DNA of 64,000 nucleotides, taken from Candidatus Methanomethylophilaceae archaeon. GTDB taxonomy: Archaea > Thermoplasmatota > Thermoplasmata > Methanomassiliicoccales > Methanomethylophilaceae. Made by a program: the position numbers and the translations under genes. The notes below the pieces were generated by a model. It was not told the DNA's origin and searched no databases. It was given only the letters and a program-made list of their open reading frames with translations. This document shows, one piece after another, positions 1 to 64,000 of the stretch (position 1 is the first letter of the stretch; each line of letters begins with the position of its first letter). Location of the stretch: NCBI GenBank assembly GCA_944320495.1, contig CALUHR010000009.1, forward strand, positions 79,645 to 143,644. Direction: 5' to 3'.

Positions 1-635
1 AGGAGGTCCTTGACCCACATGGTGTCGCCGCCCCTGGTCCAGACAGTGACCCTCTCCTCTCCCATGAACTGGTTGCCGGCGTACGTCCATCCGTCGGTGA
101 TGCTCCGGCACCAGCCGGAATGCGACGACCCGTCGGTCCATCCCCCGTCCGGCCAGGAGTAGAAGACGTTCCTGTCCTGGCTCACCAGCGCCATGCCGTC
201 CCTGACGGTGTCGTAGCCCCAGGTGACGGTCCCCTCGACGGTGTGCGGGATGTCCCCGTTCCTGTACTCGCCGAAGACGTCCATGGTCCATCCGGTGCCC
301 ACGCGCGTGTCCTCCACCCATTTGGCGTAGAGGATGATGTGACCGCGGAGATCGGGGCTTATCGCCATGATGGGGTTGGTGAGAGCGGCCTCGGTGCACC
401 ATCCGGCGAACCAGTACCCTTCCCTCTCGGGGATGGGCAGGGTCGCGGAGGATCCCGCCACGTAGTATCCCGGGGCGTCCGTCGGAAGGGTTCCCCCGTC
501 CGTGCGGTAGCTGATGTAGAACCTCTCGCCGTCCCGGACCTCCGTGTCGTCCAGCACGGTGGTCGCGACGACCGCGGATGCGAGCGTGGCGAACGCCAGG
601 GCAATGGCGACGGCGGCCAGCACGGACTTCCTCAT
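1..635 (-). CDS. Secreted/surface protein with InlB B-repeat (Listeria-Bacteroides repeat)-like domain, runs off window edge
   Basis: ATG at 635, MRKSVLAAVAIALAFATLASAVVA signal peptide, then YRTDGGTLP...LPIPEREGYWFAGWCTE...LYAKW motif typical of Flg_new repeats; not in ORF track because truncated. Confidence 0.7.
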   Translation of the reverse strand, partial: MRKSVLAAVAIALAFATLASAVVATTVLDDTEVRDGERFYISYRTDGGTLPTDAPGYYVAGSSATLPIPEREGYWFAGWCTEAALTNPIMAISPDLRGHIILYAKWVEDTRVGTGWTMDVFGEYRNGDIPHTVEGTVTWGYDTVRDGMALVSQDRNVFYSWPDGGWTDGSSHSGWCRSITDGWTYAGNQFMGEERVTVWTRGGDTMWVKDL

Positions 636-711
636 GGCCGGGGCATCCGTCTATCATCCTTAAATCATGCAGACCGACAGGCTTTAACGCCGTTGATTCA
701 TTCACCCGGAC

Positions 712-1119
712 ATGGCGATGATCGACATCGAGTACAGGCACCCCGAGGCGGATCCGGACGACCCCACCATAAGGCGTCGCACGAACGCCGTCATGTCCCA
801 GTACATCAGGGACCTCATCTTCGAGATGCAGATGGCGGACATCTCGTGCGCGTTCAAGGAGACCGTGACGGAGGACGGCACCAGGGACGTCAGGATAAAC
901 GGCAGGACGATCCCGGAGATCATCGAGGGGCTCCAGATCAAGATGCTCGAGGAGGAGGACTCCTGCGACCTCGGGAGCACCAGGATGGTCAAGTTCGGCA
1001 GGCCCACCCTGGACTGGAAGAGGGAGTGGGTCGAGGACGTGCCCGACACCATCATGAAGAACGCGATCGCCAAGGTGTTCGCGGACGAGAACAGGAACAG
1101 GATCGACGTCATCAACTGA
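712..1119 (+). CDS. Hypothetical protein, DUF2703-like (thioredoxin-like fold)
   Basis: 135 aa with host codon usage; VRINGRTIPEII and EDVPDTIMKNAI resemble DUF2703 but the CxxC motifs are absent. Confidence 0.5.
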   Translation: MAMIDIEYRHPEADPDDPTIRRRTNAVMSQYIRDLIFEMQMADISCAFKETVTEDGTRDVRINGRTIPEIIEGLQIKMLEEEDSCDLGSTRMVKFGRPTLDWKREWVEDVPDTIMKNAIAKVFADENRNRIDVIN

Positions 1120-1209
1120 AACGGTCCCGGGCCGCCGCACGGCGGTCCCCGACCTTCCAGGTCCCATCGGACCATCACCCTTATGAGAGGCCCCGCCATC
1201 GCAACGGCC

Positions 1210-3135
1210 ATGTTCGAGATACTCAGGCGGGACGGACTCGCCAGGATAGGCAGGTTCACCGTCGGCGACAAGGTCGTCGAGACCCCGGCTCTGCTCCCGG
1301 TGGTCAACCCAAAGATCTGCACCGTGCCGCCCAGGGAGCTCCACGACAGGTTCGGATTCAACGCTCTGATTACCAACTCATACATCATACGCAACATCCC
1401 CGAGCTCAAGGAGAAGGCCCAGGCCATGGGGCTGCACGAGATGCTCGACTTCCCCGGGGTCATCATGACGGATTCCGGCACGTTCCAGAGCCACATGTAC
1501 GGCGAGGTCGAGGTCACCAACGAGGAGATCGTCGAGTTCCAGAAGTCCATCGGCACGGACATAGGCACGGTCCTCGACGTGTTCACGGAGCCGGACTGGT
1601 CCCATGAGAAGACCAAGCGCTCCCTGGAGACCACCCTCGAGAGGACGAGGAAGGCGTGCGAGATCAAGGGGAAGATGATGATCAACGGCGTCGTGCAGGG
1701 TTCCATCTACACCGATCTCCGCGAGTACAGCGCCTCCGCCATGGCCGACATGGACGTGGACGTCCACCCCGTCGGAGGCGTTGTGCCGCTGATGGAGCAG
1801 TACCGCTACTCCGAGCTGGTCGATGTGGTCATGGCATCGAAGAAGGGTCTCAACCCCTCGCGCCCGGTACATCTCTTCGGCGCCGGGCATCCGATGATCC
1901 TCGCTCTGGCAACGCTGATGGGCTGCGACCTCTTCGATTCCGCATCCTACGCCAAGTTCGCCAGGGACGACAGGATGATGTTCCTCGACGGGACGTTCAG
2001 GCTCCAGGACATGCAGACACTGGACTGCGGATGTCCCGCCTGCCAGGGCCACACCCTTCAGGACCTCAGGAAGATGAGCAAGAACGCCCGCACCAAGCTC
2101 ATCGCCGAGCACAACCTCTACCAGATCACGCAGGAGCTGGCACTCGTCAAGAGATACCTCCGCGAGGGCAGGCTCTGGGAGCTCGCCGAGATCCGCTGCC
2201 GCGCCCACCCGGCGCTGCTCGACGGTCTCAGGAGGCTGAGGGAGTGGCAGGACCTCATGGAGCGCTACGATCCCATAAGCAGGGAGGGGGCGGTGTTCTA
2301 CACAGGTCCGGAGACCCGCGCCAGGCCGGTCTACATGAGATACGCCGAGAGGCTGAACTCCAGATACGTCCCCGAGACCAGGAAGGCCGCGTTGTTCCCC
2401 GAGCCCTCGGGCAAGCCGTACAGCAGACCGTACGCGGAGGAGTTCGCCAGGGTCCGCCGCGCAGGGTACACCCCGGTGGTGGCCAGCCCGTGGGGTCCCG
2501 TCCCCGCCGAGCTGGATGAACTCTATCCTCTGGCGCAGTCCGTCTTCCCGGAGTGCCAGGACCGCGAGACCCAGGAGGAGTCCGAGAGGCTCACCGCCGA
2601 GTTCCTGGAGTCAAAGTTCGACGTGGCCGTGGAGTACGACCAGGTCCCGGATGCAGAGGGGGAGGATGTCGATGCGGACAAGATCCGTGCCAAGGCCGTC
2701 GCCCGCTACCAGTTCGGCATCGATGCCGCCGATGCGCTGTTCAGGGAGCCCATCGAGCTCGTGAAGTCGAAGAAGACGGGGAAGATCCGCAACGTCATAT
2801 CCGACGGGGAGCACGTCCTCTCCATGCGTGCCGGCGATGGGATGTACACCCTCAGGATGGAGGGCGCCAAGAGGATCGTCGCCGCCGTGTCCGCGCCCTA
2901 CATGCGCGTCGCGGTGGTCGAGGACTCCGTCCCGTTCGTATCGGAGGGGAGGAACGCGTTCGCACAGTTCGTGCTCTCCTGCGATCCCGACATCCGCCCG
3001 ATGGAGGAGGTCATCGTGACCGACCCGTCGGACAGGCCCATCGCCACAGGCAGGGCGTTCCTGACCGCTTTCGAGATGGGCTCGATGAAGAAGGGGATGG
3101 CCGTCAAGGTCAGGTCCGGCTCGGACGACGAATGA
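1210..3135 (+). CDS. tgtA: Archaeosine tRNA-guanine transglycosylase
   Basis: MFEILRRDGLARIG start, IMTDSGTFQ, HLFGAGHP, DLFDSASY, CGCPAC Zn site, C-terminal PUA domain. Confidence 0.95.
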   Translation: MFEILRRDGLARIGRFTVGDKVVETPALLPVVNPKICTVPPRELHDRFGFNALITNSYIIRNIPELKEKAQAMGLHEMLDFPGVIMTDSGTFQSHMYGEVEVTNEEIVEFQKSIGTDIGTVLDVFTEPDWSHEKTKRSLETTLERTRKACEIKGKMMINGVVQGSIYTDLREYSASAMADMDVDVHPVGGVVPLMEQYRYSELVDVVMASKKGLNPSRPVHLFGAGHPMILALATLMGCDLFDSASYAKFARDDRMMFLDGTFRLQDMQTLDCGCPACQGHTLQDLRKMSKNARTKLIAEHNLYQITQELALVKRYLREGRLWELAEIRCRAHPALLDGLRRLREWQDLMERYDPISREGAVFYTGPETRARPVYMRYAERLNSRYVPETRKAALFPEPSGKPYSRPYAEEFARVRRAGYTPVVASPWGPVPAELDELYPLAQSVFPECQDRETQEESERLTAEFLESKFDVAVEYDQVPDAEGEDVDADKIRAKAVARYQFGIDAADALFREPIELVKSKKTGKIRNVISDGEHVLSMRAGDGMYTLRMEGAKRIVAAVSAPYMRVAVVEDSVPFVSEGRNAFAQFVLSCDPDIRPMEEVIVTDPSDRPIATGRAFLTAFEMGSMKKGMAVKVRSGSDDE

Positions 3136-3144
3136 CCGGGCCAC

Positions 3145-3164
3145 GGGGGCGCGTCGGCGCCCCC
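3145..3164. terminator. GC hairpin between convergent tgtA and fprA
   Basis: GGGGGCGC-GTCG-GCGCCCCC perfect 8-bp stem followed by an A-run. Confidence 0.55.
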
Positions 3165-3180
3165 GGCCCCAAAAACGATT

Positions 3181-4398
3181 TCAGCTCTCTGAGACCGACG
3201 CTGCAATGGCGTCGGCCAGCGCCTCCAGTTCGGGCACCTGCTCCGGTGCCAGGGAGGACTTTATCGTCAGGGTCTCGCCGACCTTGGTCATGCCCTTCAT
3301 GCCGGACACGCGCTCCTCGATGATCCTGTCGGCCTGGGGCGCCCAGGAGCCGTTGCCGATGACGGAGTACCTCCTGTTCTGGACCGCCATGATCTCCATG
3401 TCCTCTATCGTGGAGGACATCGACGGGTGCAGGGCGTTGTTGTACGTCGTGGATGCGAACACGATGTTGGTGAAGCGGAATGCGTCCGCCACCGCGTAGG
3501 ACGGATGCTCGACGGTCATGCTGTGCATGGTGACGTTCTCCACGCCGCGCTCCTTCAGCATGATGGCGAGCCTCTCGGCGACCGCCGCGGTGTTCCCGTA
3601 GACGGAGGTGTAGGCTATGGTCACACCCCTCTCCTCGGGCTCGTATCTGCTCCAGAGGTCGTACTTGCCGAGTATGTATCCGAGGTCGCTCCTCCATATG
3701 GGCCCGTGGAGCGGGCAGATCATGTCGATGGGGACGTCCTTCAGCTTGGCGATGACGTTCTGGACCTTCGCCCCGTACTTCCCGACTATGTTCGCGTAGT
3801 ACCTCCTGGCCTCGTTCAGGTAGTCCCTGTCGAAGTCGGTCTCGTCCGCATAGAGCGCTCCGGAGACCGCCTTGAACGTCCCGAAAGCGTCGGCCGAGAA
3901 GAGGATCCTCTCGCCCACGTCGTAGGTGAACATGACCTCGGGCCAGTGGACCATCACGGCGAAGTAGAACCTCAGGGTGTGTTTCCCCACTACGAGCTCG
4001 TCGCCCTCCTTGACGACCATCCTGTTCTTCGGGCTGATGCGGTAGAAGTTCTCCAGCATGTCGAAGGTTTTGGAGTTCCCGACCACGGTGACCTCCGGCC
4101 AGGCTTCGAGTACCTGTGTGATGCAGGCGCCGTGGTCCGGCTCCATGTGGTTGATGATCAGGTAGTCCAGGTCCCTCCCGTCCATGGTCTTGCGGAGGTT
4201 CCTCCAGAACTTCGAGGCGATGGAGGAGTCCACAGTGTCAAGGAGGCACGTCTTTCCCTCGGAGCTGATGAGGTACGAGTTGTACGAGACCCCCTCGGGT
4301 ATCGGGAACGCTCCCTCGAAAATCGTGGCGGTGCGGTCGTCCCCGCCGATCCAGAAGATGTCGTCCCTTATGGGCACGGCCGTATCCTTAGGTATCAT
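3181..4398 (-). CDS. fprA: FprA family A-type flavoprotein (flavodiiron protein)
   Basis: Real start MIPKDTAVPIRDDIFWIG (ATG 4398); SYNSYLI, NHMEPDHG, HWPE, FSADAFG, CPLHGP motifs plus C-terminal flavodoxin domain; the 722-aa track ORF is an over-extension. Confidence 0.92.
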   Translation of the reverse strand: MIPKDTAVPIRDDIFWIGGDDRTATIFEGAFPIPEGVSYNSYLISSEGKTCLLDTVDSSIASKFWRNLRKTMDGRDLDYLIINHMEPDHGACITQVLEAWPEVTVVGNSKTFDMLENFYRISPKNRMVVKEGDELVVGKHTLRFYFAVMVHWPEVMFTYDVGERILFSADAFGTFKAVSGALYADETDFDRDYLNEARRYYANIVGKYGAKVQNVIAKLKDVPIDMICPLHGPIWRSDLGYILGKYDLWSRYEPEERGVTIAYTSVYGNTAAVAERLAIMLKERGVENVTMHSMTVEHPSYAVADAFRFTNIVFASTTYNNALHPSMSSTIEDMEIMAVQNRRYSVIGNGSWAPQADRIIEERVSGMKGMTKVGETLTIKSSLAPEQVPELEALADAIAASVSES

Positions 4399-4469
4399 GC
4401 GGGTGCGGAGGTCTCCCGGGCTTAAAGAAGATGGCCCGGGGACCTCGGATGGAATGTCTGTTAACGCCG

Positions 4470-5003
4470 TTATGACCTGTAGTACACCGACCTCTTCATG
4501 GGGAGGACGTTCTCGCAGGTCTCGGCGACCTCCGTGAGCTCGGAGGGCATGTCGTCGACGACGGGCTGGTGCTCCGTGTCTGACAGGACGGCGAAGGTCG
4601 GGCTCCTGGACGAGAACTGGAGCCTCATGGCCTCCGCGGTGTCCCCGCCCATTCTCTCCGACAGTGTGGAATCCCAGCCCTCGGGCGCCCAGTCCTCCAG
4701 CCTCTGGTAGTACGCGTCCAGGGCGACCTCCACCTTGGATGCGGTAACCGCGATGCCCATGTCCGGTCTTCCGACGACCCATTCGGCGAAGAGCCTGGCG
4801 CCCTGCCCGTGCTCCAGACGGCCGACGCATGTCCAGAACGGATCGAAGTCGAGTCCGAGATTCCGGGCGGCCTCGGCGGGCAGCCCCGGTCTGACGAGGG
4901 TGCATCTGCCTTCGCCAACCCACCATCTGATGCGGTTGTGGTCTGCGGGGAACCAGATGTGCCCCGCCCTCTGCATGGCCTCCGGGCTGTCGTCGTAGCT
5001 CAT
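4470..5003 (-). CDS. Hypothetical protein
   Basis: 177 aa, host-like codon usage, TAA stop, AT-rich promoter-like region upstream. Confidence 0.6.
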   Translation of the reverse strand: MSYDDSPEAMQRAGHIWFPADHNRIRWWVGEGRCTLVRPGLPAEAARNLGLDFDPFWTCVGRLEHGQGARLFAEWVVGRPDMGIAVTASKVEVALDAYYQRLEDWAPEGWDSTLSERMGGDTAEAMRLQFSSRSPTFAVLSDTEHQPVVDDMPSELTEVAETCENVLPMKRSVYYRS

Positions 5004-5152
5004 GGGGCTCGCATTCCGATGTCTTCATAATAAAAGGGCGCACGGGACGGACGGGGATTAAGCCCGGTTGAGGGCCTGATGTAATAAAATGGGCAGTTGG
5101 AACCGTCATCCAAATATAATTCGCGGTGCATGCCAGACGTAGGTGTGAGCTA

Positions 5153-5782
5153 GTGGACAAGGTAGAGATGTCGCCCATCCTCCTCTCTCCCGGCAACAGG
5201 CTGGTGACGGTCTTCGGAGGGGGTAGGGTCGCCCTTCGCAAATGCCGCCATTTTGACGGATTCAGGATACGCGTGGTCTCCGAGGAGGTCATGCCCGAGC
5301 TGAGGGAGCTGGCGGAGGAGGTCCTCATCGATTCCATCGACAGGGACAACGTCCTGCGCTACATCGAGGGGTCCGACATCGTCGTGGCCGCCACGTCCGA
5401 CCACGCGCTCAACGATATGATAAGGGACACCGCTATGTCCCGGGGGATAATGACCAACTCCGCCCACGGCGGAGGGGACGTCCTAATACCATCGACCCTC
5501 CACAGGGACGGCTGGACGGTCTGCGTGTCATCCGAGGGTCGCGTCCCGGCGTTCCCACCCTATGTGATCGAGAGGATCGACGAGATGCTCGACCCATCGT
5601 ACGATGCGATGCTGGCACTGCTGGTCGACCTGAGGGTCGTCATAAGGGAGAGGATACCCACGCAGCCAGGTAGGGCGGAGTTCCTCGCAGGGGTGCTCGC
5701 AGATGAGGACGTCTGGGACCTCCTGAGGGAGGGCCGCGGCGGGGAGGCGAGGGAGCTGGCTCTCGCGAGGGGAGGTCTCCGA
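5153..5782 (+). CDS. sirC: Precorrin-2 dehydrogenase (SirC/CysG N-terminal type)
   Basis: VTVFGGGRVALRK Rossmann motif, VVAATSD, VCVSSEG; GTG 5153 chosen after TATA-like AAATATAAT; ends CTC CGA TGA (CGA 5780-5782 overlaps hemA ATG, TGA 5783-5785). Confidence 0.85.
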
Positions 5783-7023
5783 TGATAGTTAGCATGCATG
5801 TTACGCACACCTCGGCCGGAGGCACGACGGGTCTGAACGACGTCGTCCCGAGGCTGGAGGAGGAGGCGGCCAAACGTCTGCCGGGCATACAGTGGATCTC
5901 GGAGTACGTGGTGGTCCGCACCTGCAACCGTTTCGAGATTTACGCCGCCACTGGCAGCAACCTCTCGGTCAGGGAGTTCTTCGATTCGATGATCAGGACG
6001 ATAGTCCCCTCGTCGAACATCTCGTACACGCTGGACGACAGGGACAGCATCAAGCACCTCTTCAGGGTGGTCTGCGGTCTGGACTCCCTCATCGTCGGCG
6101 AGGACCAGATCCAGCATCAGGTCCGTGAGTCGTACATGAGGGCGAGAGAGGAGGGACATGTCGGAAGCATGCTCTCCCATCTGTTCGACAAGGCGATGGC
6201 CGTCGGCAAAAGGGTCAGGACCGAGACGTCCCTGAACAAGGGGGCCGTATCGGTGGGATCCGCGGCGGTGGAGCTGGCCGAGGGTCGTCTGGGGGACCTG
6301 TCCGGCAAGAGCATCACGATCCTGGGGGCGGGCGACATAGCGTCCGTCATCGCGAAGAACCTTATGGGCAAGAACCTGGGCACCGTCGTCGTCTCCAACC
6401 GTACGTACAGCCGCGCCATAGAGCTGGCGAGCGAGCTGGGCGGCAAGGCCGTCAGCATGGCCAGGATGACCGACGCCGTGGCGGACTCGGACGTTGTCCT
6501 GGTGGCCACGGGCGCACCGCACGCCGTGCTCAAGTGCAGTCATGTCAGCGAGGCCATGGCAAGGAGACCGGACCGCCCGCTGCTTGTGATCGATGTAAGC
6601 ATACCCAGGAACACCGAGGACTCGGTGTCCGGGATACCGAACGTCGACGTGGAGAACATGGACTCGCTGCAGTCCATAGCCATGAGGAACGTCGAGCGCC
6701 GCAAGTCGGAGATCGCCGCCGCCGAGAGGATCATCACGGAGGAGCTGGCGAAGATCGACTCGGAGCAGAAGGAGCAGTACGCCAACGACGTCATCAGGCG
6801 CATTGGGATCAAGCTCGCGGGCATACGCGAGCATGAGCTTGGAACCGCTAGGTCTCGTGTGGGTTCCGCCGACATGGAGGAGATCCTCGAAGACCTGTCA
6901 AGGGCGATGGTCAACAAGATCACCGCCGAGCTTTACAAGAATCTGAGGGAGGCATCCCGCGACGGCCGCATGGAGACTTGCGGCGCCGCTGTGGAGCTCT
7001 TCGGACTGGAGGATTCGGAATGA
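5782..7023 (+). CDS. hemA: Glutamyl-tRNA reductase
   Basis: TCNRFE, HLFRVVCGLDSLIVGEDQI, ILGAGDIA, SNRT motifs. Confidence 0.95.
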   Translation: MIVSMHVTHTSAGGTTGLNDVVPRLEEEAAKRLPGIQWISEYVVVRTCNRFEIYAATGSNLSVREFFDSMIRTIVPSSNISYTLDDRDSIKHLFRVVCGLDSLIVGEDQIQHQVRESYMRAREEGHVGSMLSHLFDKAMAVGKRVRTETSLNKGAVSVGSAAVELAEGRLGDLSGKSITILGAGDIASVIAKNLMGKNLGTVVVSNRTYSRAIELASELGGKAVSMARMTDAVADSDVVLVATGAPHAVLKCSHVSEAMARRPDRPLLVIDVSIPRNTEDSVSGIPNVDVENMDSLQSIAMRNVERRKSEIAAAERIITEELAKIDSEQKEQYANDVIRRIGIKLAGIREHELGTARSRVGSADMEEILEDLSRAMVNKITAELYKNLREASRDGRMETCGAAVELFGLEDSE

Positions 7024-7988
7024 TGTACCCGGAAGTTCGCCTCAGGAGGCTGAGGCAGAGTCAGAGGATGAGGGACCTGGTCTGCGAGACGCGCGTCAGC
7101 AAGGACGAGCTCATGCTCCCCATGTTCTTCGATGCGAACATCGGCGAGACGAAGTACACGGACTCCATGCCCGGCGTGCCGACCCACCCGCTCAGCGGAT
7201 ACGACGCCATCGCGTCCGGCATCCAGGACAGCGGTGTCGGGTCGGTCCTGGTCTTCGGCGTCCCATCGCACAAGGACCCCACGGGCACCGGCGCCTATGA
7301 GGAGCACGGCGTGGTCCAGAAGGCCATCGAGGGCCTCAAGGAGAACTCGGACCTGCTGGTCGCGGCCGATCTCTGCCTGTGCGAGTACACCGACCACGGT
7401 CACTGCGGGGTCCTCACGGAGGATGGGGAGGTGCTCAACGACGAGACCCTCGACCTCTACGCGAGGACCGCCGTCTCCCAGGCCCAGGCCGGTGCGGACA
7501 TGATCGCACCCAGCGGCATGATGGACGGCGAGGTCGCCGCCATCAGGCAGGCCCTGGACGACGCCGGGTTCAAGAACGTCCCCATCATGGGTTACAGCGC
7601 CAAGTTCCAGTCCGCGTTCTACGGACCGTTCCGCGACATCGCGGACTCCGCTCCCGGCAAGGGGGACCGCGCCGGATACCAGATGGCCTGGGGCAACGCC
7701 CGCGAGGCCATGAGGGAGATCGAGTTCGACATCGCCGAGGGCGCGGACATCATCATGGTCAAGCCCGCCCTGCCCTATCTGGACATAATCAGGATGGCGA
7801 GGGACCGCTACGACATGCCCATAGCCGCCTACCAGGTCTCTGGCGAGTACGCCATGATCAAGGCCGCGGCCGCCAACGGATGGATCGACGAGCAGCGCAT
7901 CATGCGCGAGTCCATCACCGCGATCAAGCGCGCCGGCGCCGACATCATAATCACCTATTTCGCCGAGGACATGGCGAGGATGCTCTGA
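7020..7988 (+). CDS. hemB: Porphobilinogen synthase
   Basis: RLRRLR, ADLCLCEYTDHGHCG, APSGMMDG, YSAKFQSAFYGPFRD, MVKPAL; ATGA overlap with hemA. Confidence 0.96.
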   Translation: MMYPEVRLRRLRQSQRMRDLVCETRVSKDELMLPMFFDANIGETKYTDSMPGVPTHPLSGYDAIASGIQDSGVGSVLVFGVPSHKDPTGTGAYEEHGVVQKAIEGLKENSDLLVAADLCLCEYTDHGHCGVLTEDGEVLNDETLDLYARTAVSQAQAGADMIAPSGMMDGEVAAIRQALDDAGFKNVPIMGYSAKFQSAFYGPFRDIADSAPGKGDRAGYQMAWGNAREAMREIEFDIAEGADIIMVKPALPYLDIIRMARDRYDMPIAAYQVSGEYAMIKAAAANGWIDEQRIMRESITAIKRAGADIIITYFAEDMARML

Positions 7989-7992
7989 TACC

Positions 7993-9261
7993 ATGGACCA
8001 GTCTGCGAAGCTCTACGAGGAGTCCCGCGGGCTCGCGCCCGGAGGCGTCAGCAGCCCCGTCAGGATGTTCCAGCCCAACCCCCTCTTCATCGCGAAGGGC
8101 CAGGGGTCCAGGGTCACCGACGTCGACGGCGAGGAGTTCATCGACCTGTGCATGGCGTACGGGCCTCTCATCGCCGGCCACGCACATCCTGAGGTCACTG
8201 CCGCGGTGCAGGAGCAGATCGTCAAGGGAACCGTCTACGGCGCCCCGTCCGAGCCCGAGCTGGCGCTAGTGAGGAGGATCGCCTCGGCGGTCCCATCGGC
8301 GGACATGGTCCGTCTGGCCAACTCCGGCACGGAGGCCACAATGCACGCGATACGCACCGCTCGCGGGTACACGGGCAGGTTCGGCGTCGTGAAGATGAAC
8401 GGCGGGTTCCACGGGGCGCACGACGCCGTCCTCGTCAAGGCCGGCTCCGGATCGGCCGAGGGGGTCCCCTCCTCGAAGGGCGTCCCGTCGGGTGCCACCC
8501 AGTACACCCACACCGTCGAGTACAACGACATCCAGGCCATGAGCGACCTCCTCGAGAAGGACAAGGACATCGCCTGTGTCATCATGGAGCCGGTCCTCGG
8601 AAACGTCGGCGTGATCCCTCCGGAGGAGGGCTACCTCGAGGAGGTCAGGAAGGTCACGCGCGAGAACGACGTGGTCCTGATCTTCGACGAGGTCATCACC
8701 GGCTTCCGTCTCGGGCCCAACTGCGCTCAGGGCCGCTTCGGCGTGACCCCGGACATGACCACCATGGGCAAGATCATCGGCGGCGGCTATCCCGCCGGCG
8801 CGTTCGCTGGAAGGCGCGACATCATGGAGATGGTCGCTCCGCAGGGCCCCGTCTACGTCGCTGGGACCTTCGCCGGCAACCCGGTCACGGCCGCAGCCGG
8901 ACTGGCCACCATCGACCTCATGGCCAGGGGGGACAACTATCAGACCCTGGAGAGGAGGAGCGACAGGCTCACCTCCGCGATCCGCGACGCCATGGCCGAC
9001 AGCGGCGTGCCCGGATGCGTGAACTCCATCGGATCGATGTTCTCGATCTACTTCGGACCGGAGCAGGTCCGCAACGCCACCGACGCCGAGAGGACGGACC
9101 GCGAGGTCTTCGGCAGGATGTTCCGCTACATGCTGAAGCACGGCGTCTACATGGCACCGTCCGCACTGGAGGACAGCTTCGTGTCCATCGCGCACACGGA
9201 TGAGGACATCGACACCCTCTGCGAGGCCTTCTCCGGATTCATGAGAGAGGAGTCCAGATGA
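7993..9261 (+). CDS. hemL: Glutamate-1-semialdehyde 2,1-aminomutase
   Basis: PGGVSSPVR, NSGTEATM, FDEVITGFR, GKIIGGG motifs. Confidence 0.96.
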   Translation: MDQSAKLYEESRGLAPGGVSSPVRMFQPNPLFIAKGQGSRVTDVDGEEFIDLCMAYGPLIAGHAHPEVTAAVQEQIVKGTVYGAPSEPELALVRRIASAVPSADMVRLANSGTEATMHAIRTARGYTGRFGVVKMNGGFHGAHDAVLVKAGSGSAEGVPSSKGVPSGATQYTHTVEYNDIQAMSDLLEKDKDIACVIMEPVLGNVGVIPPEEGYLEEVRKVTRENDVVLIFDEVITGFRLGPNCAQGRFGVTPDMTTMGKIIGGGYPAGAFAGRRDIMEMVAPQGPVYVAGTFAGNPVTAAAGLATIDLMARGDNYQTLERRSDRLTSAIRDAMADSGVPGCVNSIGSMFSIYFGPEQVRNATDAERTDREVFGRMFRYMLKHGVYMAPSALEDSFVSIAHTDEDIDTLCEAFSGFMREESR

Positions 9262-10133
9262 GGGTAGGCTCCAGGGAGTCCAAGCTGGCGATGCGCCAGA
9301 CCGAGATCTTCGTCCAGCGCATGGCTGTGGCGAACCCGGACGTGACGTGCGAGGTCGTCGGGATGAAGGCCCTGGGGGACATCGACCTGAAGTCCAGGTT
9401 GGACCAGCTCCCGAAGACCGGGGCCTTCGTCCGCGAGCTGGATGACGCGATCCTCCGCGGGGAGATCGACTGCTCGGTGAACTCCCTGAAGGACATCCCC
9501 ATCGACATGGACCCGGAGCTCGTCATCGCGGCCATGTTCGACAGGGACGACCCCCGGGATGTCGTACTGCCGTGCCCCCTCGAGGAGCTCCCCGAGGGCG
9601 CCCGCGTGGGCACGGCGTCCGTCCGCAGGGAGAGCATCCTCAGGGACGTCAGGCCCGACCTCGTGATCGAGCCGCTGAGGGGCAACATCCACACGCGCCT
9701 CTCCCGTCTCGATGCGGGGGACTTCGACGCGATCATACTCGCCAAGGCAGGTCTGGACAGGATGGGCATAGACAGGCCCATGCACGTCCTCGACGACACG
9801 GTGTTCGTGCCGGCCCCCGCCCAGGGCATCATAGCGGTCGAGTGCAGGTCCGATGACCAGGAGACGCGCTCCAGGATCTCCAAGCTTGAGAGCCGCAGGT
9901 CCAGGGCCGAGGCGGGCGTCGAGCGCGGCATCATGAAGCTGATGGGTGCGGGGTGCTCCTCGCCCGTGGGAATAAACGCGAAGATGGTCGGTGACTCGAT
10001 CCATGTCGAGGCCGTGTCATACACGTACACCGAGGAGCCGAGGAGGGTCTCCACGGACCTCCCGGTCGACTACGTGATGGACGAGCTCCTGGATATCGCC
10101 GAGTACCTGACAGGCAGGAGGGATTCGATATGA
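9258..10133 (+). CDS. hemC: Hydroxymethylbilane synthase
   Basis: GSRESKLA, GAFVRELD, SLKDIP, LRGNIHTRL, AQGIIAVE, GCSSPVG. Confidence 0.95.
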   Translation: MRVGSRESKLAMRQTEIFVQRMAVANPDVTCEVVGMKALGDIDLKSRLDQLPKTGAFVRELDDAILRGEIDCSVNSLKDIPIDMDPELVIAAMFDRDDPRDVVLPCPLEELPEGARVGTASVRRESILRDVRPDLVIEPLRGNIHTRLSRLDAGDFDAIILAKAGLDRMGIDRPMHVLDDTVFVPAPAQGIIAVECRSDDQETRSRISKLESRRSRAEAGVERGIMKLMGAGCSSPVGINAKMVGDSIHVEAVSYTYTEEPRRVSTDLPVDYVMDELLDIAEYLTGRRDSI

Positions 10134-10873
10134 CAGGCAAGGTTTATCTTGTGGGGGCGGGACCCGGCGACCTGGGCCTGTTCACCGTGAAAGGGCTGCA
10201 GCTGCTGAGGGAGGCCGACGTCGTCATGTACGACGCCCTGGCCAACCCCGACCTGCTCCGCGAGTGCAGGTCCGACGCGGAGCTGATAGACGCCGGCAAG
10301 CGCGCGCGGGACCATCATCTCAGCCAGTGGCAGACGAACGAGCTCCTGGTAAAGTACGCCCAGGAGGGCAAGGTCGTCGTCCGTCTCAAGGGGGGCGACC
10401 CGTTCCTGTTCGGGCGCGGGGCCGAGGAGGCCGAGGAGCTGAGGAAGGCGGGGGCCGAGGTCCACGTCGTCCCCGGTGTGTCCTCGTCGATATCCGTTCC
10501 GGAGCTCGCCGGCATACCGGTCACGCACAGGGACTACGCGTCCATGGTGACCTTCATCACAGGCCACGAGAAGGACGGCCGCGAGGGCGACCGCATCGAC
10601 TGGGGGTCCCTTGTGAACGGCCACGGCACGCTCGTGATACTCATGGGCCTGGGCAACGCCGGCAACATCTCCAGGCAGCTTATCGAGGGCGGCATGTCCC
10701 CAGACATGCCCGCCGCGGTCATATCCAAGGGCTCAACGCCCGAGCAGAGGGTCGAGGTCACCACCGTATCAGGTCTAGAGGCAACCATCCGCGACAAGGC
10801 GCTGGAGCCTCCGGGCATAATGGTCATCGGCGAGGTGGCCTCGGTCCGTGAGAGGCTGGGTGACCTGGTATGA
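10130..10873 (+). CDS. cobA: Uroporphyrinogen-III C-methyltransferase
   Basis: VYLVGAGPGDLGLFT, VVRLKGGDPFLFGRGAEE, VPGVSS, GIPVTHR. Confidence 0.95.
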   Translation: MTGKVYLVGAGPGDLGLFTVKGLQLLREADVVMYDALANPDLLRECRSDAELIDAGKRARDHHLSQWQTNELLVKYAQEGKVVVRLKGGDPFLFGRGAEEAEELRKAGAEVHVVPGVSSSISVPELAGIPVTHRDYASMVTFITGHEKDGREGDRIDWGSLVNGHGTLVILMGLGNAGNISRQLIEGGMSPDMPAAVISKGSTPEQRVEVTTVSGLEATIRDKALEPPGIMVIGEVASVRERLGDLV

Positions 10874-11634
10874 CCACGATAGGGTTCACCAGGCCGTCCA
10901 AGAGGCTCCCGGACGCCGTCAAGGAGGCGAGGGACCTCGGGTTCGACGTCATGGTGGCGCCGTCCCTGGAGATCCTCCCAGGCGAGGATTCGGAGTTCAA
11001 GAGGCTGGAGGAGTCGATCCCCGGGAGCATCGTCGTGTTCTGCTCTTCCACAGCGGTGGAGGAGTGCCAGGCGCGCTTCGGCAACGGTCTCGCGGGCATG
11101 GTCTCCGGGGTGAAGGTCGTGTCGATAGGCCCCGCCACCACGGCGAAGCTGAAGGCCGCGGGCATCGAGCCGTCGGCCGTCCCGGAGGACTACTCGTCCT
11201 ACGGTCTCGTGGACCTCCTCAAGGGGGAGGCATCCGGTTCCCGCATCGTCCTGGTGAGGTCCGACAGCGGCACCGACGTGCTCTCCGACGGCCTCAGGGA
11301 GGCCGGTGCGGACGTCGTGGACGTCGCCGTCTACCGTCTCAGGGAGGCCGGCATGGGCAACGGCATGCTCCATATGATGATCTCCCTCAAGCAGGGGAAG
11401 ATCGACGCTCTGGCGTTCTCCTCGCCCATGTCCGCGTCGTCCTTCATCTCGAAGCTCGAAGATCGCTACGGCAAGGAGAGGGCGGCGGAGTATCTTCACG
11501 GGACGAAGATCGCGGCCATAGGGCTGCCAACATCCAGGAAGCTGGAGGAACTGGGGTTCAAGCCCGACATAGTGCCGGAGAAGACGACCTTCCACGACAT
11601 GCTGCTGGCCATCCGCGAGGAGTTCCAGCAGTGA
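10870..11634 (+). CDS. hemD: Uroporphyrinogen-III synthase
   Basis: FTRP start, SIGPATT, VYR, FSSPMSA, AIGLPT; last gene of hem operon. Confidence 0.88.
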   Translation: MTTIGFTRPSKRLPDAVKEARDLGFDVMVAPSLEILPGEDSEFKRLEESIPGSIVVFCSSTAVEECQARFGNGLAGMVSGVKVVSIGPATTAKLKAAGIEPSAVPEDYSSYGLVDLLKGEASGSRIVLVRSDSGTDVLSDGLREAGADVVDVAVYRLREAGMGNGMLHMMISLKQGKIDALAFSSPMSASSFISKLEDRYGKERAAEYLHGTKIAAIGLPTSRKLEELGFKPDIVPEKTTFHDMLLAIREEFQQ

Positions 11635-11660
11635 GAAAACAGGGGCCGATGGCCCCCACT

Positions 11661-12071
11661 TCACTGGTTCCCGAGCAGCCTGAAGCAGCACGGGACCTGG
11701 CGGCAGGCGTTGGTGAACAGATACACCTGCGTGTCCCTGCCCTTGAGCTTCTCGAGAGCTTTCTGCCAGTCCATCACGGGCACATCCTGCTCAACGATCC
11801 AGTTGATCCTGGTGTCCCCGGACGTCATGTCGTCCATGACGCGCACGAGGTCTCTGGCGAAGTCCACGTCGTTGTCGATGAGGAAGTCCCTGTCGAGCAT
11901 CACGACCTTGGAGTCCGGCTCCTGTCTCTCTATCTCGCCTCTCACCAGGTCTATCAGGAATTGCATCCCGTCCGTGCGGAGGCCACCAATTGATCCAATG
12001 TTGCGGTCAGAAACGAAGCCGGACACCTTGTCGCGGGGGTCGCTCTCCGAAGGGCAGGACTGTATTAGCAT
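11661..12071 (-). CDS. Hypothetical protein (paralog of 12899-13231)
   Basis: ATG 12071 (MLIQSCPSESDP...); the upstream part of the track ORF is AT-rich intergenic DNA. Confidence 0.6.
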   Translation of the reverse strand: MLIQSCPSESDPRDKVSGFVSDRNIGSIGGLRTDGMQFLIDLVRGEIERQEPDSKVVMLDRDFLIDNDVDFARDLVRVMDDMTSGDTRINWIVEQDVPVMDWQKALEKLKGRDTQVYLFTNACRQVPCCFRLLGNQ

Positions 12072-12253
12072 GAGGTCCGGATGCGCATCGGCGATAGAAA
12101 TCGATTGGGGTGGATACCACAGGGCGATGGGAACTGGATATGGACGATTAATGATGTAAGAATTATAAATGATAGACAATAGCTTATAATCCTGTTTGTA
12201 CACGCTCAGATATAAGTAGAACGACAATCCTATACTTCAGCCGAGGTTATCCA

Positions 12254-12835
12254 ATGTCATTCTTCGATAACACGAAAATCGCTGGATGGGGCCTGTTCCT
12301 CGTCGCCATCCTGTCGATCATCAGCGCCATCATCTCCATCTACAACGGAGCGGTGAAGGAGGGCGATGACAGGCTCGCTCTCGTCGTCGCCGGTATCGGT
12401 GCGCTTCTGGCGGCCTTCATCTACTTCGGTTTCGGAAACAGCGTCCGCAAGGGCGAGATTGACAAGAAGATCGACGTCCTCGCTCAGTTCGTCAAGACTG
12501 TCGGACTCGCCACCATCGTCGCCTCTCTGTTCGGAGCGATCGCTGGAACCTGGGGAGTCAGCATCTCCACCTGGTCCAACGTCGGTATGATAATCCTCGG
12601 TATCATCATCTGCTGGATCGCCGGCAAGATCAACGACGGCAAGACCACCAACTTCGACAGGATCCTTTGGATCATCCTGGTCGTCATCTTCCTCGTCTTC
12701 TTCATCCTCAGGCTCTCCGGAGCATTCGGCGGAGCATGGTACGACATCCTCGCCAGCATCCTGATGGCCATCGTCTACCTCTACATGCTCATCTTCATGT
12801 TCGACAGCGATGTCAGGAAGAGGATGGGTATCTGA
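12254..12835 (+). CDS. Multi-pass membrane protein
   Basis: 193 aa, ~6 hydrophobic helices, strongly biased codon usage, RBS GAGGT. Confidence 0.75.
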   Translation: MSFFDNTKIAGWGLFLVAILSIISAIISIYNGAVKEGDDRLALVVAGIGALLAAFIYFGFGNSVRKGEIDKKIDVLAQFVKTVGLATIVASLFGAIAGTWGVSISTWSNVGMIILGIIICWIAGKINDGKTTNFDRILWIILVVIFLVFFILRLSGAFGGAWYDILASILMAIVYLYMLIFMFDSDVRKRMGI

Positions 12836-12898
12836 TCCGGAAGGATCCGATCGAAACCCCTTCCCAAACCCTTTACCTTCTGTCGCGTTCCCCGTCTC

Positions 12899-13231
12899 AT
12901 GAGCTGCTGTTCCGCCGAGGAGGACCCCGCCACCCTGGAGGCCAGGGTCTCAGCATTCGTCTCCGACCGTTCCGTGGGCGCGGTGACCGGCCCCCGCAGG
13001 ATGTCCCGCGAGGACTTCGTCAGATACGTAGCGGATGCGGCCAGGACCAAGGGCAAGGATGTGGTCGTCGAGCCGGCCCCGGGGGACCGCGCCGGTACTC
13101 TGGTTTTCATGCACTGGAAGGATGTCGACGACAGTGTGCTGGCCTCCAATCCGGACGCCGACATCCTATGCGGCCAGGATTTGTGCCACCAGGTCCCCGT
13201 CGTCATACGCCTGAACAGGCTGGATGACTGA
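12899..13231 (+). CDS. Hypothetical protein (paralog of 11661-12071)
   Basis: 110 aa, host codon usage. Confidence 0.6.
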   Translation: MSCCSAEEDPATLEARVSAFVSDRSVGAVTGPRRMSREDFVRYVADAARTKGKDVVVEPAPGDRAGTLVFMHWKDVDDSVLASNPDADILCGQDLCHQVPVVIRLNRLDD

Positions 13232-13243
13232 GACAACCATTAA

Positions 13244-13807
13244 ATGGTCCGGACTCGCCTCCATATCCTGGTGAATTCAGTGGAGGTAGTCGTTGAGAAG
13301 TACAATCCCTGGAAGAACTCGATGGTGTCGGGAGTGCTCCTGCTCATCGTCGGTATCCTTCTCGCCGCCCTTCAGGGCGAGGGTCTCAAATGGATCATCA
13401 TCCTCGCCGGGGTCCTCATGCTCGTGTACGGAGCGCTGTCCATCTACGATACGTACAGCTCCGGATTCAAGTTCGGAATGACCATGGGCATAGTGGTCGC
13501 CGTCATAGGTCTGGTCCTGATCATCGTCCCCAACCTCATCGCGGACATCGCGATGGCCCTGCTCGCCCTGCTGCTCATAATCATTGGTCTGATGTCGCTA
13601 CTGGGGGCGGCGCCGGGATTCGCTATAGCGTCCGGATCGAGGTTCGTGTCGATAATCGTCGGGGCGATCTTCATCGTCCTCGGTGTTGTCGCCATATTCA
13701 ACCTGGACGACACCGCCGACGTGATAATGATCGTCATCGGGGTCATGACCGCCCTCATGGGTCTGCTCCAGATCTTCAGCTCCTACCAGCTCAAGAAGGT
13801 CTGCTGA
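13244..13807 (+). CDS. HdeD/DUF308 family membrane protein
   Basis: Repeated G-x-L-L-I-x-G helices, 6 TM; start uncertain (may be downstream). Confidence 0.75.
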   Translation: MVRTRLHILVNSVEVVVEKYNPWKNSMVSGVLLLIVGILLAALQGEGLKWIIILAGVLMLVYGALSIYDTYSSGFKFGMTMGIVVAVIGLVLIIVPNLIADIAMALLALLLIIIGLMSLLGAAPGFAIASGSRFVSIIVGAIFIVLGVVAIFNLDDTADVIMIVIGVMTALMGLLQIFSSYQLKKVC

Positions 13808-13842
13808 AACGGTTTCCGGGAAGGGGGTGTGTCCCCTCCCCA

Positions 13843-14124
13843 TCACTTCTGTCCCGTGATCTTGATCACGTGGTATCCGAACTCGGTCTGAACCGGTCCT
13901 ACGACGTCGCCGGTCTTCCCGGCGAAGCAGGCGTCCTCGAAGGGCTTGACCATCTGTCCCTTGGCGAACCATCCGAGGTCCCCTCCCTTGGCCTTGGAGG
14001 GGCATTTGGAGAACCTCTTCGCCAGGGTGGCGAAGTCCTCGCCCTTGGCGAGGCGGTCCATGATGCTCTGGGCGTCCTTCTCGTTCGGTACGAGGATGTG
14101 CGAAGCGCGTACGGTCTTGACCAT
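13843..14124 (-). CDS. ppiC: Parvulin-type peptidyl-prolyl isomerase
   Basis: MVKTVRASHILV, F..LAKRFSKCPS, GGDLGWF, GQMVKPFE, TEFGYHVIK; 93 aa. Confidence 0.92.
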   Translation of the reverse strand: MVKTVRASHILVPNEKDAQSIMDRLAKGEDFATLAKRFSKCPSKAKGGDLGWFAKGQMVKPFEDACFAGKTGDVVGPVQTEFGYHVIKITGQK

Positions 14125-14251
14125 GCCGACGTGAATCGGCACGGACGATATAATGCTCCCGTCCGACATCCGATTCAACGCCGTTAACTGGCCTTCATTC
14201 CGACCGGTTCCCACCCAGTTCCTTAAATCAGAGGACGTCGACCCTCGGGTC

Positions 14252-15025
14252 ATGATATTCGTCTTCTCCGGCACGGGGAACTCGTACGCGGCCGCCAAGC
14301 GCATCTCCGAAGCCATCGGCTCCGGCATGATCGACATCGCCGCGGCGGTGAGGTACAAGCGCTACACCTACGACGCCAAGGGAGAGCCCGTCGGGTTCGT
14401 GTTCCCCACCTACTACTACGGGCTCCCGCGCATGGTCCTCGAGTTCGCCAGGAACGTCACAGTCCTGAACCCCGGCAGGGTGTTCGCCGTGACCACCTGC
14501 GGGGAGGAGTCCGGAGGGGCCTGCGAGATGCTCGCCGAGGAGCTCGGCAGTCGTCTGAGGGTCGATGCATCCTACGACGTGGTCATGCCCGACAACTCCG
14601 TCTTCGCCTTCGACCCCCCGACAAAGGAGCAGGCGGAGGAGACGCTGAGGGCCGCCGACGCCGAGATCGACCGCATCATAGGGTCCATCAAGGCGGGTGA
14701 GTCGGGAGACATGTGCGCCCACAAGGGTGACAAGGACTGGAGGGAGATCTATGCGCTCTACGACGAGCAGCGCGTGACGGAGCCCTTCAGGATCACCGAC
14801 GCCTGCATCGAGTGCAGGATCTGCGAGGACATCTGCCCGGAGCAGATCATCAAGGTCTACCACAGGAAGCCGGTCTGGGACGAGGAGAAGTGCTCCCTCT
14901 GCATGGCCTGCATCCAGATGTGCCCCAAGGGGGCGATAGAGTACGGCGATGCCACGGTGAACCGCGGCAGGTACTACAACCCAATCTTCTACGAGAGGAC
15001 CATCGGGATACCGCTGAAGTACCGA
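14252..15025 (+). CDS. EFR1 family ferrodoxin (flavodoxin plus 2x[4Fe-4S])
   Basis: MIFVFSGTGNS, GFVFPTY, CIECRICEDICP, CSLCMACIQMCP; ends ...GIPLKY-CGA (15023-15025); standard-code end 15073. Confidence 0.85.
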
Positions 15026-15078
15026 TCGCGCTCGGCACGAAGAAATACGGTGCTCGCGTTGGGGGTCACGTGAATCCC

Positions 15079-16413
15079 ATGGGCTTCAGGGAAGACAGCA
15101 ACATTCCGGCGGGGCCGCTCAATCCGGACGGCCAGAGGTTCGAGACGGTCATGCTCCACGCAGGGCAGGAGACCCCGGACCCGTCGACGGGCGCCCGCGC
15201 GACGCCGCTCTATCTGACCACATCCTACGTCTTCGGCAGCTGCGACGAGGCGGCCGACATCTTCGCGATGAGGAAGCCCGGGAACATATACTCCCGTCTC
15301 ACGAACCCCACCACGGAGGCCTTCGAGAGGCGCATAGCCGCCCTGGAGGGCGCAACGGCCGCCCTGGCCGTCGCATCCGGTGCGGCGGCCATCGCGTACG
15401 TGGTCGAGAATCTGACCCGCACGGGCGATCACATCGTCTCCGCCAACACGATCTATGGCGGGACCTTCAACTACTTCCAGCACGGGATAAGGGCCCACGG
15501 CGTGGAATGCACGTTCGTAGATCCGACGCAGCCCGGGACCGTCGGGAACTTCGAGGATGCCATCAGGGAGAACACGAGGATGGTCTTCGTAGAGACCATC
15601 GGAAACCCCAACGCCAACCTGATCGATATCGACGCGCTGGCGGAAATGTGTCATTCCCACGGCGTGCCGCTCGTGGTCGACAACACCTTCGCCACCCCGT
15701 ACCTGTTCAGGCCGCTGGACCACGGCGCCGACATCGTCATCGAGTCTGCCACCAAGTTCATCGGCGGGCACGGCGCCGTCCTAGGAGGGGTGATAGCGGA
15801 GAACGGCAGGTTCGACTGGGAGGGGTCCGGCAGGTTCCCCTGGATGTCGGAGCCCGATCCGAGCTACCACGGCGTGTCCTTCACCGGGGCATTCCAGGAT
15901 TCTCCTGTGTGCAATCGCATCCGCGCCCTGATTCTCAGGGACATGGGCGCATGCATCTCTCCGTTCAACTCCTTCGCCCTCATGCTGGGCCTCGAGACGC
16001 TTTCCCTGAGGGTGGAGCGTCATGTGTACAACGCGCAGCGCGTGGTCGAGTTCCTGAGGGACCATCCCAAGGTCGAGCGCGTGAACCATCCGATGCTGGA
16101 GGACCATCCGGACCACACCCTGTACGAGCGCTACTTCCCGAACGGCGCGGGGTCCATCTTCACCATAGAGACTGCCGGGGGCAAGGAGGGGGCGAAGCGC
16201 TTCGCCGACTCGCTGAGGATGTTCTCACTCCTTGCCAATGTCGCCGACATGAAGTCGCTGGTCATCCACCCCGCAGGCACCACGCACTCGCAGATGACCG
16301 AGGAGGAGCTCCGCGACGCCGGCATAGGCCCGTCCACCGTCCGTCTATCGATCGGATGCGAGAACGCGGAGGACATAATCGCCGACCTGTCCCAGGCTCT
16401 GGACAGGATCTGA
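15079..16413 (+). CDS. metY: O-acetylhomoserine aminocarboxypropyltransferase
   Basis: [49 protein letters not shown]. Confidence 0.92.
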
Positions 16414-16478
16414 CGTTTCCGGGGCGGGTCCGCCCGCCCCTCGTACAGTATTTAATCGGTCCCACCATTAACCTTGCA

Positions 16479-17975
16479 ATGAATGGGACTAACAAGGCGA
16501 CCGTGGGGGTCGTCTTCGGGATTGCACTCTTGTTCGCGGCCCTGTCGCTGATGCTCACCCTGATGGGCATCATCGAAGACGGGACGCTCTCCCTGTACCT
16601 CTTCGCCCCACACGGAGGGGAGCTGGGAATAGACCTGGCAGAGGTGCCGGGTCTGGAATACATCGTATCGCTCTACGCCGACTTCGTCGCCCTGTTCGGT
16701 GACGATATGGTCCAGGCGGCCATCGTCGCCGTCGGGTTCGTCCTCTCCGTCATCGGGATGGTCACGCCCTGGTCGTTGGGCGTGAAGGGGACCGACAACC
16801 CGGCGCAGTACCTGTGGACCCAGAGGCCCAAGGCCACCATCCGCGCCCTCGGCGCCCCCTGGGGTCTCATCCCCGCGGCCGCATCGAAGCACAAGGCGCT
16901 CGCCATCGTGCCGATCGTCCTGCTGCCGTTCTATGCGGTCTGGTCTCTCCTCATCACGGTCTTCATGATCATCCCCTACGCCATCGTCAAGGGGGTCATC
17001 GGCGGAAGGGTCCGGTCCGCGGCCAAGAGGGAGGACAGGGCCTTCGGGCAGTCCTTCTCCGTCTGCCCCAAGTGCAAGCGCAACTTCTCCAGGCCGAAGG
17101 TCAGGTGCAGGTGCGGGCTCATCCTGGACTACCCCGTGCCCAACGAGTACGGGTACAAGGTACATACGTGCAACAACGGGCACGACCTCCCCTGCATTCA
17201 CGGGAGGAGAGGGGACCTCGTCACCGTCTGCCCGTACTGCGACGCCGAGATCGACACCCGCGAGTCCATACCGGTCTCCATCGCGATGGTCGGAGCCGTC
17301 GGCGCCGGGAAGACCACCATGATGCTGGCCGCCGTCGGCACGATAACCCAGGTGGCCAGGTCCAGGGACGTGGCCGTGGAGGCCATCACGCCCGGCGTCT
17401 CCAAGCAGGCCGTGGCCGCCAAGGACGTCGTCGCCAAGACCGCATCCGGCGAGCTGGACTCGGAGTGCCTGTTCCTCCGCTCGAGGGACATGGCCGACCG
17501 TCAGCTCATCATCAACGACATCTCCGGTGTGGAGTTCGAGCCGAGGGACGGGAAGGTCCTCTTTGAGGAGTACTACACCTACTCCGACGGGATCGTGTTC
17601 GTGTTCGACCCGGTGTCCCTGGAGCACGGAGGCAGGGGCGCTACCCCGATGGACGTCTTCGAGTCGTTCCACAGCATGTTCACCCAGATCAACGGCGTCG
17701 GGCCCGGGTCCGTATCCAGGATCCCCTTCGCCGTCGTGGCCTCGAGGAACGACGTGATGTCCCCGCCTCTGCAGAACGCCAACGTGAGGAAGTTCCTGAT
17801 CGACAACGGCCAGGAGGGCTTCGTCAAGGTGCTCGAGTCCGTCTTCAGCGATGTGCGCTACTTCGCTGCATCATCCGTCGGAGAGGACTGCAAGTCAGCC
17901 GCCGCGCCTTTCTGGTGGATCGTCGGCAAGAGCGACCAGGAGCTGGCGTCCAGGGTGCCGGTCCTGTCGGTCTGA
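16479..17975 (+). CDS. Membrane-anchored Zn-ribbon TRAFAC GTPase (double-GTPase-like)
   Basis: N-terminal TM helices; CPKC/CRCG/HTCNNGH/CPYC Cys cluster; GAVGAGKT P-loop; IINDISG Walker B; ASRND G4-like. Confidence 0.7.
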   Translation: MNGTNKATVGVVFGIALLFAALSLMLTLMGIIEDGTLSLYLFAPHGGELGIDLAEVPGLEYIVSLYADFVALFGDDMVQAAIVAVGFVLSVIGMVTPWSLGVKGTDNPAQYLWTQRPKATIRALGAPWGLIPAAASKHKALAIVPIVLLPFYAVWSLLITVFMIIPYAIVKGVIGGRVRSAAKREDRAFGQSFSVCPKCKRNFSRPKVRCRCGLILDYPVPNEYGYKVHTCNNGHDLPCIHGRRGDLVTVCPYCDAEIDTRESIPVSIAMVGAVGAGKTTMMLAAVGTITQVARSRDVAVEAITPGVSKQAVAAKDVVAKTASGELDSECLFLRSRDMADRQLIINDISGVEFEPRDGKVLFEEYYTYSDGIVFVFDPVSLEHGGRGATPMDVFESFHSMFTQINGVGPGSVSRIPFAVVASRNDVMSPPLQNANVRKFLIDNGQEGFVKVLESVFSDVRYFAASSVGEDCKSAAAPFWWIVGKSDQELASRVPVLSV

Positions 17976-18101
17976 AAACACATCCATGCCCCCGCGAGGG
18001 GGCGAATTCTCCTCTTCTCGATCTACGACAACGGGTCGACGTGCCCCGATGTGCCAGAAGGTCCAGGTCTTGCCGAGGGCGTTTCCAGAACTGGCAGAAT
18101 G

Positions 18102-18113
18102 TACAATATTGTA
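18102..18113. promoter_or_regulatory. Perfect palindrome TACAATATTGTA upstream of sstT, putative operator
   Basis: 12-bp palindrome with partial flanking symmetry GGCA...TGCC, ~80 nt before the ATG. Confidence 0.4.
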
Positions 18114-18191
18114 TTTGCCCATGTGCCAGTATATTATATGTTCGATAGTTGCAATCGGATTCGATTTATAGGGTCAGTGTGACTTTGGGCC

Positions 18192-19430
18192 ATGGCACTA
18201 AGAGAGGTCTACGAAAAGTGGACATCCATCAATCTTGTAGTGCGCATTGTCGCCGGTCTTCTGGCCGGCATCGTCCTCGCGCTGATCGTGCCGAACATCG
18301 ATCCCCTGATCATGCTCGGCGAACTGTTCGTCGGCGCGCTGAAGGCAATCGCACCCATCCTGGTCTTCGCCCTGGTCCTGAGCGCCTTGGCGGCCTCCAA
18401 ACCCGGTCTCGGTACCAAGTTCAGGGTCGTCATGATTCTGTACATAGGCAGCACCGTCGTCGCCGCCACCGTGTCCGTGCTCATGAGCTACGCCTTCCCC
18501 ATCGAGGTTACACTGCCTCTCGAGGGGGGCACCCCGCCCGAGGTCAACGACACCTGGACCCTCATCAGGGGCCTCATCGTCGGGATCTTCACCAACCCCG
18601 TGACCGCTCTCATGGACGCCAACTACCTGAGCATCCTGTTCTGGGCGGCCATATTCGGCCTCGTCATGAAGCAGTTCGGCAACGAGACCACCAAGTCCCT
18701 GGCCGCCGACATCGGAAACCTCGTCACCAGGGTCATCAGGATCATCATCGAGTTCGCCGCCATCGGAGTCTTCGGACTCATCTACGGCACCATCTCCACC
18801 AGCGGACTCGGCGTCCTCCTCGACTACGGGGCGCTCATCGTGCTGCTCGTGGCCTGCATGTGCATCGTCATGTTCATCACCAACCCGCTCATCGGCGCGG
18901 TGCTGATGCGCAGGAACCCCTACAGGCTCCTCTTCAAGTGCCTGAGGGAGAGCGCCGTCATGGCCTTCTTCACCAGGAGCTCCGCCGCCAACATCCCCGT
19001 CAACATGAAGCTGTGCGAGGACATGGGCCTTAACAAGGACTTCTACTCCGTCTCGATCCCCCTGGGAGCGACCATCAACATGAATGGAGCGGCGGTCACC
19101 ATCACCGTCCTGTCCCTGAGTCTGGCCTTCACGCTCGGCATGGACGTCCCTCCGGCGATGGCAGTGATCCTCTGCATCATCGCCACCATCGCCGCGTGCG
19201 GAGCCTCCGGGGTTCCCAGCGGATCCCTCATGCTGATCCCCATGGCCTGCTCCATGCTCAGTATCGACAACGCCACGGCCATGCTGATGGTCAGTGTCGG
19301 ACTGATCATCGGAGTCATCCAGGATTCCCTCGAGACCGCCCTCAACTCCTCCGCCGACGCATACTTCACGGCAGTGGCCGAGGTCGTCGACGCCCGCTCG
19401 AAGGGAGAGGACCTGGAGCTCAAGCTCTGA
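18192..19430 (+). CDS. sstT: Serine/threonine:Na+ symporter (DAACS family)
   Basis: GALKAIAPILV, FFTRSSAANIPVNM, SIPLGATINMNGAA, ACGASGV, QDSLETALNSSAD. Confidence 0.93.
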   Translation: MALREVYEKWTSINLVVRIVAGLLAGIVLALIVPNIDPLIMLGELFVGALKAIAPILVFALVLSALAASKPGLGTKFRVVMILYIGSTVVAATVSVLMSYAFPIEVTLPLEGGTPPEVNDTWTLIRGLIVGIFTNPVTALMDANYLSILFWAAIFGLVMKQFGNETTKSLAADIGNLVTRVIRIIIEFAAIGVFGLIYGTISTSGLGVLLDYGALIVLLVACMCIVMFITNPLIGAVLMRRNPYRLLFKCLRESAVMAFFTRSSAANIPVNMKLCEDMGLNKDFYSVSIPLGATINMNGAAVTITVLSLSLAFTLGMDVPPAMAVILCIIATIAACGASGVPSGSLMLIPMACSMLSIDNATAMLMVSVGLIIGVIQDSLETALNSSADAYFTAVAEVVDARSKGEDLELKL

Positions 19431-19670
19431 AACCGGTTTCCAAACGCTCGGCTGGGAACGGCCGGGCGAACTTCCCTTCCTTGTTTCCGTTCATCCGGAT
19501 CTTCGCATCATGCTCCCGGGCATCCGGCTCTTCATGACGTGATGATGTCAGTGTCACTGACGAACGATGTGTCCCTCTAGGAATCGTCTCCATGTTTCCG
19601 GAATGCTCGGGGACCTCCCCCTAATGTCCGTATGCCGAAGTGGCAGGAGATCGAATATGGGGAATACCGA

Positions 19671-19823
19671 ATGCAACACCGGACGGAGGGGATCCCGATG
19701 CCAGCGGTGGACGGGCCTCCCTGTCCGGTATGCGGCAGCAGGGAATGGAACAGCGAGAAGTGCTCCCGGGGGATCATCATGAACTGCCTGGGATGTCGGT
19801 ACAGGTATCTGATCCCTATATGA
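19671..19823 (+). CDS. Small Zn-ribbon protein
   Basis: CPVC-x16-CLGC; the track start at 19632 contains an in-frame CGA directly before ATG 19671. Confidence 0.5.
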   Translation: MQHRTEGIPMPAVDGPPCPVCGSREWNSEKCSRGIIMNCLGCRYRYLIPI

Positions 19824-19937
19824 GGAACCGGTCCAGGACCGTGATTCCTTCCTATCAAACCTCTATATAAAAAGGCGGTGAAGACAAACCTTTCTCTTCA
19901 CTGCCTTCATTATATTACAAAACAAGTCAACCTCGTC

Positions 19938-21101
19938 ATGCCGTCCTACAAGCAGCATGACACGGAAGCCATGGTCTTCAGGGAGTACGCAAGGCCGCTC
20001 TGCGGCAGCAGGTTCAATCCCATCTACGGGGAGCCGGAACTCCTGTACTCGATGATGATGGGCCTCGCACTGAGGGCGAACCTCGACACCATCGAGACGG
20101 TGGATGCCTCCGAGAAGAAGCACAAGGTCAACTGCAACGCTGAGAGGTACTCTGCGATATGCAAGAATGTTGCACTTGACCTCTCCGGTAAGTCGAGGAC
20201 CGGAAACGCCCTGTCTGCCCTGAACAGTCACATCACCGACACGTTCCCATATCTCATCTCCTTCCTCCCCCGTTTGGTGAGGGCGTCGATCGGTGTCGAA
20301 CCAGCGGATTCCTGCAGTCACAAGGTGCTCATCGACCGCATCATGGACCGTGACCCACACCTCTTCAGGATGATGCCGGGGGACCTTGCCCACACTGACG
20401 TATCCCCCGACGGGATGGGGATCTGCGACTACGTCAGGAGCCCGATGTTCCGCAGACTGAGGGAGAACTCGGTCCTCTCGATCGCATTCGACAGACGTCT
20501 CGTCCAGATCCCAGACATGCCTGCCGACCACGGCAAGTTCACGCTCAGGTCCGATCTGGAGGACGCCATCGCGATGGGGGCCATCGTCTCCGGATGCATG
20601 GATGTCGGCGACTCGACATCGGACAAGATCCGCGGGAGGTCCATGTCCATCATCACCGACTCCGGCCGTCTCGCATCGATGATGATCCCTGACGGGTTCG
20701 CCGCAGGGGTCCGTCACGACATCGCGGTGGTCGGGCGCATGGACACCGTACCCGGAGGTGTGATCGGGAGGGGGAGGCGCATCTCAAGGTTCTGCACCGA
20801 GTACAGCATCGAAGGAGGTGCCGTCCTCCGTGAGTTCAACGTGTCACCGGAGAACGCGACGATCGTCAGGAGGGCGATGGGCGACGGTGCCGTGATCGTC
20901 ACTGCCAGGGAGATGTCCGGGCTGGATGCGGACATCGTGAGCGCTCTGGGACCGTCCTACAGGCAGGCCCTGACCACGATGGAGGCAGTCGACATACACC
21001 TGATGAGGGGCGATCGCTCCGATGCGGACAGGGTCCTGGTGCCCAGAATCTCCGAAGCGTTCGGAATCCGTGCGAAGGAGGCTGAGGGATGGAGCCTCTG
21101 A
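19938..21101 (+). CDS. Hypothetical protein (387 aa)
   Basis: ATG 19938 downstream of TATA-like TATATAAAA; 3' end overlaps the TBP-like gene by 13 nt; no family recognised. Confidence 0.65.
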   Translation: MPSYKQHDTEAMVFREYARPLCGSRFNPIYGEPELLYSMMMGLALRANLDTIETVDASEKKHKVNCNAERYSAICKNVALDLSGKSRTGNALSALNSHITDTFPYLISFLPRLVRASIGVEPADSCSHKVLIDRIMDRDPHLFRMMPGDLAHTDVSPDGMGICDYVRSPMFRRLRENSVLSIAFDRRLVQIPDMPADHGKFTLRSDLEDAIAMGAIVSGCMDVGDSTSDKIRGRSMSIITDSGRLASMMIPDGFAAGVRHDIAVVGRMDTVPGGVIGRGRRISRFCTEYSIEGGAVLREFNVSPENATIVRRAMGDGAVIVTAREMSGLDADIVSALGPSYRQALTTMEAVDIHLMRGDRSDADRVLVPRISEAFGIRAKEAEGWSL

Positions 21102-21601
21102 GCGTCACATACTTCGCATCCGGACGTCTCTCCCGCAGGGTGGACATCGGTGTCCTGGAGATGTACGCCTGCTTCGAGACCGTCCTCAGGCCGAGATGTG
21201 CCGTCGCACGGTTCGACGAGGGGAGCATACGCGTGAACGCCTCCGGCTCCGTCTCGGTGTCGGCCGCTTCCGTCGAGGATGTCGAAGGCATCCTGGGATG
21301 GGCGGAGGACGCCCTCTCCCGGGTCCTCGGTCCGACGGAGGTCGTATCGTGGGAAGTGACCAACGTATCGGCCGTCTCGTCGCTGGGAAGGAGGGTGGAC
21401 CTCATGGAGGTACACAGGGGACTCCCCCGCGGGGTATCGGACTACGATCCTGAGTACCATCCGGCGCTAGTCGTCAGGATGGGGGACGGCCTGGTGGCCA
21501 GCGTCTACTCCAACGGTTCAGTCTCGATCACGGGCGGGAGGTCGTTGGAAGACATCCAAAAGGGATTGGACGGATTGGAGAGAATCGTCTCCACTCTCTA
21601 A
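21089..21601 (+). CDS. Divergent TATA-binding protein paralog
   Basis: Two-repeat TBP architecture; repeat 2 reads NVSAVSSLGRRVDL...DYDPEYHPALVVRM...SVYSNGSVSITGGRSLED; repeat 1 degenerate. Confidence 0.75.
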   Translation: MEPLSVTYFASGRLSRRVDIGVLEMYACFETVLRPRCAVARFDEGSIRVNASGSVSVSAASVEDVEGILGWAEDALSRVLGPTEVVSWEVTNVSAVSSLGRRVDLMEVHRGLPRGVSDYDPEYHPALVVRMGDGLVASVYSNGSVSITGGRSLEDIQKGLDGLERIVSTL

Positions 21602-21631
21602 TCTCTTAAATTCCAAGGAGCATCCTCTCTC

Positions 21632-24502
21632 ATGGCCTACAGGGGATCCGACGTGACGTTGCGTCGGACATTGACGCGGCTTCTCTCGGAGATGGAACCC
21701 AGGAGCGTTATGGGTGACAAGGTGGACCTCCCTGTCATGACGCTGGAGGAACTCGTCGATTACGACGGCGAGTTACGCAGGGTGGGGACGGAGATGCTGA
21801 GGAATGCTCCCCAGGATATCGGCCTGCTTCGTCTCCTCGTCAGGATCGCCATCATCTCACCTCCTAGCGATTATGATGAGGCCATCCATCAGGCGGCGTC
21901 GAACATGGCGGACAGCGATTCCCTGGCGTGGACCTACGCCTGTGGTATCGGGACCGAATCCGACGATGTCAAAGCCATCCGTCTCTTACGGTCGAATAAG
22001 GACCTGTCCGCACTGTATTCAGGAATCTGGAACAACTGCGACCTGATCGAGAAGCACTCATTCATCCGCAACCGCATCGATATGCCGGACGGAAAGGTCC
22101 GGGTAGAGGACCTATTCTCGGCCTACATCAATTCGGACGTCGTATTGGACAGACTGGTTTACCGGATGGGGATCATGTCATGTCTGACGTCTCACGGGGA
22201 TCTCGATACGGCTTTCAGAGCGGTATCACTTGTCGAGAGGCTCCACATCGAAGACACGGACCTGTTGATGAACATCATTGAATCCATACATCCGGTGACA
22301 TACGGTCTGCGGGAAGCGACTTACCTGGACGATGAGGAGGTGTTCAAACTCTGCACATTGGAGGATTTCGAAAGGGAACATTCGGCAGAATGGGCTGTAT
22401 CCACCCTCTCGTCGTGCGGATATCTGAACAAACCTTCGCCGTTCATCGCCATAGGACTTCTCAACTCGGACCTGACGGATGCCCAGATGGAACGCATAAC
22501 GTCGGCTCTGTACTTCTGTCCGGAGAAGGTGGTGATCCAGTGGCTCGACGACGGAGCGGACCCTTTGGGGCCCACATTGACCAAAGAACGCAGAAGTCTG
22601 GATCCGGAGCCAATGGATTCCCGCTCGGCAAATAGCTCGGATGAGGAGTATGTCGAATGCATATTGGACTCCAGCAATTTAGAACTGTATTATCAAAACA
22701 TTCCAGACATATTGGTGAATGCGGAGGGACGGTTCTTTGACGAATATCCCGGCGCCGATAGATCCGATGATGTGGCAGATGAGGATGGAGGGGATTCATC
22801 ACTCCGCGAGGATGAGGAGTATGTCGAATGCATATTGGACTCCAGCAATTCAGAACTGTACTGTCAAAACATTCCAGACGAACTTGTGGACGAGGAGAGG
22901 TTCCTTGACGAATATCCCGACGTCGATGGATCCGATGATGTGGCAGATGAGGATGGAGGGGATTCATCACTCCGCGAGGAGGAACTCAGGGAGGCGTATT
23001 CCGGGGATCCGATAGCTCAGTTCAATGTCGGGGTGACATCCTTGGAGGATTCGAGGTTCGATGATGCCAAGGCATGGTTCGTGATCTCATCGATACAGGA
23101 TGTGTCCGACGCACAGTTCAATCTTGCTCTGATGTATCTGGAGGGGAAAGGTATCGATGCCGATCCGAGACGCGGTGTAGGATGGATGATGGATTCGGCA
23201 CTGGGTGGGGACGTGGGCTCGTGCTCCTATCTTGGCTATCTCTACCGCGAGGATGACAGTGTGGAGGACGTTGATGGATTGACGAAATCCGATCGTTTTT
23301 CCGCAATATGGAATTGGATCGCCGCATCATACGGTGATTCGAACGCCAGTTTCAATCTCGCGGTCATGTACGAGTTCGGACTTGGGCTGGAGCAGTCCAT
23401 GGACAAAGCTGTCACCTGGTACAGGAAGGCGATATCCGATGATGTCCCCGAGGCCATGTACAATCTGGGCAACATCTACTATCTGGGGAAAGGCGTCACA
23501 CAATCCGATGAACGGGCCAGAGCTCTATACGCGAGAGCATCAAGGTTTGGCGATGTTGATGCCATGTGCAATCTGGCATCAATGGTATGGATGTCTCGTA
23601 CAGGTCCTAAAGACGAGGAGAAGGCGATTTCCCTATTCGAGAAGGCCGGAGAAATGGGCTCTGGTCTGGCCTTTCACAACCTGGGCTCGATCTACGACAG
23701 CGAAAGCGAACTGCATCATTCCAAAGAGCGTGCTGTCCAGTTCTATTTGAAGGCCATCGAACTGGGCGAGATCAATTCGATGATCAATCTGGGGATAATG
23801 TACGAACATGGTGACGGGGTGGAGGTGGACCTGTACAAAGCAGCCGATCTGTACAGAAGGGTTGCTGATGAAGGGGGTCCGGAATGCAACGACTGCAGGA
23901 GGCATCTCGCGTTCATGTATATGAGGGGGGATGGGGTGAACCAATCCACCGAGGACTGTATACGCCTGTTCGAAGAGGCCGCGGCCTTGGGTGACGAGAG
24001 GGCGATGTACAATCTCGGTGCGATATACGACAACGGGGACATCGTCGAGGAATCCATCGATACTGCGATCGAGTGGTACGAGAAGGCAATGGAGAACGGG
24101 AGCCCAGATGCGGCCAGTGTATTGGGCGACATATATCTCGAAGGCGATGGTGTGGATGAATCAGAGGACGCCGCGAACAGATTCTACGACAAAGCCAGAG
24201 AGCTGGAGATCGCAGAGACGTTCTACAAACTGGGGAACAGGTCCAGGTCAGAACGCGATATGGATTCCGCCGAACGGTACTATCGCGTATCAGCATCCAA
24301 GGGAAACAAGAGCGCGATCCGCGCACTGGAGGACCTGGGGATCACTTGGAATCAGGATCATGTTCCGTCGGAAGCAGATATGCCTCCGGATGCGATCGAT
24401 GATGCCGACCAGGCCGTTGAGATCGTTCAGAGGCCGGTGATCGCGTCATCCATGATGGTTGTAAGACCCACCCTCAGACTGCATGGGAGGATATCCGCAT
24501 GA
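21632..24502 (+). CDS. Sel1-like repeat protein with unknown N-terminal domain and acidic duplicated linker
   Basis: ~9 repeats of A.FNL..MY..G.G....D...A..WY..A in the C-terminal half. Confidence 0.85.
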   Translation: MAYRGSDVTLRRTLTRLLSEMEPRSVMGDKVDLPVMTLEELVDYDGELRRVGTEMLRNAPQDIGLLRLLVRIAIISPPSDYDEAIHQAASNMADSDSLAWTYACGIGTESDDVKAIRLLRSNKDLSALYSGIWNNCDLIEKHSFIRNRIDMPDGKVRVEDLFSAYINSDVVLDRLVYRMGIMSCLTSHGDLDTAFRAVSLVERLHIEDTDLLMNIIESIHPVTYGLREATYLDDEEVFKLCTLEDFEREHSAEWAVSTLSSCGYLNKPSPFIAIGLLNSDLTDAQMERITSALYFCPEKVVIQWLDDGADPLGPTLTKERRSLDPEPMDSRSANSSDEEYVECILDSSNLELYYQNIPDILVNAEGRFFDEYPGADRSDDVADEDGGDSSLREDEEYVECILDSSNSELYCQNIPDELVDEERFLDEYPDVDGSDDVADEDGGDSSLREEELREAYSGDPIAQFNVGVTSLEDSRFDDAKAWFVISSIQDVSDAQFNLALMYLEGKGIDADPRRGVGWMMDSALGGDVGSCSYLGYLYREDDSVEDVDGLTKSDRFSAIWNWIAASYGDSNASFNLAVMYEFGLGLEQSMDKAVTWYRKAISDDVPEAMYNLGNIYYLGKGVTQSDERARALYARASRFGDVDAMCNLASMVWMSRTGPKDEEKAISLFEKAGEMGSGLAFHNLGSIYDSESELHHSKERAVQFYLKAIELGEINSMINLGIMYEHGDGVEVDLYKAADLYRRVADEGGPECNDCRRHLAFMYMRGDGVNQSTEDCIRLFEEAAALGDERAMYNLGAIYDNGDIVEESIDTAIEWYEKAMENGSPDAASVLGDIYLEGDGVDESEDAANRFYDKARELEIAETFYKLGNRSRSERDMDSAERYYRVSASKGNKSAIRALEDLGITWNQDHVPSEADMPPDAIDDADQAVEIVQRPVIASSMMVVRPTLRLHGRISA
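22640..22978 (+). repeat. In-frame tandem duplication (171 + 168 nt) in the Sel1 gene
   Basis: Copies start at 22640 and 22811 (GATGAGGAGTATGTCGAATGC...) and both end GATTCATCACTCCGCGAG. Confidence 0.9.
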
Positions 24503-24579
24503 GATCCTCCAAGGAGAGATGTTGTGGACGCTCAATCGGCATCATCTATTCGATACTATACAGCGATATAGGGGGTGGG

Positions 24580-25677
24580 ATGGACTCGAGAGGAAAAAGG
24601 GAGGTGCTGGAGGGACTTTATGGCCCGATGTCCAGATCCATCAGGAAAATGCGGGGGCTCAGACCGGGCAAAGGGACAGTGGAGCTCCTCGATTTGCCGA
24701 TGCTGACATTCCTCCAGTGGATCAAGGATTACGGCAACTGCAGTGCGGAATGCAGGATCATCCCAAGCAACGACAAGTACGGACTTGCGGCGACGTTCGA
24801 AGACATCCAGGTCGATGTTGGGAACTTCAGGAGAAGGGGACAGGCATATGATGACGATCAACCTGAGGATGACATCCTCCTTCCAGTATTCGTCGGTGAC
24901 GAACTCCAACGCTTCTTGAAAGATGACGACGGCCTCCGGTGCCCGGTCCTGCATGGCCATCCGATGTGCATCGTGGACTTCAGTCAGCTGTTGCCTTACC
25001 GTTTCACTGAGGATGCGAAGTCCGGCATATCGCCTCACACCCTTGAACCAGGGACCATTTGGATGAGGGCAGAGAGCATCCTGGAAAAGACCCTGAGTCT
25101 CATATGGCTGACATCAATGATCGATTTCGATGGAGACCGGGAGTTGCTAAGACTGGGATGCCCCGTATTGTCATCAAATCCGCCCCCTCCGAAGCAATAC
25201 GATGTGGAATCCAAGGTGGTGATAATATTCGGGTCCATAGGTAGCTTGGATTCCGAGTACTACAACCTGAAAGGTAATGACAAGTTCGGTCATCTGGATG
25301 CTAACGGACTGAACAACACATACGTCTTCGAACATGATGGCATGCACATCCGTCATTACAGGGTCCTGAGCGACGATCCCCGGAATTTGAATAGTCATGA
25401 TCTCAACGGGAGCATCGGAGAGAGGGTCCTACCAAATATGCTGAAAGATGCCAGAGACACCGATGAGATCGGTGTGAAGAGAACAGTCGTCGTCATAGGC
25501 CGCACGGACGTCGAGGTTGCGCTGTGGATCATGAAGCAATGCGATTCCCTGGGGCTGACATACGATACGGCACGTAATCTGGACGAGGGAGGCAAAATGA
25601 GCCTGTTCTTCCTCAAGTGCTCTCAACTCTTCGAGAGGGAGAGATCGCTCTCCGGAGTCGATGGTCCGACCCTTCGA
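24580..25677 (+). CDS. Hypothetical protein
   Basis: ATG 24580 after GGGGGTGGG; ends CTT CGA TGA (TGA at 25678-25680). Confidence 0.6.
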
Positions 25678-26882
25678 TGACCTTCGATCAGACCATCGAA
25701 GAAATCTGTTATCGCAAGATCGAGCTCCTCGGATCTCGGGTGCACACTGGATCCCGTGATGTCCCTCAGGATGTAGGAGGGGCCCGCTCTGATGGTCACA
25801 TAGATCTCGTACGTCCTCGCGAACACCTCAGAAGGGGAGAGGTAGTACCACAGGTTCGGGTCGCTGACGAGTCTAGGGAGCACGTCCTTCGAATACAGCG
25901 TCTTCACAGGGATGAATGAAGACGATGTCGATGGCCTGTTCATGAAGAAGTCCATTGCATGTCCGTACTCGTGGACCAGCACGTCCGGCCTGGATGTGTT
26001 GACCAGGACGTCCCTCAGCCTCCCGTTGAACTGCCCGATGAAATCTGTTCTGGAGAACCTTCTGACCCTCAGATGGAGGTCCGCCCAGGCAGGGGGCCTC
26101 GGCAGCACATCCATCGCCTCGAGCCCGATGATGCCCTCGGCCAAAGACCTGATCTCCGCGGAAGAGACCCTGGGGTCCACATCCAGACCCGTGAAGAATC
26201 CGTTCAGTTCCGTCTCATTCAGAAGATTCGTTCCGCGTTCATCTGAGCGGATGTCGCAGTAGGGGCGCATGGAGGCGGGAACATCCCTCAGGAGTCCTCT
26301 CGCACGGCAGTATGCCCTCATCGCGGTGAACAGGAATGCGAACCTGTTCTTCCAGAGGCCGAACGGTCTGACGGTGCCATCTAAGGTGAAGACCCTCCCG
26401 GTCATGTCGTCTGCGGCATCCGAGAAGTATCCGATCTCGCGGGCGGTCCTGGAATCCGACGTGCGGGACATCTCGAGGATGTCGCGCTGCAGTGCCAGCA
26501 GTCCCATTTCAGATGCTATGAGCCCAGGATCAGCCAGTATGCGGTCCCCTTCGGTAGTGTGCACCGCCCTCCCATGGAGATCGGGGCCGATGGGCACATC
26601 CGGGACCAGGAAGATGATGCCGCCATCGGACATCATGAAAAGCAACCTGAGTACGATCCCGGGGCGGACGTCATCCCGCTCGATGATGCGGAGGACAGCT
26701 GACCGTTCGAGAGACAGGCATTCCGGCTCGGTAGACAGTTCGAGGCCGAACGCATCCCGCATTCTGGAAGACAGTGCCAGCAGATCCGAGGCGTACGGCG
26801 GGAACCCTGCAGCGGCCCATGTCTCGGCCAACGCCTTGAGTCTGGCGGTCGCGTCTTCGAAGTCATCCATGTCGCATCCCAT
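25674..26882 (-). CDS. LPD1-like zincin metallopeptidase domain protein
   Basis: VLVHEYGHAMD and WYYLSPSEVFARTYEIYV; ends ...LIEGH-CGA (25676-25674); standard-code end 25623. Confidence 0.7.
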
Positions 26883-26971
26883 GAATCCTCCCTCCCACCG
26901 ATGATGGGAACCTCATCCCGTTTCCGTAACGGAGGCTGGTCATATGCTATGGTCCGTCCGAGGCTGATGAT

Positions 26972-27451
26972 ATGAAAGACAGCAAGGACAGGGTCAGGAA
27001 GATGCTCCAGAAGCAGAATGCCAGAATCAAGGAGGAGACGGAGGACACCATCAAGTTCATCCCCGATCTCAACGAGGGGTTCTGTCCTCCCGTCATGGTC
27101 CGCATCTGGGACGACCATGTGATGTTCATCACCGAGCTCAAACCAGATGTTCCAGAGAAGGCGAGGCAGAAGGTCTCCGGACTGGTGCATGACTTCAACA
27201 AGCGTAACTCAGAGGGGGTGCTGGACTACGACATGGAGGATGGCCAGGTATGGGTCAGGACCTGGGAGCGTGTGGGAAACGGCCGCAGATTCGGGCCGAA
27301 GGACCTCGAGTACCATATCCGCCTGGCCAGGGAAATCTCGTCCTCGGTGACGCCGAAGATATTCGTGGCATGCTCGGGCATCGATGCCGACCCGGATGAG
27401 AACGGGGGATGCACCCCTGGAGGGGACGATCCGTCCGTCATGTACGGACGA
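26972..27451 (+). CDS. YbjN / T3SS-chaperone-like domain protein
   Basis: Pattern ...LVHDFNKRNSEGVLDYDMEDGQVWVR...; the single in-frame CGA (27449-27451) follows the domain; fused to the next gene under the standard code. Confidence 0.5.
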
Positions 27452-27478
27452 ATCCAGGGGGATGCCTCCGAGAGTTTC

Positions 27479-28918
27479 ATGAAAGGCAATCCTGGAGGCG
27501 GGATCCCCCTCCGTTTCTGCAACGGGAGGCCAGTTTTCGACGGTTCCCCGTACCATGGGCTGATCATAGGGTCGACAGGAGCCGGGAAGACGCACTGTCT
27601 CATCATCCCGGCATGCCTCTCCATGGCCTGGAACGGGGAGTCGTTCATGGTCGAGGACCCGAAGGGCGAGATCGAGGGGATTCTCGGGGGCGAGCTCAGA
27701 AGGCTCGGTTACGAGATCCACACCCTGGATGCCCGTGACCCGTACTCAAGCGACAGGGTAGGTTTCCTTTCCGAGATCTACGACAAGTACCGGTCGGAGG
27801 ACCGCTTGGAGAGGGACATGGTGCCCAGGTTACTGGAGGACATGGCGCTGGTCCTCATGGACAACGGGAACCCGGACGACAAATACTGGGTGGACATGGC
27901 GGCCCATCTCTTCGTGGGATGCGCACAGCTCCTCCTCAGGAGATGCTCTCGCGAGGAGTTCACCCTTGGCAACATCTATTCTCTGAAGACCGTGTTCGAA
28001 AACAACGAGCGTCTCACGAAGATGCTCCTGGAGTCCTTGCCCTCCGACGCCCCGGAGCGGAGGAACATCTCGGGCACAGTCATCAATGCCGACAACACAA
28101 GGAGGTGCATCCTATCATTCTTCGACAGGGGGCTGCTGCCTTACATATCGAACCCGGGTGTGTGCTCCATGTTCTCCAACGGGGATTTCTCGGCCTCCGA
28201 TGCCGGATTCAGATCGATGGCGGTGTTCCTCAGGATCCCGGATGAGAGCAGGACGTTCGACGGGATCGTATCGCTGTATGTGAGCATGGTCTACACGGAG
28301 ATGATCAGGAGGGCGCATGCGGAAGGCGGAGGAAAGCTGCCCGTCAGGATGAACTTCATCCTCGACGAGCTGGCCAATCTGCCGATGATCCCCGATCTGG
28401 ACAAGAGGATCTGCATCTCGAGGAGCCGCAACATACGCTTCATGCTGGTCCTCCAGAGCAAGAGGCAGCTGGAGGCCAGGTACGGTCCCGCGGCCATGGA
28501 CATCGTGGTGAACAATTGCGGGAACATAGTCTGCATGGCGAACAGGGACCTCTCACTCCTGAAGGAGATCTGCGAGATGGCGGGGGTCGACGGTGTGACC
28601 CCGAGGTCCATCTCCCGCATGCCTCCCGGAAGGGCTCTGATCATCCATGGAGGGGATGAGCCGTACGTGACGGATCTCCCGACATGGGAGGCCTACGGCA
28701 TCGTCCCCGGTGAAGGGGTTGCCAGGCCCAGGAGGGATCCGGACCCGGAGGGATGCTTCGATGCAGAGGACTACATCTTCGGTCTCGTCGGAGTCTTCGA
28801 GGAGATGGAGGAGGAAGAGGATGATGACGAGCCGGAGGTGTCGTTCGCTTGGATGAGGGACAACCTGCGGAATATCATTCACGATGCCCTTGTCAACGAT
28901 GACGAGGAGGATGACTGA
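27479..28918 (+). CDS. Soluble VirD4/TraG-like coupling ATPase
   Basis: HGLIIGSTGAGKT, VEDPKGE, FILDELANL, SRSRNIRFMLVLQSKRQL..RYG; no TM anchor; acidic tail. Confidence 0.85.
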   Translation: MKGNPGGGIPLRFCNGRPVFDGSPYHGLIIGSTGAGKTHCLIIPACLSMAWNGESFMVEDPKGEIEGILGGELRRLGYEIHTLDARDPYSSDRVGFLSEIYDKYRSEDRLERDMVPRLLEDMALVLMDNGNPDDKYWVDMAAHLFVGCAQLLLRRCSREEFTLGNIYSLKTVFENNERLTKMLLESLPSDAPERRNISGTVINADNTRRCILSFFDRGLLPYISNPGVCSMFSNGDFSASDAGFRSMAVFLRIPDESRTFDGIVSLYVSMVYTEMIRRAHAEGGGKLPVRMNFILDELANLPMIPDLDKRICISRSRNIRFMLVLQSKRQLEARYGPAAMDIVVNNCGNIVCMANRDLSLLKEICEMAGVDGVTPRSISRMPPGRALIIHGGDEPYVTDLPTWEAYGIVPGEGVARPRRDPDPEGCFDAEDYIFGLVGVFEEMEEEEDDDEPEVSFAWMRDNLRNIIHDALVNDDEEDD

Positions 28919-29018
28919 ATCGGAAACGGCGCCGTGTTTCCTAAAACGGCGCCCGATCCCCGTCTATGGGGTATCACGGCGAAAATGAGCCGCAACGAAA
29001 AGAAAGGAGATCCCCAAG

Positions 29019-29621
29019 ATGGCTAGCAGAAGCAAGCGCAACGGAAACAGGAGACAGAACCGCAGAAAGAGCGGACGCGGGGGAGGATGCTCCCCCGACA
29101 TGTACCAGAGAGGGCTCGACGAGATCAAGGCGATGATGGTGAGCAGCTTCACAGACATCCGCGAGACGATCGGCTCCGCTGGAAACAGCTCCGGAGGAGT
29201 GGTGACCGTCGAGGAGGAAATCATCCGCCGCCTCATCGGAATCGAGAGGAAGATGGACTGCCACAGGGATGACGCAGCCGCAGGGGCAGTGCGCGGAGAG
29301 GTCCTGAAGGTCGCAGAGATGGTCGAGAGGGCGTACCCTCTCCTCGATGCGATCGGAGGCGACCCCGAGACCGACAGGAAGATCGCCATGAACACTGCCC
29401 TGATGCTCCGCAACTCCGTAAGGAGGATGGGGGTCGAATCCAGGGGATGCTCTGCCGGCGACGCATTCGACCCCTCCATGATGGAGGCGGTATCCGTCAT
29501 CGACACCGACGACGAGGCCCTCGAGGGCAGGGTCGCGGACGTCGTCACCAGTGCCGCCTACTGGCTGGACGGGGAGCTCATCATGCCTCAGGCCGTGTCC
29601 GTCTACAGGAGGTGCCAGTGA
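29019..29621 (+). CDS. GrpE-like nucleotide exchange factor paralog
   Basis: GDAFDPSMMEAV...V...Y.LDGELIMPQAVSV C-terminal GrpE signature; Arg-rich N-terminus. Confidence 0.75.
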   Translation: MASRSKRNGNRRQNRRKSGRGGGCSPDMYQRGLDEIKAMMVSSFTDIRETIGSAGNSSGGVVTVEEEIIRRLIGIERKMDCHRDDAAAGAVRGEVLKVAEMVERAYPLLDAIGGDPETDRKIAMNTALMLRNSVRRMGVESRGCSAGDAFDPSMMEAVSVIDTDDEALEGRVADVVTSAAYWLDGELIMPQAVSVYRRCQ

Positions 29622-31156
29622 TGTCCGAGGAGAAGCAGTCAGTCGTAATGTTCGTGGGCGTGGACGTCGGCACCACCCAGACAGTGGTCAGGGTCATCGG
29701 TGCATACGACACCGAACCCCAGCAGGTCAATCTCACCGGAAGGACCGCCCCCATGGCTTCCGCCATCTACATCGCTCCCGACGGTACCATGCTCTACGGG
29801 GACCAGGCGAAGCGCAACGCGGTGACCCAGCCCGAGAGGGTCATCCAGCTCTTCAAGCAGTTCCTCAGGACGAACAAGAGCTGGGATATCGATGGCAAGA
29901 CATACACCCCTGCCGATGGGTACACGCTCATCATCCGCAAGGTCAGAGAGATCCTCGAGAGCATGTTCCCCGGTACGGATTTCCAGTTCGTCCCGACCGT
30001 ACCTGCCAACTACGGCACTCCCGAGAGGGTCAAGGTCACCGATGCCTGCACCGCCGCCGGCGTCAACGTGATCGCCCTGGTCAACGAGCCCACCGCCGCC
30101 GCGCTGTGGTACTTCAGGAACGACTCCAGGCTCATCGGCTCCACCATCGCAGTGGTGGATCTCGGCGGGGGGACCCTCGACATCACACTGATGAGGGCCG
30201 TCAACAACGACGGCCAGCTGGACTTCGAGGTCCTTGCTTCCAAGGGTGTCGAGAACCTCGGCGGCGAGAGGTGGACGGCCGACGGAGTCTACAGGCAGAT
30301 GCTCGAGAAGTACTGCGCAGAGGCCGGCGTGACACCCGAGGACGTCAAGGCCGACACCAGGTCCGACATGACCCTCAGGGCCCTGGCCGAGGAGTGCAAG
30401 ATCGAGCTCTCCCAGGGTTCTACGTCCACCGTCATCGTGCTCTCCATCAGGCCGGACGTCGCCGTGACCTTCGAGATGACCCAGCAGGAGTTCGACGAGA
30501 ACACCAGGGATCTGCTCGCCAACGTCCTGGAGACCCTCGGAAGGGCCATCGATTCCTCAAGGGAGCGCGACCCCAGCTTCGGACTGCCCGACAGCGTGAT
30601 CCTCGCAGGCGGTGCCTGCATGATGCCGCAGATCAGGAACGGCATCATCGAGGCATACCCGGAGCTGGAGGGGAGGGTGAGCGTCAAGGACCCCTTCGTG
30701 GCCATAGCGAGCGGGGCGGCCCTCTACGGGGCCCTGGGGCTCACCGTGAAGGACAGACTGACCAAGTCCTACGGATGCATCGCGCTTGACAACAGGACCG
30801 AGAAGGAGAAGGTCTACAACCACCTGAGGGCAGGGGACGAGATCCCCTCCAGCGTCGAGCGCAGGTACTACACCGTCGCCGACGGGCAGCTCGCCATCCT
30901 GGACCGCATCATCGAGAACGAGTGCGAGGGAGCGGTGCTCAGCCCCAACGCCAAGGGGGCCAGGTGCATCGGCAAGATGAGGCTCGAGCTGCCTCCGGGA
31001 CTCCCGAAGGGAACGCCCATCGACACCGTGTTCGACACCGACGATGGTGCCGTGCTCAGAGTGAGGAGCACCTGTGCGGGCAAGGAGGTCTCCACGACGC
31101 TGGAGATCTCGACGAAGCCGGTCAGCGAGAAGGCCGTCGACCCGTTCAGCATCTGA
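29621..31156 (+). CDS. Hsp70/DnaK-like paralog lacking the helical lid (511 aa)
   Basis: VGVDVGTT, VNEPTAAAL, DLGGGTLD, ILAGGACMMP; TGATG coupling to the GrpE-like gene. Confidence 0.88.
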   Translation: MSEEKQSVVMFVGVDVGTTQTVVRVIGAYDTEPQQVNLTGRTAPMASAIYIAPDGTMLYGDQAKRNAVTQPERVIQLFKQFLRTNKSWDIDGKTYTPADGYTLIIRKVREILESMFPGTDFQFVPTVPANYGTPERVKVTDACTAAGVNVIALVNEPTAAALWYFRNDSRLIGSTIAVVDLGGGTLDITLMRAVNNDGQLDFEVLASKGVENLGGERWTADGVYRQMLEKYCAEAGVTPEDVKADTRSDMTLRALAEECKIELSQGSTSTVIVLSIRPDVAVTFEMTQQEFDENTRDLLANVLETLGRAIDSSRERDPSFGLPDSVILAGGACMMPQIRNGIIEAYPELEGRVSVKDPFVAIASGAALYGALGLTVKDRLTKSYGCIALDNRTEKEKVYNHLRAGDEIPSSVERRYYTVADGQLAILDRIIENECEGAVLSPNAKGARCIGKMRLELPPGLPKGTPIDTVFDTDDGAVLRVRSTCAGKEVSTTLEISTKPVSEKAVDPFSI

Positions 31157-31165
31157 GCAAAAACC

Positions 31166-31194
31166 GACGGCCCCCATGACCTCCGGGGGCCGTC
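31166..31194. terminator. Hairpin after the DnaK paralog
   Basis: GACGGCCCCC-N9-GGGGGCCGTC 10-bp stem. Confidence 0.55.
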
Positions 31195-31207
31195 ATTCCC
31201 CGATACC

Positions 31208-31942
31208 ATGTTCTCCGTTCCCGAAGTGGTCGAACCATTCTACTGGGGGCGCCTCCGCTACACGTCCGAGAGGGAGGCGTACTCTCGCATAAGATCCGCC
31301 ATGATCGGAGGGTCCGCCTCCGTCGGGGTGGAGGACCTCCGTCTCACTACCGGGATGATGCTCGATGTGAGCGACGCCATCTATCTGGACGATCCCATGC
31401 TCTTCCACTGTCGCATAGACTCCTGGGATCTTATCGACGGGATGGCCACGGAGGTCTTCATCACCCAGCACTACACCGAGGCCGCGCGCGCATCGATGCG
31501 CAGGGCCATCGGGGATGCGCTCTCCGACGCCTACTACGGATGCCTGCGCGGGGCCCCCGACATCTTCACAGCAGAGAGGGCGGTCCTGAGATGGCTCAGG
31601 GGCAACGTCGTCTACGACATCAAGGAGGCCGATGACAGCATCCCTGAGCACGAGTATCGCTCCGTCGTAGGGGCGCTGGTGCACCGCAGGGGCGTGTGCT
31701 CATCGATCTCGATGGCCGCCTCGCTCATGCTGAACGCCTGCGGTTTCAGGACGATCTGCGTAGTCGGGACGTCCCAGGGGGAGGGACACATGTGGGATGC
31801 CATCAGAACGCCGTCCGGATGGCTGCATTCTGATTTCACCTTCGCCTTAGGCGCAGATGACGTCACATATCTGGACATGGACGACAGGTCCTGCGCCGTC
31901 GACCACGAGTTCGACATAGAGCTCCGGGATTACTGGGCGCGA
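31208..31942 (+). CDS. Transglutaminase-like domain protein
   Basis: Cys-His-Asp triad RGVCSS, GHMWD, HSDFT; ends ...DYWA-CGA (31940-31942); standard-code end 32230 lies inside the opposite ABC gene. Confidence 0.75.
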
Positions 31943-31979
31943 TCGGCGGGCTGGACGTCCGGTGATGGGCCGGGGGACC

Positions 31980-33806
31980 TCGGTCCCCCTCCTCGAACTG
32001 CGCGTCATGGAGGGTCCGGTAGTATCCGCCGAGCTCCAGCAGCTCCTCGTGCGTGCCGGATTCGACGATCTCCCCTCCCACCATCACCAGTATCCTGTCG
32101 GCGTTGCGGACGGTCGACAGTCTGTGAGCGATCACGAACGACGTCCTTCCGCCGGTCATCAGGTCCATCGCCTGCTGGATGCGCTTCTCGGTGCGGGTGT
32201 CCACGGAGCTCGTCGCCTCGTCCAGTATGACCATGGGGGCGTCCTTGACTATGGCACGGGCGATGGCGATCTGCTGCCTCTGCCCCACGGACAGGCCTCC
32301 CCCGGACCCTATCACGGTCTGATACCCGTCGGGGAGCGAGCGGATGTACTCATCGATCCCGACGGTCCTGCAAGCCTCCTCCACCCTCTCGGGCGTGGCC
32401 CCGGGGCTGGTGAACGCCACGTTGTCGTAGACTGTCCCGTCGAACACCCACGAGTCCTGGAGGACCATGGAGAACTGCTCCCTCACCTGGTCCCTCGACA
32501 GCGATGACGTGGGCACACCGTCTATGAGGATCTGCCCGGACCACGGGTCGTGGAACCTCATCAGCAGGTTGACCAGGGTGGTCTTCCCCGCTCCCGTGGG
32601 ACCGACGATGGCGATGGTCGATCCCGGCTCCACGGTCAGGTCCAGTCCGTGGATGACCTCCACGTCCGGACGGTATCCGAAATGGACATCCCTGAATTCG
32701 ACCCTGCCCTCGGCCCTGGAGAATCCCGGGAGCCTCGGGTCGTCCTCCATCTCCGGGAGGGCGAGGAACTCGAACACGCGTTCCGATGCGGACGCCACGG
32801 ACTGCATCCTGGCGATGACGTCCGCCAGCTCCGCGATCGGCTGGTTGAACTTCTTTATGTAGACGATGAAGGCCGCTATCACACCGTAGGTGGCCGACCC
32901 CTCGATGATGAGGACGGATCCTGCGACGCATACCATAACGTAGCCCAGGTTGCTGATGAAGTGCATCAGCTGGGGCATCATGGAGGTGATGACCCTCGCC
33001 CTGAACGACGAGCGGAACAGCTCCTCGTTGACCCCGTCGAACTCCGCGCGGCTGTTGTCCCAGTTGTCGTACGTCCTGACTATGTCATGGCCGTAGTAGA
33101 CCTCCTCCACTATGGCGTTGATCCTCCCGAGGTCCCTCTGCTGGGCCACGAAGAACCTCTGGGTGCGGTGCGTGACCACCCAGAGCGCAGCCATGCCGAA
33201 CAGCGTGGGGATCACCGCCACCAGCGCGAGTTGCCAGCTGGTGAGGAGCATCATCACGATGGCACCGATCATGGTGAAGACGGCGTTGATCGTGTTGGAG
33301 AAGCTCTCGGCCGAGCCGCTGCGGACCGTGTCCGTGTCATTGGTCATGCGGCTCATCAGGTCGCCGACCTGGTGCGACTCCAGATAGGAGAACGGCAGGC
33401 GGTAGAACTTGGACGACAGGTCCTTGCGCATCCGGTCTCCGACCCTCTCGGAGGCGGTGCCGATGATCCTCGACGCCGACGAGTCGAACAGGAAGCTCAG
33501 GCCGTAGATGGCCACCAGGATGATGCCCAGCGTCCCGACCCATCCCGTGTCCACGCGGCCGTGGTCCGGGTCCAGAATGGATGCGGAGATCTCGTCGGTC
33601 ATCATCTCCAGGAACTGTGGGCCAACCAGCGCCAGGAGCGTCCCGGCCAGCGTGCACGCCATGCCTAGCAGGACCGCGCGACGCTCCCTGCCCATGTACG
33701 CGAACAGGTTCGCCATCGCCTGTCCCAGGTCCTTGGGCTTGTCGGAACCGCGGGTCCATCTCGGGCCCTTGGGCTGCGTCCTTGCTCCGGGCTCGGTGCT
33801 CGACAT
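31980..33806 (-). CDS. ABC exporter subunit 2 (TMD+NBD, TM288/MdlB-like)
   Basis: Start MSSTEPG (33806), GPTGAGKT, LSVGQRQ, ILDEATSSVD, IAHRLST; ends HDAQFEEGD-CGA; standard-code end 31863. Confidence 0.92.
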
Positions 33807-35550
33807 CGAAGTCCTCCAGCTGGGAGTGTGCGATCTCGCGGTACAGCTCGCATGAGGCCATGAGCTCCGCGTGCCTTCCCCTGCCGACGACCCGCCCATG
33901 CTCCAGCACGACGATCTCGTCGGCGTCCAGTATCGTCCCGACCCTCTGGGCCACAATTATCTTGGTGGCGTCTGCGATCTCGCGGGACAGGGTCTCGCGG
34001 AGGTCCCTGTCGGTCTTCGAGTCGAGCGCCGAGAACGTGTCGTCGAACAGGTAGATCGGCGGGTCCTTGCAGACCGCCCTCGCGATGGAGAGCCTCTGCT
34101 TCTGCCCTCCCGACAGGTTCCAGCCGTGCTGGCTGACGTCAGAGCGTATGCCCTCGGGGAGACGGTCGGCCAGGTCACCGAGCTTGGCTATGCGCAGGGC
34201 GCGCTCCGCCTGCTCCTCGGTGCGCTCCGCGCCGCCGTAGCGTACGTTGTCCAGCAGGGAGCCTGAGAATACGACCGCGGTCTGGGGCACGTAGCCGATC
34301 ATGGAGCTCAGCTCGTCCACGCGGTAGTCCCGCACATCGCGTCCTCCTACGAACACGTGTCCGGAGGTGGCGTCGTAGAGCCTCGCCATCAACGAGACGA
34401 CGGTGGACTTCCCGCTGGCCGTCGGACCGATGATGGCCAGCGTTCCACCTCTGCGTACAGTGAACGATACGTCGTGGAGGACCTCGGCGTCGGTCCCCGG
34501 ATAGGTGAAGCTGACGTGCTCGAACCTCACCTCGCCAGGCTCGGTGGCGTCGGACGCCCCGAGGGCTCCGTCCCTCACGGCTGATTCGTGGGAGATGACG
34601 TCCTCGATCCTCCTGGAGGACACCATGACGTTGGGCAGCTGCCGGAGGATCCCGGTGGTCATCATCACTGCGGAGAGCACCTGGGTGGCGTAGGACGTGA
34701 ACACTATCATGTCCGAGAACAGCACCATCTGCTCCTCGGTGCTCCCGTAGGCCTGGTCGATGACGGCCGCCCCGACCCAGTAGATCGCCATGGTCAGGAA
34801 GTTCATCATCGCAGCCGAGAGGGGGTGCATATAGGACATCACCCTGGTGACCGCGACGGCGTTGTCCCTCAGGTGGTCGGAAGATTCCTCGAAGTCGCGG
34901 GTCTGATGCGCCTCGCCGTTGTAGGCGCGGATGGTGCGCATGCCCTCCAGCTCCTCGCGGGTCTCGGCGTTGACCTCGTCCACGAACCATTGCATCCTGC
35001 GGATGTAGGGTATCCCGCGGCTCAGGATGACCGCCATGCACACAAGGAGCACGACCATGGCGACGATGGTCACGGATGTCCACTGGAACGAGCTGCCCGC
35101 TATCTTCCATATGGCCCAGACAGCGATTATCGGCGCCTTGACGACCGATTGGATGGCGCGACCGACGAACTGCTGGAGATGGTAGACGTCGTTGGTCGAA
35201 CGGGTCACGAGGGATGCTACTGAGAACGAGTCCAGGTCTTCGCGGGACCACGATTCTATCCTTGAGAACTGCATCTTGCGGAGCGTCCTGCAGAGTGCGG
35301 ACGCGACGCGCGATGCGAGGGCGGCGGTGGCGACGGCCAGCACGAAGCTTATTAGCGCGCATGCGACCATGTCCACGCCGCATCCGGCGATCACGTCGGT
35401 GGCATCCCCTGCCTGGAGATGGTACGTGATCTCCGACATGTATTCGGGGATGCGGAGGTCCAGATACACCTGCCCCGTTATGAGGAGGATGCAGCAGGCC
35501 ACCATTCCCCAGTCTCTCTTACGCAGATACCTCAAAATCGCTCTGATCAC
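33793..35550 (-). CDS. ABC exporter subunit 1 (TMD+NBD, TM287/MdlA-like)
   Basis: GPTASGKS, LSGGQKQR, degenerate FDDTFSALD and AQRV; ends SQLEDFDVEH-CGA; standard-code end 33337. Confidence 0.92.
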
Positions 35551-35570
35551 CTTCCTTTTTTCTCGAAACG

Positions 35571-35587
35571 ATACCCCATAGGGGTAT
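35571..35587. promoter_or_regulatory. CsoR/RcnR-type palindrome ATACCCC-ATA-GGGGTAT
   Basis: Perfect 7-bp arms ~20 nt upstream of the ABC operon start. Confidence 0.5.
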
Positions 35588-35626
35588 GACTATTTTAGAT
35601 TGCGCTCGGACAGGCAGGCTGGTGGT

Positions 35627-36307
35627 TCAGATGGGTTTATCTCCCGAGGCCTCCAGAAGTTCGCGCTCCCATCTCTCGAGGAAGGAATCGGCCATGCGGA
35701 GGAGCTTCTTCAGGATGGGGATCTCGTATCCGGTCCTCTCCGCGAGCGCGTAGAAGCCGTCCGCGATCCAGGTTATCCGGACGTCCTCGCCGTCCTCAAC
35801 CTGGTCGGTCACCTCCCTCAGGACCGCGTCCCAGTCTATACGGGTCGCGCGGAGGATGGACTCGCAATCCGCCGCATCTCCCTCCCTCTCGGTTATAGAC
35901 TTGAAGATGAGGATGTCCTCCGGGGCGCAGGTGCAGAGCCTCAGACCGCCCTTCGAGAACCTCTCCACCGACCTTCCCGCCATCGCCTCGGAGAACCTGA
36001 GTTTCCCGCATACCCTGGATTCGAAGAGGTCGACCCTGTGGCCGTCGTCATCCTCCAGTATGGAGGACAGGTTCATCCTCCCGTATCCGTCGCCTGGACG
36101 TACCGAGCGGAACCCCATCCTCGTCAGCGCCCCGAAGATGGCGTCGTACTCCCGACGGCTCGTCACCACCATGTCCTTGGTGAAGAGCTTCCTCCCCAGG
36201 TACATCATGGACCCGCCGCCTATCATGTAGAGATCCACCGGACTCTCCAGGCTCTCTGAGAGACGGGTCATCAGCCCCTCCATCTCCCTCTTCTCCCTTA
36301 TCGTCAT
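35627..36307 (-). CDS. DUF6036-like nucleotidyltransferase
   Basis: LYMIGGGSM, TKD, RVDLF, PEDILIFKSITEREGDAADC; ATG 36307 (the track GTG extension contains CGA). Confidence 0.7.
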   Translation of the reverse strand: MTIREKREMEGLMTRLSESLESPVDLYMIGGGSMMYLGRKLFTKDMVVTSRREYDAIFGALTRMGFRSVRPGDGYGRMNLSSILEDDDGHRVDLFESRVCGKLRFSEAMAGRSVERFSKGGLRLCTCAPEDILIFKSITEREGDAADCESILRATRIDWDAVLREVTDQVEDGEDVRITWIADGFYALAERTGYEIPILKKLLRMADSFLERWERELLEASGDKPI

Positions 36308-36310
36308 GTC

Positions 36311-37160
36311 TCGTCCCACCCAGGCCGGGGATGCGACCGCAGAGGTCCTTCAGGCTAGGCCATCCCTCCACGTGTCCGCCCGCGAGTATGGACGACACCA
36401 TGGATTCGAACCCTCCGTCAGCGCGGACGGACTCCATGTTCCTTAGATAGAACATCAGGACGCCCATGCGCAGCATGTAATCGCATGTCTTTTCGGCTAT
36501 CAAGAGCGAATCTTTGAAGACGGTATCTATAGTTTGCGGTTCAGTATGCGATTTGTAATATGTAGTGTCAAGTCCGATGTCTACACCGTAGTCGTGGAAC
36601 AGGGAGAACGCCGCCCTCTGGGCGTCGAGTTCGGCGGGGTTGGAGTACAGGACCCCGTCCCTGTCCCTGCTGTATATGACGGATCCGACGGGCGCACGTG
36701 GGTCGTACACATCGGCGAGGTCCTCGAAGCTGTCAAGCATCCTTCTCAGCTCGGGCCAGAGCGAGTCGTTGATAACGAAGCCCCCGTCCCTTCTGCGTAC
36801 GACCCCCAAGGACCTGGCGTCGGAGATGCGTCTGTACGCTGTCGCGCGGGAGATTCCGAGGGCGTCGACGACATCCTCGGGGGTGCGGGGTTCGCGGAGG
36901 GTCATAAGGACGTCCATGCCGTGGCCTGACAGCACCGACGCCATCCCAGACGAGACTGACATGATGCGGGAGAGGCGGATTCCCGCGGCGCTAGGCACGA
37001 GGGTCATACCATCTGGCGAGAGGATGCCCTTCGCTCTGAGTCCCCTAATGGCTGAGTAGGCCGTCGCGCGTGACGATCCCATCTCCTCTGCGATGGAATC
37101 GGCGTCCGTTGTCCCGTTGGATATCGACCGGAGTGCAAGAAGCTCGGATTGTGTGAACAT
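36311..37160 (-). CDS. Tandem winged-helix protein, probably frameshifted at its 3' end
   Basis: Two HTHs (IAEEMGSSRATAYS, VVDALGISRATAYR); the reading frame runs into the next gene (track end 36048), natural end near 36311 needs a 1-nt shift. Confidence 0.6.
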
Positions 37161-37207
37161 ATCTCAAAATTCAATAATAATATTTGATTATTTTAGAATT
37201 ATGAGAT
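37161..37207. promoter_or_regulatory. Inverted repeat over the promoter of the wHTH gene
   Basis: ATCTCAAAATTC / GAATTATGAGAT arms (11/12 match) around an AT-rich core. Confidence 0.55.
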
Positions 37208-37283
37208 GAATTTGGTTGGTGGGATTGATGTAAGCACTGACCCAGCTGCAAAACGTCGTAATCCCGTAGGGGTGGGGAAAGGC

Positions 37284-37310
37284 GGCCAAGGGGAACCAGG
37301 CCCCTTGGCC
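37284..37310. terminator. Hairpin downstream of cbiA
   Basis: GGCCAAGGGG-N7-CCCCTTGGCC 10-bp stem. Confidence 0.55.
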
Positions 37311-37342
37311 AAGCAAGCTCATCAAAAATCGAATCCCGATTC

Positions 37343-38713
37343 TCGGTCGATCGTTCTCTCGCGTCCTCTGGAGTCCCTGTACTCGGCGCATCTCCTGAGG
37401 AACCCTAACGGAACCTCCGGGTTCGAGTAGTAGTACATGTGGGGGTACCCGGCGAGGAGCGTCCCGGTGTCGTTGATGCACCTGTACGTGGTCTCCCTCT
37501 TGGAGGCCTCCCAGTCGTCCCCGTTGGACTCGCTGTCCCAATAGTGGAACTCGTGCCCCTTGACGACCGGCCTGGACCCCATCATCCCGTCCTCGTCGAC
37601 GGGCTGCAGCGTCACATAGCCGAACCTGCAGAGCTTCCCCGTGTTCCAGGTCCTGCCGGGTATGGCGCCCACCATGTACCTCTCGACCCCGTCCCCGTCC
37701 TCCATCCTCTCGTGGAGGTACATGAACCCGCCGCATTCGGCGATGCATGGCATGCCCGAGGCAATCGCATCGCGGATGTCGTCCAGCATGGAGCGGTTGG
37801 ACTCCAGCTCCTCCCCGTGGAGCTCCGGGTACCCTCCGGAGAGGACGATGCCGTCCACGTCCGAGAGATGCTCGTCTTGCATGGGCGAGAACCTGACAAT
37901 CTCGGCGCCGCACCTCTCTAGCAGCTCGATGTTGTCCTCGTAGGTGAAGCAGAACGCGTCATCGTCGGCAAGGCCGATCCTCACCGTCCCGTCGACCCTC
38001 CCGACCGTGGGAGCGGAGTACTCCAGATTCGGCGCGGAGCGCGCCATCTCCAAGATGCCGTCGATGTCCACGGTCCTCTCCAGCTCCTGTCCGAGCCTCT
38101 TCAGCCTGTCCCTGAGCTCCTCCACTTCTCCGGGCAGGACCAGTCCGAGATGCCGGCTCTCCAGCACGAGGTCCTTCAGCTTCGGGACGTATCCGAGAGG
38201 TCTGATGCCCATCCTCTCGGCCTCCGGCGCCAGGGCCTCGTAGACCCTCTGGGACATCTGGTTGAAGATGACGCCGGAGATTCTGTTGGGGCGGAAGTCC
38301 TTGAATCCTTTCAGCACCGCGAGCGTGGAGAGGGACGCTCCCCTGGAGTTCACAATCAGGATGACCGGTATGTCCAGCTTCTCCGAGACGTCGTAGGAGC
38401 TGGCGTCGGTCCCTGTGAAGTCGACCCCGTCGTAGAATCCCATCACACCCTCGACCACGGAGACGTCGCATTGCTCCGCGGTCCGGCCGAATAGATATCT
38501 CAGCGTCCGGGCGTCGACGAAGTAGGCGTCCAGGTTCTTCGATCTGGCGCCGATAACGCGGGAGTGGAACATGGGGTCGATGTAGTCCGGACCGCATTTG
38601 AACGAGGCGACACTCAGTCCGCGGTCGACCAGGGCCTGCAGGAGGCCGCAGGTGATCAGAGTCTTCCCGCTGCCGCTGGCGGGCGCGGCGATCATGAACC
38701 TCGGAAGGCTCAT
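37343..38713 (-). CDS. cbiA: Cobyrinate a,c-diamide synthase
   Basis: SGSGKT, FKCGPDYIDPMFH, VEGVMGFYDG, GGYPE, AECGGFMYL, GHEFHY; first CGA at 37345-37343, TGA 7 codons later (37322). Confidence 0.92.
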
Positions 38714-40695
38714 CTGCCCCTCACCACCGCGATGTAGACGGGGTTCTGCCCGAACATGAGGTGGTACGAGCCGAGCTTCTTGGAGCGGGCGACTGTGACG
38801 TTGATGATGTCCTCCTCCACGAGCCCCAGATCCCTTATCACCTGGGCGGTCTCGGCTATGGTCTCTATGGTCACGGAGTTGATTACGATGCGGACGTCGG
38901 GGTTCTTGTCCAGCAGGCACTGCACGATCTGCTTCAGGTTGCCCGACGAACCACCGATGAACGCGTGTGTGGGGGACGGGAGGTCGGCCATCGCCTCCGG
39001 AGCCAGGCCCCTGACGATCTCCAGGTTGGGGGTCTTGAATCTTCTCTTGTTGATCTCGATGAGGTCCGCCGCGGCATCCTCCTTCTCGATGGCGTAGACC
39101 CTCCCGTTAACCGCGGTAAGGGCCATCTCGATCGACACGGACCCGGTGCCGGCGCCGACATCGTAGACGACGGAGTCGTCGCAGAGCTTGAGCTTGGCCA
39201 CGGACAGCGCGCGGACCTCCGACTTGGTCATGGGGGCATCCCCCCTGACGAACTCCTCGTCGGGTATGCCGACGGGGTTCCTCCTGTCGGGGCTCCCGTT
39301 GTAGATCATTGCCACGCACAGGTCCCCGAAGGAGTGTGCCAGCAACTCGTCCGGTGATCCTCTGACGATCCTCTCGGACGGGTATCCGAAGTCCTGGCCG
39401 ATGGCCACTTCGACGTCCATCCCGTATTCGGACAGCTGGGAGCACATGGCGTGGACGGTGTCCTCGCCGGAGAGGAGGGTGAAGACCTTCGCATGGGTGT
39501 TCGCCAGCCCCACGATGTTCGCGTCGCGGCCGTGGGCGCTGGTGACGTACGCATCGCTCCACGTGTCTCCGAGCTTCGAGGCGAAGTACACGAGGGACGA
39601 GATCCCGCATTCCACGTCGACTTCGTACTCCTCCGGGTCGAGGGCCTGCAGGAGCTTCGTAGCGCCGCTGTAGAATCCGGTGTCGCCGGAGAGCAGCACC
39701 GCTGCATCCGTGAACTGCGGATGGGAGTCCAGATACCCGCGGATGGCGTCAGCCCTGTATTCCACGAGGACCTCTTTGCTGGACGTGTCGATGGATTCCA
39801 CCATGCGTTTGGCGCCGATCACGAGGCCGCATCCGGCCACCCTCGCGGCTGCCCTCTGGGTCATGTCCCCGGGGCCCATGCCGATGCCTACGAGGGCGAC
39901 CCTGCGTCTCTCCTCCGATGGGGTCTCCGCATCCGTGTGGTCCAGTCCTAGTCTGTCGTCCAGCATCCTAACAACCTCTCCATAATCGTGGCCCGACTCG
40001 GCGGGCCTGCTGATGAGCACGATCTTCGCACCTGCGCGTCTGGCGGCGCGGACCTTCTCCTCGAATCCGCCGATCGTTCCTGAATCCTTGGTGACGAGCC
40101 ATCTCGCACCTGCGCGCCTCAGCGCGGCCAGGTTCTCCTCCTCCGTGAACGGCCCCTGGGCGGCGATGAGGTGCGACCCCTCGAATCCGAGCGACACGGC
40201 CTTCCCCATGGATTCGCCTGTGGAAAGGACGCGTGCCGTGAGTCTCTCCCGGTAGTCTGGTATCTCCGTGTACAGGTGGAGCTCGTTGGACCCGGTGGAG
40301 ACCAGGACGTTGCCCTCGGTCCCCTTCAGGAACTCCACGGCATCCTTCACGGAGGGGACCTCCACTATGTCGTCCGGCGCGCATCCGCCGTCCCTGACGA
40401 GCCTGATGCATTCGACTCCCGCCTCGGAGCACCCCTCGCGGATGTGCTCCGATATCCTCCTGGCATAGGGATGGGTGGCGTCGACGACCAGGCCGTAGCC
40501 GCAGTCGCGGATCACCCTGGCTATGCCCTCGGCCCCGCCACAGCTCCCGACCTGTACGTCCACGCCGTCCTCCTCCATGACCACTGCCCCGTACTCGGTG
40601 GCGACGCGCACATGGACGGGCACGCCTCTGGAGTGGAGGTATCTGGCTACGGCCCTGCCGTCGGCGGTCCCGGAGAAGACCAGAACGTCGGTCAT
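38710..40695 (-). CDS. cbiJET: Fused precorrin-6A reductase / C5-methyltransferase / C15-methyltransferase (CbiJ-CbiE-CbiT)
   Basis: FSGTADG, VVDATHPYA, LVTKDSG (CbiJ); VGIGMG, LLSGDTGFYSG (CbiE); PMTKSEVR, YDVGAGTGSVS (CbiT); no internal stop or CGA seen at the junctions. Confidence 0.88.
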   Translation of the reverse strand: MTDVLVFSGTADGRAVARYLHSRGVPVHVRVATEYGAVVMEEDGVDVQVGSCGGAEGIARVIRDCGYGLVVDATHPYARRISEHIREGCSEAGVECIRLVRDGGCAPDDIVEVPSVKDAVEFLKGTEGNVLVSTGSNELHLYTEIPDYRERLTARVLSTGESMGKAVSLGFEGSHLIAAQGPFTEEENLAALRRAGARWLVTKDSGTIGGFEEKVRAARRAGAKIVLISRPAESGHDYGEVVRMLDDRLGLDHTDAETPSEERRRVALVGIGMGPGDMTQRAAARVAGCGLVIGAKRMVESIDTSSKEVLVEYRADAIRGYLDSHPQFTDAAVLLSGDTGFYSGATKLLQALDPEEYEVDVECGISSLVYFASKLGDTWSDAYVTSAHGRDANIVGLANTHAKVFTLLSGEDTVHAMCSQLSEYGMDVEVAIGQDFGYPSERIVRGSPDELLAHSFGDLCVAMIYNGSPDRRNPVGIPDEEFVRGDAPMTKSEVRALSVAKLKLCDDSVVYDVGAGTGSVSIEMALTAVNGRVYAIEKEDAAADLIEINKRRFKTPNLEIVRGLAPEAMADLPSPTHAFIGGSSGNLKQIVQCLLDKNPDVRIVINSVTIETIAETAQVIRDLGLVEEDIINVTVARSKKLGSYHLMFGQNPVYIAVVRGR

Positions 40696-41720
40696 AGGAA
40701 CCTCGCCTCCACTCTCTTCGAACAGATAGCGATGGTCATGCCGTCCCTGGGGGTCTTGCGGAGCACGAACTCCTCCCCTCCGGCGATGACGGCCGAGCGC
40801 TCGCAGACGCAGTCGACGTCGGTGACGCTGCTCACGAACTCCGATCTCGAGAACTCTCCCTCGAGGGAGTTGAGCTCCTCCGCGGAATGGAACGATGCCG
40901 GCACCCTCAGGCGCCTGGCCAGCTCGAGTATGGCCTCCTCGTCCCTCTTGATGTCTATGCTGGAGACGGCGGCAACCCTCTGGCGGGCGATGCCAAGGCC
41001 ATCCAGCGTCGATTTGACGAAATCCCACAGCTTCGCGGGGTCGGTCCCGCGTTTGCAACCCACTCCCAGTACGATGTCCTGCGGCACGAGGTTGAGAGTG
41101 ACATCGAACGGCTTCTCCCCCGGATCGGATGATATGCAGACGCCCAGCTCTCCGGAGTCTGCGGGTGTTATGCCGTCCGGGAGATCGCCCCCCACGGGGA
41201 TGTTCGAGCGGAATCCCACGAACCTCCCGTCAAGAACCCTGGCCGAGACGTCCTTGGCGATGGCCATGCTGGAGATCCTCATGCCGTTCCTGGAGGCGAA
41301 GGTGTCCACCGAGAACTTCCCGTTCAGGTCCGTGGCGGTGGTGATTATCGGTTCGGAGCCCATCCTGTCCGCTATCCTGGCGGTCAGCTCGTTGCATCCG
41401 CCGATGTGTCCGGACAGGAGAGCCACCGCCCAGCGACCGTGCTCGTCCATGCAGACGACCGCGGGGTCCGTGGTCTTGCTCCTCACGTAGGGGGCGATGT
41501 ATCTCACCGCGATGCCGATGGCTCCGATGTAGACGATGGCGTCGCATTCGTTCCATGAGGCCCCGGTCCACTCGCCCACCTTGCCCTCTATCCTCTCTAC
41601 GCCAAGGCTGTCCGACGTGGTCTTGCAGTAGATCCTGACGTCGTCCTCCCTCAGCGCCTCCTTGAGCCTCAGCGCCGTCCTGCACCCGTTGGTGGAGAAG
41701 GCGACCGCGTCGATCCGCAT
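40692..41720 (-). CDS. cbiG: Cobalt-precorrin-5A hydrolase
   Basis: GAIGIAVRYIAP, SKTTDPAVV, LLSGHIGG, ITTATD, LGVGCKRG, VCERSA. Confidence 0.92.
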   Translation of the reverse strand: MRIDAVAFSTNGCRTALRLKEALREDDVRIYCKTTSDSLGVERIEGKVGEWTGASWNECDAIVYIGAIGIAVRYIAPYVRSKTTDPAVVCMDEHGRWAVALLSGHIGGCNELTARIADRMGSEPIITTATDLNGKFSVDTFASRNGMRISSMAIAKDVSARVLDGRFVGFRSNIPVGGDLPDGITPADSGELGVCISSDPGEKPFDVTLNLVPQDIVLGVGCKRGTDPAKLWDFVKSTLDGLGIARQRVAAVSSIDIKRDEEAILELARRLRVPASFHSAEELNSLEGEFSRSEFVSSVTDVDCVCERSAVIAGGEEFVLRKTPRDGMTIAICSKRVEARFL

Positions 41721-42865
41721 CGCAGCTCCCTCCTGACCTCGTCGAGGAGCTCGTCCGCCAGGCTCGTCTTGCCCAGCAGTCCGTATGCCGACGAGAACAT
41801 CACAGCCCCCGTCCGGATCCTTCCGCCAGTGCGGTGGTTCATATGGAACTCTATCTTCTCGACAAGGAGCTTCGAGACCTCGGGGATCAGCCCCTCCCTG
41901 TCGATCACGTCCAGGGCGTCGTCCGTGGATATGCACCCCATGATCTCCCTGACGCAGTCCATCGACGCTCCCGCAATCGCCGCGTTGGCGGCGAGGATCT
42001 CCATCCTGGCATCGGCGTTGCGCGAATGCGTGTTCATGATGCCGCCGGCGAGCTTGACCATCTTGCCCAGATTGGATACGAGGACGATGTCCACGCCCAG
42101 CTCCACCGCGCAGTCGAGCATCTCGCCGACGAAGTTGCTGCATTTGACGGCGAACTCGGGGTCGATCCCGTCGATCCCCTCGGAGAAGTCCCTGCCGTAA
42201 TTGCCAGGCACAACCAGCAGAACCTTGTTGCCGTCGGCGGCGCGCACCCTCATCTCGGTGCGGATAGTCTCCACCAGGGCGGTCTCGCTCATCGGCTCCA
42301 CTATGCCGCTCGTCCCGAGGATGGAGATCCCCCCCTCGATTCCGAGGCGGGGGTTGAACGTCCTCTCCGCAATCTCCGTTCCAGCCGGGACGGATATGAC
42401 CGCCCTCAGGCCCCCGGTGTATCCCATCGCGGATGACACGTCCTCCAGGGCCTCGCGGATCATGGACCTCGGGACGCGGTTTATGGCGGCGTTGCCAGGC
42501 GGCTGGTCGAGCCCCTTGCGGGTCACCCTTCCGACCCCGACTCCGCCGTCTATCTCGATCCCCTCGGGGATCATGGACACCTCAGAATAGACGAGAGCAC
42601 CGTGGGTGGCGTCGATGTCGTCGCCGCCGTCCTTCCTGACGGCACAGGATGCCGTTTCCCCATCGATCCTGAGGTCCTCGACGGGCAGGTCCAGGACTAT
42701 GCCCTTGGGGGTCGTGATGCTGACCGTCTCCACGGGAGTTCCCAGGAGCGCCATCGCCGCCGCCTTGCTGGCAGCGGTCGCGCAGGTCCCGGTGGTGTGG
42801 CCCCTTCTAAGACGCTTGTTGTTCACATAGACGTACATCTCGTCGGGTCTGGGGCCTAGGGTCAT
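41720..42865 (-). CDS. cbiD: Cobalt-precorrin-5B C1-methyltransferase
   Basis: LRRGHTTGTCATAA, KDGGDDIDATHG, TFNPRLGIEGGISILGTSG; ends RREL-CGA sharing its A with the cbiG ATG; standard-code end 41669. Confidence 0.93.
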
Positions 42866-42948
42866 CTCTCGTCTCCTGCAGTTGGATGAATATACCAACA
42901 CTTATATTATTCCCGACGCTACCCTGAAAGCAGGAAGAGTGGTCTGTG

Positions 42949-43665
42949 ATGGCTGGAAAGCTTTACGGAATCGGCGTCGGACCCGGGGATCCCGGTCTCC
43001 TGACGCTCAGGGCCAAGGAGATCCTTGACGGATGCGGGATCATCGCGTATCCCGTTCGCAAACTCGGGGAGGGTAGCACGGCCTTCGACATCATCAAACA
43101 GGTCGTGGACGTCTCCGAGAAGAGCGTCGAGGAGTTCCTCTTCGACATGAACCCCGACGATTCCGTCCGCGAGAGATGCCGCGAGGAGGCCATGGAGAAG
43201 ATGTGCATGCTCCTGGACAACGGGGAGGACATAGCCATGGTCACCCTCGGGGACGCGGGCGTGTACAGCACCTACATGTACATCGACGCCGAGATCAGGT
43301 CCCGCGGATACGAGACCGAGGTCATCCCAGGGATCCCGTCCTTCTGTCACGGTGCCGCCCTGGCCGGCGTTCCGCTCATGATAGGGAACGAGGGCCTCGC
43401 CGTCGTGCCCGTCGCCAAGGAGAACACCGCTCTTCTGAGGGACGCCCTCCGGAACTTCGACAACGTCGTGGTCATGAAGGCGTTCAAGTCCATGCCCCTC
43501 ATAGCCGAGACCATGGACGAGTTCGGCATCCCCCGCGAGGGTGCCACCGTTGTGAGCAACGTCGGGATGGAGGGCGAGTACATCGGCCCCATGGACGACG
43601 ACCGCAAGTACGGCTACTTCACGACGGTCATCATCAAGAAGAACAAGGGAGGCAGAGAGATATGA
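42949..43665 (+). CDS. cbiL: Cobalt-precorrin-2 C20-methyltransferase
   Basis: LYGIGVGPGDPGLLT, TLGDAGVYSTY, VIPGIPS. Confidence 0.9.
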   Translation: MAGKLYGIGVGPGDPGLLTLRAKEILDGCGIIAYPVRKLGEGSTAFDIIKQVVDVSEKSVEEFLFDMNPDDSVRERCREEAMEKMCMLLDNGEDIAMVTLGDAGVYSTYMYIDAEIRSRGYETEVIPGIPSFCHGAALAGVPLMIGNEGLAVVPVAKENTALLRDALRNFDNVVVMKAFKSMPLIAETMDEFGIPREGATVVSNVGMEGEYIGPMDDDRKYGYFTTVIIKKNKGGREI

Positions 43666-44417
43666 TCTCGTTCATCGGAGCCGGACCCGGGGACCCGGAG
43701 CTCATCACAATAAAGGGAAAGAGGCTTATCGAGCAGGCAGACGTAATCATCTACGCCGGATCGCTGGTCAACCCGGACGTTCTGGAGGGCCACAAGGCCG
43801 GCGCGGAGATCTACAACAGCGCCCTGATGGACCTCGACGAGGTCATCGCCGTCATGGAGAAGGCCGAGAGGGAGGGCAGGAAGGTCGTGCGCGTGCACAC
43901 CGGGGACCCCGCCATCTACGGCGCCCACAGGGAGCAGATGGACAGGCTCGACGAGCTCGGGATAACCTACGAGGTCATCCCCGGCGTGTCCTCCGCCTTC
44001 GCCACCGCGGCCGCCCTAAACGCGGAGTACACGCTCCCCGGGAGGAGCCAGACCGTCATATTCACCAGGATGGAGGGGAGGACCCCCATGCCGGAGCGCG
44101 AGAAGCTCCCGGACCTGGCGAGACACCACGCCACCATGGTCATCTTCCTGTCCATCGGATTCATGGACGAGATGGCCAGACAGCTCCAGGAAGGCGGATA
44201 CGAGCCCACCACGCCCGTCGCCGTGGTCTACAAGGCGTCCTGGCCGGACCAGAGGATCGTCCGCGGGACCCTGCAGGACATCGCCCAGAAGGTCAAGGAT
44301 GCGGGCATCACGAAGACCGCCCTGACGGTCGTCGGCGAGTTCCTCTGCGAGGACCACGAGCTCTCCAAGCTCTACGACAAGCACTTCACAACCGAGTTCC
44401 GCAAGGCGAAGGAGTGA
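43662..44417 (+). CDS. cbiF: Cobalt-precorrin-4 C11-methyltransferase
   Basis: FIGAGPGDPELIT, YAGSLV, RVHTGDPAIYGA, PGVSS. Confidence 0.94.
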   Translation: MISFIGAGPGDPELITIKGKRLIEQADVIIYAGSLVNPDVLEGHKAGAEIYNSALMDLDEVIAVMEKAEREGRKVVRVHTGDPAIYGAHREQMDRLDELGITYEVIPGVSSAFATAAALNAEYTLPGRSQTVIFTRMEGRTPMPEREKLPDLARHHATMVIFLSIGFMDEMARQLQEGGYEPTTPVAVVYKASWPDQRIVRGTLQDIAQKVKDAGITKTALTVVGEFLCEDHELSKLYDKHFTTEFRKAKE

Positions 44418-44422
44418 TCCGG

Positions 44423-45172
44423 ATGGCGAAGGGAAGGCTACACGTGGTCGGGTTCGGACCCGGCGGGAAGGACGACATGACGTTCCGCGCCGCGCGTGTC
44501 ATAGAGAACGCCGACGTGGTCACCGGATACACGACGTACATCAATCTCCTGAGGCCGATCTTCCCGGACAAGGTCTACAAGGCCACCGGGATGATGAAGG
44601 AGGTCGAGCGCTGCAGGATGGCCATAGAGGACGCCGTGTCCGGGAAGGACGTGGCGATGGTATCATCCGGAGACTCCGGCATCTACGGCATGGCGGGGAT
44701 CATCTATCAGCTGGCGGACGAGATGGGCGCCGACATCGAGATCGACACCGTCCCCGGCATCACCGCCGCATCGTCTGCCGCATCCATCCTGGGCGCACCG
44801 CTGATGCACGATCTGGTCATCGTCAGCCTGTCGGACCTGATGACGCCCCTGGACCTGATCATGGACAGGGTCGGGAAGGCGGCCGAGGGCGACTTCATCA
44901 CATGCATCTACAATCCCAAGAGCAAGACCAGGACCGAGTACCTGGGCATGGCGAGGGACATCCTTCTGAAGCACCGCTCGCCGGAGACCCCGGTCGGCAT
45001 CGTCAGGAACGCCGGCAGGGAGGACCAATCGAGCAAGGTCACCACCCTGGGCGGTCTCGACCCCGCGGACGTGGACATGTTCTGCATCGTGATCGTCGGG
45101 AACTCGCAGACGTACGTGTCCAACGGCCGCATGATCACACCCAGGGGCTACAGGATCCAGGGAGGCGAGCGA
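44423..45172 (+). CDS. cbiH: Cobalt-precorrin-3B C17-methyltransferase
   Basis: VVGFGPG, SSGDSGIYGMAG, PLMHD, SLSDLMTP, YNPKSK, TPRGY; ends IQGGE-CGA (45170-45172); standard-code end 45355. Confidence 0.93.
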
Positions 45173-45173
45173 T

Positions 45174-45815
45174 TTGACCATCGAGATAGTGAGACCCGAG
45201 GACATCGAGAAGCGCAGCATGGAGATCATAACATCGGAGCTCAACGGCCGCACCTGGCCGGAGCCCCAGTTCTCCATCGTGAAGAGGTGCATCCACACCT
45301 CCGCCGACTTCGACTACGCGGACAACCTGGTGTTCTCCGACGGGGCGGCGGATAAGGGCGTCGCCGCCATCCGCGCCGGTGCGGACATCGTCACGGACAC
45401 CAAGATGGCCGCCGCGGGCATCAACAAGAGGAAACTCGGGGCCTACGGGGGGAGCGTCCACTGCTACATCAGCGACGAGGACGTCATGGCTGAGGCCAAG
45501 GGCCGCGGATGCACCCGCGCGACCATCTGCATGGAGCGCGGCGCGGACGTCGGCATGGAGAGGCCCGTCATCTTCGCGATAGGCAACGCGCCTACCGCGC
45601 TGGTGAGGCTCTGCGAGCTGGTGGAGGAGGGCAGGGTGAAACCTGCTCTCGTCATCGGTGCGCCCGTCGGATTCGTCAACGTCGTCGAGTCCAAGGAGAT
45701 GACCATGGAGACCATGGAGAGGCACGGCATCCCGTACATCGTCCCCAAGGGCAGGAAGGGCGGCTCCAACATCGCGGCCACCATATGCAACTCGATGATC
45801 TACTTCAAGGGTTGA
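45174..45815 (+). CDS. cbiC: Cobalt-precorrin-8 methylmutase
   Basis: PEDIEKRS, RCIHTSADF, IGNAPTAL, GAPVGFVNV, RKGGSNIAA; TTG start 1 nt after the cbiH CGA. Confidence 0.94.
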   Translation: MTIEIVRPEDIEKRSMEIITSELNGRTWPEPQFSIVKRCIHTSADFDYADNLVFSDGAADKGVAAIRAGADIVTDTKMAAAGINKRKLGAYGGSVHCYISDEDVMAEAKGRGCTRATICMERGADVGMERPVIFAIGNAPTALVRLCELVEEGRVKPALVIGAPVGFVNVVESKEMTMETMERHGIPYIVPKGRKGGSNIAATICNSMIYFKG

Positions 45816-45868
45816 AGATCGAAGGAAACCCATTACGGCGCTCCGGCGCCGGTTTCTCCAATCAGAGA

Positions 45869-46885
45869 TCAGGGCGCATCCGATGGCCGGGACTCCGTCC
45901 CGTCGGCATAGCGTATGAACCTCCCGGTTCCCAGAGGCTGGGCCTTGTCGATGATGTCCCAGGGCCATTCGAGGAACTCGTTCCTGCGGATCTCGTCGAG
46001 CGCCCTGCGGACGTCCTTCAGGTCCCCCAGGTAGACCGGGCCGTACGAAGCCATCTTCTGGCCGATCGGCCTCCCCTCAAGGAGCCAGAACACGGATTCG
46101 GTGTCCCCGTTCTCTATGGTGAATCCGCCGAGGTCCGAGAACTTCATCCTCGTGTAGAAGTCGACTTCGGTGTCGCAGACCTTCGCCTTGTCCCCCGACA
46201 CGAAGTAGAGGTTCCTTCTCGCCCCGTCGGCGGCGGGGTCCACATCCATGCGGGCCCCGGGATCCATCCTGATGCGGAGGATCCTCACTCCGTTGGCGAT
46301 CCGGGCGTATGATGTGGAGCTGGGGGATTCCGCCTCCCTGCCTCCGAACCTCCCGCAGACGACCTTGACGTCCCATCCGTCCTCCGAGATGACGGGGACG
46401 TCCCCGCTCCATACGGTGCTGACCGAATTGGGACTGTTCTTCATCTCCAGCGGCAGGTTCACCATGATCTGGGTGATGTCATTGGGGTTTCTGTCCTCCT
46501 GATTGACCAGAGGGTACATCTCGCAGTGCTCGTACTTCGACGACGCGGAAACCCATTGCACGTCCCCGAAGCCGAATCTCCCTTGGATCCCCTCGGTGTC
46601 GAAGTGGTCCACGTAGCCCTTCTCTGCGAGGGTGACGGTCTCGTAGCCCCAGTGGGCGTGCATCGGGAACCCGGGCACGACCTTCCCGTGGTACATCCTG
46701 AACCCGAGGCGCTGAGTGTAGTCCCTGCCGAGGTTCCTTCCCGAGATCTCGTTCAGAGGGGGAGCCTGCTGGCGGTTCCCATGAGGGTAGTCGTCCTCGT
46801 GATGGGATGCGAAGATGAAAGGGTCCTCGGTGTCCCAGTGCATCCCGAGCCCCGATGTCTTGAACGGCTTCCTCCCGGAGAACAT
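45869..46885 (-). CDS. Pirin family protein
   Basis: DPFIFASHH, GFPMHAHWGYETVT, GDVQW, HCEM, GPVYL. Confidence 0.88.
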   Translation of the reverse strand: MFSGRKPFKTSGLGMHWDTEDPFIFASHHEDDYPHGNRQQAPPLNEISGRNLGRDYTQRLGFRMYHGKVVPGFPMHAHWGYETVTLAEKGYVDHFDTEGIQGRFGFGDVQWVSASSKYEHCEMYPLVNQEDRNPNDITQIMVNLPLEMKNSPNSVSTVWSGDVPVISEDGWDVKVVCGRFGGREAESPSSTSYARIANGVRILRIRMDPGARMDVDPAADGARRNLYFVSGDKAKVCDTEVDFYTRMKFSDLGGFTIENGDTESVFWLLEGRPIGQKMASYGPVYLGDLKDVRRALDEIRRNEFLEWPWDIIDKAQPLGTGRFIRYADGTESRPSDAP

Positions 46886-46965
46886 GGAATCGCCATGCGC
46901 GTCGACGATTTAAACCGACCTGCGGGCGTCCCCGATATATACGTAGGGTGCCATGAGGAACGTCC

Positions 46966-47673
46966 ATGGACGGCACCCGTCTCAACAAGTACATCAGCGA
47001 GGCCGGCGTGGCCTCCCGCCGTGCGGCGGACAGGATGATAGAGGAGGGGAGGGTGACCATCAACGGGCGCGTGGCCGTCGTCGGGGACAGGGTCTCCGAA
47101 GGGGACGTTGTTCGCGTGGACGGCAGAGAGGTCTCCGCCAAGGGCGGCGATGTCATCATCGCGCTGAACAAGCCCCGTGGGATAACGTGCACGTCCAGCC
47201 CCGACGATCCGGACAACGTCATCGACTTCATCGGGTATCCAGAGAGGATATACTCGATCGGACGTTTGGACAAGGATTCGGAGGGACTCCTCCTTCTGAC
47301 CAACAACGGAGAGCTCGCCAACGCGATAATGAGGTCCCGCGGCGAGCACGAGAAGGAGTATCTGGTCACGGTGGACCACGACATCACGGACGCCTTCATC
47401 AAGAGGATGTCGTCCGGGGTCGAGATCCTCGGAAGGGTGACCAAGAGGTGCGAGGTCGAGAGGGTCTCAGACAGGGAGTTCCGCATCGTCCTGAGGCAGG
47501 GTCTCAACAGACAGATCCGCAGGATGTGCGGCACCCTGGGATACACTGTCCTGACGCTCAGGCGCGTCCGCATCATGAACGTCCGGCTGGGAGACCTGCC
47601 AGTCGGCAAGTACAGGGACCTGACGGATGAGGAGAGGGATGAGCTATGCAGGCAGGCGCTGGGTTCGAAGTGA
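46966..47673 (+). CDS. RluF/RsuA family pseudouridine synthase
   Basis: S4 domain RLNKYISEAGVASRR, NKPRG, IGRLDKDSEGLLLLTN, GLNRQIRRM. Confidence 0.92.
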   Translation: MDGTRLNKYISEAGVASRRAADRMIEEGRVTINGRVAVVGDRVSEGDVVRVDGREVSAKGGDVIIALNKPRGITCTSSPDDPDNVIDFIGYPERIYSIGRLDKDSEGLLLLTNNGELANAIMRSRGEHEKEYLVTVDHDITDAFIKRMSSGVEILGRVTKRCEVERVSDREFRIVLRQGLNRQIRRMCGTLGYTVLTLRRVRIMNVRLGDLPVGKYRDLTDEERDELCRQALGSK

Positions 47674-48230
47674 GGGAGATAACGATCGAGGACATACCGT
47701 TCCTCACGCCGATAGGCAAGGGTCAGCTCGGGGTGGACTACATCTCCGACGAGGACTTCGAGAAGGCCATCTCCGATCCGGGGCAGTTCTGTCTCATCCC
47801 CGTCGTGGACGGCGTCCCCTCTGGATTCGCCATATGCAAGGAGTTCGGCCCCGAGTCCGAGCCCGAGGCGCTGGCGCTCCCAGATTCTGGATACAGGGAC
47901 TGGGTCAGGTCCAGGAGCAGGATCGGCCTGGTGGACTCCGTCGCCCTGTCCCCGTCGGTCGGCGGAAGGGGGATCGGCAAGGCCCTCTGCGAGGCCTGTC
48001 TGGAGAGGTTCTCCGAGGACGGGTGCGATTCCGCGGTGTCGATGGCGTGGGTCCATGAGGACGGCGTCGAGCCCATCAGGAAGGCGCTCACGCAGTCCGG
48101 TTTCGAGAGGACCGACCTCGTCATACGCGGCTACTGGAACTCCTGGGTCGACACCGAGGGGGGACACATGTGCCCCTACTGCGGCTCGCCGTGCAGGTGC
48201 TCCGGAGCCCTGTGGCGGAGATCGCTCTGA
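47670..48230 (+). CDS. GNAT-like acetyltransferase with C-terminal Cys motif
   Basis: DSVAL...GGRGIGKAL motif A; CPYCGSPCRC; GTGA overlap with upstream gene. Confidence 0.75.
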   Translation: MREITIEDIPFLTPIGKGQLGVDYISDEDFEKAISDPGQFCLIPVVDGVPSGFAICKEFGPESEPEALALPDSGYRDWVRSRSRIGLVDSVALSPSVGGRGIGKALCEACLERFSEDGCDSAVSMAWVHEDGVEPIRKALTQSGFERTDLVIRGYWNSWVDTEGGHMCPYCGSPCRCSGALWRRSL

Positions 48231-49142
48231 CACCCTGGCCGACAGCCATGCGCCGATGTCGGCATAGACCTCGTCGCGGTTGGTCTCGTTCATCAGCTCG
48301 TGCCTCGCACCATCGTAGAGCTTCATCTCGGGGTGCAGGCCCGCCTTCTCCAGGAGCCTTCTGGCCTTCTCGACGCCCTTCCCGTCGTCGCCGACCGGAT
48401 CCTTCGATCCGGACAGCAGGATGACCGGGAGGCCCTTCGGGATCCTATCGATGTCCTGACCGCTCACATCCTTTCTGATGAGCGTGAAAAGGTCCCTGTA
48501 GCCGGAAACGGTGAATTTGAAGCTACAGAACGGGTCCGAGTTGTATGCCTCGATGGCCGCAGGGTCACGGGAGAGCCAGCGATTCCTCATGTCAGGCTCC
48601 CTGAACCTCTTGTCGTAGTTCTCAAGCACCATCCTGTTCAGCATGGGGCTGACGTAACGGGGCCCCTTCATCCTGACCAGGGTCTGGGCCAGGAATCTGG
48701 CGAATCCGACCACTGCAGGGGGCTGGTTGCCAGTGCCCACCAGGATGACGCCGTCGACCATGTCGCCGTAGCGGGTGATGTAGCGTCTGACCACATAGGA
48801 GCCCATGCTGTGGCCGAGGATGAAATGTGGTACGCCCGGGTGATCGGAGTCGATGCGCTGGGTCACCAGGTACAGGTCCTCCACGAGATGCTCGTCCCCG
48901 TCGGATTCGGCGATGGTGCCGTGGTCGTCGGGGCTCGTCCTCCCGTGTCCCAGATGGTCGTGCCCTATGACCGCGATGCCGAGGACGTTGAGATGGAGTG
49001 CCAGCGGTTCGTATCTGGCTATGTGCTCTATCATGCCGTGGGCGATCTGCAGTGTGGCTATCGGGGATTCGGGGGACCATTCCATGCAGTGGAGGTCAGT
49101 TCCGACGACCGATGACGGGACGGTGAACTCACGGAGGGACAT
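48222..49142 (-). CDS. Alpha/beta hydrolase (lysophospholipase family)
   Basis: IAHGMIEH, GHDHLGHG, GHSMGS, SGSKDPVG, ARHELMNE; ends ARVSE-CGA (48224-48222); standard-code ORF runs on to 46479. Confidence 0.9.
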
Positions 49143-49262
49143 GGTGGATACCATGATATGCACACTTAAAAACGGCATCAGGGAAGCTTCGTGTCCGGAC
49201 GAAGCATCGGTGTTACGAATTGTTATCAAAATATTAATATCGTCATAACCGTAGCCGAGGCC

Positions 49263-50036
49263 ATGCGCAGGATAGCCGTCTACGGCAAGGGCGGGATAGG
49301 GAAATCGACCACCGTGGGCAACGTCTCCGCGGCGATGGCGGAGTCGGGCCTCAGGGTGATGCAGATCGGCTGCGATCCCAAGGCCGATTCCACCCGTGCC
49401 GTGGCCGGCAGGGCGATACCTACCGTTCTGGACAAGATCCGCGACGATCCCGATGCGGAGCTCGGGGACCTGGTCCACGAGGGCCGCGGGGGAGTTCTCT
49501 GCGTCGAGTGCGGCGGACCCCGTCCGGGCCGTGGATGCGCCGGCAGAGGGATCATAGCCGCGTTCGAGAAGCTGGAGGAGCTGGACGCAATCGGCACCTA
49601 CCATCCGGACGTCATCCTCTATGACGTTCTCGGTGACGTGGTGTGCGGTGGGTTCGCCATGCCCATCCGCAACGGCTACGCCCGCGACGTGTTCGTGGTG
49701 ACATCCGGGGAGATGATGTCACTCTACGCGGCCAGCAACATCGCCGGGGCGGTGGCGGACATGAGGAACGAGGGATACGCCAGGCTGGGCGGGCTGATCC
49801 AGAACTCCCGCGGCGTGAGGGACGAGGACTCGCTCGTCGACCGCGCCGCGTCGGAGATGGGCGTGCCCGTAATCATGAGGCTCCCCAGGGACCCGTCCGT
49901 CCAGAGGTGCGAGGAGGCCGTCACCACGGTCGTATCGGGGGAGCCCGACTCGCCCATGGCCTCGAACTACAGGGAGCTGGCCAAACGCATCCTCTCGGCA
50001 TCCGAGGACGTCGAGGGCGGTATGAGACTGGAGCGA
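49263..50036 (+). CDS. cfbC: Ni-sirohydrochlorin a,c-diamide reductive cyclase ATPase subunit (NifH-like)
   Basis: [44 protein letters not shown]; CGA 50034-50036, TGA at 50045. Confidence 0.85.
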
Positions 50037-50041
50037 TTCCT

Positions 50042-50827
50042 ATGAAGACTGGGATTCTTATTGGCGGGCACGGTTCGACGATGTCGTTCAACAAGGGCGT
50101 GCTCGATATGCAGGCCGACAGACTGAGGGCGAAGGGCTACGACAACGTCTACGTGGGGTTCAACGAGACCTCCTTCCCGTCGCTGGCCGAGGCGGCCACC
50201 GAGATGGTCAGGGACGGATACGACCGCATCGTCATCCTCCCGTTCTTCGTCGCATCCGGCCTACACATCACCAGGGACTTCCCCATGAAGCACTTCGGGC
50301 TCCCGAGGGACGCCACGGACGGCGTCTGGGAGTGCGAGGGCAGGGAGGTCGCCATCCACATCGAGCAGCCCTTCGGCGACGAGCCCCTCCTCGGGGAGAT
50401 CCTGGCGGAGAGGGTCGAGGAGCTCCGCACGCCCGGGAAGAGAACGGCCATCATCGTCATGGGTCACGGCTCGAGGCTGGAGTACAACAGGAACGTGGTC
50501 AACCTCAACGCGGACAGGCTCAGGGCCAAGGGCTACGACATGGTGTACATAGGGTTCAACGAGTTCGACGAGCCCAAGATCGAGGACGTCATACCCGGGA
50601 TCATCGACGACGGCGCCGAGGAGATCATCGCCCTGCCGCTGTTCATCTCGCTCGGCAAGCATCTGACCATGGACGTACCCGCGAAGCTCGGCATCGAGAA
50701 CTTCTCGGACGGCGGGATCGTCCACCGCGACGGGAGGGACGTCGAGGTCAAGTACGCCCAGCCCGTCGGCGCCGACCCCAGGCTCTGCGACGTGCTCGTG
50801 GAGAAGCTCCGGAGGCTCGGACTGCGA
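50042..50827 (+). CDS. cfbA: Tandem-domain CbiX/CfbA sirohydrochlorin chelatase
   Basis: Two CbiX halves ([17 protein letters not shown]; [18 protein letters not shown]); ends CTG CGA TGA. Confidence 0.82.
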
Positions 50828-52038
50828 TGAGGGCCCTCGTTCTCGACATGACGCACGGAGGGAACCTCATCGCCAGGAGGCTGCTGGCGGAGGGGTACGA
50901 GGTCGACTGCGTCGACGTCTATCACAACTGCCCCACTGACAGGAAAGAGGACCTCGAGGAGTACGGCATCAGGGTCATGGAGGGCTCTCCCGCCGAGAGG
51001 TACGACCTGGCCACCATGCCCGCGCACTGCCCCGTCTCGTTCATGGGAGGTGCGGAGGCCGCGGAGACGATCACGTTCAGCCAGGCGGTGAACCGCCTGA
51101 TAGACGACAGGAGATTCAGGATAGAGGTCACCGGGGTCAAGGGGAAGACCAGCGCCTGCTACCTGATAGCGGAGATCCTCCACAACTCCGGCAGGAAGGT
51201 GCTCCTGCACTCGAGCAGAGGAGAGGGCCCGATGACCGACGGAGGCCACAGGATAGACCGCCAGGTCAGCATCGCGCCGCCCTACCTCATGACCCTCGCC
51301 GCAGGGGCGTACGACGCCATCGTGTGCGAGGTGTCCCTCGGAGGGTCCGGGAAGGCCGACATCGCGCTCATCACCAACCTCGCGGAGGACTACGGGATCG
51401 CGAAGAACACGCTGCGCGCATCGTACGCGAAGAAGGACATCCTCTCCGACGGCATCGACATCGTGCCCGAGGAGGAGGTCGGGTTCTGGTCGCAGTGGCA
51501 TGACGGCGTCAGAGGATACCGCAGGAGGGTCGTCAGGCTGTCCGAGCCCAGGCTCGGGGAGGGGCTCAGGGTCTCCGTGGATTACGACGGCGTCTCTGAG
51601 ATCGTCCTGGACCCGTCCTACGTGGCGACCGAGTACCTCGGGGCCATGGATGCGGCCCTGGAGGTGGCCGAGGCCATGGGGATCCCCAAGGACGTGGTGC
51701 TCGACACGCTCAGGAGGTTCAAAGGGGTCCCCGGGAGGGGAGAGATCCTCCGCGAGGGGGAGACGGTCGTCGTCCGCGAGAGGAACCCCGGCATATCAGC
51801 GCTCTCCGTGGAGCGCACCATGGCCTGTCTGGACGAGATGCGCGCGTTGGACGGCGCCCTCGTGCTGCTGGATCCGGTGAGCCGCAAGGTCTGCGACAAG
51901 ATGGATGCAGACGGCATCCGCGCCATCGCCGAGAGGTACGGGGTCCCGATCATCGTGACCAACGGGGACGGGACGCGCCCGGAGATCCCAGTGGGCACCA
52001 GGCTTCTTGTGGAGCTGATCAAGGAGGCCTACCAGTGA
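50827..52038 (+). CDS. cfbE: Coenzyme F430 synthase (Mur ligase family)
   Basis: LDMTHGG, EVTGVKGKT, EVSLGG, RNPG. Confidence 0.85.
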   Translation: MRALVLDMTHGGNLIARRLLAEGYEVDCVDVYHNCPTDRKEDLEEYGIRVMEGSPAERYDLATMPAHCPVSFMGGAEAAETITFSQAVNRLIDDRRFRIEVTGVKGKTSACYLIAEILHNSGRKVLLHSSRGEGPMTDGGHRIDRQVSIAPPYLMTLAAGAYDAIVCEVSLGGSGKADIALITNLAEDYGIAKNTLRASYAKKDILSDGIDIVPEEEVGFWSQWHDGVRGYRRRVVRLSEPRLGEGLRVSVDYDGVSEIVLDPSYVATEYLGAMDAALEVAEAMGIPKDVVLDTLRRFKGVPGRGEILREGETVVVRERNPGISALSVERTMACLDEMRALDGALVLLDPVSRKVCDKMDADGIRAIAERYGVPIIVTNGDGTRPEIPVGTRLLVELIKEAYQ

Positions 52039-53105
52039 GGACGGTCATCCATCCCCGCCCGAGCCCGATCGTCGCGGCGATGTACACCCTGCGCGACATG
52101 GACGTCGACGTCATCGTCGTGCACGGCCCGGCCGGATGCAGCTTCATGGCGTCCCGCCCGCTGGAGGACGCCGACATCAGGGTGGTGACCTCCGCCATGA
52201 GGGACAGCGACCTCATCTTCGGGGCGTCGGACCAGCTCGTGGACACCCTGAGGCAGGTGGAGGAGAGGTTCCATCCCTCCACCGTCGCCGTCATAGGAAC
52301 ATGTGCGAGCATGATCATCGGCGAGGACATGGGCAGCTCCATCAGGAAGGCGGGGATAGACGCGAACGTCTTCCCCGTGGACGTCCACGCCTGCATGGGC
52401 GACAACACCCGCGGGGCCATCAAGGCCCTGGAGGCCGGCAGGGACGCGGGGATCATCGACCCCGAAGAATGCGACCGCCAGATATCGCTGATGAAGGCCG
52501 CCACGCGTCTCGAGAAGAACGTGGGGATGGCCTCCAAGGACTACATCCGCCCGGCCACCAGCCCGACCAAGATGCACGTGTGCAGGCGCATAATGGACGT
52601 GCTCTCGTCCGGAGGCAGGGTCGCCGTGGTGATGGACGCCAAGAAGGAGCTCGCATACCGCTTCGCGGACATGTTCGAGGCGGTGGACCGCGCCAGGGGG
52701 AGGCTCGGAGGCGAGACGCTGTTCGTGGCGAACCTGGACGGGTCCAAGGGACTGCCGAGGATCAGGGGCTACTGCAGCGAGATCCTCTCGGACCTGGGAT
52801 CAAAAGGCGTCTCCATCGACGAGATCGTCGGAGGGCTCGACGAGTACTCCGTCGTCGGCGAGGAGATGCGCTCCAGGATCGATGCGTTCTCACCCGACCT
52901 CACCATCGTCCTCGGGATATGCCATGCGATCCCGGGGATCTCCGCCGACGACATCCTGATCACGGACCAGCCGAGGCAGCTGGCCAACTACCTCAACATG
53001 GGATGCGAGTGGGCGGTCGGGGAGATATCGTCCCATACGATGGTCATGGGAGCCCATTCGATCGTCCCGATGGAGACGGCCGACACCCTGAGGGAGATGC
53101 TGTGA
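52035..53105 (+). CDS. cfbD: Ni-sirohydrochlorin a,c-diamide reductive cyclase catalytic subunit
   Basis: HPRPSPIVAAMYTLRD, HGPAGC, GTCASMIIGED, AKKELAY. Confidence 0.92.
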   Translation: MRTVIHPRPSPIVAAMYTLRDMDVDVIVVHGPAGCSFMASRPLEDADIRVVTSAMRDSDLIFGASDQLVDTLRQVEERFHPSTVAVIGTCASMIIGEDMGSSIRKAGIDANVFPVDVHACMGDNTRGAIKALEAGRDAGIIDPEECDRQISLMKAATRLEKNVGMASKDYIRPATSPTKMHVCRRIMDVLSSGGRVAVVMDAKKELAYRFADMFEAVDRARGRLGGETLFVANLDGSKGLPRIRGYCSEILSDLGSKGVSIDEIVGGLDEYSVVGEEMRSRIDAFSPDLTIVLGICHAIPGISADDILITDQPRQLANYLNMGCEWAVGEISSHTMVMGAHSIVPMETADTLREML

Positions 53106-54445
53106 GAGGTGTCGTCATAGCCGGCACCGGCAGCGGGGTCGGCAAGACTTCCATCGCGACGGGGCTGATGTCCCGTCTCTCCAAGGTCCGCAGGGTCCAG
53201 GCCTTCAAGGCCGGTCCAGATTTCATAGACCCGATGTACCACACGGCGGCCACCGGCAGGCCGTGCAGGAACCTGGACTCGTTCCTGATGGACGACGACA
53301 CGCTGAGGAACCTGGCGGGATACGCCTCGCGCGACGCCGACCTCTGCGTGGTGGAGGGTGTCCGCGGTCTGTACGAGGGCTTCTCCGGCGACGGCGACAT
53401 CGGGTCCACGGCGTACACCGCCAAGCTGCTGGGGTTCCCGGTGATCCTCGTGGTGGACGCACGCTCTCTCACGCGCAGCGCGGCCGCCGTCGTGAGGGGG
53501 TTCAGGTCGTTCGACCCCGACGTCAGGATCGCGGGCGTGATCCTCAACAACGTCTCCGGGGAGCAGCATGCGGGGAAGCTCCGCACGGCGTTCGAGACCT
53601 ACTGTTCGGACGTCAGGCTCGTCGGGATGATACCGAAGAGCCCGGGGAAGGCCCTTGAGCAAAGGTACCTCGGGCTCCGCACGCTCAGGACGTTCGCCGA
53701 GCGCGAGATAACGCCGCTCCAGGAGCTCACAGAGCCGATAGACCTGGACGCGGTCCTCGACATAGCGGAATCCGTGGACGTCGACCTTCCGGACGGGTCC
53801 CCGTATGCGGAGAGGGACTGCGGCCTGAGGGCGGCCGTCCCCATGGACGAGGCGTTCTGCTTCTACTACTGCGAGAACATCGAGTGCCTGGAGGCCTCCG
53901 GATTCAGGGTGGAGACCTTCCGCCCGACGGACGGGGATCCCCTCCCGGACGCGGACCTGTACTATCTCGGCGGGGGATATCCCGAGCTCCACGCCTCCGA
54001 CATATCGGCGAACAGGGATTTCCTGGAGGGTCTGGGCACCGCTGCCGCCGACGGGAAGGCGATAATAGGCGAATGCGGCGGTCTCATGGCGATGTGCCGC
54101 TCCATCGAGGACAAGGACGGGAACGTCCACCCGATGTCCGGGGTCTTCGATGCCGAGGCGAGGATGACCGGCGTCCGTCACGGACCGACGTACGTCGTGG
54201 CCGAGGCGACAAAGGGCAATCCGATGTTCGCCGGGACGGTCCGCGGGCACGAGTACCACTATTCGGACGTCTTCCCCTCGGAGGATGCCAGTTTCGGGTT
54301 CGAGGTCCACAGGGGACGGGGTATCGCGGGCTGTCGGGACGGTCTCGTCAGAGGCAATGCCATAGGCTCCTACATGCACCAGCACGCCCTCTCGGAGAGG
54401 GACTGGATCGGCACGGCGGTCGAACGCATCGTAAACGGCCGTCGA
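53102..54445 (+). CDS. cfbB: Ni-sirohydrochlorin a,c-diamide synthase
   Basis: SGVGKT, FKAGPDFIDP, EGVRGLYEG, GGYPE, GHEYHY, GSYMHQH; ends RIVNGR-CGA; standard-code end 54508. Confidence 0.88.
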
Positions 54446-54483
54446 GGCGTCACCGCAAATACCCGTAAGGCGATTCGCCGTCC

Positions 54484-55458
54484 ATGGGTACCTACACGCT
54501 GCGCGTAGTGAGAGCGGACGACCACGACGTCACAGCGGATTCGGCGGTCTCGGAGCGCGTCCTCGCAGCCGTGGACTCCCTTTTCGGGGAGATATGCCGC
54601 AACATCGTGTCCGGCGAGCTGAGGCTCCAGGGCGAGGTCCCGGAGGACCTCTACGCCGATGTGCGCGTCCTGGACGACCGCGACCTGGCCGCTGATGCCC
54701 GTCGGATGATGGACGGGACCTTGGGCTATCTGGGAGGCGGAATCCATGGGACGTGGATGGACGACACCTTCCCCGACGTCGTCGGCAGGAAGAGGGTCGC
54801 CGCCCGTGTGCTGGACGTGGCATCCGCACTCGACGGATGCGTCCTCGTCCACGGTGTCGAGGGCGAGGAGGGCGTGTTCTCCGGTGTGGACACCGTGTGG
54901 GTGAGGGGGATGGCCAATGCCGTGGTCCGCGCCACCAACGGGGGGCTCATGGGCCTGGTCGTGAGGGATCCGGTCAGGAGGGACCGCTGGGCCCTCATGC
55001 GCGACGACGGCCCCGTCCCGCTGATTTTCAAACCAGGTACCTCGAGGTACGACATCGAGGACTACGCGGCGGCCGGTCCGGTCATTGTGACGGGGACGGT
55101 CATCAGGGACGATGACGACAGCGTGGTCGAGATCCGCACGATCGAGAACTGCTACACCTTCCCTGGCGTCGTGTTCCTCCGCGGCATAGGGGCCGGCAGG
55201 GATCTCGGGCTCGTATCGGCGCTGGAGGCCGTGCCTTCCTACTACCAGCGCGGGAGGAGGTGGCATCTGAGGAACCAGGACCTCGGGATCGAGGCCGAGG
55301 GGGACACGTGGGACTCGTGCGTCATGGACTTCCACCGCAGGTTCCTGGACCAGTGGCACTCCCATTCCGACGGTACGGCGGAGGTCAATGCGAGGATACG
55401 CGGGATGCTGGATGCCATGCACCCGTTCCCCCGGGAGGCCGACCAGGCGTCACATTAA
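54484..55458 (+). CDS. Hypothetical protein
   Basis: 324 aa, host codon usage, TAA stop; the C-terminal LGIEAEGDTWD segment is weakly HicB-like. Confidence 0.65.
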   Translation: MGTYTLRVVRADDHDVTADSAVSERVLAAVDSLFGEICRNIVSGELRLQGEVPEDLYADVRVLDDRDLAADARRMMDGTLGYLGGGIHGTWMDDTFPDVVGRKRVAARVLDVASALDGCVLVHGVEGEEGVFSGVDTVWVRGMANAVVRATNGGLMGLVVRDPVRRDRWALMRDDGPVPLIFKPGTSRYDIEDYAAAGPVIVTGTVIRDDDDSVVEIRTIENCYTFPGVVFLRGIGAGRDLGLVSALEAVPSYYQRGRRWHLRNQDLGIEAEGDTWDSCVMDFHRRFLDQWHSHSDGTAEVNARIRGMLDAMHPFPREADQASH

Positions 55459-55483
55459 ATACGATGCTTGTGTGCCAGTCTGC

Positions 55484-55567
55484 ATGAAAGCCAAGAACGT
55501 CAGTCTGATGGCTGGGGCGGCGGTCGTCGTAGCGGCTTGCCTGCTCTTCTCCTGGGTCTACCTCTGA
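55484..55567 (+). CDS. Small single-TM peptide (27 aa)
   Basis: MKAKNVSLMAGAAVVVAACLLFSWVYL-TGA, with TTAAATA upstream; below the track length cutoff. Confidence 0.35.
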   Translation: MKAKNVSLMAGAAVVVAACLLFSWVYL

Positions 55568-55601
55568 TCCAGAACACGGGGCTGTCCCCGTGATTCCCCG
55601 A

Positions 55602-55865
55602 TCGGCGCAGAAGATGCCCGATCGCCATCACGGGAAGGCGGACGATGATCTGGGGGCCGCTGTATCTCATCAACGTCCCCCTGCGGTCTCGCATCTCCCA
55701 GCGGTAGCGGTGCCTCTCGCATCTGTCACAGCGCGGTACTCCCCCTCCCCCCGAAGGGACACGAGACAATTCTGGGCATGGCGTCGTCGAACCTTGCACG
55801 CTTTCGCAGCGCATTCACACCATCCACCCAATGGTGTCCCTCTCCCTGTCAAGGATGCCGCTCAT
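55602..55865 (-). pseudogene. Decayed YgbA (nitrous oxide-stimulated promoter family) gene
   Basis: MSGILDRERDTIGWMV* ...PCPEL...CDRCERH...MRYSGP...AIGHLL; internal TGA, and the conserved CPFG appears in another frame. Confidence 0.6.
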
Positions 55866-55918
55866 GGTCCGGTCGGTGGTAGGATATCGAAGGCTGATCG
55901 GTCGTTCGGACAGCGGGA

Positions 55919-56548
55919 TCGCTCGCCGCCGAGACCCTTGTAGTACGAGCCGTACGTGTAGAGGGCTCCGACGGGGTTGTGGGCCAGGACCCTGTCCTTG
56001 GTCACCAGGGTAGTGACGGGGGCCTCCGAGTTCCTGTAGAACAGGCTGTCGTGGCCGACGCAGAGGCCGACGAGGATGTTCAGGTCCGTCTTCTGGGCGT
56101 TGAGCATCTTCGCCTGCAGGACAGGGTTGCAGGTGTAGTAGCCGACATCGCAGCACTCCTCCCCGATCCCCACGTCCTCCTTGGGGACCATACCGGCCTT
56201 GCACGAGATGCCGAAGACCTCGAACCCGTTGCTCCTGAGTATGGACGCCAGGGTCCTGGACTCCGAGATCAGGCCGATGCAGGTCGCTATCCCGATCCTG
56301 CGGTATCCCATGCGCCTGGCGAACTCCATGGTCTCCCTGACGCGGCACCAGCGCATGTACCCCTCGTGCTCCACCTCGGCGGCCGCCTTTAGGATCCTGC
56401 CCTCCTCCGTGTCCCCGTAATGCTCCAGGGCCTCGCTCCTGAGGTCCTCGGGCATGGAGTCCGTGAGGCAGAACTGGGGGCGCTTCCCTCCGACGATGTC
56501 GCATCCCTTCATCGCGCAGTCTACGCATGAGCGCTGGTTCTCGGACAT
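55919..56548 (-). CDS. DUF1847 family Cys-rich protein
   Basis: GIATCIGL, CKAG, CNPVLQA, GLCVGHDSLF, KDRVLAHNP; ends YYKGLGGE-CGA; standard-code end 55862. Confidence 0.85.
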
Positions 56549-56599
56549 GGATCGAGAATCGTCACGGCAGGTATAAGGATGACACTCCGATGCGGGGTC

Positions 56600-57175
56600 A
56601 TGGACCCAGAGACCAGGGCGTACTACGACGGGAACTCCCGCGGCTATTCCGATTCCACCATGGGCAACGACCTGTCGGACACGATGTCGCGTTTCCTAGG
56701 ACATATGCGCCAGGGCGGCCGCATCCTCGATCTGGGCTGCGGTTCCGGAAGGGACACGAAGACGCTGATGTCCAAGGGCTACGACGTGGTCCCGGTGGAC
56801 GGGTCCGAGGGAATGTGTCGCGTGGCCTCCGAGAACCTGGGGATGCCAGTCAGGAGGCTGGACTTCTCCGATCTCGACTACGTGAAGGAGTTCGACGGTG
56901 TCTGGGCCTGCGCATCCCTGCTGCACGTGCCGTCCGCGGAGCTCCCGCGCACCATCATGCTCATCCACCGCTCCCTTCGTTCGGACGGTGTGCTGTTCGC
57001 CAACTTCAAGGAGGGCGTCTACGGCGGGATGAGGGACGGGCGCCACTACACCGACATGACCGAGGGGAGGCTCGCCGAGCTGCTGGAGTCCAAGGGCATG
57101 GTGCCCATAGAGATATGGACGTCGGTAGATCCAAGGGGCGTCCGCTGGACAAACTCCGTGTCCAGGAAGGCATGA
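56600..57175 (+). CDS. Class I SAM-dependent methyltransferase
   Basis: ILDLGCGSGRD, DGVWACASLLH, SFK-like NFKEG; the track start 56579 has CGA at codon 4. Confidence 0.85.
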   Translation: MDPETRAYYDGNSRGYSDSTMGNDLSDTMSRFLGHMRQGGRILDLGCGSGRDTKTLMSKGYDVVPVDGSEGMCRVASENLGMPVRRLDFSDLDYVKEFDGVWACASLLHVPSAELPRTIMLIHRSLRSDGVLFANFKEGVYGGMRDGRHYTDMTEGRLAELLESKGMVPIEIWTSVDPRGVRWTNSVSRKA

Positions 57176-57235
57176 CCCCTCCCGTATCGGTGAGGCCGGC
57201 GGACCATTATTATCGTGCGAGGCCATGACCTCCGC

Positions 57236-58039
57236 ATGGCATTCGATGGAAGGGCGGGAATCGTCGACATCGACGAGGATGAGAGGACCGTCATTTTCGA
57301 CACCTACAGGCTCAAGAAGATCACCGGCACGAGGGTCGCTCCGATCCTGGGGATGAGCGACTTCGCCACTCCCTTCAAAGTGGCCTGCGAGATGGCCGGC
57401 CTGTATCCCGGAGACAAGCCGAACAAGTACATCGAGGCAGGGAACATCCTCGAGCCCGTGATCCGCGGGTACGTCGCCAAGGGCTGCGACGCCCTCGTGA
57501 GGCCCCAGCTCGGCATCCCCGCCGGGGAGAGGATCGGCGTCGAGGAGCCGGTCGAGAAGGAGCTCTGCGGGTACGACCACTTCCACAACGAGCCGATCTT
57601 CGGAGGCATGGTGGACGGGTACATCGTGGTCGAGGGGAGGCGCTCGGCAATCCTCGAGATCAAGACCGCCTCCGACCGCACCAAGTGGGAGGACGGGGAG
57701 GGCGGTTACACCAACGTCCCGATGAACTACATGCTCCAGGCGTCCCTGTACGCGAAGCTGTCCAATCTGGACAAGATCGTCTTCGCCGTCGGATTCCTGG
57801 AGGAGCCCGACTACGACCGCCCCAAGCAGTGGGTACCCGCCCCGGAGAACACGTACATCGTCGTCAAGGACAGGCTGGACATGGACGACTACATGCAGAG
57901 ATGCGTGGACTGGTACAACGAGTACATGAAGGGCGGCTACACGCCGGAATGGTCCGACTCCGAGGACGACCAGATGGTCCTCAAGTACCTCAAGGCCTAC
58001 AAGCCCGGTCAGAACAAGAAGAGGAACGGGAGGCGCCGA
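57236..58039 (+). CDS. YqaJ-like PD-(D/E)XK nuclease
   Basis: ITGTRVAPILGMSDF.TP, GGMVDG, ILEIKT, Y.LQ..LY; ends KKRNGRR-CGA 2 nt before the next ATG; standard-code end 58135. Confidence 0.78.
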
Positions 58040-58041
58040 GG

Positions 58042-58545
58042 ATGGACGCGATCTTCACGAGGAGGAGCGTCAGGGACTTCACCGACGAGAGGGTCTCCGA
58101 GCGGGACATCGAGAAGCTGCTCGACGCCGCCATGAGCGCCCCCTCGGCGAGGAACCAGCAGGCCTGGGAGTTCGTCGTCGTGGACGATCCGGAGGTCATC
58201 GGCACCCTGTCCGAGGCCTCCCCGTACGCCAAGACCGTCGGGAGGGCACCGCTCTGCATCGTGCCGCTGGGAGTGTCCGAGGACATGACGGTCCCCCAGA
58301 TGTGGCAGCAGGACATGGGCGCGGCGACCGAGAACATCCTGCTCATGGCCGCGTCCCTCGGTCTCGGGACGTGCTGGATCGGCATCGCACCGATCGAGGA
58401 GAGGATGGACGCCGTCCGCAGGGCCGTGGGCTGTCCCCAGGACAGGCTCCCGTTCTGCCTCATAGCGGTGGGGCATCCTAAGCAGCCCCTGGAGGAGCGC
58501 CCTGGCCGCATGATGCCGGACAGGGTGCACCGCAACAGGTACCGA
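58042..58545 (+). CDS. Nitroreductase family protein
   Basis: IFTRRSVRDF, APSARNQQAWEF, LGLGTCWIG; ends RVHRNRY-CGA; standard-code end TAG 58560. Confidence 0.9.
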
Positions 58546-58547
58546 CG

Positions 58548-59675
58548 TCGGAGCAGGTAGTATACGGCAGCCAGGAGGACCACCATCAGGACGTTGGTGG
58601 CCGTGAACAGTGCCAGATATACCTTCATGTCCGCACCCTCCGTGCGGGCGTAGAATCCGAGGGAGATCATGCTGGCCATGGAGGCTATCGGCGTCCCGAA
58701 GCCTCCTATGTCGACCCCGACCAGCAGGCCCTGCCAGTCCCCGGTGAATCCGGACAGCAGGGTCGCGGCCGGGACGTTGCTGATGACCTGGCTCATCGCG
58801 AGGGACGTCATCATCGGATCCCACGACATCATGCCCTCAAGGGTCCCCCTCACCACGTCGAGCTGGGCGATGTTGCCGGTGAAGACGAACAGGCATACGA
58901 ATGTCAGGAGCAGACCGTAGTCCACACCCTTCAGGATCGAGCGCCTGGTCACGACTATCGCGGCAACCGTGACCAGCAGCACGGCCTCCCAGGGGATCAC
59001 GCGCAGGACGCAGAGGACGCACAGCACGAACAGCACGCCCATCAGTGCCAGCAGTCCGCGGTTCCTCACGTCGCGTTCCCTGCTTATGTCCACGTGGACC
59101 TCCCTGCCACTGAAGGGCAGGCACATGGCGCAGAGGACCAGCCCGCCCACGACGACGTAGGGTGCCAGCAGGAGGACGAACTCGCCCGTGTCCAGAGCGT
59201 AGCGGGAGTGGATGTACAGGTTCTGGGGGTTCCCGAACGGGAGGAGCATGCTGCCGAGGTTCGCGGCGAGGGTCTGGAGGACGACGACCGGGAGGATGCT
59301 GCGCGTCTCGCCCGCCATCCCCAGCACGAGTATCGTGAACGGCACGAACGTGATGAGGGCGACGTCGTTGGTGATCAGCATCGAGCAGAAGAACGGCAGC
59401 ATGACGAGGATCAGGCTGAGCATCCGCAGGCTGCGCCTGCCCGCGAGCAGTCTCCCCGCCAGGGCGCCGAAGAGGTGGCACTCCTTCATGCCGGCGACCA
59501 CCGCCATGAAGCAGAACAGGATGCCGAGCGTGCGGACGTCGATGTATCCGATGTAATCGGACGACGGCGGGACGATCGCCATGGAGGCCACCGCCAGCAC
59601 GGCCGAAGTCACAAGGACGACGTTGCGGTGCAGGAATGCCGACACCCTCGTGCGTGCGTCCTCCGTTCCGTCCAT
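58548..59675 (-). CDS. SLC13/ArsB-NhaD family anion permease
   Basis: SMLITNDVAL, ANLGSMLLPFGNPQNL, SQVISNVPA, GGFGTPIASMAS; ends VYYLL-CGA; standard-code end 57990. Confidence 0.85.
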
Positions 59676-59764
59676 GCCCGCAGTCAGAATGAGGCCCGTA
59701 TATCATGGTTGGGCGGACGGACCTCTTATCTACGAGGTGGTGCATCCCTGTTCACGGTGTTAAC

Positions 59765-59944
59765 ATGACCGTCAAGGACGATGTCATCAAAGCCATGAAG
59801 GATGCCGGCAAGCCCATGAGCGCCGGCGAGGTCGAGAAGGCCACGGGCATCGACAGGAAGGAGATCGACAAGGCGTTCAAGGAGCTCAAGGCCGAGGGCG
59901 CCATAGTGTCCCCCGTCAGGTGCAAGTGGGAGCCCGCCCAGTGA
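59765..59944 (+). CDS. Small winged-helix protein (59 aa)
   Basis: KPMSAGEVEKATGIDRKEIDKAFKELKAEG.I.SP.RC.W. Confidence 0.75.
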   Translation: MTVKDDVIKAMKDAGKPMSAGEVEKATGIDRKEIDKAFKELKAEGAIVSPVRCKWEPAQ

Positions 59945-59981
59945 TTCCATGGCCCGGGCGACCCCCGGGTCTGAAACATCT

Positions 59982-60668
59982 TCACAGATTCTTCAGCGAG
60001 CGTCTCCTGATCTCGGACATCAGCAGGCTCGTCACCGGTATCCTGCCGGAGCGCAGGGACCTCTCCAGGAGCCTCCGGAGATCACTATCGGAGACCATGC
60101 CCGTCCCGATTATCTCGGACAGCCCCGGGCAGTCCCCGTCGGACACAGCCTGCTCCGCGCCGGGCATTATGCGGTCGGATACGAAGCGCTCGTAGCGCTC
60201 CCTGTTGGCGTCCGTCAGCCCCACGGGGTCGGAGAGCCTGTTAATCGCCATCTCCGGCGTGAGCCCCAGGTACATCGAGAGGATCGCCTCGTCGAACTCG
60301 GGGAAGCTCATGGGCGTGTTGGCGATGAAGAGGAAGCTGAAGTCTCTCCCGCCCTCCCTGCACTCGACCTCGCAGTCGCTGTAGCTCCTGAGCTTTAGGC
60401 GGCAGAACGCCTCCAGCTCCCCGCGGTACTCTATTCTGGAGATCCCGCTGCTGCCTTCCAGAGTCTCGGGCGATGCGCGAACCACCGTCCCGGGGATCAC
60501 GAGCGTCCTTCCGCTGACGCCGGGGCTCTGTGCCAGGATACGCTCGCCAAGGGAGACGACCGGCATCCCGTCGATCTCCTTGGGGATCTCCATCCTCCTG
60601 TCCGTCCCGGACATCCTGGTGATCTCCACCCCGCCCTCCGCGGGCGCATGATCGAACCTCATGGTCAT
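59982..60668 (-). CDS. BspA/LRR-cap-like protein associated with MoxR-vWA
   Basis: N-terminal EIPKEIDGMPVVSLG (BspA cap-like); ATGA coupling to the MoxR gene. Confidence 0.55.
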   Translation of the reverse strand: MTMRFDHAPAEGGVEITRMSGTDRRMEIPKEIDGMPVVSLGERILAQSPGVSGRTLVIPGTVVRASPETLEGSSGISRIEYRGELEAFCRLKLRSYSDCEVECREGGRDFSFLFIANTPMSFPEFDEAILSMYLGLTPEMAINRLSDPVGLTDANRERYERFVSDRIMPGAEQAVSDGDCPGLSEIIGTGMVSDSDLRRLLERSLRSGRIPVTSLLMSEIRRRSLKNL

Positions 60669-62080
60669 GACGATTCCTCCAGGGCCTCCTCGATCCTCCG
60701 GTCGTGTCCGGCGGATAGCATCTCATCGTTGTAGCGGTACAGCGCCCCGTCGGGCTCGGAGTACATGACGACGCTGTAGCATCCCAGCAGCCCCGAGAGG
60801 AACGAGACCGGCTCCTGCCCGTTGCCGAAGGCGGCCCTCAGGCACTCGACGGCGTTGGTGAGCCTGCGGTCGAAGCGCTTGCGCCATTCCCCGGCCCTCG
60901 ACCCGGTCTCGGTGCGGAGGCGGGAGATCCCATCCTCGGTCGGTTCGATGCCGTGCAGGGCGGACAGGCAGAACGCCGCCGATGCGGAGGCCTCCCTCGT
61001 CGCGTTCGAGGCCATGGTCGCTTTCAGCCTCTCGCTCACGGCATCGAGGGATCCCCGCGGGTCGGCGGGGTCGAGGGCGTCGCATTCCCTGCGCAGGGCC
61101 TCGATGCCCATCCCCTGCTGGGCGTCCGCGTTGAGGTGCCCAATGAGCACGGATATTATGGACAGCTTCGCCTCCGCGCCTGCGGCCGACAGTGAATCCA
61201 GGTCGACGTCCCTGCCCCCGAGGATGGACTCCACGTCGTAGTCCTCGTTGTACTTCCTGTGGAACTCCAGGTAGCGCTTGAACTCGGCCGCGATGTCCGG
61301 GTTGCGGACGTACTGCGATATTAGGTTCACGCCCACGCTCCGGCCGAGCCTCTCGTGCTCCTTCAGGACGGTGGAGAGGTCCTCCCACGCCCTCGGGGTG
61401 ACGAACATGGGGCCCTCCGGGGTGCTCTCGATGCTGAGGAGGTTCTGGGGCTTCACCTGCAGATAGTATGTGATCGCGTCGTGCATCCCGGAGCTCATGG
61501 CGTACCTGAGCCACACCTGCGTGTCAGGCTCCACGTCGATGAGCCTGATCCTGTCCAGCGTCGCGATGTCGAACTCCCTGGCGGAGGAGTTGAACTCCGG
61601 AGGGTTGCCGGCGGCCATGAGCACCCACCCGTCGGGTATGCGGTGCGGTCCGAACTTCTTGTTCTGGAGGAGGTCCAGCATAGCTGCCGACAGTGTCTCG
61701 GAGACGCAGTTGACCTCGTCGATGAACAGGATGCCCTCGCTGACGCCCTGGTCCTCCATCGCCTCGTACACCGAGGCGACGATCTCGCTCATAGTGTACC
61801 TGGTGATGGGCATCTCCACCCCTCCGAAGCTCCTGGTCTCAATCATCGGCAGGCCGATGGCGGACTGGCGGGTGTGATGCGTGATGGTGTATCCCACGTA
61901 TCCGATGCCCATCTCCGCCGCGATCTGCGACATGATGGCGGTCTTCCCCAGTCCCGGCGCCCCCATGACCACGATCGGTCTCTGTCTCGCCCTGGGGATG
62001 ACGTAGTTCCCCGCGGCGTCCTTGTCCAGGTACGCGGCCACGGCGTCCCTGACGCAATCCTTCGCTTCCTGTATGTCCAT
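60665..62080 (-). CDS. MoxR-like AAA+ ATPase
   Basis: MGAPGLGKT, LFIDEVNC, AAGNPPE, TPRAWE. Confidence 0.88.
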   Translation of the reverse strand: MDIQEAKDCVRDAVAAYLDKDAAGNYVIPRARQRPIVVMGAPGLGKTAIMSQIAAEMGIGYVGYTITHHTRQSAIGLPMIETRSFGGVEMPITRYTMSEIVASVYEAMEDQGVSEGILFIDEVNCVSETLSAAMLDLLQNKKFGPHRIPDGWVLMAAGNPPEFNSSAREFDIATLDRIRLIDVEPDTQVWLRYAMSSGMHDAITYYLQVKPQNLLSIESTPEGPMFVTPRAWEDLSTVLKEHERLGRSVGVNLISQYVRNPDIAAEFKRYLEFHRKYNEDYDVESILGGRDVDLDSLSAAGAEAKLSIISVLIGHLNADAQQGMGIEALRRECDALDPADPRGSLDAVSERLKATMASNATREASASAAFCLSALHGIEPTEDGISRLRTETGSRAGEWRKRFDRRLTNAVECLRAAFGNGQEPVSFLSGLLGCYSVVMYSEPDGALYRYNDEMLSAGHDRRIEEALEESS

Positions 62081-62082
62081 CG

Positions 62083-63330
62083 TCGCACCTCCCCGGGCGA
62101 CAGGTCGGCCGACCTCACGACCAGCCTCATCGCCCATGGCGGGACCTCGTGGTCCATGTAGCGGTCGTCGCAGAAGACGAACGCCGTCCTGTATGCGGGG
62201 CGTCTCTCAGGGAACGTCCCCTTCCCGTCCGTGAAGTACATCAGCCCCCGTAGGTTCCCGAAGGTCCCGTCCTCGACCAGCGAGTCCACGTACTCGAAGA
62301 CGGGGCGGAAGTTGGTGCCGCCGCCCCCTATGAGGCGGAATCCGTCCATCAGTCTGCGGAGGTCCGTCTCGCTCCTGACCACGTCGTCCGAGCGGACCTC
62401 GTCGTCGCATTGGATGATGTGGAGGTTCGACCGGCCTCCGAACCCGGCCTGCCTCAGGGCCGAGTAGGCCTCCTCGAGGAACGCGACCACCGGTCCGCGC
62501 ATCGTCGATCCCGAGGTGTCCACGGCTATCACGAACTCGTCCACGCGAGGTCTGTCGGAGGATTCGAGCGAGTCTATGAGCGGGATGTTCCCGTAGGCGC
62601 GGAGCCCGTAGGTGTAGTAGATCGGGTCGAACTCGTCGATGTTCTCCCTCACGTCGGGTCTGGCGGACACGAACCTGCGCAGGAACGAGCGGTAGTCGTA
62701 GCGTCTGCGGTTCCTGATCCTGAGTATCGGCAGGATCCCGCCCGCCGACGGGTCGTTGCGCACTACGAACCCCTCCAGCTCGGTCATCGCCTGCTGGGCG
62801 AGGTCGCGCCATCCCGCCGTGTCTGCTTCCGCGTGGGCGGTGTCGTCGTCGACCGTGAACAGCTTCCCATAGAGTCCGGACTGCCATTCCGACAGGTCCG
62901 ATACGGCAGCTGCCACGAGGTCCGGGGCGGGGGCACCGGCGCGTTTGAAGATCTTCTCGCATGCGTACATCCGGTCGTCGCGCCCCCTGACGGACGTGTG
63001 GGGCGTGTCCATGGTGTCCAGGACGTACTCGACGATCATGTCCTCGGCCAGGAGCCTGGATGCGGGTGCGGACGGGTCCGTGTGCCCCAGCAGGCAGTGG
63101 AAGACGCAGTGGGCCAGCTGCCTGGTCACCATGTTGCGCTCCTCGCGGTAGTCGGAGATGACGGAGTCGCGGCGGAACCTCACGGTCGAACCGTCGCACT
63201 CCGGGAGACCCGTCCCGGGGACGATCTCGCGTCTCAGCGAGAACACCGCCATGGTCATGAAGCGCATGTCCAGGCACAGGCCGTTCGCCGCTGAGGAGAC
63301 GATCTCCGCGGCGAGCTCGTCGGCATCCAT
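62083..63330 (-). CDS. DUF2201-type metallopeptidase-like + vWA protein
   Basis: HCVFHCLLGH, IAVDTSGS (MIDAS), IQCD, GGGGTNF, YFTDG; ends SPGEV-CGA-CGA, the second CGA overlapping the MoxR ATG; standard-code end 61843. Confidence 0.85.
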
Positions 63331-63674
63331 CACGACCCCTTCATCCGGCCGTACTTGGCCTCAATCACGGCGGCATCGTCGTCGCCCAGGTCGCCCATGT
63401 AGTAGTTCAGCCTGGACTCCGGGATGCGGTACTTCTTGTCTGTGCGGATGTGGGACCGGGAGTCGAGGCCCGCGTCGTAGGGCTCCATCGGCTTCATGAA
63501 TGTGCCCGGATCGTGCGGATGCGTGGTGACCATCATCACGTTGTAACCGTCCCCGCTCCTGCCGAGGATGACGACCGGGCGGTTCTTGGAGCCGTCGCTG
63601 CCGTCGAACGGCATGTCGGCGTTCCACACCTCCATCGGTCTGGCTGAGCCCCTGCGGGCGGGTGCTGGCTTCAT
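63330..63674 (-). CDS. PemK/MazF-like protein
   Basis: EVWNADMPF...K.RPVVIL, MVTT; TGATG coupling to the vWA gene. Confidence 0.65.
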   Translation of the reverse strand: MKPAPARRGSARPMEVWNADMPFDGSDGSKNRPVVILGRSGDGYNVMMVTTHPHDPGTFMKPMEPYDAGLDSRSHIRTDKKYRIPESRLNYYMGDLGDDDAAVIEAKYGRMKGS

Positions 63675-63816
63675 GCGTTCCGAATGATGGTGGGTGGTTA
63701 AAGCCGTGACGGGGGAGGTTGGGGGGCGAGGGCAGTCCGGATCACTGCCCCGTCTCCGGGGCCGGCCATCATCTTTAAATGGGTGATGGCATTCGGGGAA
63801 TTACCGGATTCATCAT

Positions 63817-63893
63817 GGGCAAGTAGATCAGCCCGGTAGATCGCTGCCTTCGCAAGGCAGAAGTCGCGAGTTCGAATCTCGCCTTGTCCACCA
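63817..63893 (+). tRNA. tRNA-Ala(CGC) with encoded CCA
   Basis: Acceptor GGGCAAG/CTTGTCC with G3:U70, anticodon arm CTGCC-TTCGCAA-GGCAG, T arm GCGAG-TTCGAAT-CTCGC, 3' ACCA. Confidence 0.96.
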
Positions 63894-64000
63894 TTCCCTT
63901 CTGGCTTACCACTGTCGTTTACCATAGTATTTAAACCAAAGGTAAAAACGTCAACTTGTTCCTCAGTCATTTCTCTGTCTCCTTCTGATGCTTTCCTCGT

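What the first reader, a model, noticed from the sequence alone, without database searches (positions are those of the whole stretch)
1210..63674. CGA is absent from intact coding regions while the other five Arg codons are used
I read ~5,500 codons by eye (tgtA, fprA, hemA, 4470 ORF, 19938 ORF, TBP-like, Sel1, 24580 ORF, LPD1, VirD4, GrpE-like, CbiJ part, wHTH core, 54484 ORF, PemK) and found no internal CGA, although AGG, CGC, CGT, CGG and AGA all occur. This holds for the 956-aa Sel1 gene despite its relaxed codon usage. CGA does appear in spurious N-terminal extensions of track ORFs (14171, 19668, 36313, 56588, 57218), each upstream of a better ATG. The one internal CGA at a conserved Arg is in the YgbA pseudogene.
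Basis: seen in the sequence. Interest (0 to 1): 0.8.

Follow-up and report, generated by a model that had tools for sequence, protein, structure and literature searches.

The report
Arginine codon CGA ends genes
In this gut methanogen the arginine codon CGA is missing from inside genes because it is used as a stop signal (about a third of the genes in this window end on it), which would be the first sense-to-stop change of the genetic code in a free-living cell.

Summary
About 19,850 codons of 63 window genes (1,502 Arg codons) contain no interior CGA, where relatives' usage predicts 28-78. CGA is in frame at the 3' end of 21-22 window ORFs, and it is the real end of those genes.

Genome-wide, coding potential drops stepwise right after the first in-frame CGA, exactly as it does after TGA. 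Adding CGA as a fourth stop raises coding coverage, while ten control codons lower it. About 405 of 1,657 genes (24%) end on CGA. Seven window genes end at CGA where orthologues have TGA/TAA within 0-2 residues.

CGA still means Arg in at least the release-factor gene aRF1 (R78) and in L18e. tRNA-Arg(UCG) is kept, with a non-canonical anticodon arm in all ten genus members examined.

New here: across the family, 28 genomes from 11 genera have 0 CGA among 5,663 neighbouring Arg codons. Every one of them keeps at least one CGA in aRF1, at changing positions.

The best reading is that aRF1 reads CGA and out-competes a weakened tRNA, with aRF1 regulating itself. The scan had already reached the CGA-as-stop reading on other pieces of this genome. 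I found no published description.

The parts
5153..5782 (+). NAD-binding (siroheme-synthase-like) gene ending on CGA at 5780-5782, with TGA directly behind it
14252..15025 (+). Flavodoxin/4Fe-4S protein gene ending on CGA at 15023; 16-codon non-coding tail to the next TGA. The CGAs at 14171 and 14201 lie upstream of the real start.
24499..25677 (+). 393-aa gene of the low-GC island. Its last codon is CGA (25675-25677), followed directly by a standard stop.
25674..26507 (-). Island gene ending on CGA at 25676-25674; 17-codon tail
26972..27451 (+). 159-aa gene ending on CGA at 27449. The VirD4/TraG-like coupling protein (about 27479-28918) follows in the same frame, so a standard-code reading fuses the two into a 648-aa ORF.
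31226..31942 (+). Transglutaminase-like gene ending on CGA at 31940; 96-codon tail
31980..33806 (-). ABC transporter (TMD plus full ABC_tran domain) ending on CGA at 31982-31980; 39-codon tail
33793..35505 (-). Second ABC transporter, ending on CGA at 33795-33793 with a 152-codon tail. The orthologue in G009 has a standard stop at the identical position.
36144..37160 (-). Winged-helix gene. Its first in-frame CGA is at 36146-36144 (codon 339), 32 codons before the standard stop, so it probably ends on CGA. The end was not verified by orthologues.
37343..38713 (-). CobB/CobQ-type amidotransferase ending on CGA at 37345-37343; 7-codon tail
41720..42865 (-). CbiD gene ending on CGA at 41722-41720. 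Its A is the first base of the next gene's ATG (CGATG).
44423..45172 (+). Tetrapyrrole methylase ending on CGA at 45170; 61-codon tail. G009 has a standard stop at the identical position, and other relatives stop 2-5 residues earlier.
48222..49154 (-). 310-aa alpha/beta hydrolase ending on CGA at 48224-48222. The 581-codon read-through tail creates the spurious 1041-aa ORF 46479-49604.
49263..50036 (+). NifH-like (CfbC-type) gene ending on CGA at 50034. G013 has a standard stop at the same position.
50081..50827 (+). CbiX-type chelatase ending on CGA at 50825, in the arrangement CGATGA with the next gene's ATG
53102..54445 (+). CobQ/CobB-type amidotransferase ending on CGA at 54443; 21-codon tail. 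Orthologues in five species stop within 0-1 residue.
55919..56548 (-). DUF1847 gene ending on CGA at 55921-55919; 19-codon tail
57236..58039 (+). YqaJ-like gene ending on CGA at 58037. The CGA at 57218 lies in a spurious N-terminal extension.
58042..58545 (+). Nitroreductase ending on CGA at 58543
58548..59675 (-). CitMHS-type transporter ending on CGA at 58550-58548; 186-codon tail. G004 stops one residue later with a standard stop. It converges on the nitroreductase gene, and the two CGA stops are 2 nt apart.
62080..63333 (-). DUF2201 (VWA-like) gene ending on a tandem CGA CGA at 62085-62080. Orthologues stop with standard stops within 1-2 residues.
55500..55814 (-). YgbA_NO-like relic ORF matching only the second half of the family profile, with in-frame CGAs at 55691 (inside the domain) and 55604 (at its end)

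Best explanation
The organism belongs to the genus that holds Candidatus Methanoprimaticola (Methanomethylophilaceae, Methanomassiliicoccales). Here CGA is a translation stop signal, second in use only to TGA.

Shown:
- Coding ends exactly at in-frame CGA in 21-22 of about 63 window genes and in about 405 of 1,657 genes genome-wide.
- Orthologues carry TGA/TAA at those positions.
- CGA is otherwise absent from gene interiors.
- A few essential genes (aRF1 at R78, L18e) still need CGA read as arginine.
- tRNA-Arg(UCG) is retained with a non-canonical anticodon arm.

Inferred mechanism: the single release factor aRF1 binds CGA, which is one transition from its main stop UGA, and out-competes a deliberately weak tRNA-Arg(UCG). 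The in-frame CGA early in the aRF1 gene then gives negative feedback. Much aRF1 means termination at codon 78. Little aRF1 means read-through as Arg and more aRF1.

Inferred history:
- CGA use dwindled across the family, to 0-0.5% of Arg codons in many genera against 5% in an outgroup family, until it survived almost only in aRF1.
- In the GC-rich species of this genus, TGA-to-CGA transitions then accumulated at stop positions, mainly in weakly expressed genes.
For: Position and coding signal:
- 36% of in-frame CGAs lie in the last 10 codons of standard-stop ORFs and 59% in the last 25. For 23 other rare codons the figures are 3-12% and 9-22%.
- The codon log-odds profile around the first CGA (159 genes) steps from +0.2..0.35 to about -0.5 at the very next codon. 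The profile at TGA/TAA/TAG in 1,231 CGA-free genes is the same. CGA was masked in the scoring.
- With CGA as a fourth stop, genes rise from 1,519 to 1,657, coding codons by 4.4% and coverage from 0.811 to 0.847, and overlaps fall. Ten control codons all lower coverage.

Orthologues and domains:
- Orthologue ends match for the window genes ending at 50034, 50825, 54443, 58550, 33795, 45170 and 62085. In the reverse case, the window has TGA where G009 and G002 have CGA.
- The CGA-truncated proteins carry full-length Pfam domains.
- The 'interior' CGAs elsewhere in the genome are gene junctions or gene ends.

Residual sense use and the tRNA:
- Sense CGA at conserved Arg is seen in aRF1 R78 and in L18e.
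- tRNA-Arg(UCG) scores as a real tRNA. In the genus it has A.A, C.A or U.C at pair 31-39, or C33 in G008. The tRNAs examined from eight other genera have a paired 31-39, and g17 instead has a mismatch at 27-43.

aRF1:
- In 28 family genomes there are 0 CGA among 5,663 neighbouring Arg codons but 31 among 601 in aRF1. All 28 have at least one, at about ten different positions.
- All ten other genus genomes sampled carry the R78 CGA as well.

Expression and backup stops:
- The CGA share of stops is 6% in the most codon-biased fifth of genes and 37% in the least biased fifth. A standard stop follows directly behind CGA twice as often as behind TGA, p = 0.018.

Experimental precedent:
- Yeast eRF1 releases peptides at CGA in competition with tRNA-Arg, more so with L123R (PMC7379694). 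This family's aRF1 has R at that position, in the motif YRCDS.
Against: - There are no protein or RNA data, so termination at CGA is inferred from sequence alone.
- The cognate tRNA gene is intact and conserved, so some read-through is expected and the tails could sometimes be translated.
- aRF1's decoding motifs (NIKS, YxCxxxF, the GT-region) show no substitution specific to the CGA-stop species. The R in YRCDS is shared with relatives that read CGA as Arg.
- aRF1 genes of outgroup families also hold 1-4 CGAs. Retention in aRF1 could therefore be partly inheritance and not a new device.
- The +4 base differs from that at TGA stops (T 54% against 29%), and I cannot explain this.
- My gene caller is crude. 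It missed low-scoring island genes, and the figure of 405 CGA stops carries error.
Confidence: 0.68

Rival explanations
1. CGA is effectively unassigned. The weak or scarce tRNA-Arg(UCG) rarely reads it, ribosomes stall, and a rescue pathway (aPelota/ABCE1-type or similar) releases the protein instead of aRF1. The genes still end there, but by stalling and not by stop-codon recognition.
For: - The tRNA's anticodon arm is non-canonical throughout the genus.
- G008 has essentially no CGA at all, 0 of 1,087 aligned Arg codons and no CGA terminators, which is the classical picture of an unassigned codon.
- No aRF1 substitution tracks the trait.
Against: - A quarter of all genes relying on a stall-and-rescue path would be costly.
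- Pelota-type rescue does not hydrolyse peptidyl-tRNA (own knowledge).
- Selection to keep one CGA in aRF1 in particular, in 28 of 28 CGA-free genomes, is explained by aRF1 acting on CGA and not by rescue.
- Yeast eRF1 does act on CGA.
Confidence: 0.14
2. CGA is an ordinary, very rare arginine codon. The terminal CGAs are former TGA stops lost by T-to-C transitions under GC pressure, and the tails are translated as harmless C-terminal extensions.
For: - A cognate tRNA gene exists.
- CGA terminators are concentrated in GC-rich species and in weakly expressed genes.
- CGA means Arg in aRF1 and L18e.
Against: - Tails reach 152, 186 and 581 codons, run through neighbouring genes, have non-coding composition and differ between 96%-identical genomes.
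- Stop loss in 24% of genes, combined with total purging of CGA from interiors (0 of 1,502 Arg codons in the window), is contradictory unless CGA is harmful inside genes.
- Treating CGA as a stop improves gene calling, whereas control codons do not.
Confidence: 0.06
3. C-to-U editing of mRNA turns CGA into UGA, so the genetic code itself is standard.
For: It would explain both the avoidance inside genes and the use at gene ends. CGA and UGA differ by exactly the C-to-U change. No direct evidence.
Against: - Editing would have to ignore the very frequent out-of-frame CGA trinucleotides. There are 402 in codon frame 2 in this window alone, where C-to-U changes the amino acid.
- Editing would also have to spare the CGAs in aRF1 and L18e.
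- It gives no reason for aRF1 in particular to keep a CGA.
Confidence: 0.04
4. The pattern is an artefact of assembly, sequencing or my own gene calling.
For: The genome is a 14-contig MAG and my caller is home-made.
Against: - The same pattern is seen in independent assemblies of many species, including complete single-contig genomes and a RefSeq record.
- CGA and TGA alternate at orthologous positions as real substitutions do.
- CGA was masked during scoring, and homology-based counts agree with the caller.
Confidence: 0.02

Closest known systems
Sense-to-stop codes of organelles: NCBI tables 2 (AGA/AGG, vertebrate mitochondria), 22 (TCA, Scenedesmus mitochondria), 23 (TTA, Thraustochytrium mitochondria). 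From own knowledge.
   Same: A sense codon vanishes from gene interiors and stands where genes end.
   Different: Those are tiny organelle genomes with a dozen or so genes. Here it is a free-living archaeon with about 1,650 genes. The cognate tRNA is kept, the codon keeps its amino-acid meaning in a few genes, and the release-factor gene itself carries the codon.
Yeast eRF1/eRF3 misreading of CGA (Wada and Ito 2018, PMC7379694)
   Same: A release factor of the eRF1/aRF1 family releases peptides at CGA in competition with tRNA-Arg. UGA-biased variants at L123 (F, R, Y) do so better, and this family's aRF1 has R at the homologous position (YRCDS).
   Different: In yeast it is a weak side reaction seen with reporters. 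Here it would be the normal end of a quarter of the genes. The R is shared with relatives that still read CGA as Arg, so at most it predisposes to the change.
Two hydrothermal-vent archaeal assemblies in which CGA is absent from conserved domains (Melnykov 2026 preprint, 10.64898/2026.04.02.715157)
   Same: An archaeon with no CGA in recognisable genes, where the author raises the possibility that CGA is a stop.
   Different: It is a different lineage. There CGG is reassigned to Trp, tRNA-UCG was not found, and the stop reading was explicitly left untested. Here CGG is still Arg, the tRNA is present and the gene ends were tested.
Autoregulation of bacterial RF2 (prfB) through an in-frame UGA early in its own gene. 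From own knowledge.
   Same: A release-factor gene carries, early in its ORF, the very codon that the factor terminates on. This gives negative feedback.
   Different: prfB needs a +1 frameshift to pass the UGA. Here passing the codon needs only decoding by tRNA-Arg(UCG). Nothing is shown experimentally.
Unassigned codons and codon capture (AGA/AUA in Micrococcus luteus, CGG in Mycoplasma capricolum). From own knowledge.
   Same: A codon driven out of use by composition and tRNA changes. G008 of this genus looks like that stage, with 0 CGA except in aRF1.
   Different: The codon disappears here in a GC-rich genome although it is not AT-rich. The tRNA is not lost, and the codon returns as a stop and not as another amino acid.
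Stop/sense dual-use codons and 4-bp anticodon-stem tRNAs (Condylostoma, Blastocrithidia; bacterial survey PMC13092985)
   Same: One codon means stop at gene ends and an amino acid elsewhere, and changes in the anticodon stem tune the competition with the release factor.
   Different: There stop codons became sense, and the shortened stem strengthens read-through. Here a sense codon became stop, and the altered arm presumably weakens decoding.

Membership tests
Sense-to-stop codon reassignment | The codon is absent from conserved interior positions of genes | tested here: met
   Window: 0 of 1,502 Arg codons apart from two in an ORF tail. Aligned genes of genus members: 0/1,087 and 1/1,326. Genome-wide only aRF1, L18e and one flavodoxin gene remain.
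Sense-to-stop codon reassignment | Genes end at the codon where homologues have standard stops | tested here: met
   Seven window genes end within 0-2 residues of orthologues' TGA/TAA, and the reverse case was also seen. Coding potential drops stepwise at CGA. Full Pfam domains lie before the CGA.
Sense-to-stop codon reassignment | The cognate tRNA is lost | tested here: not met
   tRNA-Arg(UCG) is present in G000 and nine other genus genomes at 46-57 bits on the Rfam tRNA model. In all of them the anticodon arm is non-canonical.
Sense-to-stop codon reassignment | The release factor recognises the codon | not testable with these tools
   The evidence is only indirect: aRF1 genes keep an in-frame CGA, and there is the yeast precedent.
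Unassigned codon (codon capture intermediate) | The codon is used neither as sense nor as stop, and no decoder exists | tested here: not met
   In G000 about 405 genes end on CGA and a tRNA exists. G008 comes close, with no CGA in 22,848 aligned codons and no CGA terminators, but it keeps the tRNA and the aRF1 CGA.
Autoregulated release-factor gene (prfB-like logic) | A conserved in-frame copy of the factor's own target codon lies early in its ORF | tested here: met
   CGA at R78 in all 11 genus genomes (G000 included), and at codons 9, 11, 25, 27, 50, 99, 105, 123 or 327 in other genera. It is present in 28 of 28 genomes whose neighbouring genes have none.
Autoregulated release-factor gene (prfB-like logic) | Expression responds to the factor's concentration | not testable with these tools
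   This needs reporter or ribosome-profiling data.
Dual-meaning codon (stop and amino acid) | The same codon is decoded as an amino acid at some sites and ends translation at others in one genome | tested here: inconclusive
   Sense use is inferred from conserved Arg positions in aRF1 and L18e, and stop use from gene ends. Both rest on sequence alone. The three sense CGAs are followed by C or G, and 54% of terminators by T, but there are too few sense cases to test this.

The most novel reading that the evidence does not exclude
CGA is a regulated codon with two meanings in a whole clade of gut methanogens. aRF1 reads it as stop, and a detuned tRNA-Arg(UCG) reads it as Arg just often enough to make aRF1 and L18e. 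aRF1 controls its own synthesis through its in-frame CGA.

The family preserves the successive stages of a sense-to-stop codon capture:
- a rare sense codon (Methanogranum-type genera);
- a codon kept only in aRF1 (G008, g17);
- a common terminator (this genome).

This would be the first sense-to-stop reassignment in a cellular genome, seen while in progress.
Probability: 0.55. Interest if true: 0.95.

Novelty: new variant of a known kind. Interest (0 to 1): 0.9.

Why it matters
Variant genetic codes in free-living cells have so far meant stop-to-sense or sense-to-sense changes. A sense codon that becomes a stop, while its tRNA survives, challenges the idea that such a change is only possible in tiny organelle genomes. 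It would also give a natural series of intermediates for testing codon-capture against ambiguous-intermediate models.

There is a practical cost as well. Standard annotation (table 11) of these gut methanogens gives a quarter of the proteins false C-terminal tails, fuses neighbouring genes, hides genes under long read-through ORFs and puts wrong sequences into protein databases. This window alone has a spurious 1041-aa ORF and a 648-aa fusion.

The link between aRF1 and CGA also offers a testable case of release-factor autoregulation in archaea.

Tried and rejected
- **Frameshift or assembly-error model.** If CGA merely marked an ORF drifting into a non-coding frame, the fall in coding potential should come before the first CGA and be smeared. 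It falls at the very next codon, so I rejected this.
- **Four-base overlap explanation.** ATGA overlaps force an NNA last codon, but other A-ending rare codons show no such 3' enrichment. Rejected.
- **aRF1 substitutions.** I looked for changes specific to the CGA-stop species in the NIKS, YxCxxxF and GT regions and found none.
- **tRNA loss in G008 and G015.** My first conclusion was that these two complete genus genomes lack tRNA-Arg(UCG), because three pattern searches and one BLAST search failed. The prediction that their aRF1 would then lack CGA failed. A covariance-model scan of G008 then found the tRNA, divergent and with C33. The negatives were false. G015 was not rescanned.
- **Sample of 120 kb per relative with my caller.** It suggested interior sense CGAs in G059 and G037. 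The homology-based count reduced these to 5 and 2.
- **Backup stops behind CGA.** The enrichment is only modest (6.2% against 3.3%), so this is weak support for leakiness.
- **Literature.** Searches for a prior description in Methanomassiliicoccales or Methanoprimaticola found none in the held library.


Full report
**Setting.** The window is G000:C9:79645-143644 of a 1.77-Mb, 62% GC, 14-contig genome with an archaeal tRNA set. Its aRF1 gene is 91% identical to that of Candidatus Methanoprimaticola sp. MG2. Its relatives are titled Methanomethylophilaceae or Methanomassiliicoccales MAGs from guts.

**Observation.** I called genes with a self-trained codon model in which CGA was given score zero, so that the result could not be circular. 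Genome-wide, standard-stop ORFs hold 517 in-frame CGAs in 480,251 codons. The other Arg codons are AGG 16,181, CGC 9,486, AGA 1,913, CGT 1,638 and CGG 1,049. CGA is very common out of frame, with 33,401 in frame 3. So CGA is not literally absent from ORFs. Its placement, however, is extraordinary:
- 36% of in-frame CGAs lie in the last 10 codons and 59% in the last 25, with a median relative position of 0.94.
- For 23 other rare codons the shares are 3-12% and 9-22%.

In the window, the in-frame CGAs of called ORFs sit at codon 209 of 210, 257 of 273, 608 of 647, 456 of 463, 447 of 468 and so on, or within the first three codons. With the gene ends corrected, 63 window genes (19,850 codons, 1,502 Arg codons) have no interior CGA. 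Usage in relatives predicts 28-78.

**CGA marks the end of coding.**
- The mean codon log-odds around the first in-frame CGA of 159 genes is +0.2 to +0.35 up to the codon before it and -0.58 at the codon after it, and it stays near -0.5. The profile around TGA/TAA/TAG in 1,231 CGA-free genes is the same. CGG, CCA and TCA show no step. A frameshift or wrong-ORF origin would smear the drop upstream of the CGA.
- Calling genes with CGA as a fourth stop raises the gene count from 1,519 to 1,657, coding codons from 478,646 to 499,764, coverage from 0.811 to 0.847 and the summed score by 7.6%, and it reduces overlaps. Each of ten control codons used the same way lowers coverage to 0.74-0.805.
- Stops then read TGA 1,182, CGA 405 (24%), TAA 52 and TAG 18.
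- In the window 20 of 60 called genes end on CGA. Adding 24499-25677 makes 21, and 36144-37160(-) probably makes 22.
- Several genes that the standard reading hides or fuses reappear. These include the second ABC transporter, a tetrapyrrole methylase, a hydrolase buried in a 1041-aa ORF, a YqaJ-like gene, a nitroreductase and a DUF2201 gene.
- All of these carry complete Pfam domains upstream of the CGA.

**Orthologues.** I compared syntenic loci and single-gene loci of genus members.
- ...GGMRLE-CGA in the window is ...GGMRLE-stop in G013.
- ...VYYLL-CGA, followed by 186 more codons, is ...VYYLLM-stop in G004.
- ...LEDFDVEH-CGA is ...LEDFDDER-stop in G009.
- ...YRIQGGE-CGA is ...YRIEGSE-stop in G009.
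- ...LSPGEV-CGA-CGA is ...LEPEGVS-stop in G002.
- The CobQ-type gene ends within one residue of five orthologues.
- In the reverse direction, the window's ...WRRSL-TGA is ...WIGSL-CGA in G009 and ...WYREL-CGA in G002.
- In outgroup families CGA aligns with Arg inside genes.

**What is left as sense.** I inspected the candidate interior CGAs in the genome. Most are same-frame gene junctions (SIS|HAD, FMN_red|FMN_red, NifH-like|NifD-like) or true ends of EamA, NikR, Ni-insertion and ankyrin genes. The convincing sense CGAs are these:
- aRF1 codon 78, the conserved R of ...IAARLK..., which aligns with R in human and haloarchaeal RF1.
- One Flavodoxin_4 gene, with the CGA inside the domain.

These three are followed by C, G and C. 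Terminator CGAs are followed by T in 54% of cases.

**The tRNA.** tRNA-Arg(UCG) is present (G000:C13:413317-413390) and scores as a normal tRNA. Its anticodon arm is odd in all ten genus genomes examined:
- A31.A39 with U32 and C38 in G000 and G018;
- C31.A39 in G004, G072, G046, G061, G002 and G001;
- U31.C39 in G013;
- C33 with a C27.C43 mismatch in G008.

The tRNAs examined from eight other genera have a paired 31-39, and g17 has a mismatch at 27-43 instead. Different lesions at the same arm, in a gene that is always kept, look like selection for a weak decoder and not like decay.

**Distribution.** The share of CGA among Arg codons in aligned genes of 100-kb samples was:

| Genome | Group | CGA / Arg codons |
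|---|---|---|
| G024 | outgroup family | 28/543 |
| G084 | g12 | 24/1,278 |
| G032 | g11, Methanoplasma-type | 22/1,161 |
| G059 | g23, Methanogranum-type | 5/1,033 |
| G037 | g16 | 2/874 |
| G087 | g17 | 0/1,071 |
| G008 | same genus | 0/1,087 |
| G015 | same genus | 1/1,326 |

CGA terminators are common only in the GC-rich members of the genus: G018 9/22, G009 5/16, G001 4/13 and G002 4/16. They are rare in G015 and G004 and were not seen in the samples of G008, G013, G061 and G072. One is conserved in g17. So loss of sense CGA is wider than the genus, and its use as a stop is patchy and follows GC content.

**aRF1.** In 58 family genomes I compared aRF1 with its neighbours.
- The 28 genomes (11 genera) whose neighbouring genes hold 0 CGA among 5,663 Arg codons all have at least one CGA in aRF1, 31 among 601 Arg codons in total.
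- The positions are always conserved Arg or Lys sites, and they differ between and even within genera: codons 9, 11, 25, 27, 50, 78, 99, 105, 123 and 327.
- Kinship inflates any P value, but there are about ten separate placements.
- In CGA-using family members aRF1 is still three-fold enriched, 34/525 against 107/4,839.
- All 12 outgroup aRF1 genes carry 1-4 CGAs. The association may therefore be old in the order, and part of it is inheritance.
- A gene that alone keeps a codon purged everywhere else, and that encodes the factor which ends translation, is best explained if that factor acts on the codon.

**Strength of the signal.**
- The CGA share of stops rises from 6% in the most codon-biased fifth of genes to 37% in the least biased fifth.
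- A standard stop stands directly behind CGA in 6.2% of cases, against 3.3% behind TGA (p = 0.018).
- 22% of CGA stops are CGATG, and 11% overlap a called start by one base.

Together this fits a usable but second-rate, possibly leaky terminator that spreads by TGA-to-CGA transitions where selection is weak.

**Mechanism and rivals.**
- I favour direct reading of CGA by aRF1 in competition with the weakened tRNA, with feedback through aRF1's own CGA.
- The experimental precedent is yeast. There eRF1/eRF3 release peptides at CGA, compete with tRNA-Arg, and do so better with UGA-biased L123F/R/Y variants (PMC7379694). This family's aRF1 has R at that site, but so do relatives that read CGA as Arg. 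It can therefore only be a predisposition.
- Stall-and-rescue without aRF1 cannot be excluded.
- General C-to-U editing is unlikely. Out-of-frame CGA is abundant at positions where editing would change residues, and aRF1 and L18e would have to escape it.
- Translated tails are unlikely given their length, composition, overlap with other genes and lack of conservation.

**Known or new.** In the held library I found no description of CGA as a stop in Methanomassiliicoccales.
- The Codetta survey cannot infer stops and reports no archaeal sense change.
- A 2026 preprint raises, without testing, the same possibility for two unrelated vent archaea that lack tRNA-UCG.
- Earlier agents of this scan reached the CGA-as-stop reading on other pieces of this genome, and also noted the aRF1 CGA and the odd tRNA. 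I had reached the stop reading independently and tested their points here.

**Limits.**
- Everything rests on DNA sequence.
- My gene caller is crude.
- Samples of relatives are 20-120 kb.
- G015's tRNA was not rescanned with a covariance model.

Noticed in passing
window 19900-28950: A low-GC island (57% against 63%) holds a 956-aa Sel1-repeat protein, unknown genes and a VirD4/TraG-like coupling protein, so it is probably an integrated conjugative element. It obeys the host's rule: no interior CGA, and three of its genes end on CGA. Either it has been resident for a long time or its donor uses the same code.
   Followed up: partly
window 46479-49604 (-): The longest ORF of the region (1041 aa) is an artefact. 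It is a 310-aa alpha/beta hydrolase (48222-49154) read through its CGA stop for 581 further codons across neighbouring genes.
   Followed up: yes
window 58543-58550: Two convergent genes, a nitroreductase on the + strand and a CitMHS transporter on the - strand, both end on CGA, and the two stop codons are 2 nt apart.
   Followed up: partly
window 62080-62085 (-): A tandem CGA CGA ends the DUF2201 gene. The 96%-identical relative G018 has the same doublet.
   Followed up: partly
window 55500-55814 (-): The YgbA_NO-like ORF matches only profile positions 53-98 and carries in-frame CGAs at 55691 and 55604. It is either a decaying gene or a further sense CGA.
   Followed up: partly
G000:C8:55331-55837 (L080): A Flavodoxin_4 gene has an in-frame CGA at codon 119 inside the domain (...GKTI-CGA-PFCT...). 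It is a third candidate for sense CGA, or a gene switched off by it.
   Followed up: partly
G000:C13:193621-194700 (L076): SIS (GmhA-like) and HAD (GmhB-like) domains lie in one frame, separated only by a CGA five codons before the DxDxT motif. In G059 the two are fused in one ORF and a CGA encodes the R of that motif. This may be a regulated fusion or read-through site.
   Followed up: partly
genome-wide: Once CGA is treated as a stop, TAG ends only 18 of 1,657 genes and TAA only 52. The near-absence of TAG stops fits the pyrrolysine use known for this order (own knowledge). Pyl genes were not looked for.
   Followed up: no
aRF1 genes of 12 outgroup genomes (L273-L284): In six of the 12 Methanomassiliicoccales outgroups sampled, the R in the YxCxxxF motif of aRF1 (YRCDS, homologous to yeast L123) is itself encoded by CGA. 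Every outgroup aRF1 has 1-4 CGAs.
   Followed up: partly
genome-wide CGA stops: The base after a CGA stop is T in 54% of cases (29% after TGA) and A in only 8%. CGATC and CGATG together make up 47%. I have no explanation for this.
   Followed up: partly

Follow-up and report, generated by a model that had tools for sequence, protein, structure and literature searches.

The window examined here, a stretch of 64,000 nt from the genome of a Candidatus Methanomethylophilaceae archaeon (GCA_944320495.1, CALUHR010000009.1:79645-143644), was annotated with a home-made gene model that is based on codon usage, is noisy on small samples and treats the arginine codon CGA as a fourth stop. In the window this four-stop model yielded 59 tidy genes, of which 19 end in CGA, including one whose CGA lies to the left of the window. 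A gene for an ABC exporter (ABC1) was dropped by the overlap rule of the model and a hypothetical gene ending at 25675 was not called. With both added, about 20 of 60 genes end in CGA, close to the original prediction of about 20 in about 63. All 20 sites of that prediction were recovered in frame, displaced by no more than 2 bases (TCG on the plus strand for minus-strand genes).

At three of the 20 sites CGA is directly followed by TGA. These are the ends of the sirC-like gene for an NAD-binding protein (5126..5782, plus strand; CGA 5780-5782), for which the congener G010 has TGA one codon later, of the hypothetical gene (24499..25677, plus strand; CGA 25675-25677) and of the gene cfbA for a CbiX-type chelatase (50042..50827, plus strand; CGA 50825-50827), where the order is CGATGA and the ATG is the start of the next gene. 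Because a standard stop follows immediately, these sites alone prove nothing, and the remaining 17 are the informative ones.

Upstream of the hypothetical gene, a 4Fe-4S ferredoxin-domain gene (initially named EFR1; 14252..15025, plus strand) ends at CGA 15023-15025 with a read-through tail of 15 codons; its ortholog in the congener G009 ends in TGA at an offset of -2. A minus-strand gene without Pfam match (25674..26882; initially LPD1) terminates at CGA 25674-25676 with a tail of 16 codons. The small plus-strand gene at 26972..27451 (initially YbjN), which also lacks a Pfam match, ends at CGA 27449-27451, and reading through this codon produces an in-frame fusion with a VirD4/TraG-like gene (27479-28918; 488 codons). 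For the transglutaminase-like gene (31208..31942, plus strand) the tail beyond CGA 31940-31942 comprises 95 codons with six further CGA. Two ABC exporter genes follow on the minus strand. ABC exporter 2 (31980..33899), which has domain matches, ends at CGA 31980-31982, and its orthologs end at offset 0 in TGA (G004, G006) or CGA (G009, G010). ABC exporter 1 (33793..35550) ends at CGA 33793-33795, and its tail of 151 codons overlaps ABC exporter 2. In a protein alignment with seven congeners a standard stop was found at the same place in five and CGA in G010 and G012, and none of the seven contained an internal CGA.

The genes with CGA ends include some of corrinoid and F430 biosynthesis. The CbiA/CobB-type amidase gene (37343..38713, minus strand) ends at CGA 37343-37345, and its G009 ortholog also ends in CGA, at offset +7. 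The end of cbiD (41720..42865, minus strand; CGA 41720-41722) shares one base with the start of the gene that follows, with TGA at offset -1 in G009. The cbiH-like tetrapyrrole methylase gene (44414..45172, plus strand) stops at CGA 45170-45172, the next gene beginning at 45174; its tail would be 60 codons long, and TGA was found at offset 0 in G009. The gene for an alpha/beta hydrolase (48222..49229, minus strand; CGA 48222-48224) has a tail of 580 codons running antisense to two plus-strand genes; its homologs end opposite residues 329-334 of the 335-residue query, in open frames of 297-385 aa versus 1079 aa here. Further CGA ends belong to the NifH-like cfbC (49263..50036, plus strand; CGA 50034-50036), a cfbB-like amidase gene (53102..54445, plus strand; CGA 54443-54445, 20-codon tail) and a DUF1847 gene (55919..56548, minus strand; CGA 55919-55921). 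A YqaJ-like gene (57236..58039, plus strand; CGA 58037-58039) is followed from 58042 by a putative nitroreductase gene, as it was initially named (58042..58545, plus strand; CGA 58543-58545). The CitMHS-type permease gene (58548..59675, minus strand; CGA 58548-58550) has a tail of 185 codons, and the VWA-like (DUF2201) gene (62083..63333, minus strand; CGA 62083-62085) is followed by a gene that starts at 62080 and has a TGA at offset -2 in the congener G001.

As had been predicted, read-through tails, with lengths of up to 580 codons, run deep into neighbouring genes; they lie antisense or out of frame and carry no coding signal. The original prediction had also proposed counting CGA within Pfam cores, and in ten long ORFs of the window not one of the 3193 codons inside Pfam domain matches is CGA, compared to 81 CGA in the leaders and tails of these ORFs. 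The matched domains are complete in the proteins cut at CGA.

Genome-wide, only 5 of 722 in-frame CGA (0.7%) have coding-like sequence on both sides. No other of the 61 sense codons has so low a share; CAA follows with 22.7%, and CGG reaches 38%, so that CGA is the sole sense codon shut out of coding interiors. The trinucleotide as such is over-represented (27.6 per 1000) and plentiful out of frame within genes, with a count of 97,784 on both strands, above expectation. The near-absence of this common trinucleotide from coding interiors far exceeds chance.

Applied to the whole genome, the four-stop model gave 1608 genes, of which 1145 end in TGA, 388 (24%) in CGA, 52 in TAA and 23 in TAG. With 43% of these 23 still coding-like downstream, TAG is scarcely used as a stop and TGA is nearly the sole standard stop left. 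The sequence that follows CGA in frame is non-coding: the coding score of the next 30 codons was -1.00 for CGA ends versus -0.96 for TGA ends, and just 1.8% of the CGA ends were still coding-like downstream. Tails past CGA have a median length of 24.5 codons, matching the expectation for unselected sequence at 62% GC, the GC content of this genome; 142 of them measure at least 50 codons. One-base stop/start overlaps of the form CGATG occur 44 times. The base following CGA is T at 55% of the ends compared to 23% for all CGA.

The relatives of this archaeon are Methanomethylophilaceae, and its aRF1 shares 91% identity with the aRF1 of 'Candidatus Methanoprimaticola sp. MG2'. Twelve pairs of a CGA end in the window and a syntenic ortholog ending in TGA could be formed with congeners (CGA ends at 5780, 15023, 31980, 33793, 41720, 45170 and 62083). 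In 11 of the 12 the two codons lie at most 3 codons apart, and the offsets spread as widely as those of TGA/TGA pairs; CGA thus sits at the recognised stop of the orthologs. The release-factor gene itself is an example, ending in AAC-TGA here and in AAC-CGA in UBA480. The pattern recurs in dozens of independent assemblies from unrelated projects. Per-genome figures are rough, since codon models self-trained on samples of 31-100 kb are unreliable in high-GC DNA: for G009 the model was trained on wrong frames, and a 100-kb sample of G000 gave 19 apparent internal CGA versus 5 genome-wide.

Because CGA is purged from gene interiors and occupies the TGA positions of relatives at the ends of about one quarter of the genes, it very probably serves as a fourth stop signal in this gut methanogen. 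Codon statistics and the alignment with ortholog stop codons give good support to the core of the original prediction, the end of translation at CGA; the routes it proposed, a freed codon or an altered aRF1, found no support in the form suggested.

The codon has not been freed, since a gene for tRNA-Arg(UCG) is present in the genome (G000:C13:413317-413390) and kept across the family. A stop codon would be expected to have no cognate tRNA, but here the anticodon TCG and the identity base A20 are intact, and CGA can accordingly be decoded. In all three copies from the genus the anticodon-stem pair 31-39 is an A.A or C.A mismatch. Twelve tRNA-Arg(UCG) from other genera mostly have a standard pair at this position, with U.G in G056, and the tRNA of G068 has a mismatch at the opposite end of the anticodon stem.

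CGA at conserved arginine positions had been named as the observation that would speak against termination, and such cases exist, but they are a handful. For Arg88 of aRF1, 33 of the 35 closest genomes use CGA, the sole CGA of the gene; Arg60, Arg160 and Arg172 (AGG) and Arg196 (CGT) are as invariant, and in other clades CGA is found at Arg21 or Arg35. In ribosomal protein L18e, Arg31 is CGA in 30 of 30 family genomes. The GmhA-GmhB linker has CGA in 9 of 11 congeners and AGA in one; with this AGA and no start codon after the junction, a stop between two genes was rejected there. At the five retained sense CGA the next base is always C or G. As 37% of the CGA ends are also followed by C or G, context alone cannot explain both outcomes. 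From these sequences CGA appears to be not purely a stop, with a handful of conserved uses as arginine. The L18e codon is no clade-specific signal, because about 20 of 24 outgroups at class level also keep TGG-CGA-GAY. An apparent internal CGA next to aRF1 belonged to a minus-strand ORF that is an antisense shadow. A first homology screen of 80 aRF1 loci overcounted sense CGA, since nucleotide similarity between close relatives extends to leaders and tails, and ORFs that are shadows or off frame align with each other; it had to be filtered by the depth of distant hits.

The genome encodes two proteins of the eRF1 fold, aRF1 and Pelota, which makes aRF1 the single class-I release factor. A horizontally acquired bacterial-type release factor or ArfB was considered as the cause and rejected, as neither was found in the genome. 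No obvious alteration of aRF1 emerged: its NIKS and YxCxxxF motifs are intact, and the single change in the GTS region, G38S, is private to the source genome and not shared by other relatives that terminate at CGA, which excludes it as the cause. The clade-specific substitutions D27 and V120 do not cleanly track the trait, and CGA-terminating genomes cannot be told from the others by any substitution in the codon-recognition motifs. Neither loss of the decoding tRNA nor a changed release factor, the marks of codon capture, was thus found across the clade.

As the best explanation, mechanism and history included, we consider it likely that CGA is an in-frame terminator read on the ribosome in competition with a weakened tRNA-Arg(UCG). 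At CGA, a codon that has all but its first base in common with UGA, aRF1 would end translation and would prevail because the competing tRNA is weak or scarce; the 31-39 mismatch in the genus may reflect this weakness. Termination would probably be somewhat leaky and dependent on context, with U after 55% of the ends and C or G after sense CGA. The tRNA may have been kept because a few essential genes need CGA as arginine (aRF1 Arg88, L18e Arg31). Historically, sense use of CGA would have been lost first, in several genera of the family, followed under the GC pressure of a genome with 62% GC by TGA-to-CGA transitions at stop positions.

Alternatively, CGA might escape the release factor altogether and, being poorly decoded, stall ribosomes that are then rescued by Pelota/ABCE1 and peptidyl-tRNA hydrolase, with termination as the outcome. 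The unchanged recognition motifs of aRF1, the presence of Pelota and the weakened anticodon stem in the genus fit such a rescue route, as does the lower codon-usage score of CGA-ended genes (0.30 versus 0.37 for TGA-ended ones). It would, however, demand costly quality control for one quarter of the genes, including those of F430 and corrinoid biosynthesis, and a cognate tRNA exists; moreover, the 44 CGATG overlaps resemble ordinary termination-reinitiation coupling and the strong bias for U after CGA resembles a context effect of release factors. We therefore regard rescue as unlikely. Less probable still is C-to-U editing of the mRNA, by which the ribosome would meet an ordinary UGA. In orthologs CGA and TGA do swap at one and the same position, the context CGAU is common to about half of the sites, and editing of CGA to UGA creates stops in plant organelles. 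Yet 45% of the sites lack the U, the sense CGA in aRF1, L18e and GmhA-GmhB would need to remain unedited, and we know of no mRNA editing in archaea. With out-of-frame CGA abundant and a deaminase blind to the reading frame, guides would be needed for some 390 sites, which renders editing improbable.

Similarly low is the probability that CGA is always read as arginine and that the genes continue to the next standard stop with tails that are tolerated or trimmed. This would agree with the presence of tRNA-Arg(UCG), with CGA at conserved arginine positions in a few genes and with a mild enrichment of standard stops within 10 codons downstream (30.7% after CGA versus 22.7% after TGA). It fails to account for the purge of CGA from interiors and for its accumulation exactly at the stops of orthologs, and the tails, crossing neighbours antisense or out of frame, are non-coding and unconserved. 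Misreading of T as C in TGA during sequencing or assembly can practically be dismissed: we found no point in its support, the effect is frame-specific and found in assemblies from many unrelated projects, and an error cannot produce the interior depletion.

Beyond termination by aRF1 in competition with a weakened tRNA, CGA might carry a dual meaning, stop by default through aRF1 and arginine at the few sites followed by C or G through the weakened tRNA. In this case the Arg88 codon within the aRF1 gene could balance the level of release factor against that of the tRNA in a feedback loop, an archaeal counterpart of prfB autoregulation; we put this forward tentatively and would rather expect it not to hold. 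In bacterial prfB an in-frame UGA lies inside the RF2 gene, and the aRF1 gene has at Arg88 the codon that appears to act as a terminator, although other Arg codons of the gene are as invariant and no frameshift signal is involved; passage would need tRNA-Arg(UCG), and the regulation is hypothetical.

A stop role of CGA has so far been established in no free-living organism, and our literature search found no publication of CGA termination for Methanomethylophilaceae. In the literature searched, code changes of bacteria and archaea are all stop-to-sense or amino-acid swaps, and sense-to-terminator changes are documented in organelles only (NCBI tables 2, 22 and 23: AGA/AGG in vertebrate mitochondria, UCA in Scenedesmus, UUA in thraustochytrids), including the cases in green-algal organelles (PMC6821328). 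There, too, the codon has disappeared from interiors and marks gene ends, but the genomes are tiny and the cognate tRNA is usually lost, whereas the archaeon studied here is free-living, the codon marks gene ends in its main genome of about 1600 genes, and the cognate tRNA and a few conserved sense uses are kept. In two archaeal assemblies from hydrothermal vents with CGG as tryptophan, CGA is absent from recognisable domains and a stop function was raised as a question only (bioRxiv 10.64898/2026.04.02.715157). These belong to a different lineage with balanced GC in which tRNA-Arg(UCG) was not found (same source), unlike the present genome with CGG as a sense codon, tRNA-Arg(UCG) and alignment of CGA to ortholog stops. 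Genetic Code 34, with TAG as pyrrolysine, was described for Methanomethylophilus and relatives (bioRxiv 10.1101/2024.09.30.615893); it concerns the same family but is a stop-to-sense change, and CGA is not mentioned in that paper.

If termination at CGA holds, this lineage would be a free-living "ambiguous intermediate" in which one quarter of the genes end in the codon while its tRNA survives, and the route toward a new stop codon would become testable. Codetta and KACI are blind to sense-to-stop changes, as stated in the KACI preprint itself. With standard gene callers, hundreds of predicted proteins in each genome would carry false C-terminal tails, fusions and overlaps, which would affect the protein databases derived from these gut and rumen methanogens.

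The original prediction was that CGA acts as a stop codon at 20 sites in the window, and an in-frame CGA was found within 2 bases of each predicted position. CGA was also absent from Pfam cores: ten long standard-code ORFs of the window contained none among 3193 Pfam-matched codons, compared with 81 in their leaders and tails. With CGA as a fourth stop, the window resolved into 59 compact genes, 19 of which ended at CGA, for one of them at a CGA left of the window; ABC exporter 1 (33793..35550, minus strand), which the model's rule on overlaps removed, together with an uncalled hypothetical gene at 25675, brings the total to the predicted 20 sites. In this model the next start lies 2 to 40 bases past the gene end or overlaps it by one base, and the proteins truncated at CGA contain complete domains. 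The sites at 5780, 25675 and 50825 read CGA-TGA and are uninformative.

In the genome as a whole (1.77 Mb, 14 contigs, 62% GC) the CGA trinucleotide is frequent, at 27.6 per 1000 versus 18.2 expected by base composition. We scored chosen stop-to-stop ORFs with a self-trained codon model, requiring coding-like sequence on both sides of a codon; only 5 of 722 in-frame CGA (0.7%) were flanked in this way, the next lowest codon being CAA (22.7%), with CGG at 38%. The four-stop model yielded 1608 genes ending in TGA (1145), CGA (388), TAA (52) or TAG (23). The coding score over the 30 codons past the end was −1.00 for CGA versus −0.96 for TGA. The tails between CGA ends and the next standard stop had a median of 24.5 codons, matching the expectation for unselected sequence, and 142 of them reached at least 50 codons. 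The base following a CGA end was T in 55% (background 23%), the dinucleotides TC and TG accounting for 26% and 22%, and one-base CGATG stop/start overlaps occurred 44 times genome-wide. A standard stop within 10 codons downstream was mildly enriched after CGA (30.7%) versus TGA (22.7%), and codon-usage scores were lower in CGA-ended genes; both fit a weaker, leaky terminator. Of the 23 TAG ends, 43% remained coding-like downstream; this and the scarcity of TAG fit its use for pyrrolysine (Code 34), reported for Methanomethylophilaceae.

Gene ends were compared with syntenic DNA of five congeners, cutting frames at all four codons. In 11 of 12 pairs, the window CGA end and the ortholog TGA lay at most 3 codons apart, the single outlier being a paralog; this spread equals that of 26 TGA/TGA pairs. 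The reverse swap, TGA in the window and CGA in the ortholog, was also seen. Among seven congeners aligned for ABC exporter 1, five have a standard stop precisely at the CGA of our genome, G010 and G012, and none of the eight sequences contains an internal CGA. Homologs of the alpha/beta hydrolase (48222..49229, minus strand) terminate at residue 329–334 of 335, within open frames of 297–385 aa; the open frame here is 1079 aa. The aRF1 gene itself ends AAC-TGA-GGT here versus AAC-CGA-GGT in UBA480.

Genuinely internal CGA were few: aRF1 Arg88, L18e Arg31, a GmhA-GmhB linker, and one site each in a flavodoxin-like gene and a membrane protein. At all five sites C or G follows. Position 88 of aRF1 is Arg in 28/29 distant homologs, and its codon, the sole CGA of the gene, is CGA in 33/35 of the closest genomes. 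In other clades of the order (loci L047, L048, L060, L063 and L042, likewise L049–L058, L070 and L077–L089) aRF1 likewise keeps one CGA, at Arg21 or Arg35 and not at Arg88; in several of these clades this codon is nearly the sole CGA among about 4000–5000 conserved codons around the gene. The L18e codon (G000:C13:191824-191826; locus L158, 520–530) is CGA in 30/30 family genomes and in about 20/24 class-level outgroups from other families (L163–L222 set); hence it is ancient and unconnected with the code change. The nucleotides TGG-CGA-GAY (Trp-Arg31-Asp) are kept exactly, despite the rarity or absence of CGA elsewhere. The sugar isomerase GmhA and the HAD phosphatase GmhB share a single frame (G000:C13:193648-194700; L161/L223) in which a CGA joins them; this linker codon is CGA in 9/11 congeners and AGA in one. 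Two products are thus possible, the fusion by read-through and GmhA alone by termination. One congener (L234, G011:C63) uses CGA for the arginine in the 'DRD' motif of GmhB, a further lineage-specific sense use.

The idea that CGA had been freed of its tRNA did not hold, as a tRNA-Arg(UCG) gene lies at C13:413317-413390; this tRNA cannot be lost because the L18e codon needs decoding. The tRNA is conserved family-wide, and both its TCG anticodon and A20 are retained. Pair 31-39 is mismatched (A.A or C.A) in the three copies from the genus; the 12 copies from other genera mostly have a standard pair, with U.G in G056 and, in G068, a mismatch at the opposite end of the stem. In aRF1, NIKS and YxCxxxF are retained. 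The aRF1 substitution G38S, in the GTS region, was rejected as the cause, being private to this genome, and no aRF1 substitution tracked the CGA-ending trait among the relatives compared. The only eRF1-fold genes are aRF1 and Pelota, and a search for a bacterial RF domain found none.

Any explanation must be frame-aware, which points towards decoding on the ribosome. Constant read-through of CGA as arginine cannot explain the interior purge combined with the alignment to stops. C-to-U editing of the mRNA to UGA would yield a standard stop, but the abundance of CGA out of frame makes it unlikely. We infer that aRF1 would terminate at CGA, competing there with a tRNA-Arg(UCG) that has been weakened; the main rival to this favoured mechanism is stalling at CGA followed by rescue.

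Rough distribution figures from 100-kb samples show that genera g1, g14, g15, g16 and g22, low-GC ones included, have almost no CGA in coding context; in g10, g11 and another family it serves normally as an infrequent sense codon, at about 1 per 1000. Only in the high-GC genus do many genes end in CGA (24% in this genome, 27% in G001, 18% in G010, 7% in G008), and near aRF1 such ends occur in several high-GC lineages and in no low-GC lineage. This suggests that sense use was lost first and that GC pressure later made TGA drift to CGA. Among named relatives, 'Candidatus Methanoprimaticola sp. MG2' is the nearest (aRF1 identity 91%), further relatives in the aRF1 comparison being Methanomethylophilaceae.

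Codetta detected no reassignment in archaea; in Table 2 of its paper the number of archaeal sense codons assigned an unexpected amino acid is zero (PMC8629427). According to the KACI preprint (bioRxiv 10.64898/2026.04.02.715157), stop codons are not directly inferable by Codetta or KACI; for two vent archaea it asks, without going further, whether CGA is a stop. Those archaea lack the tRNA, in contrast to the present genome. CGA is unmentioned in the Code 34 preprint on the family (bioRxiv 10.1101/2024.09.30.615893), and a literature search for Methanomassiliicoccales together with CGA turned up no relevant work.

The window spans G000:C9:79645-143644. Genes for corrinoid and F430 biosynthesis lie in it, as do two ABC exporters, a VirD4-like gene and a tRNA-Ala(CGC) gene (63817-63893). 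The stretch 21632-28918 has lower GC (0.57) and may represent an integrated mobile element; it includes an ORF of 956 aa, others that lack Pfam matches, and the VirD4/TraG-type coupling protein (27479-28918). Its genes at 21632-25680 were missed by the codon model used here. Several public aRF1-bearing contigs of the family are filed as bacteria, among them Ruminococcus, Bifidobacteriaceae, Lachnospiraceae, Prevotella and Dialister (L011, L013, L014, L026, L027; also L030, L031, L054, L086, L089); they are probably archaeal, with errors in binning or labelling.
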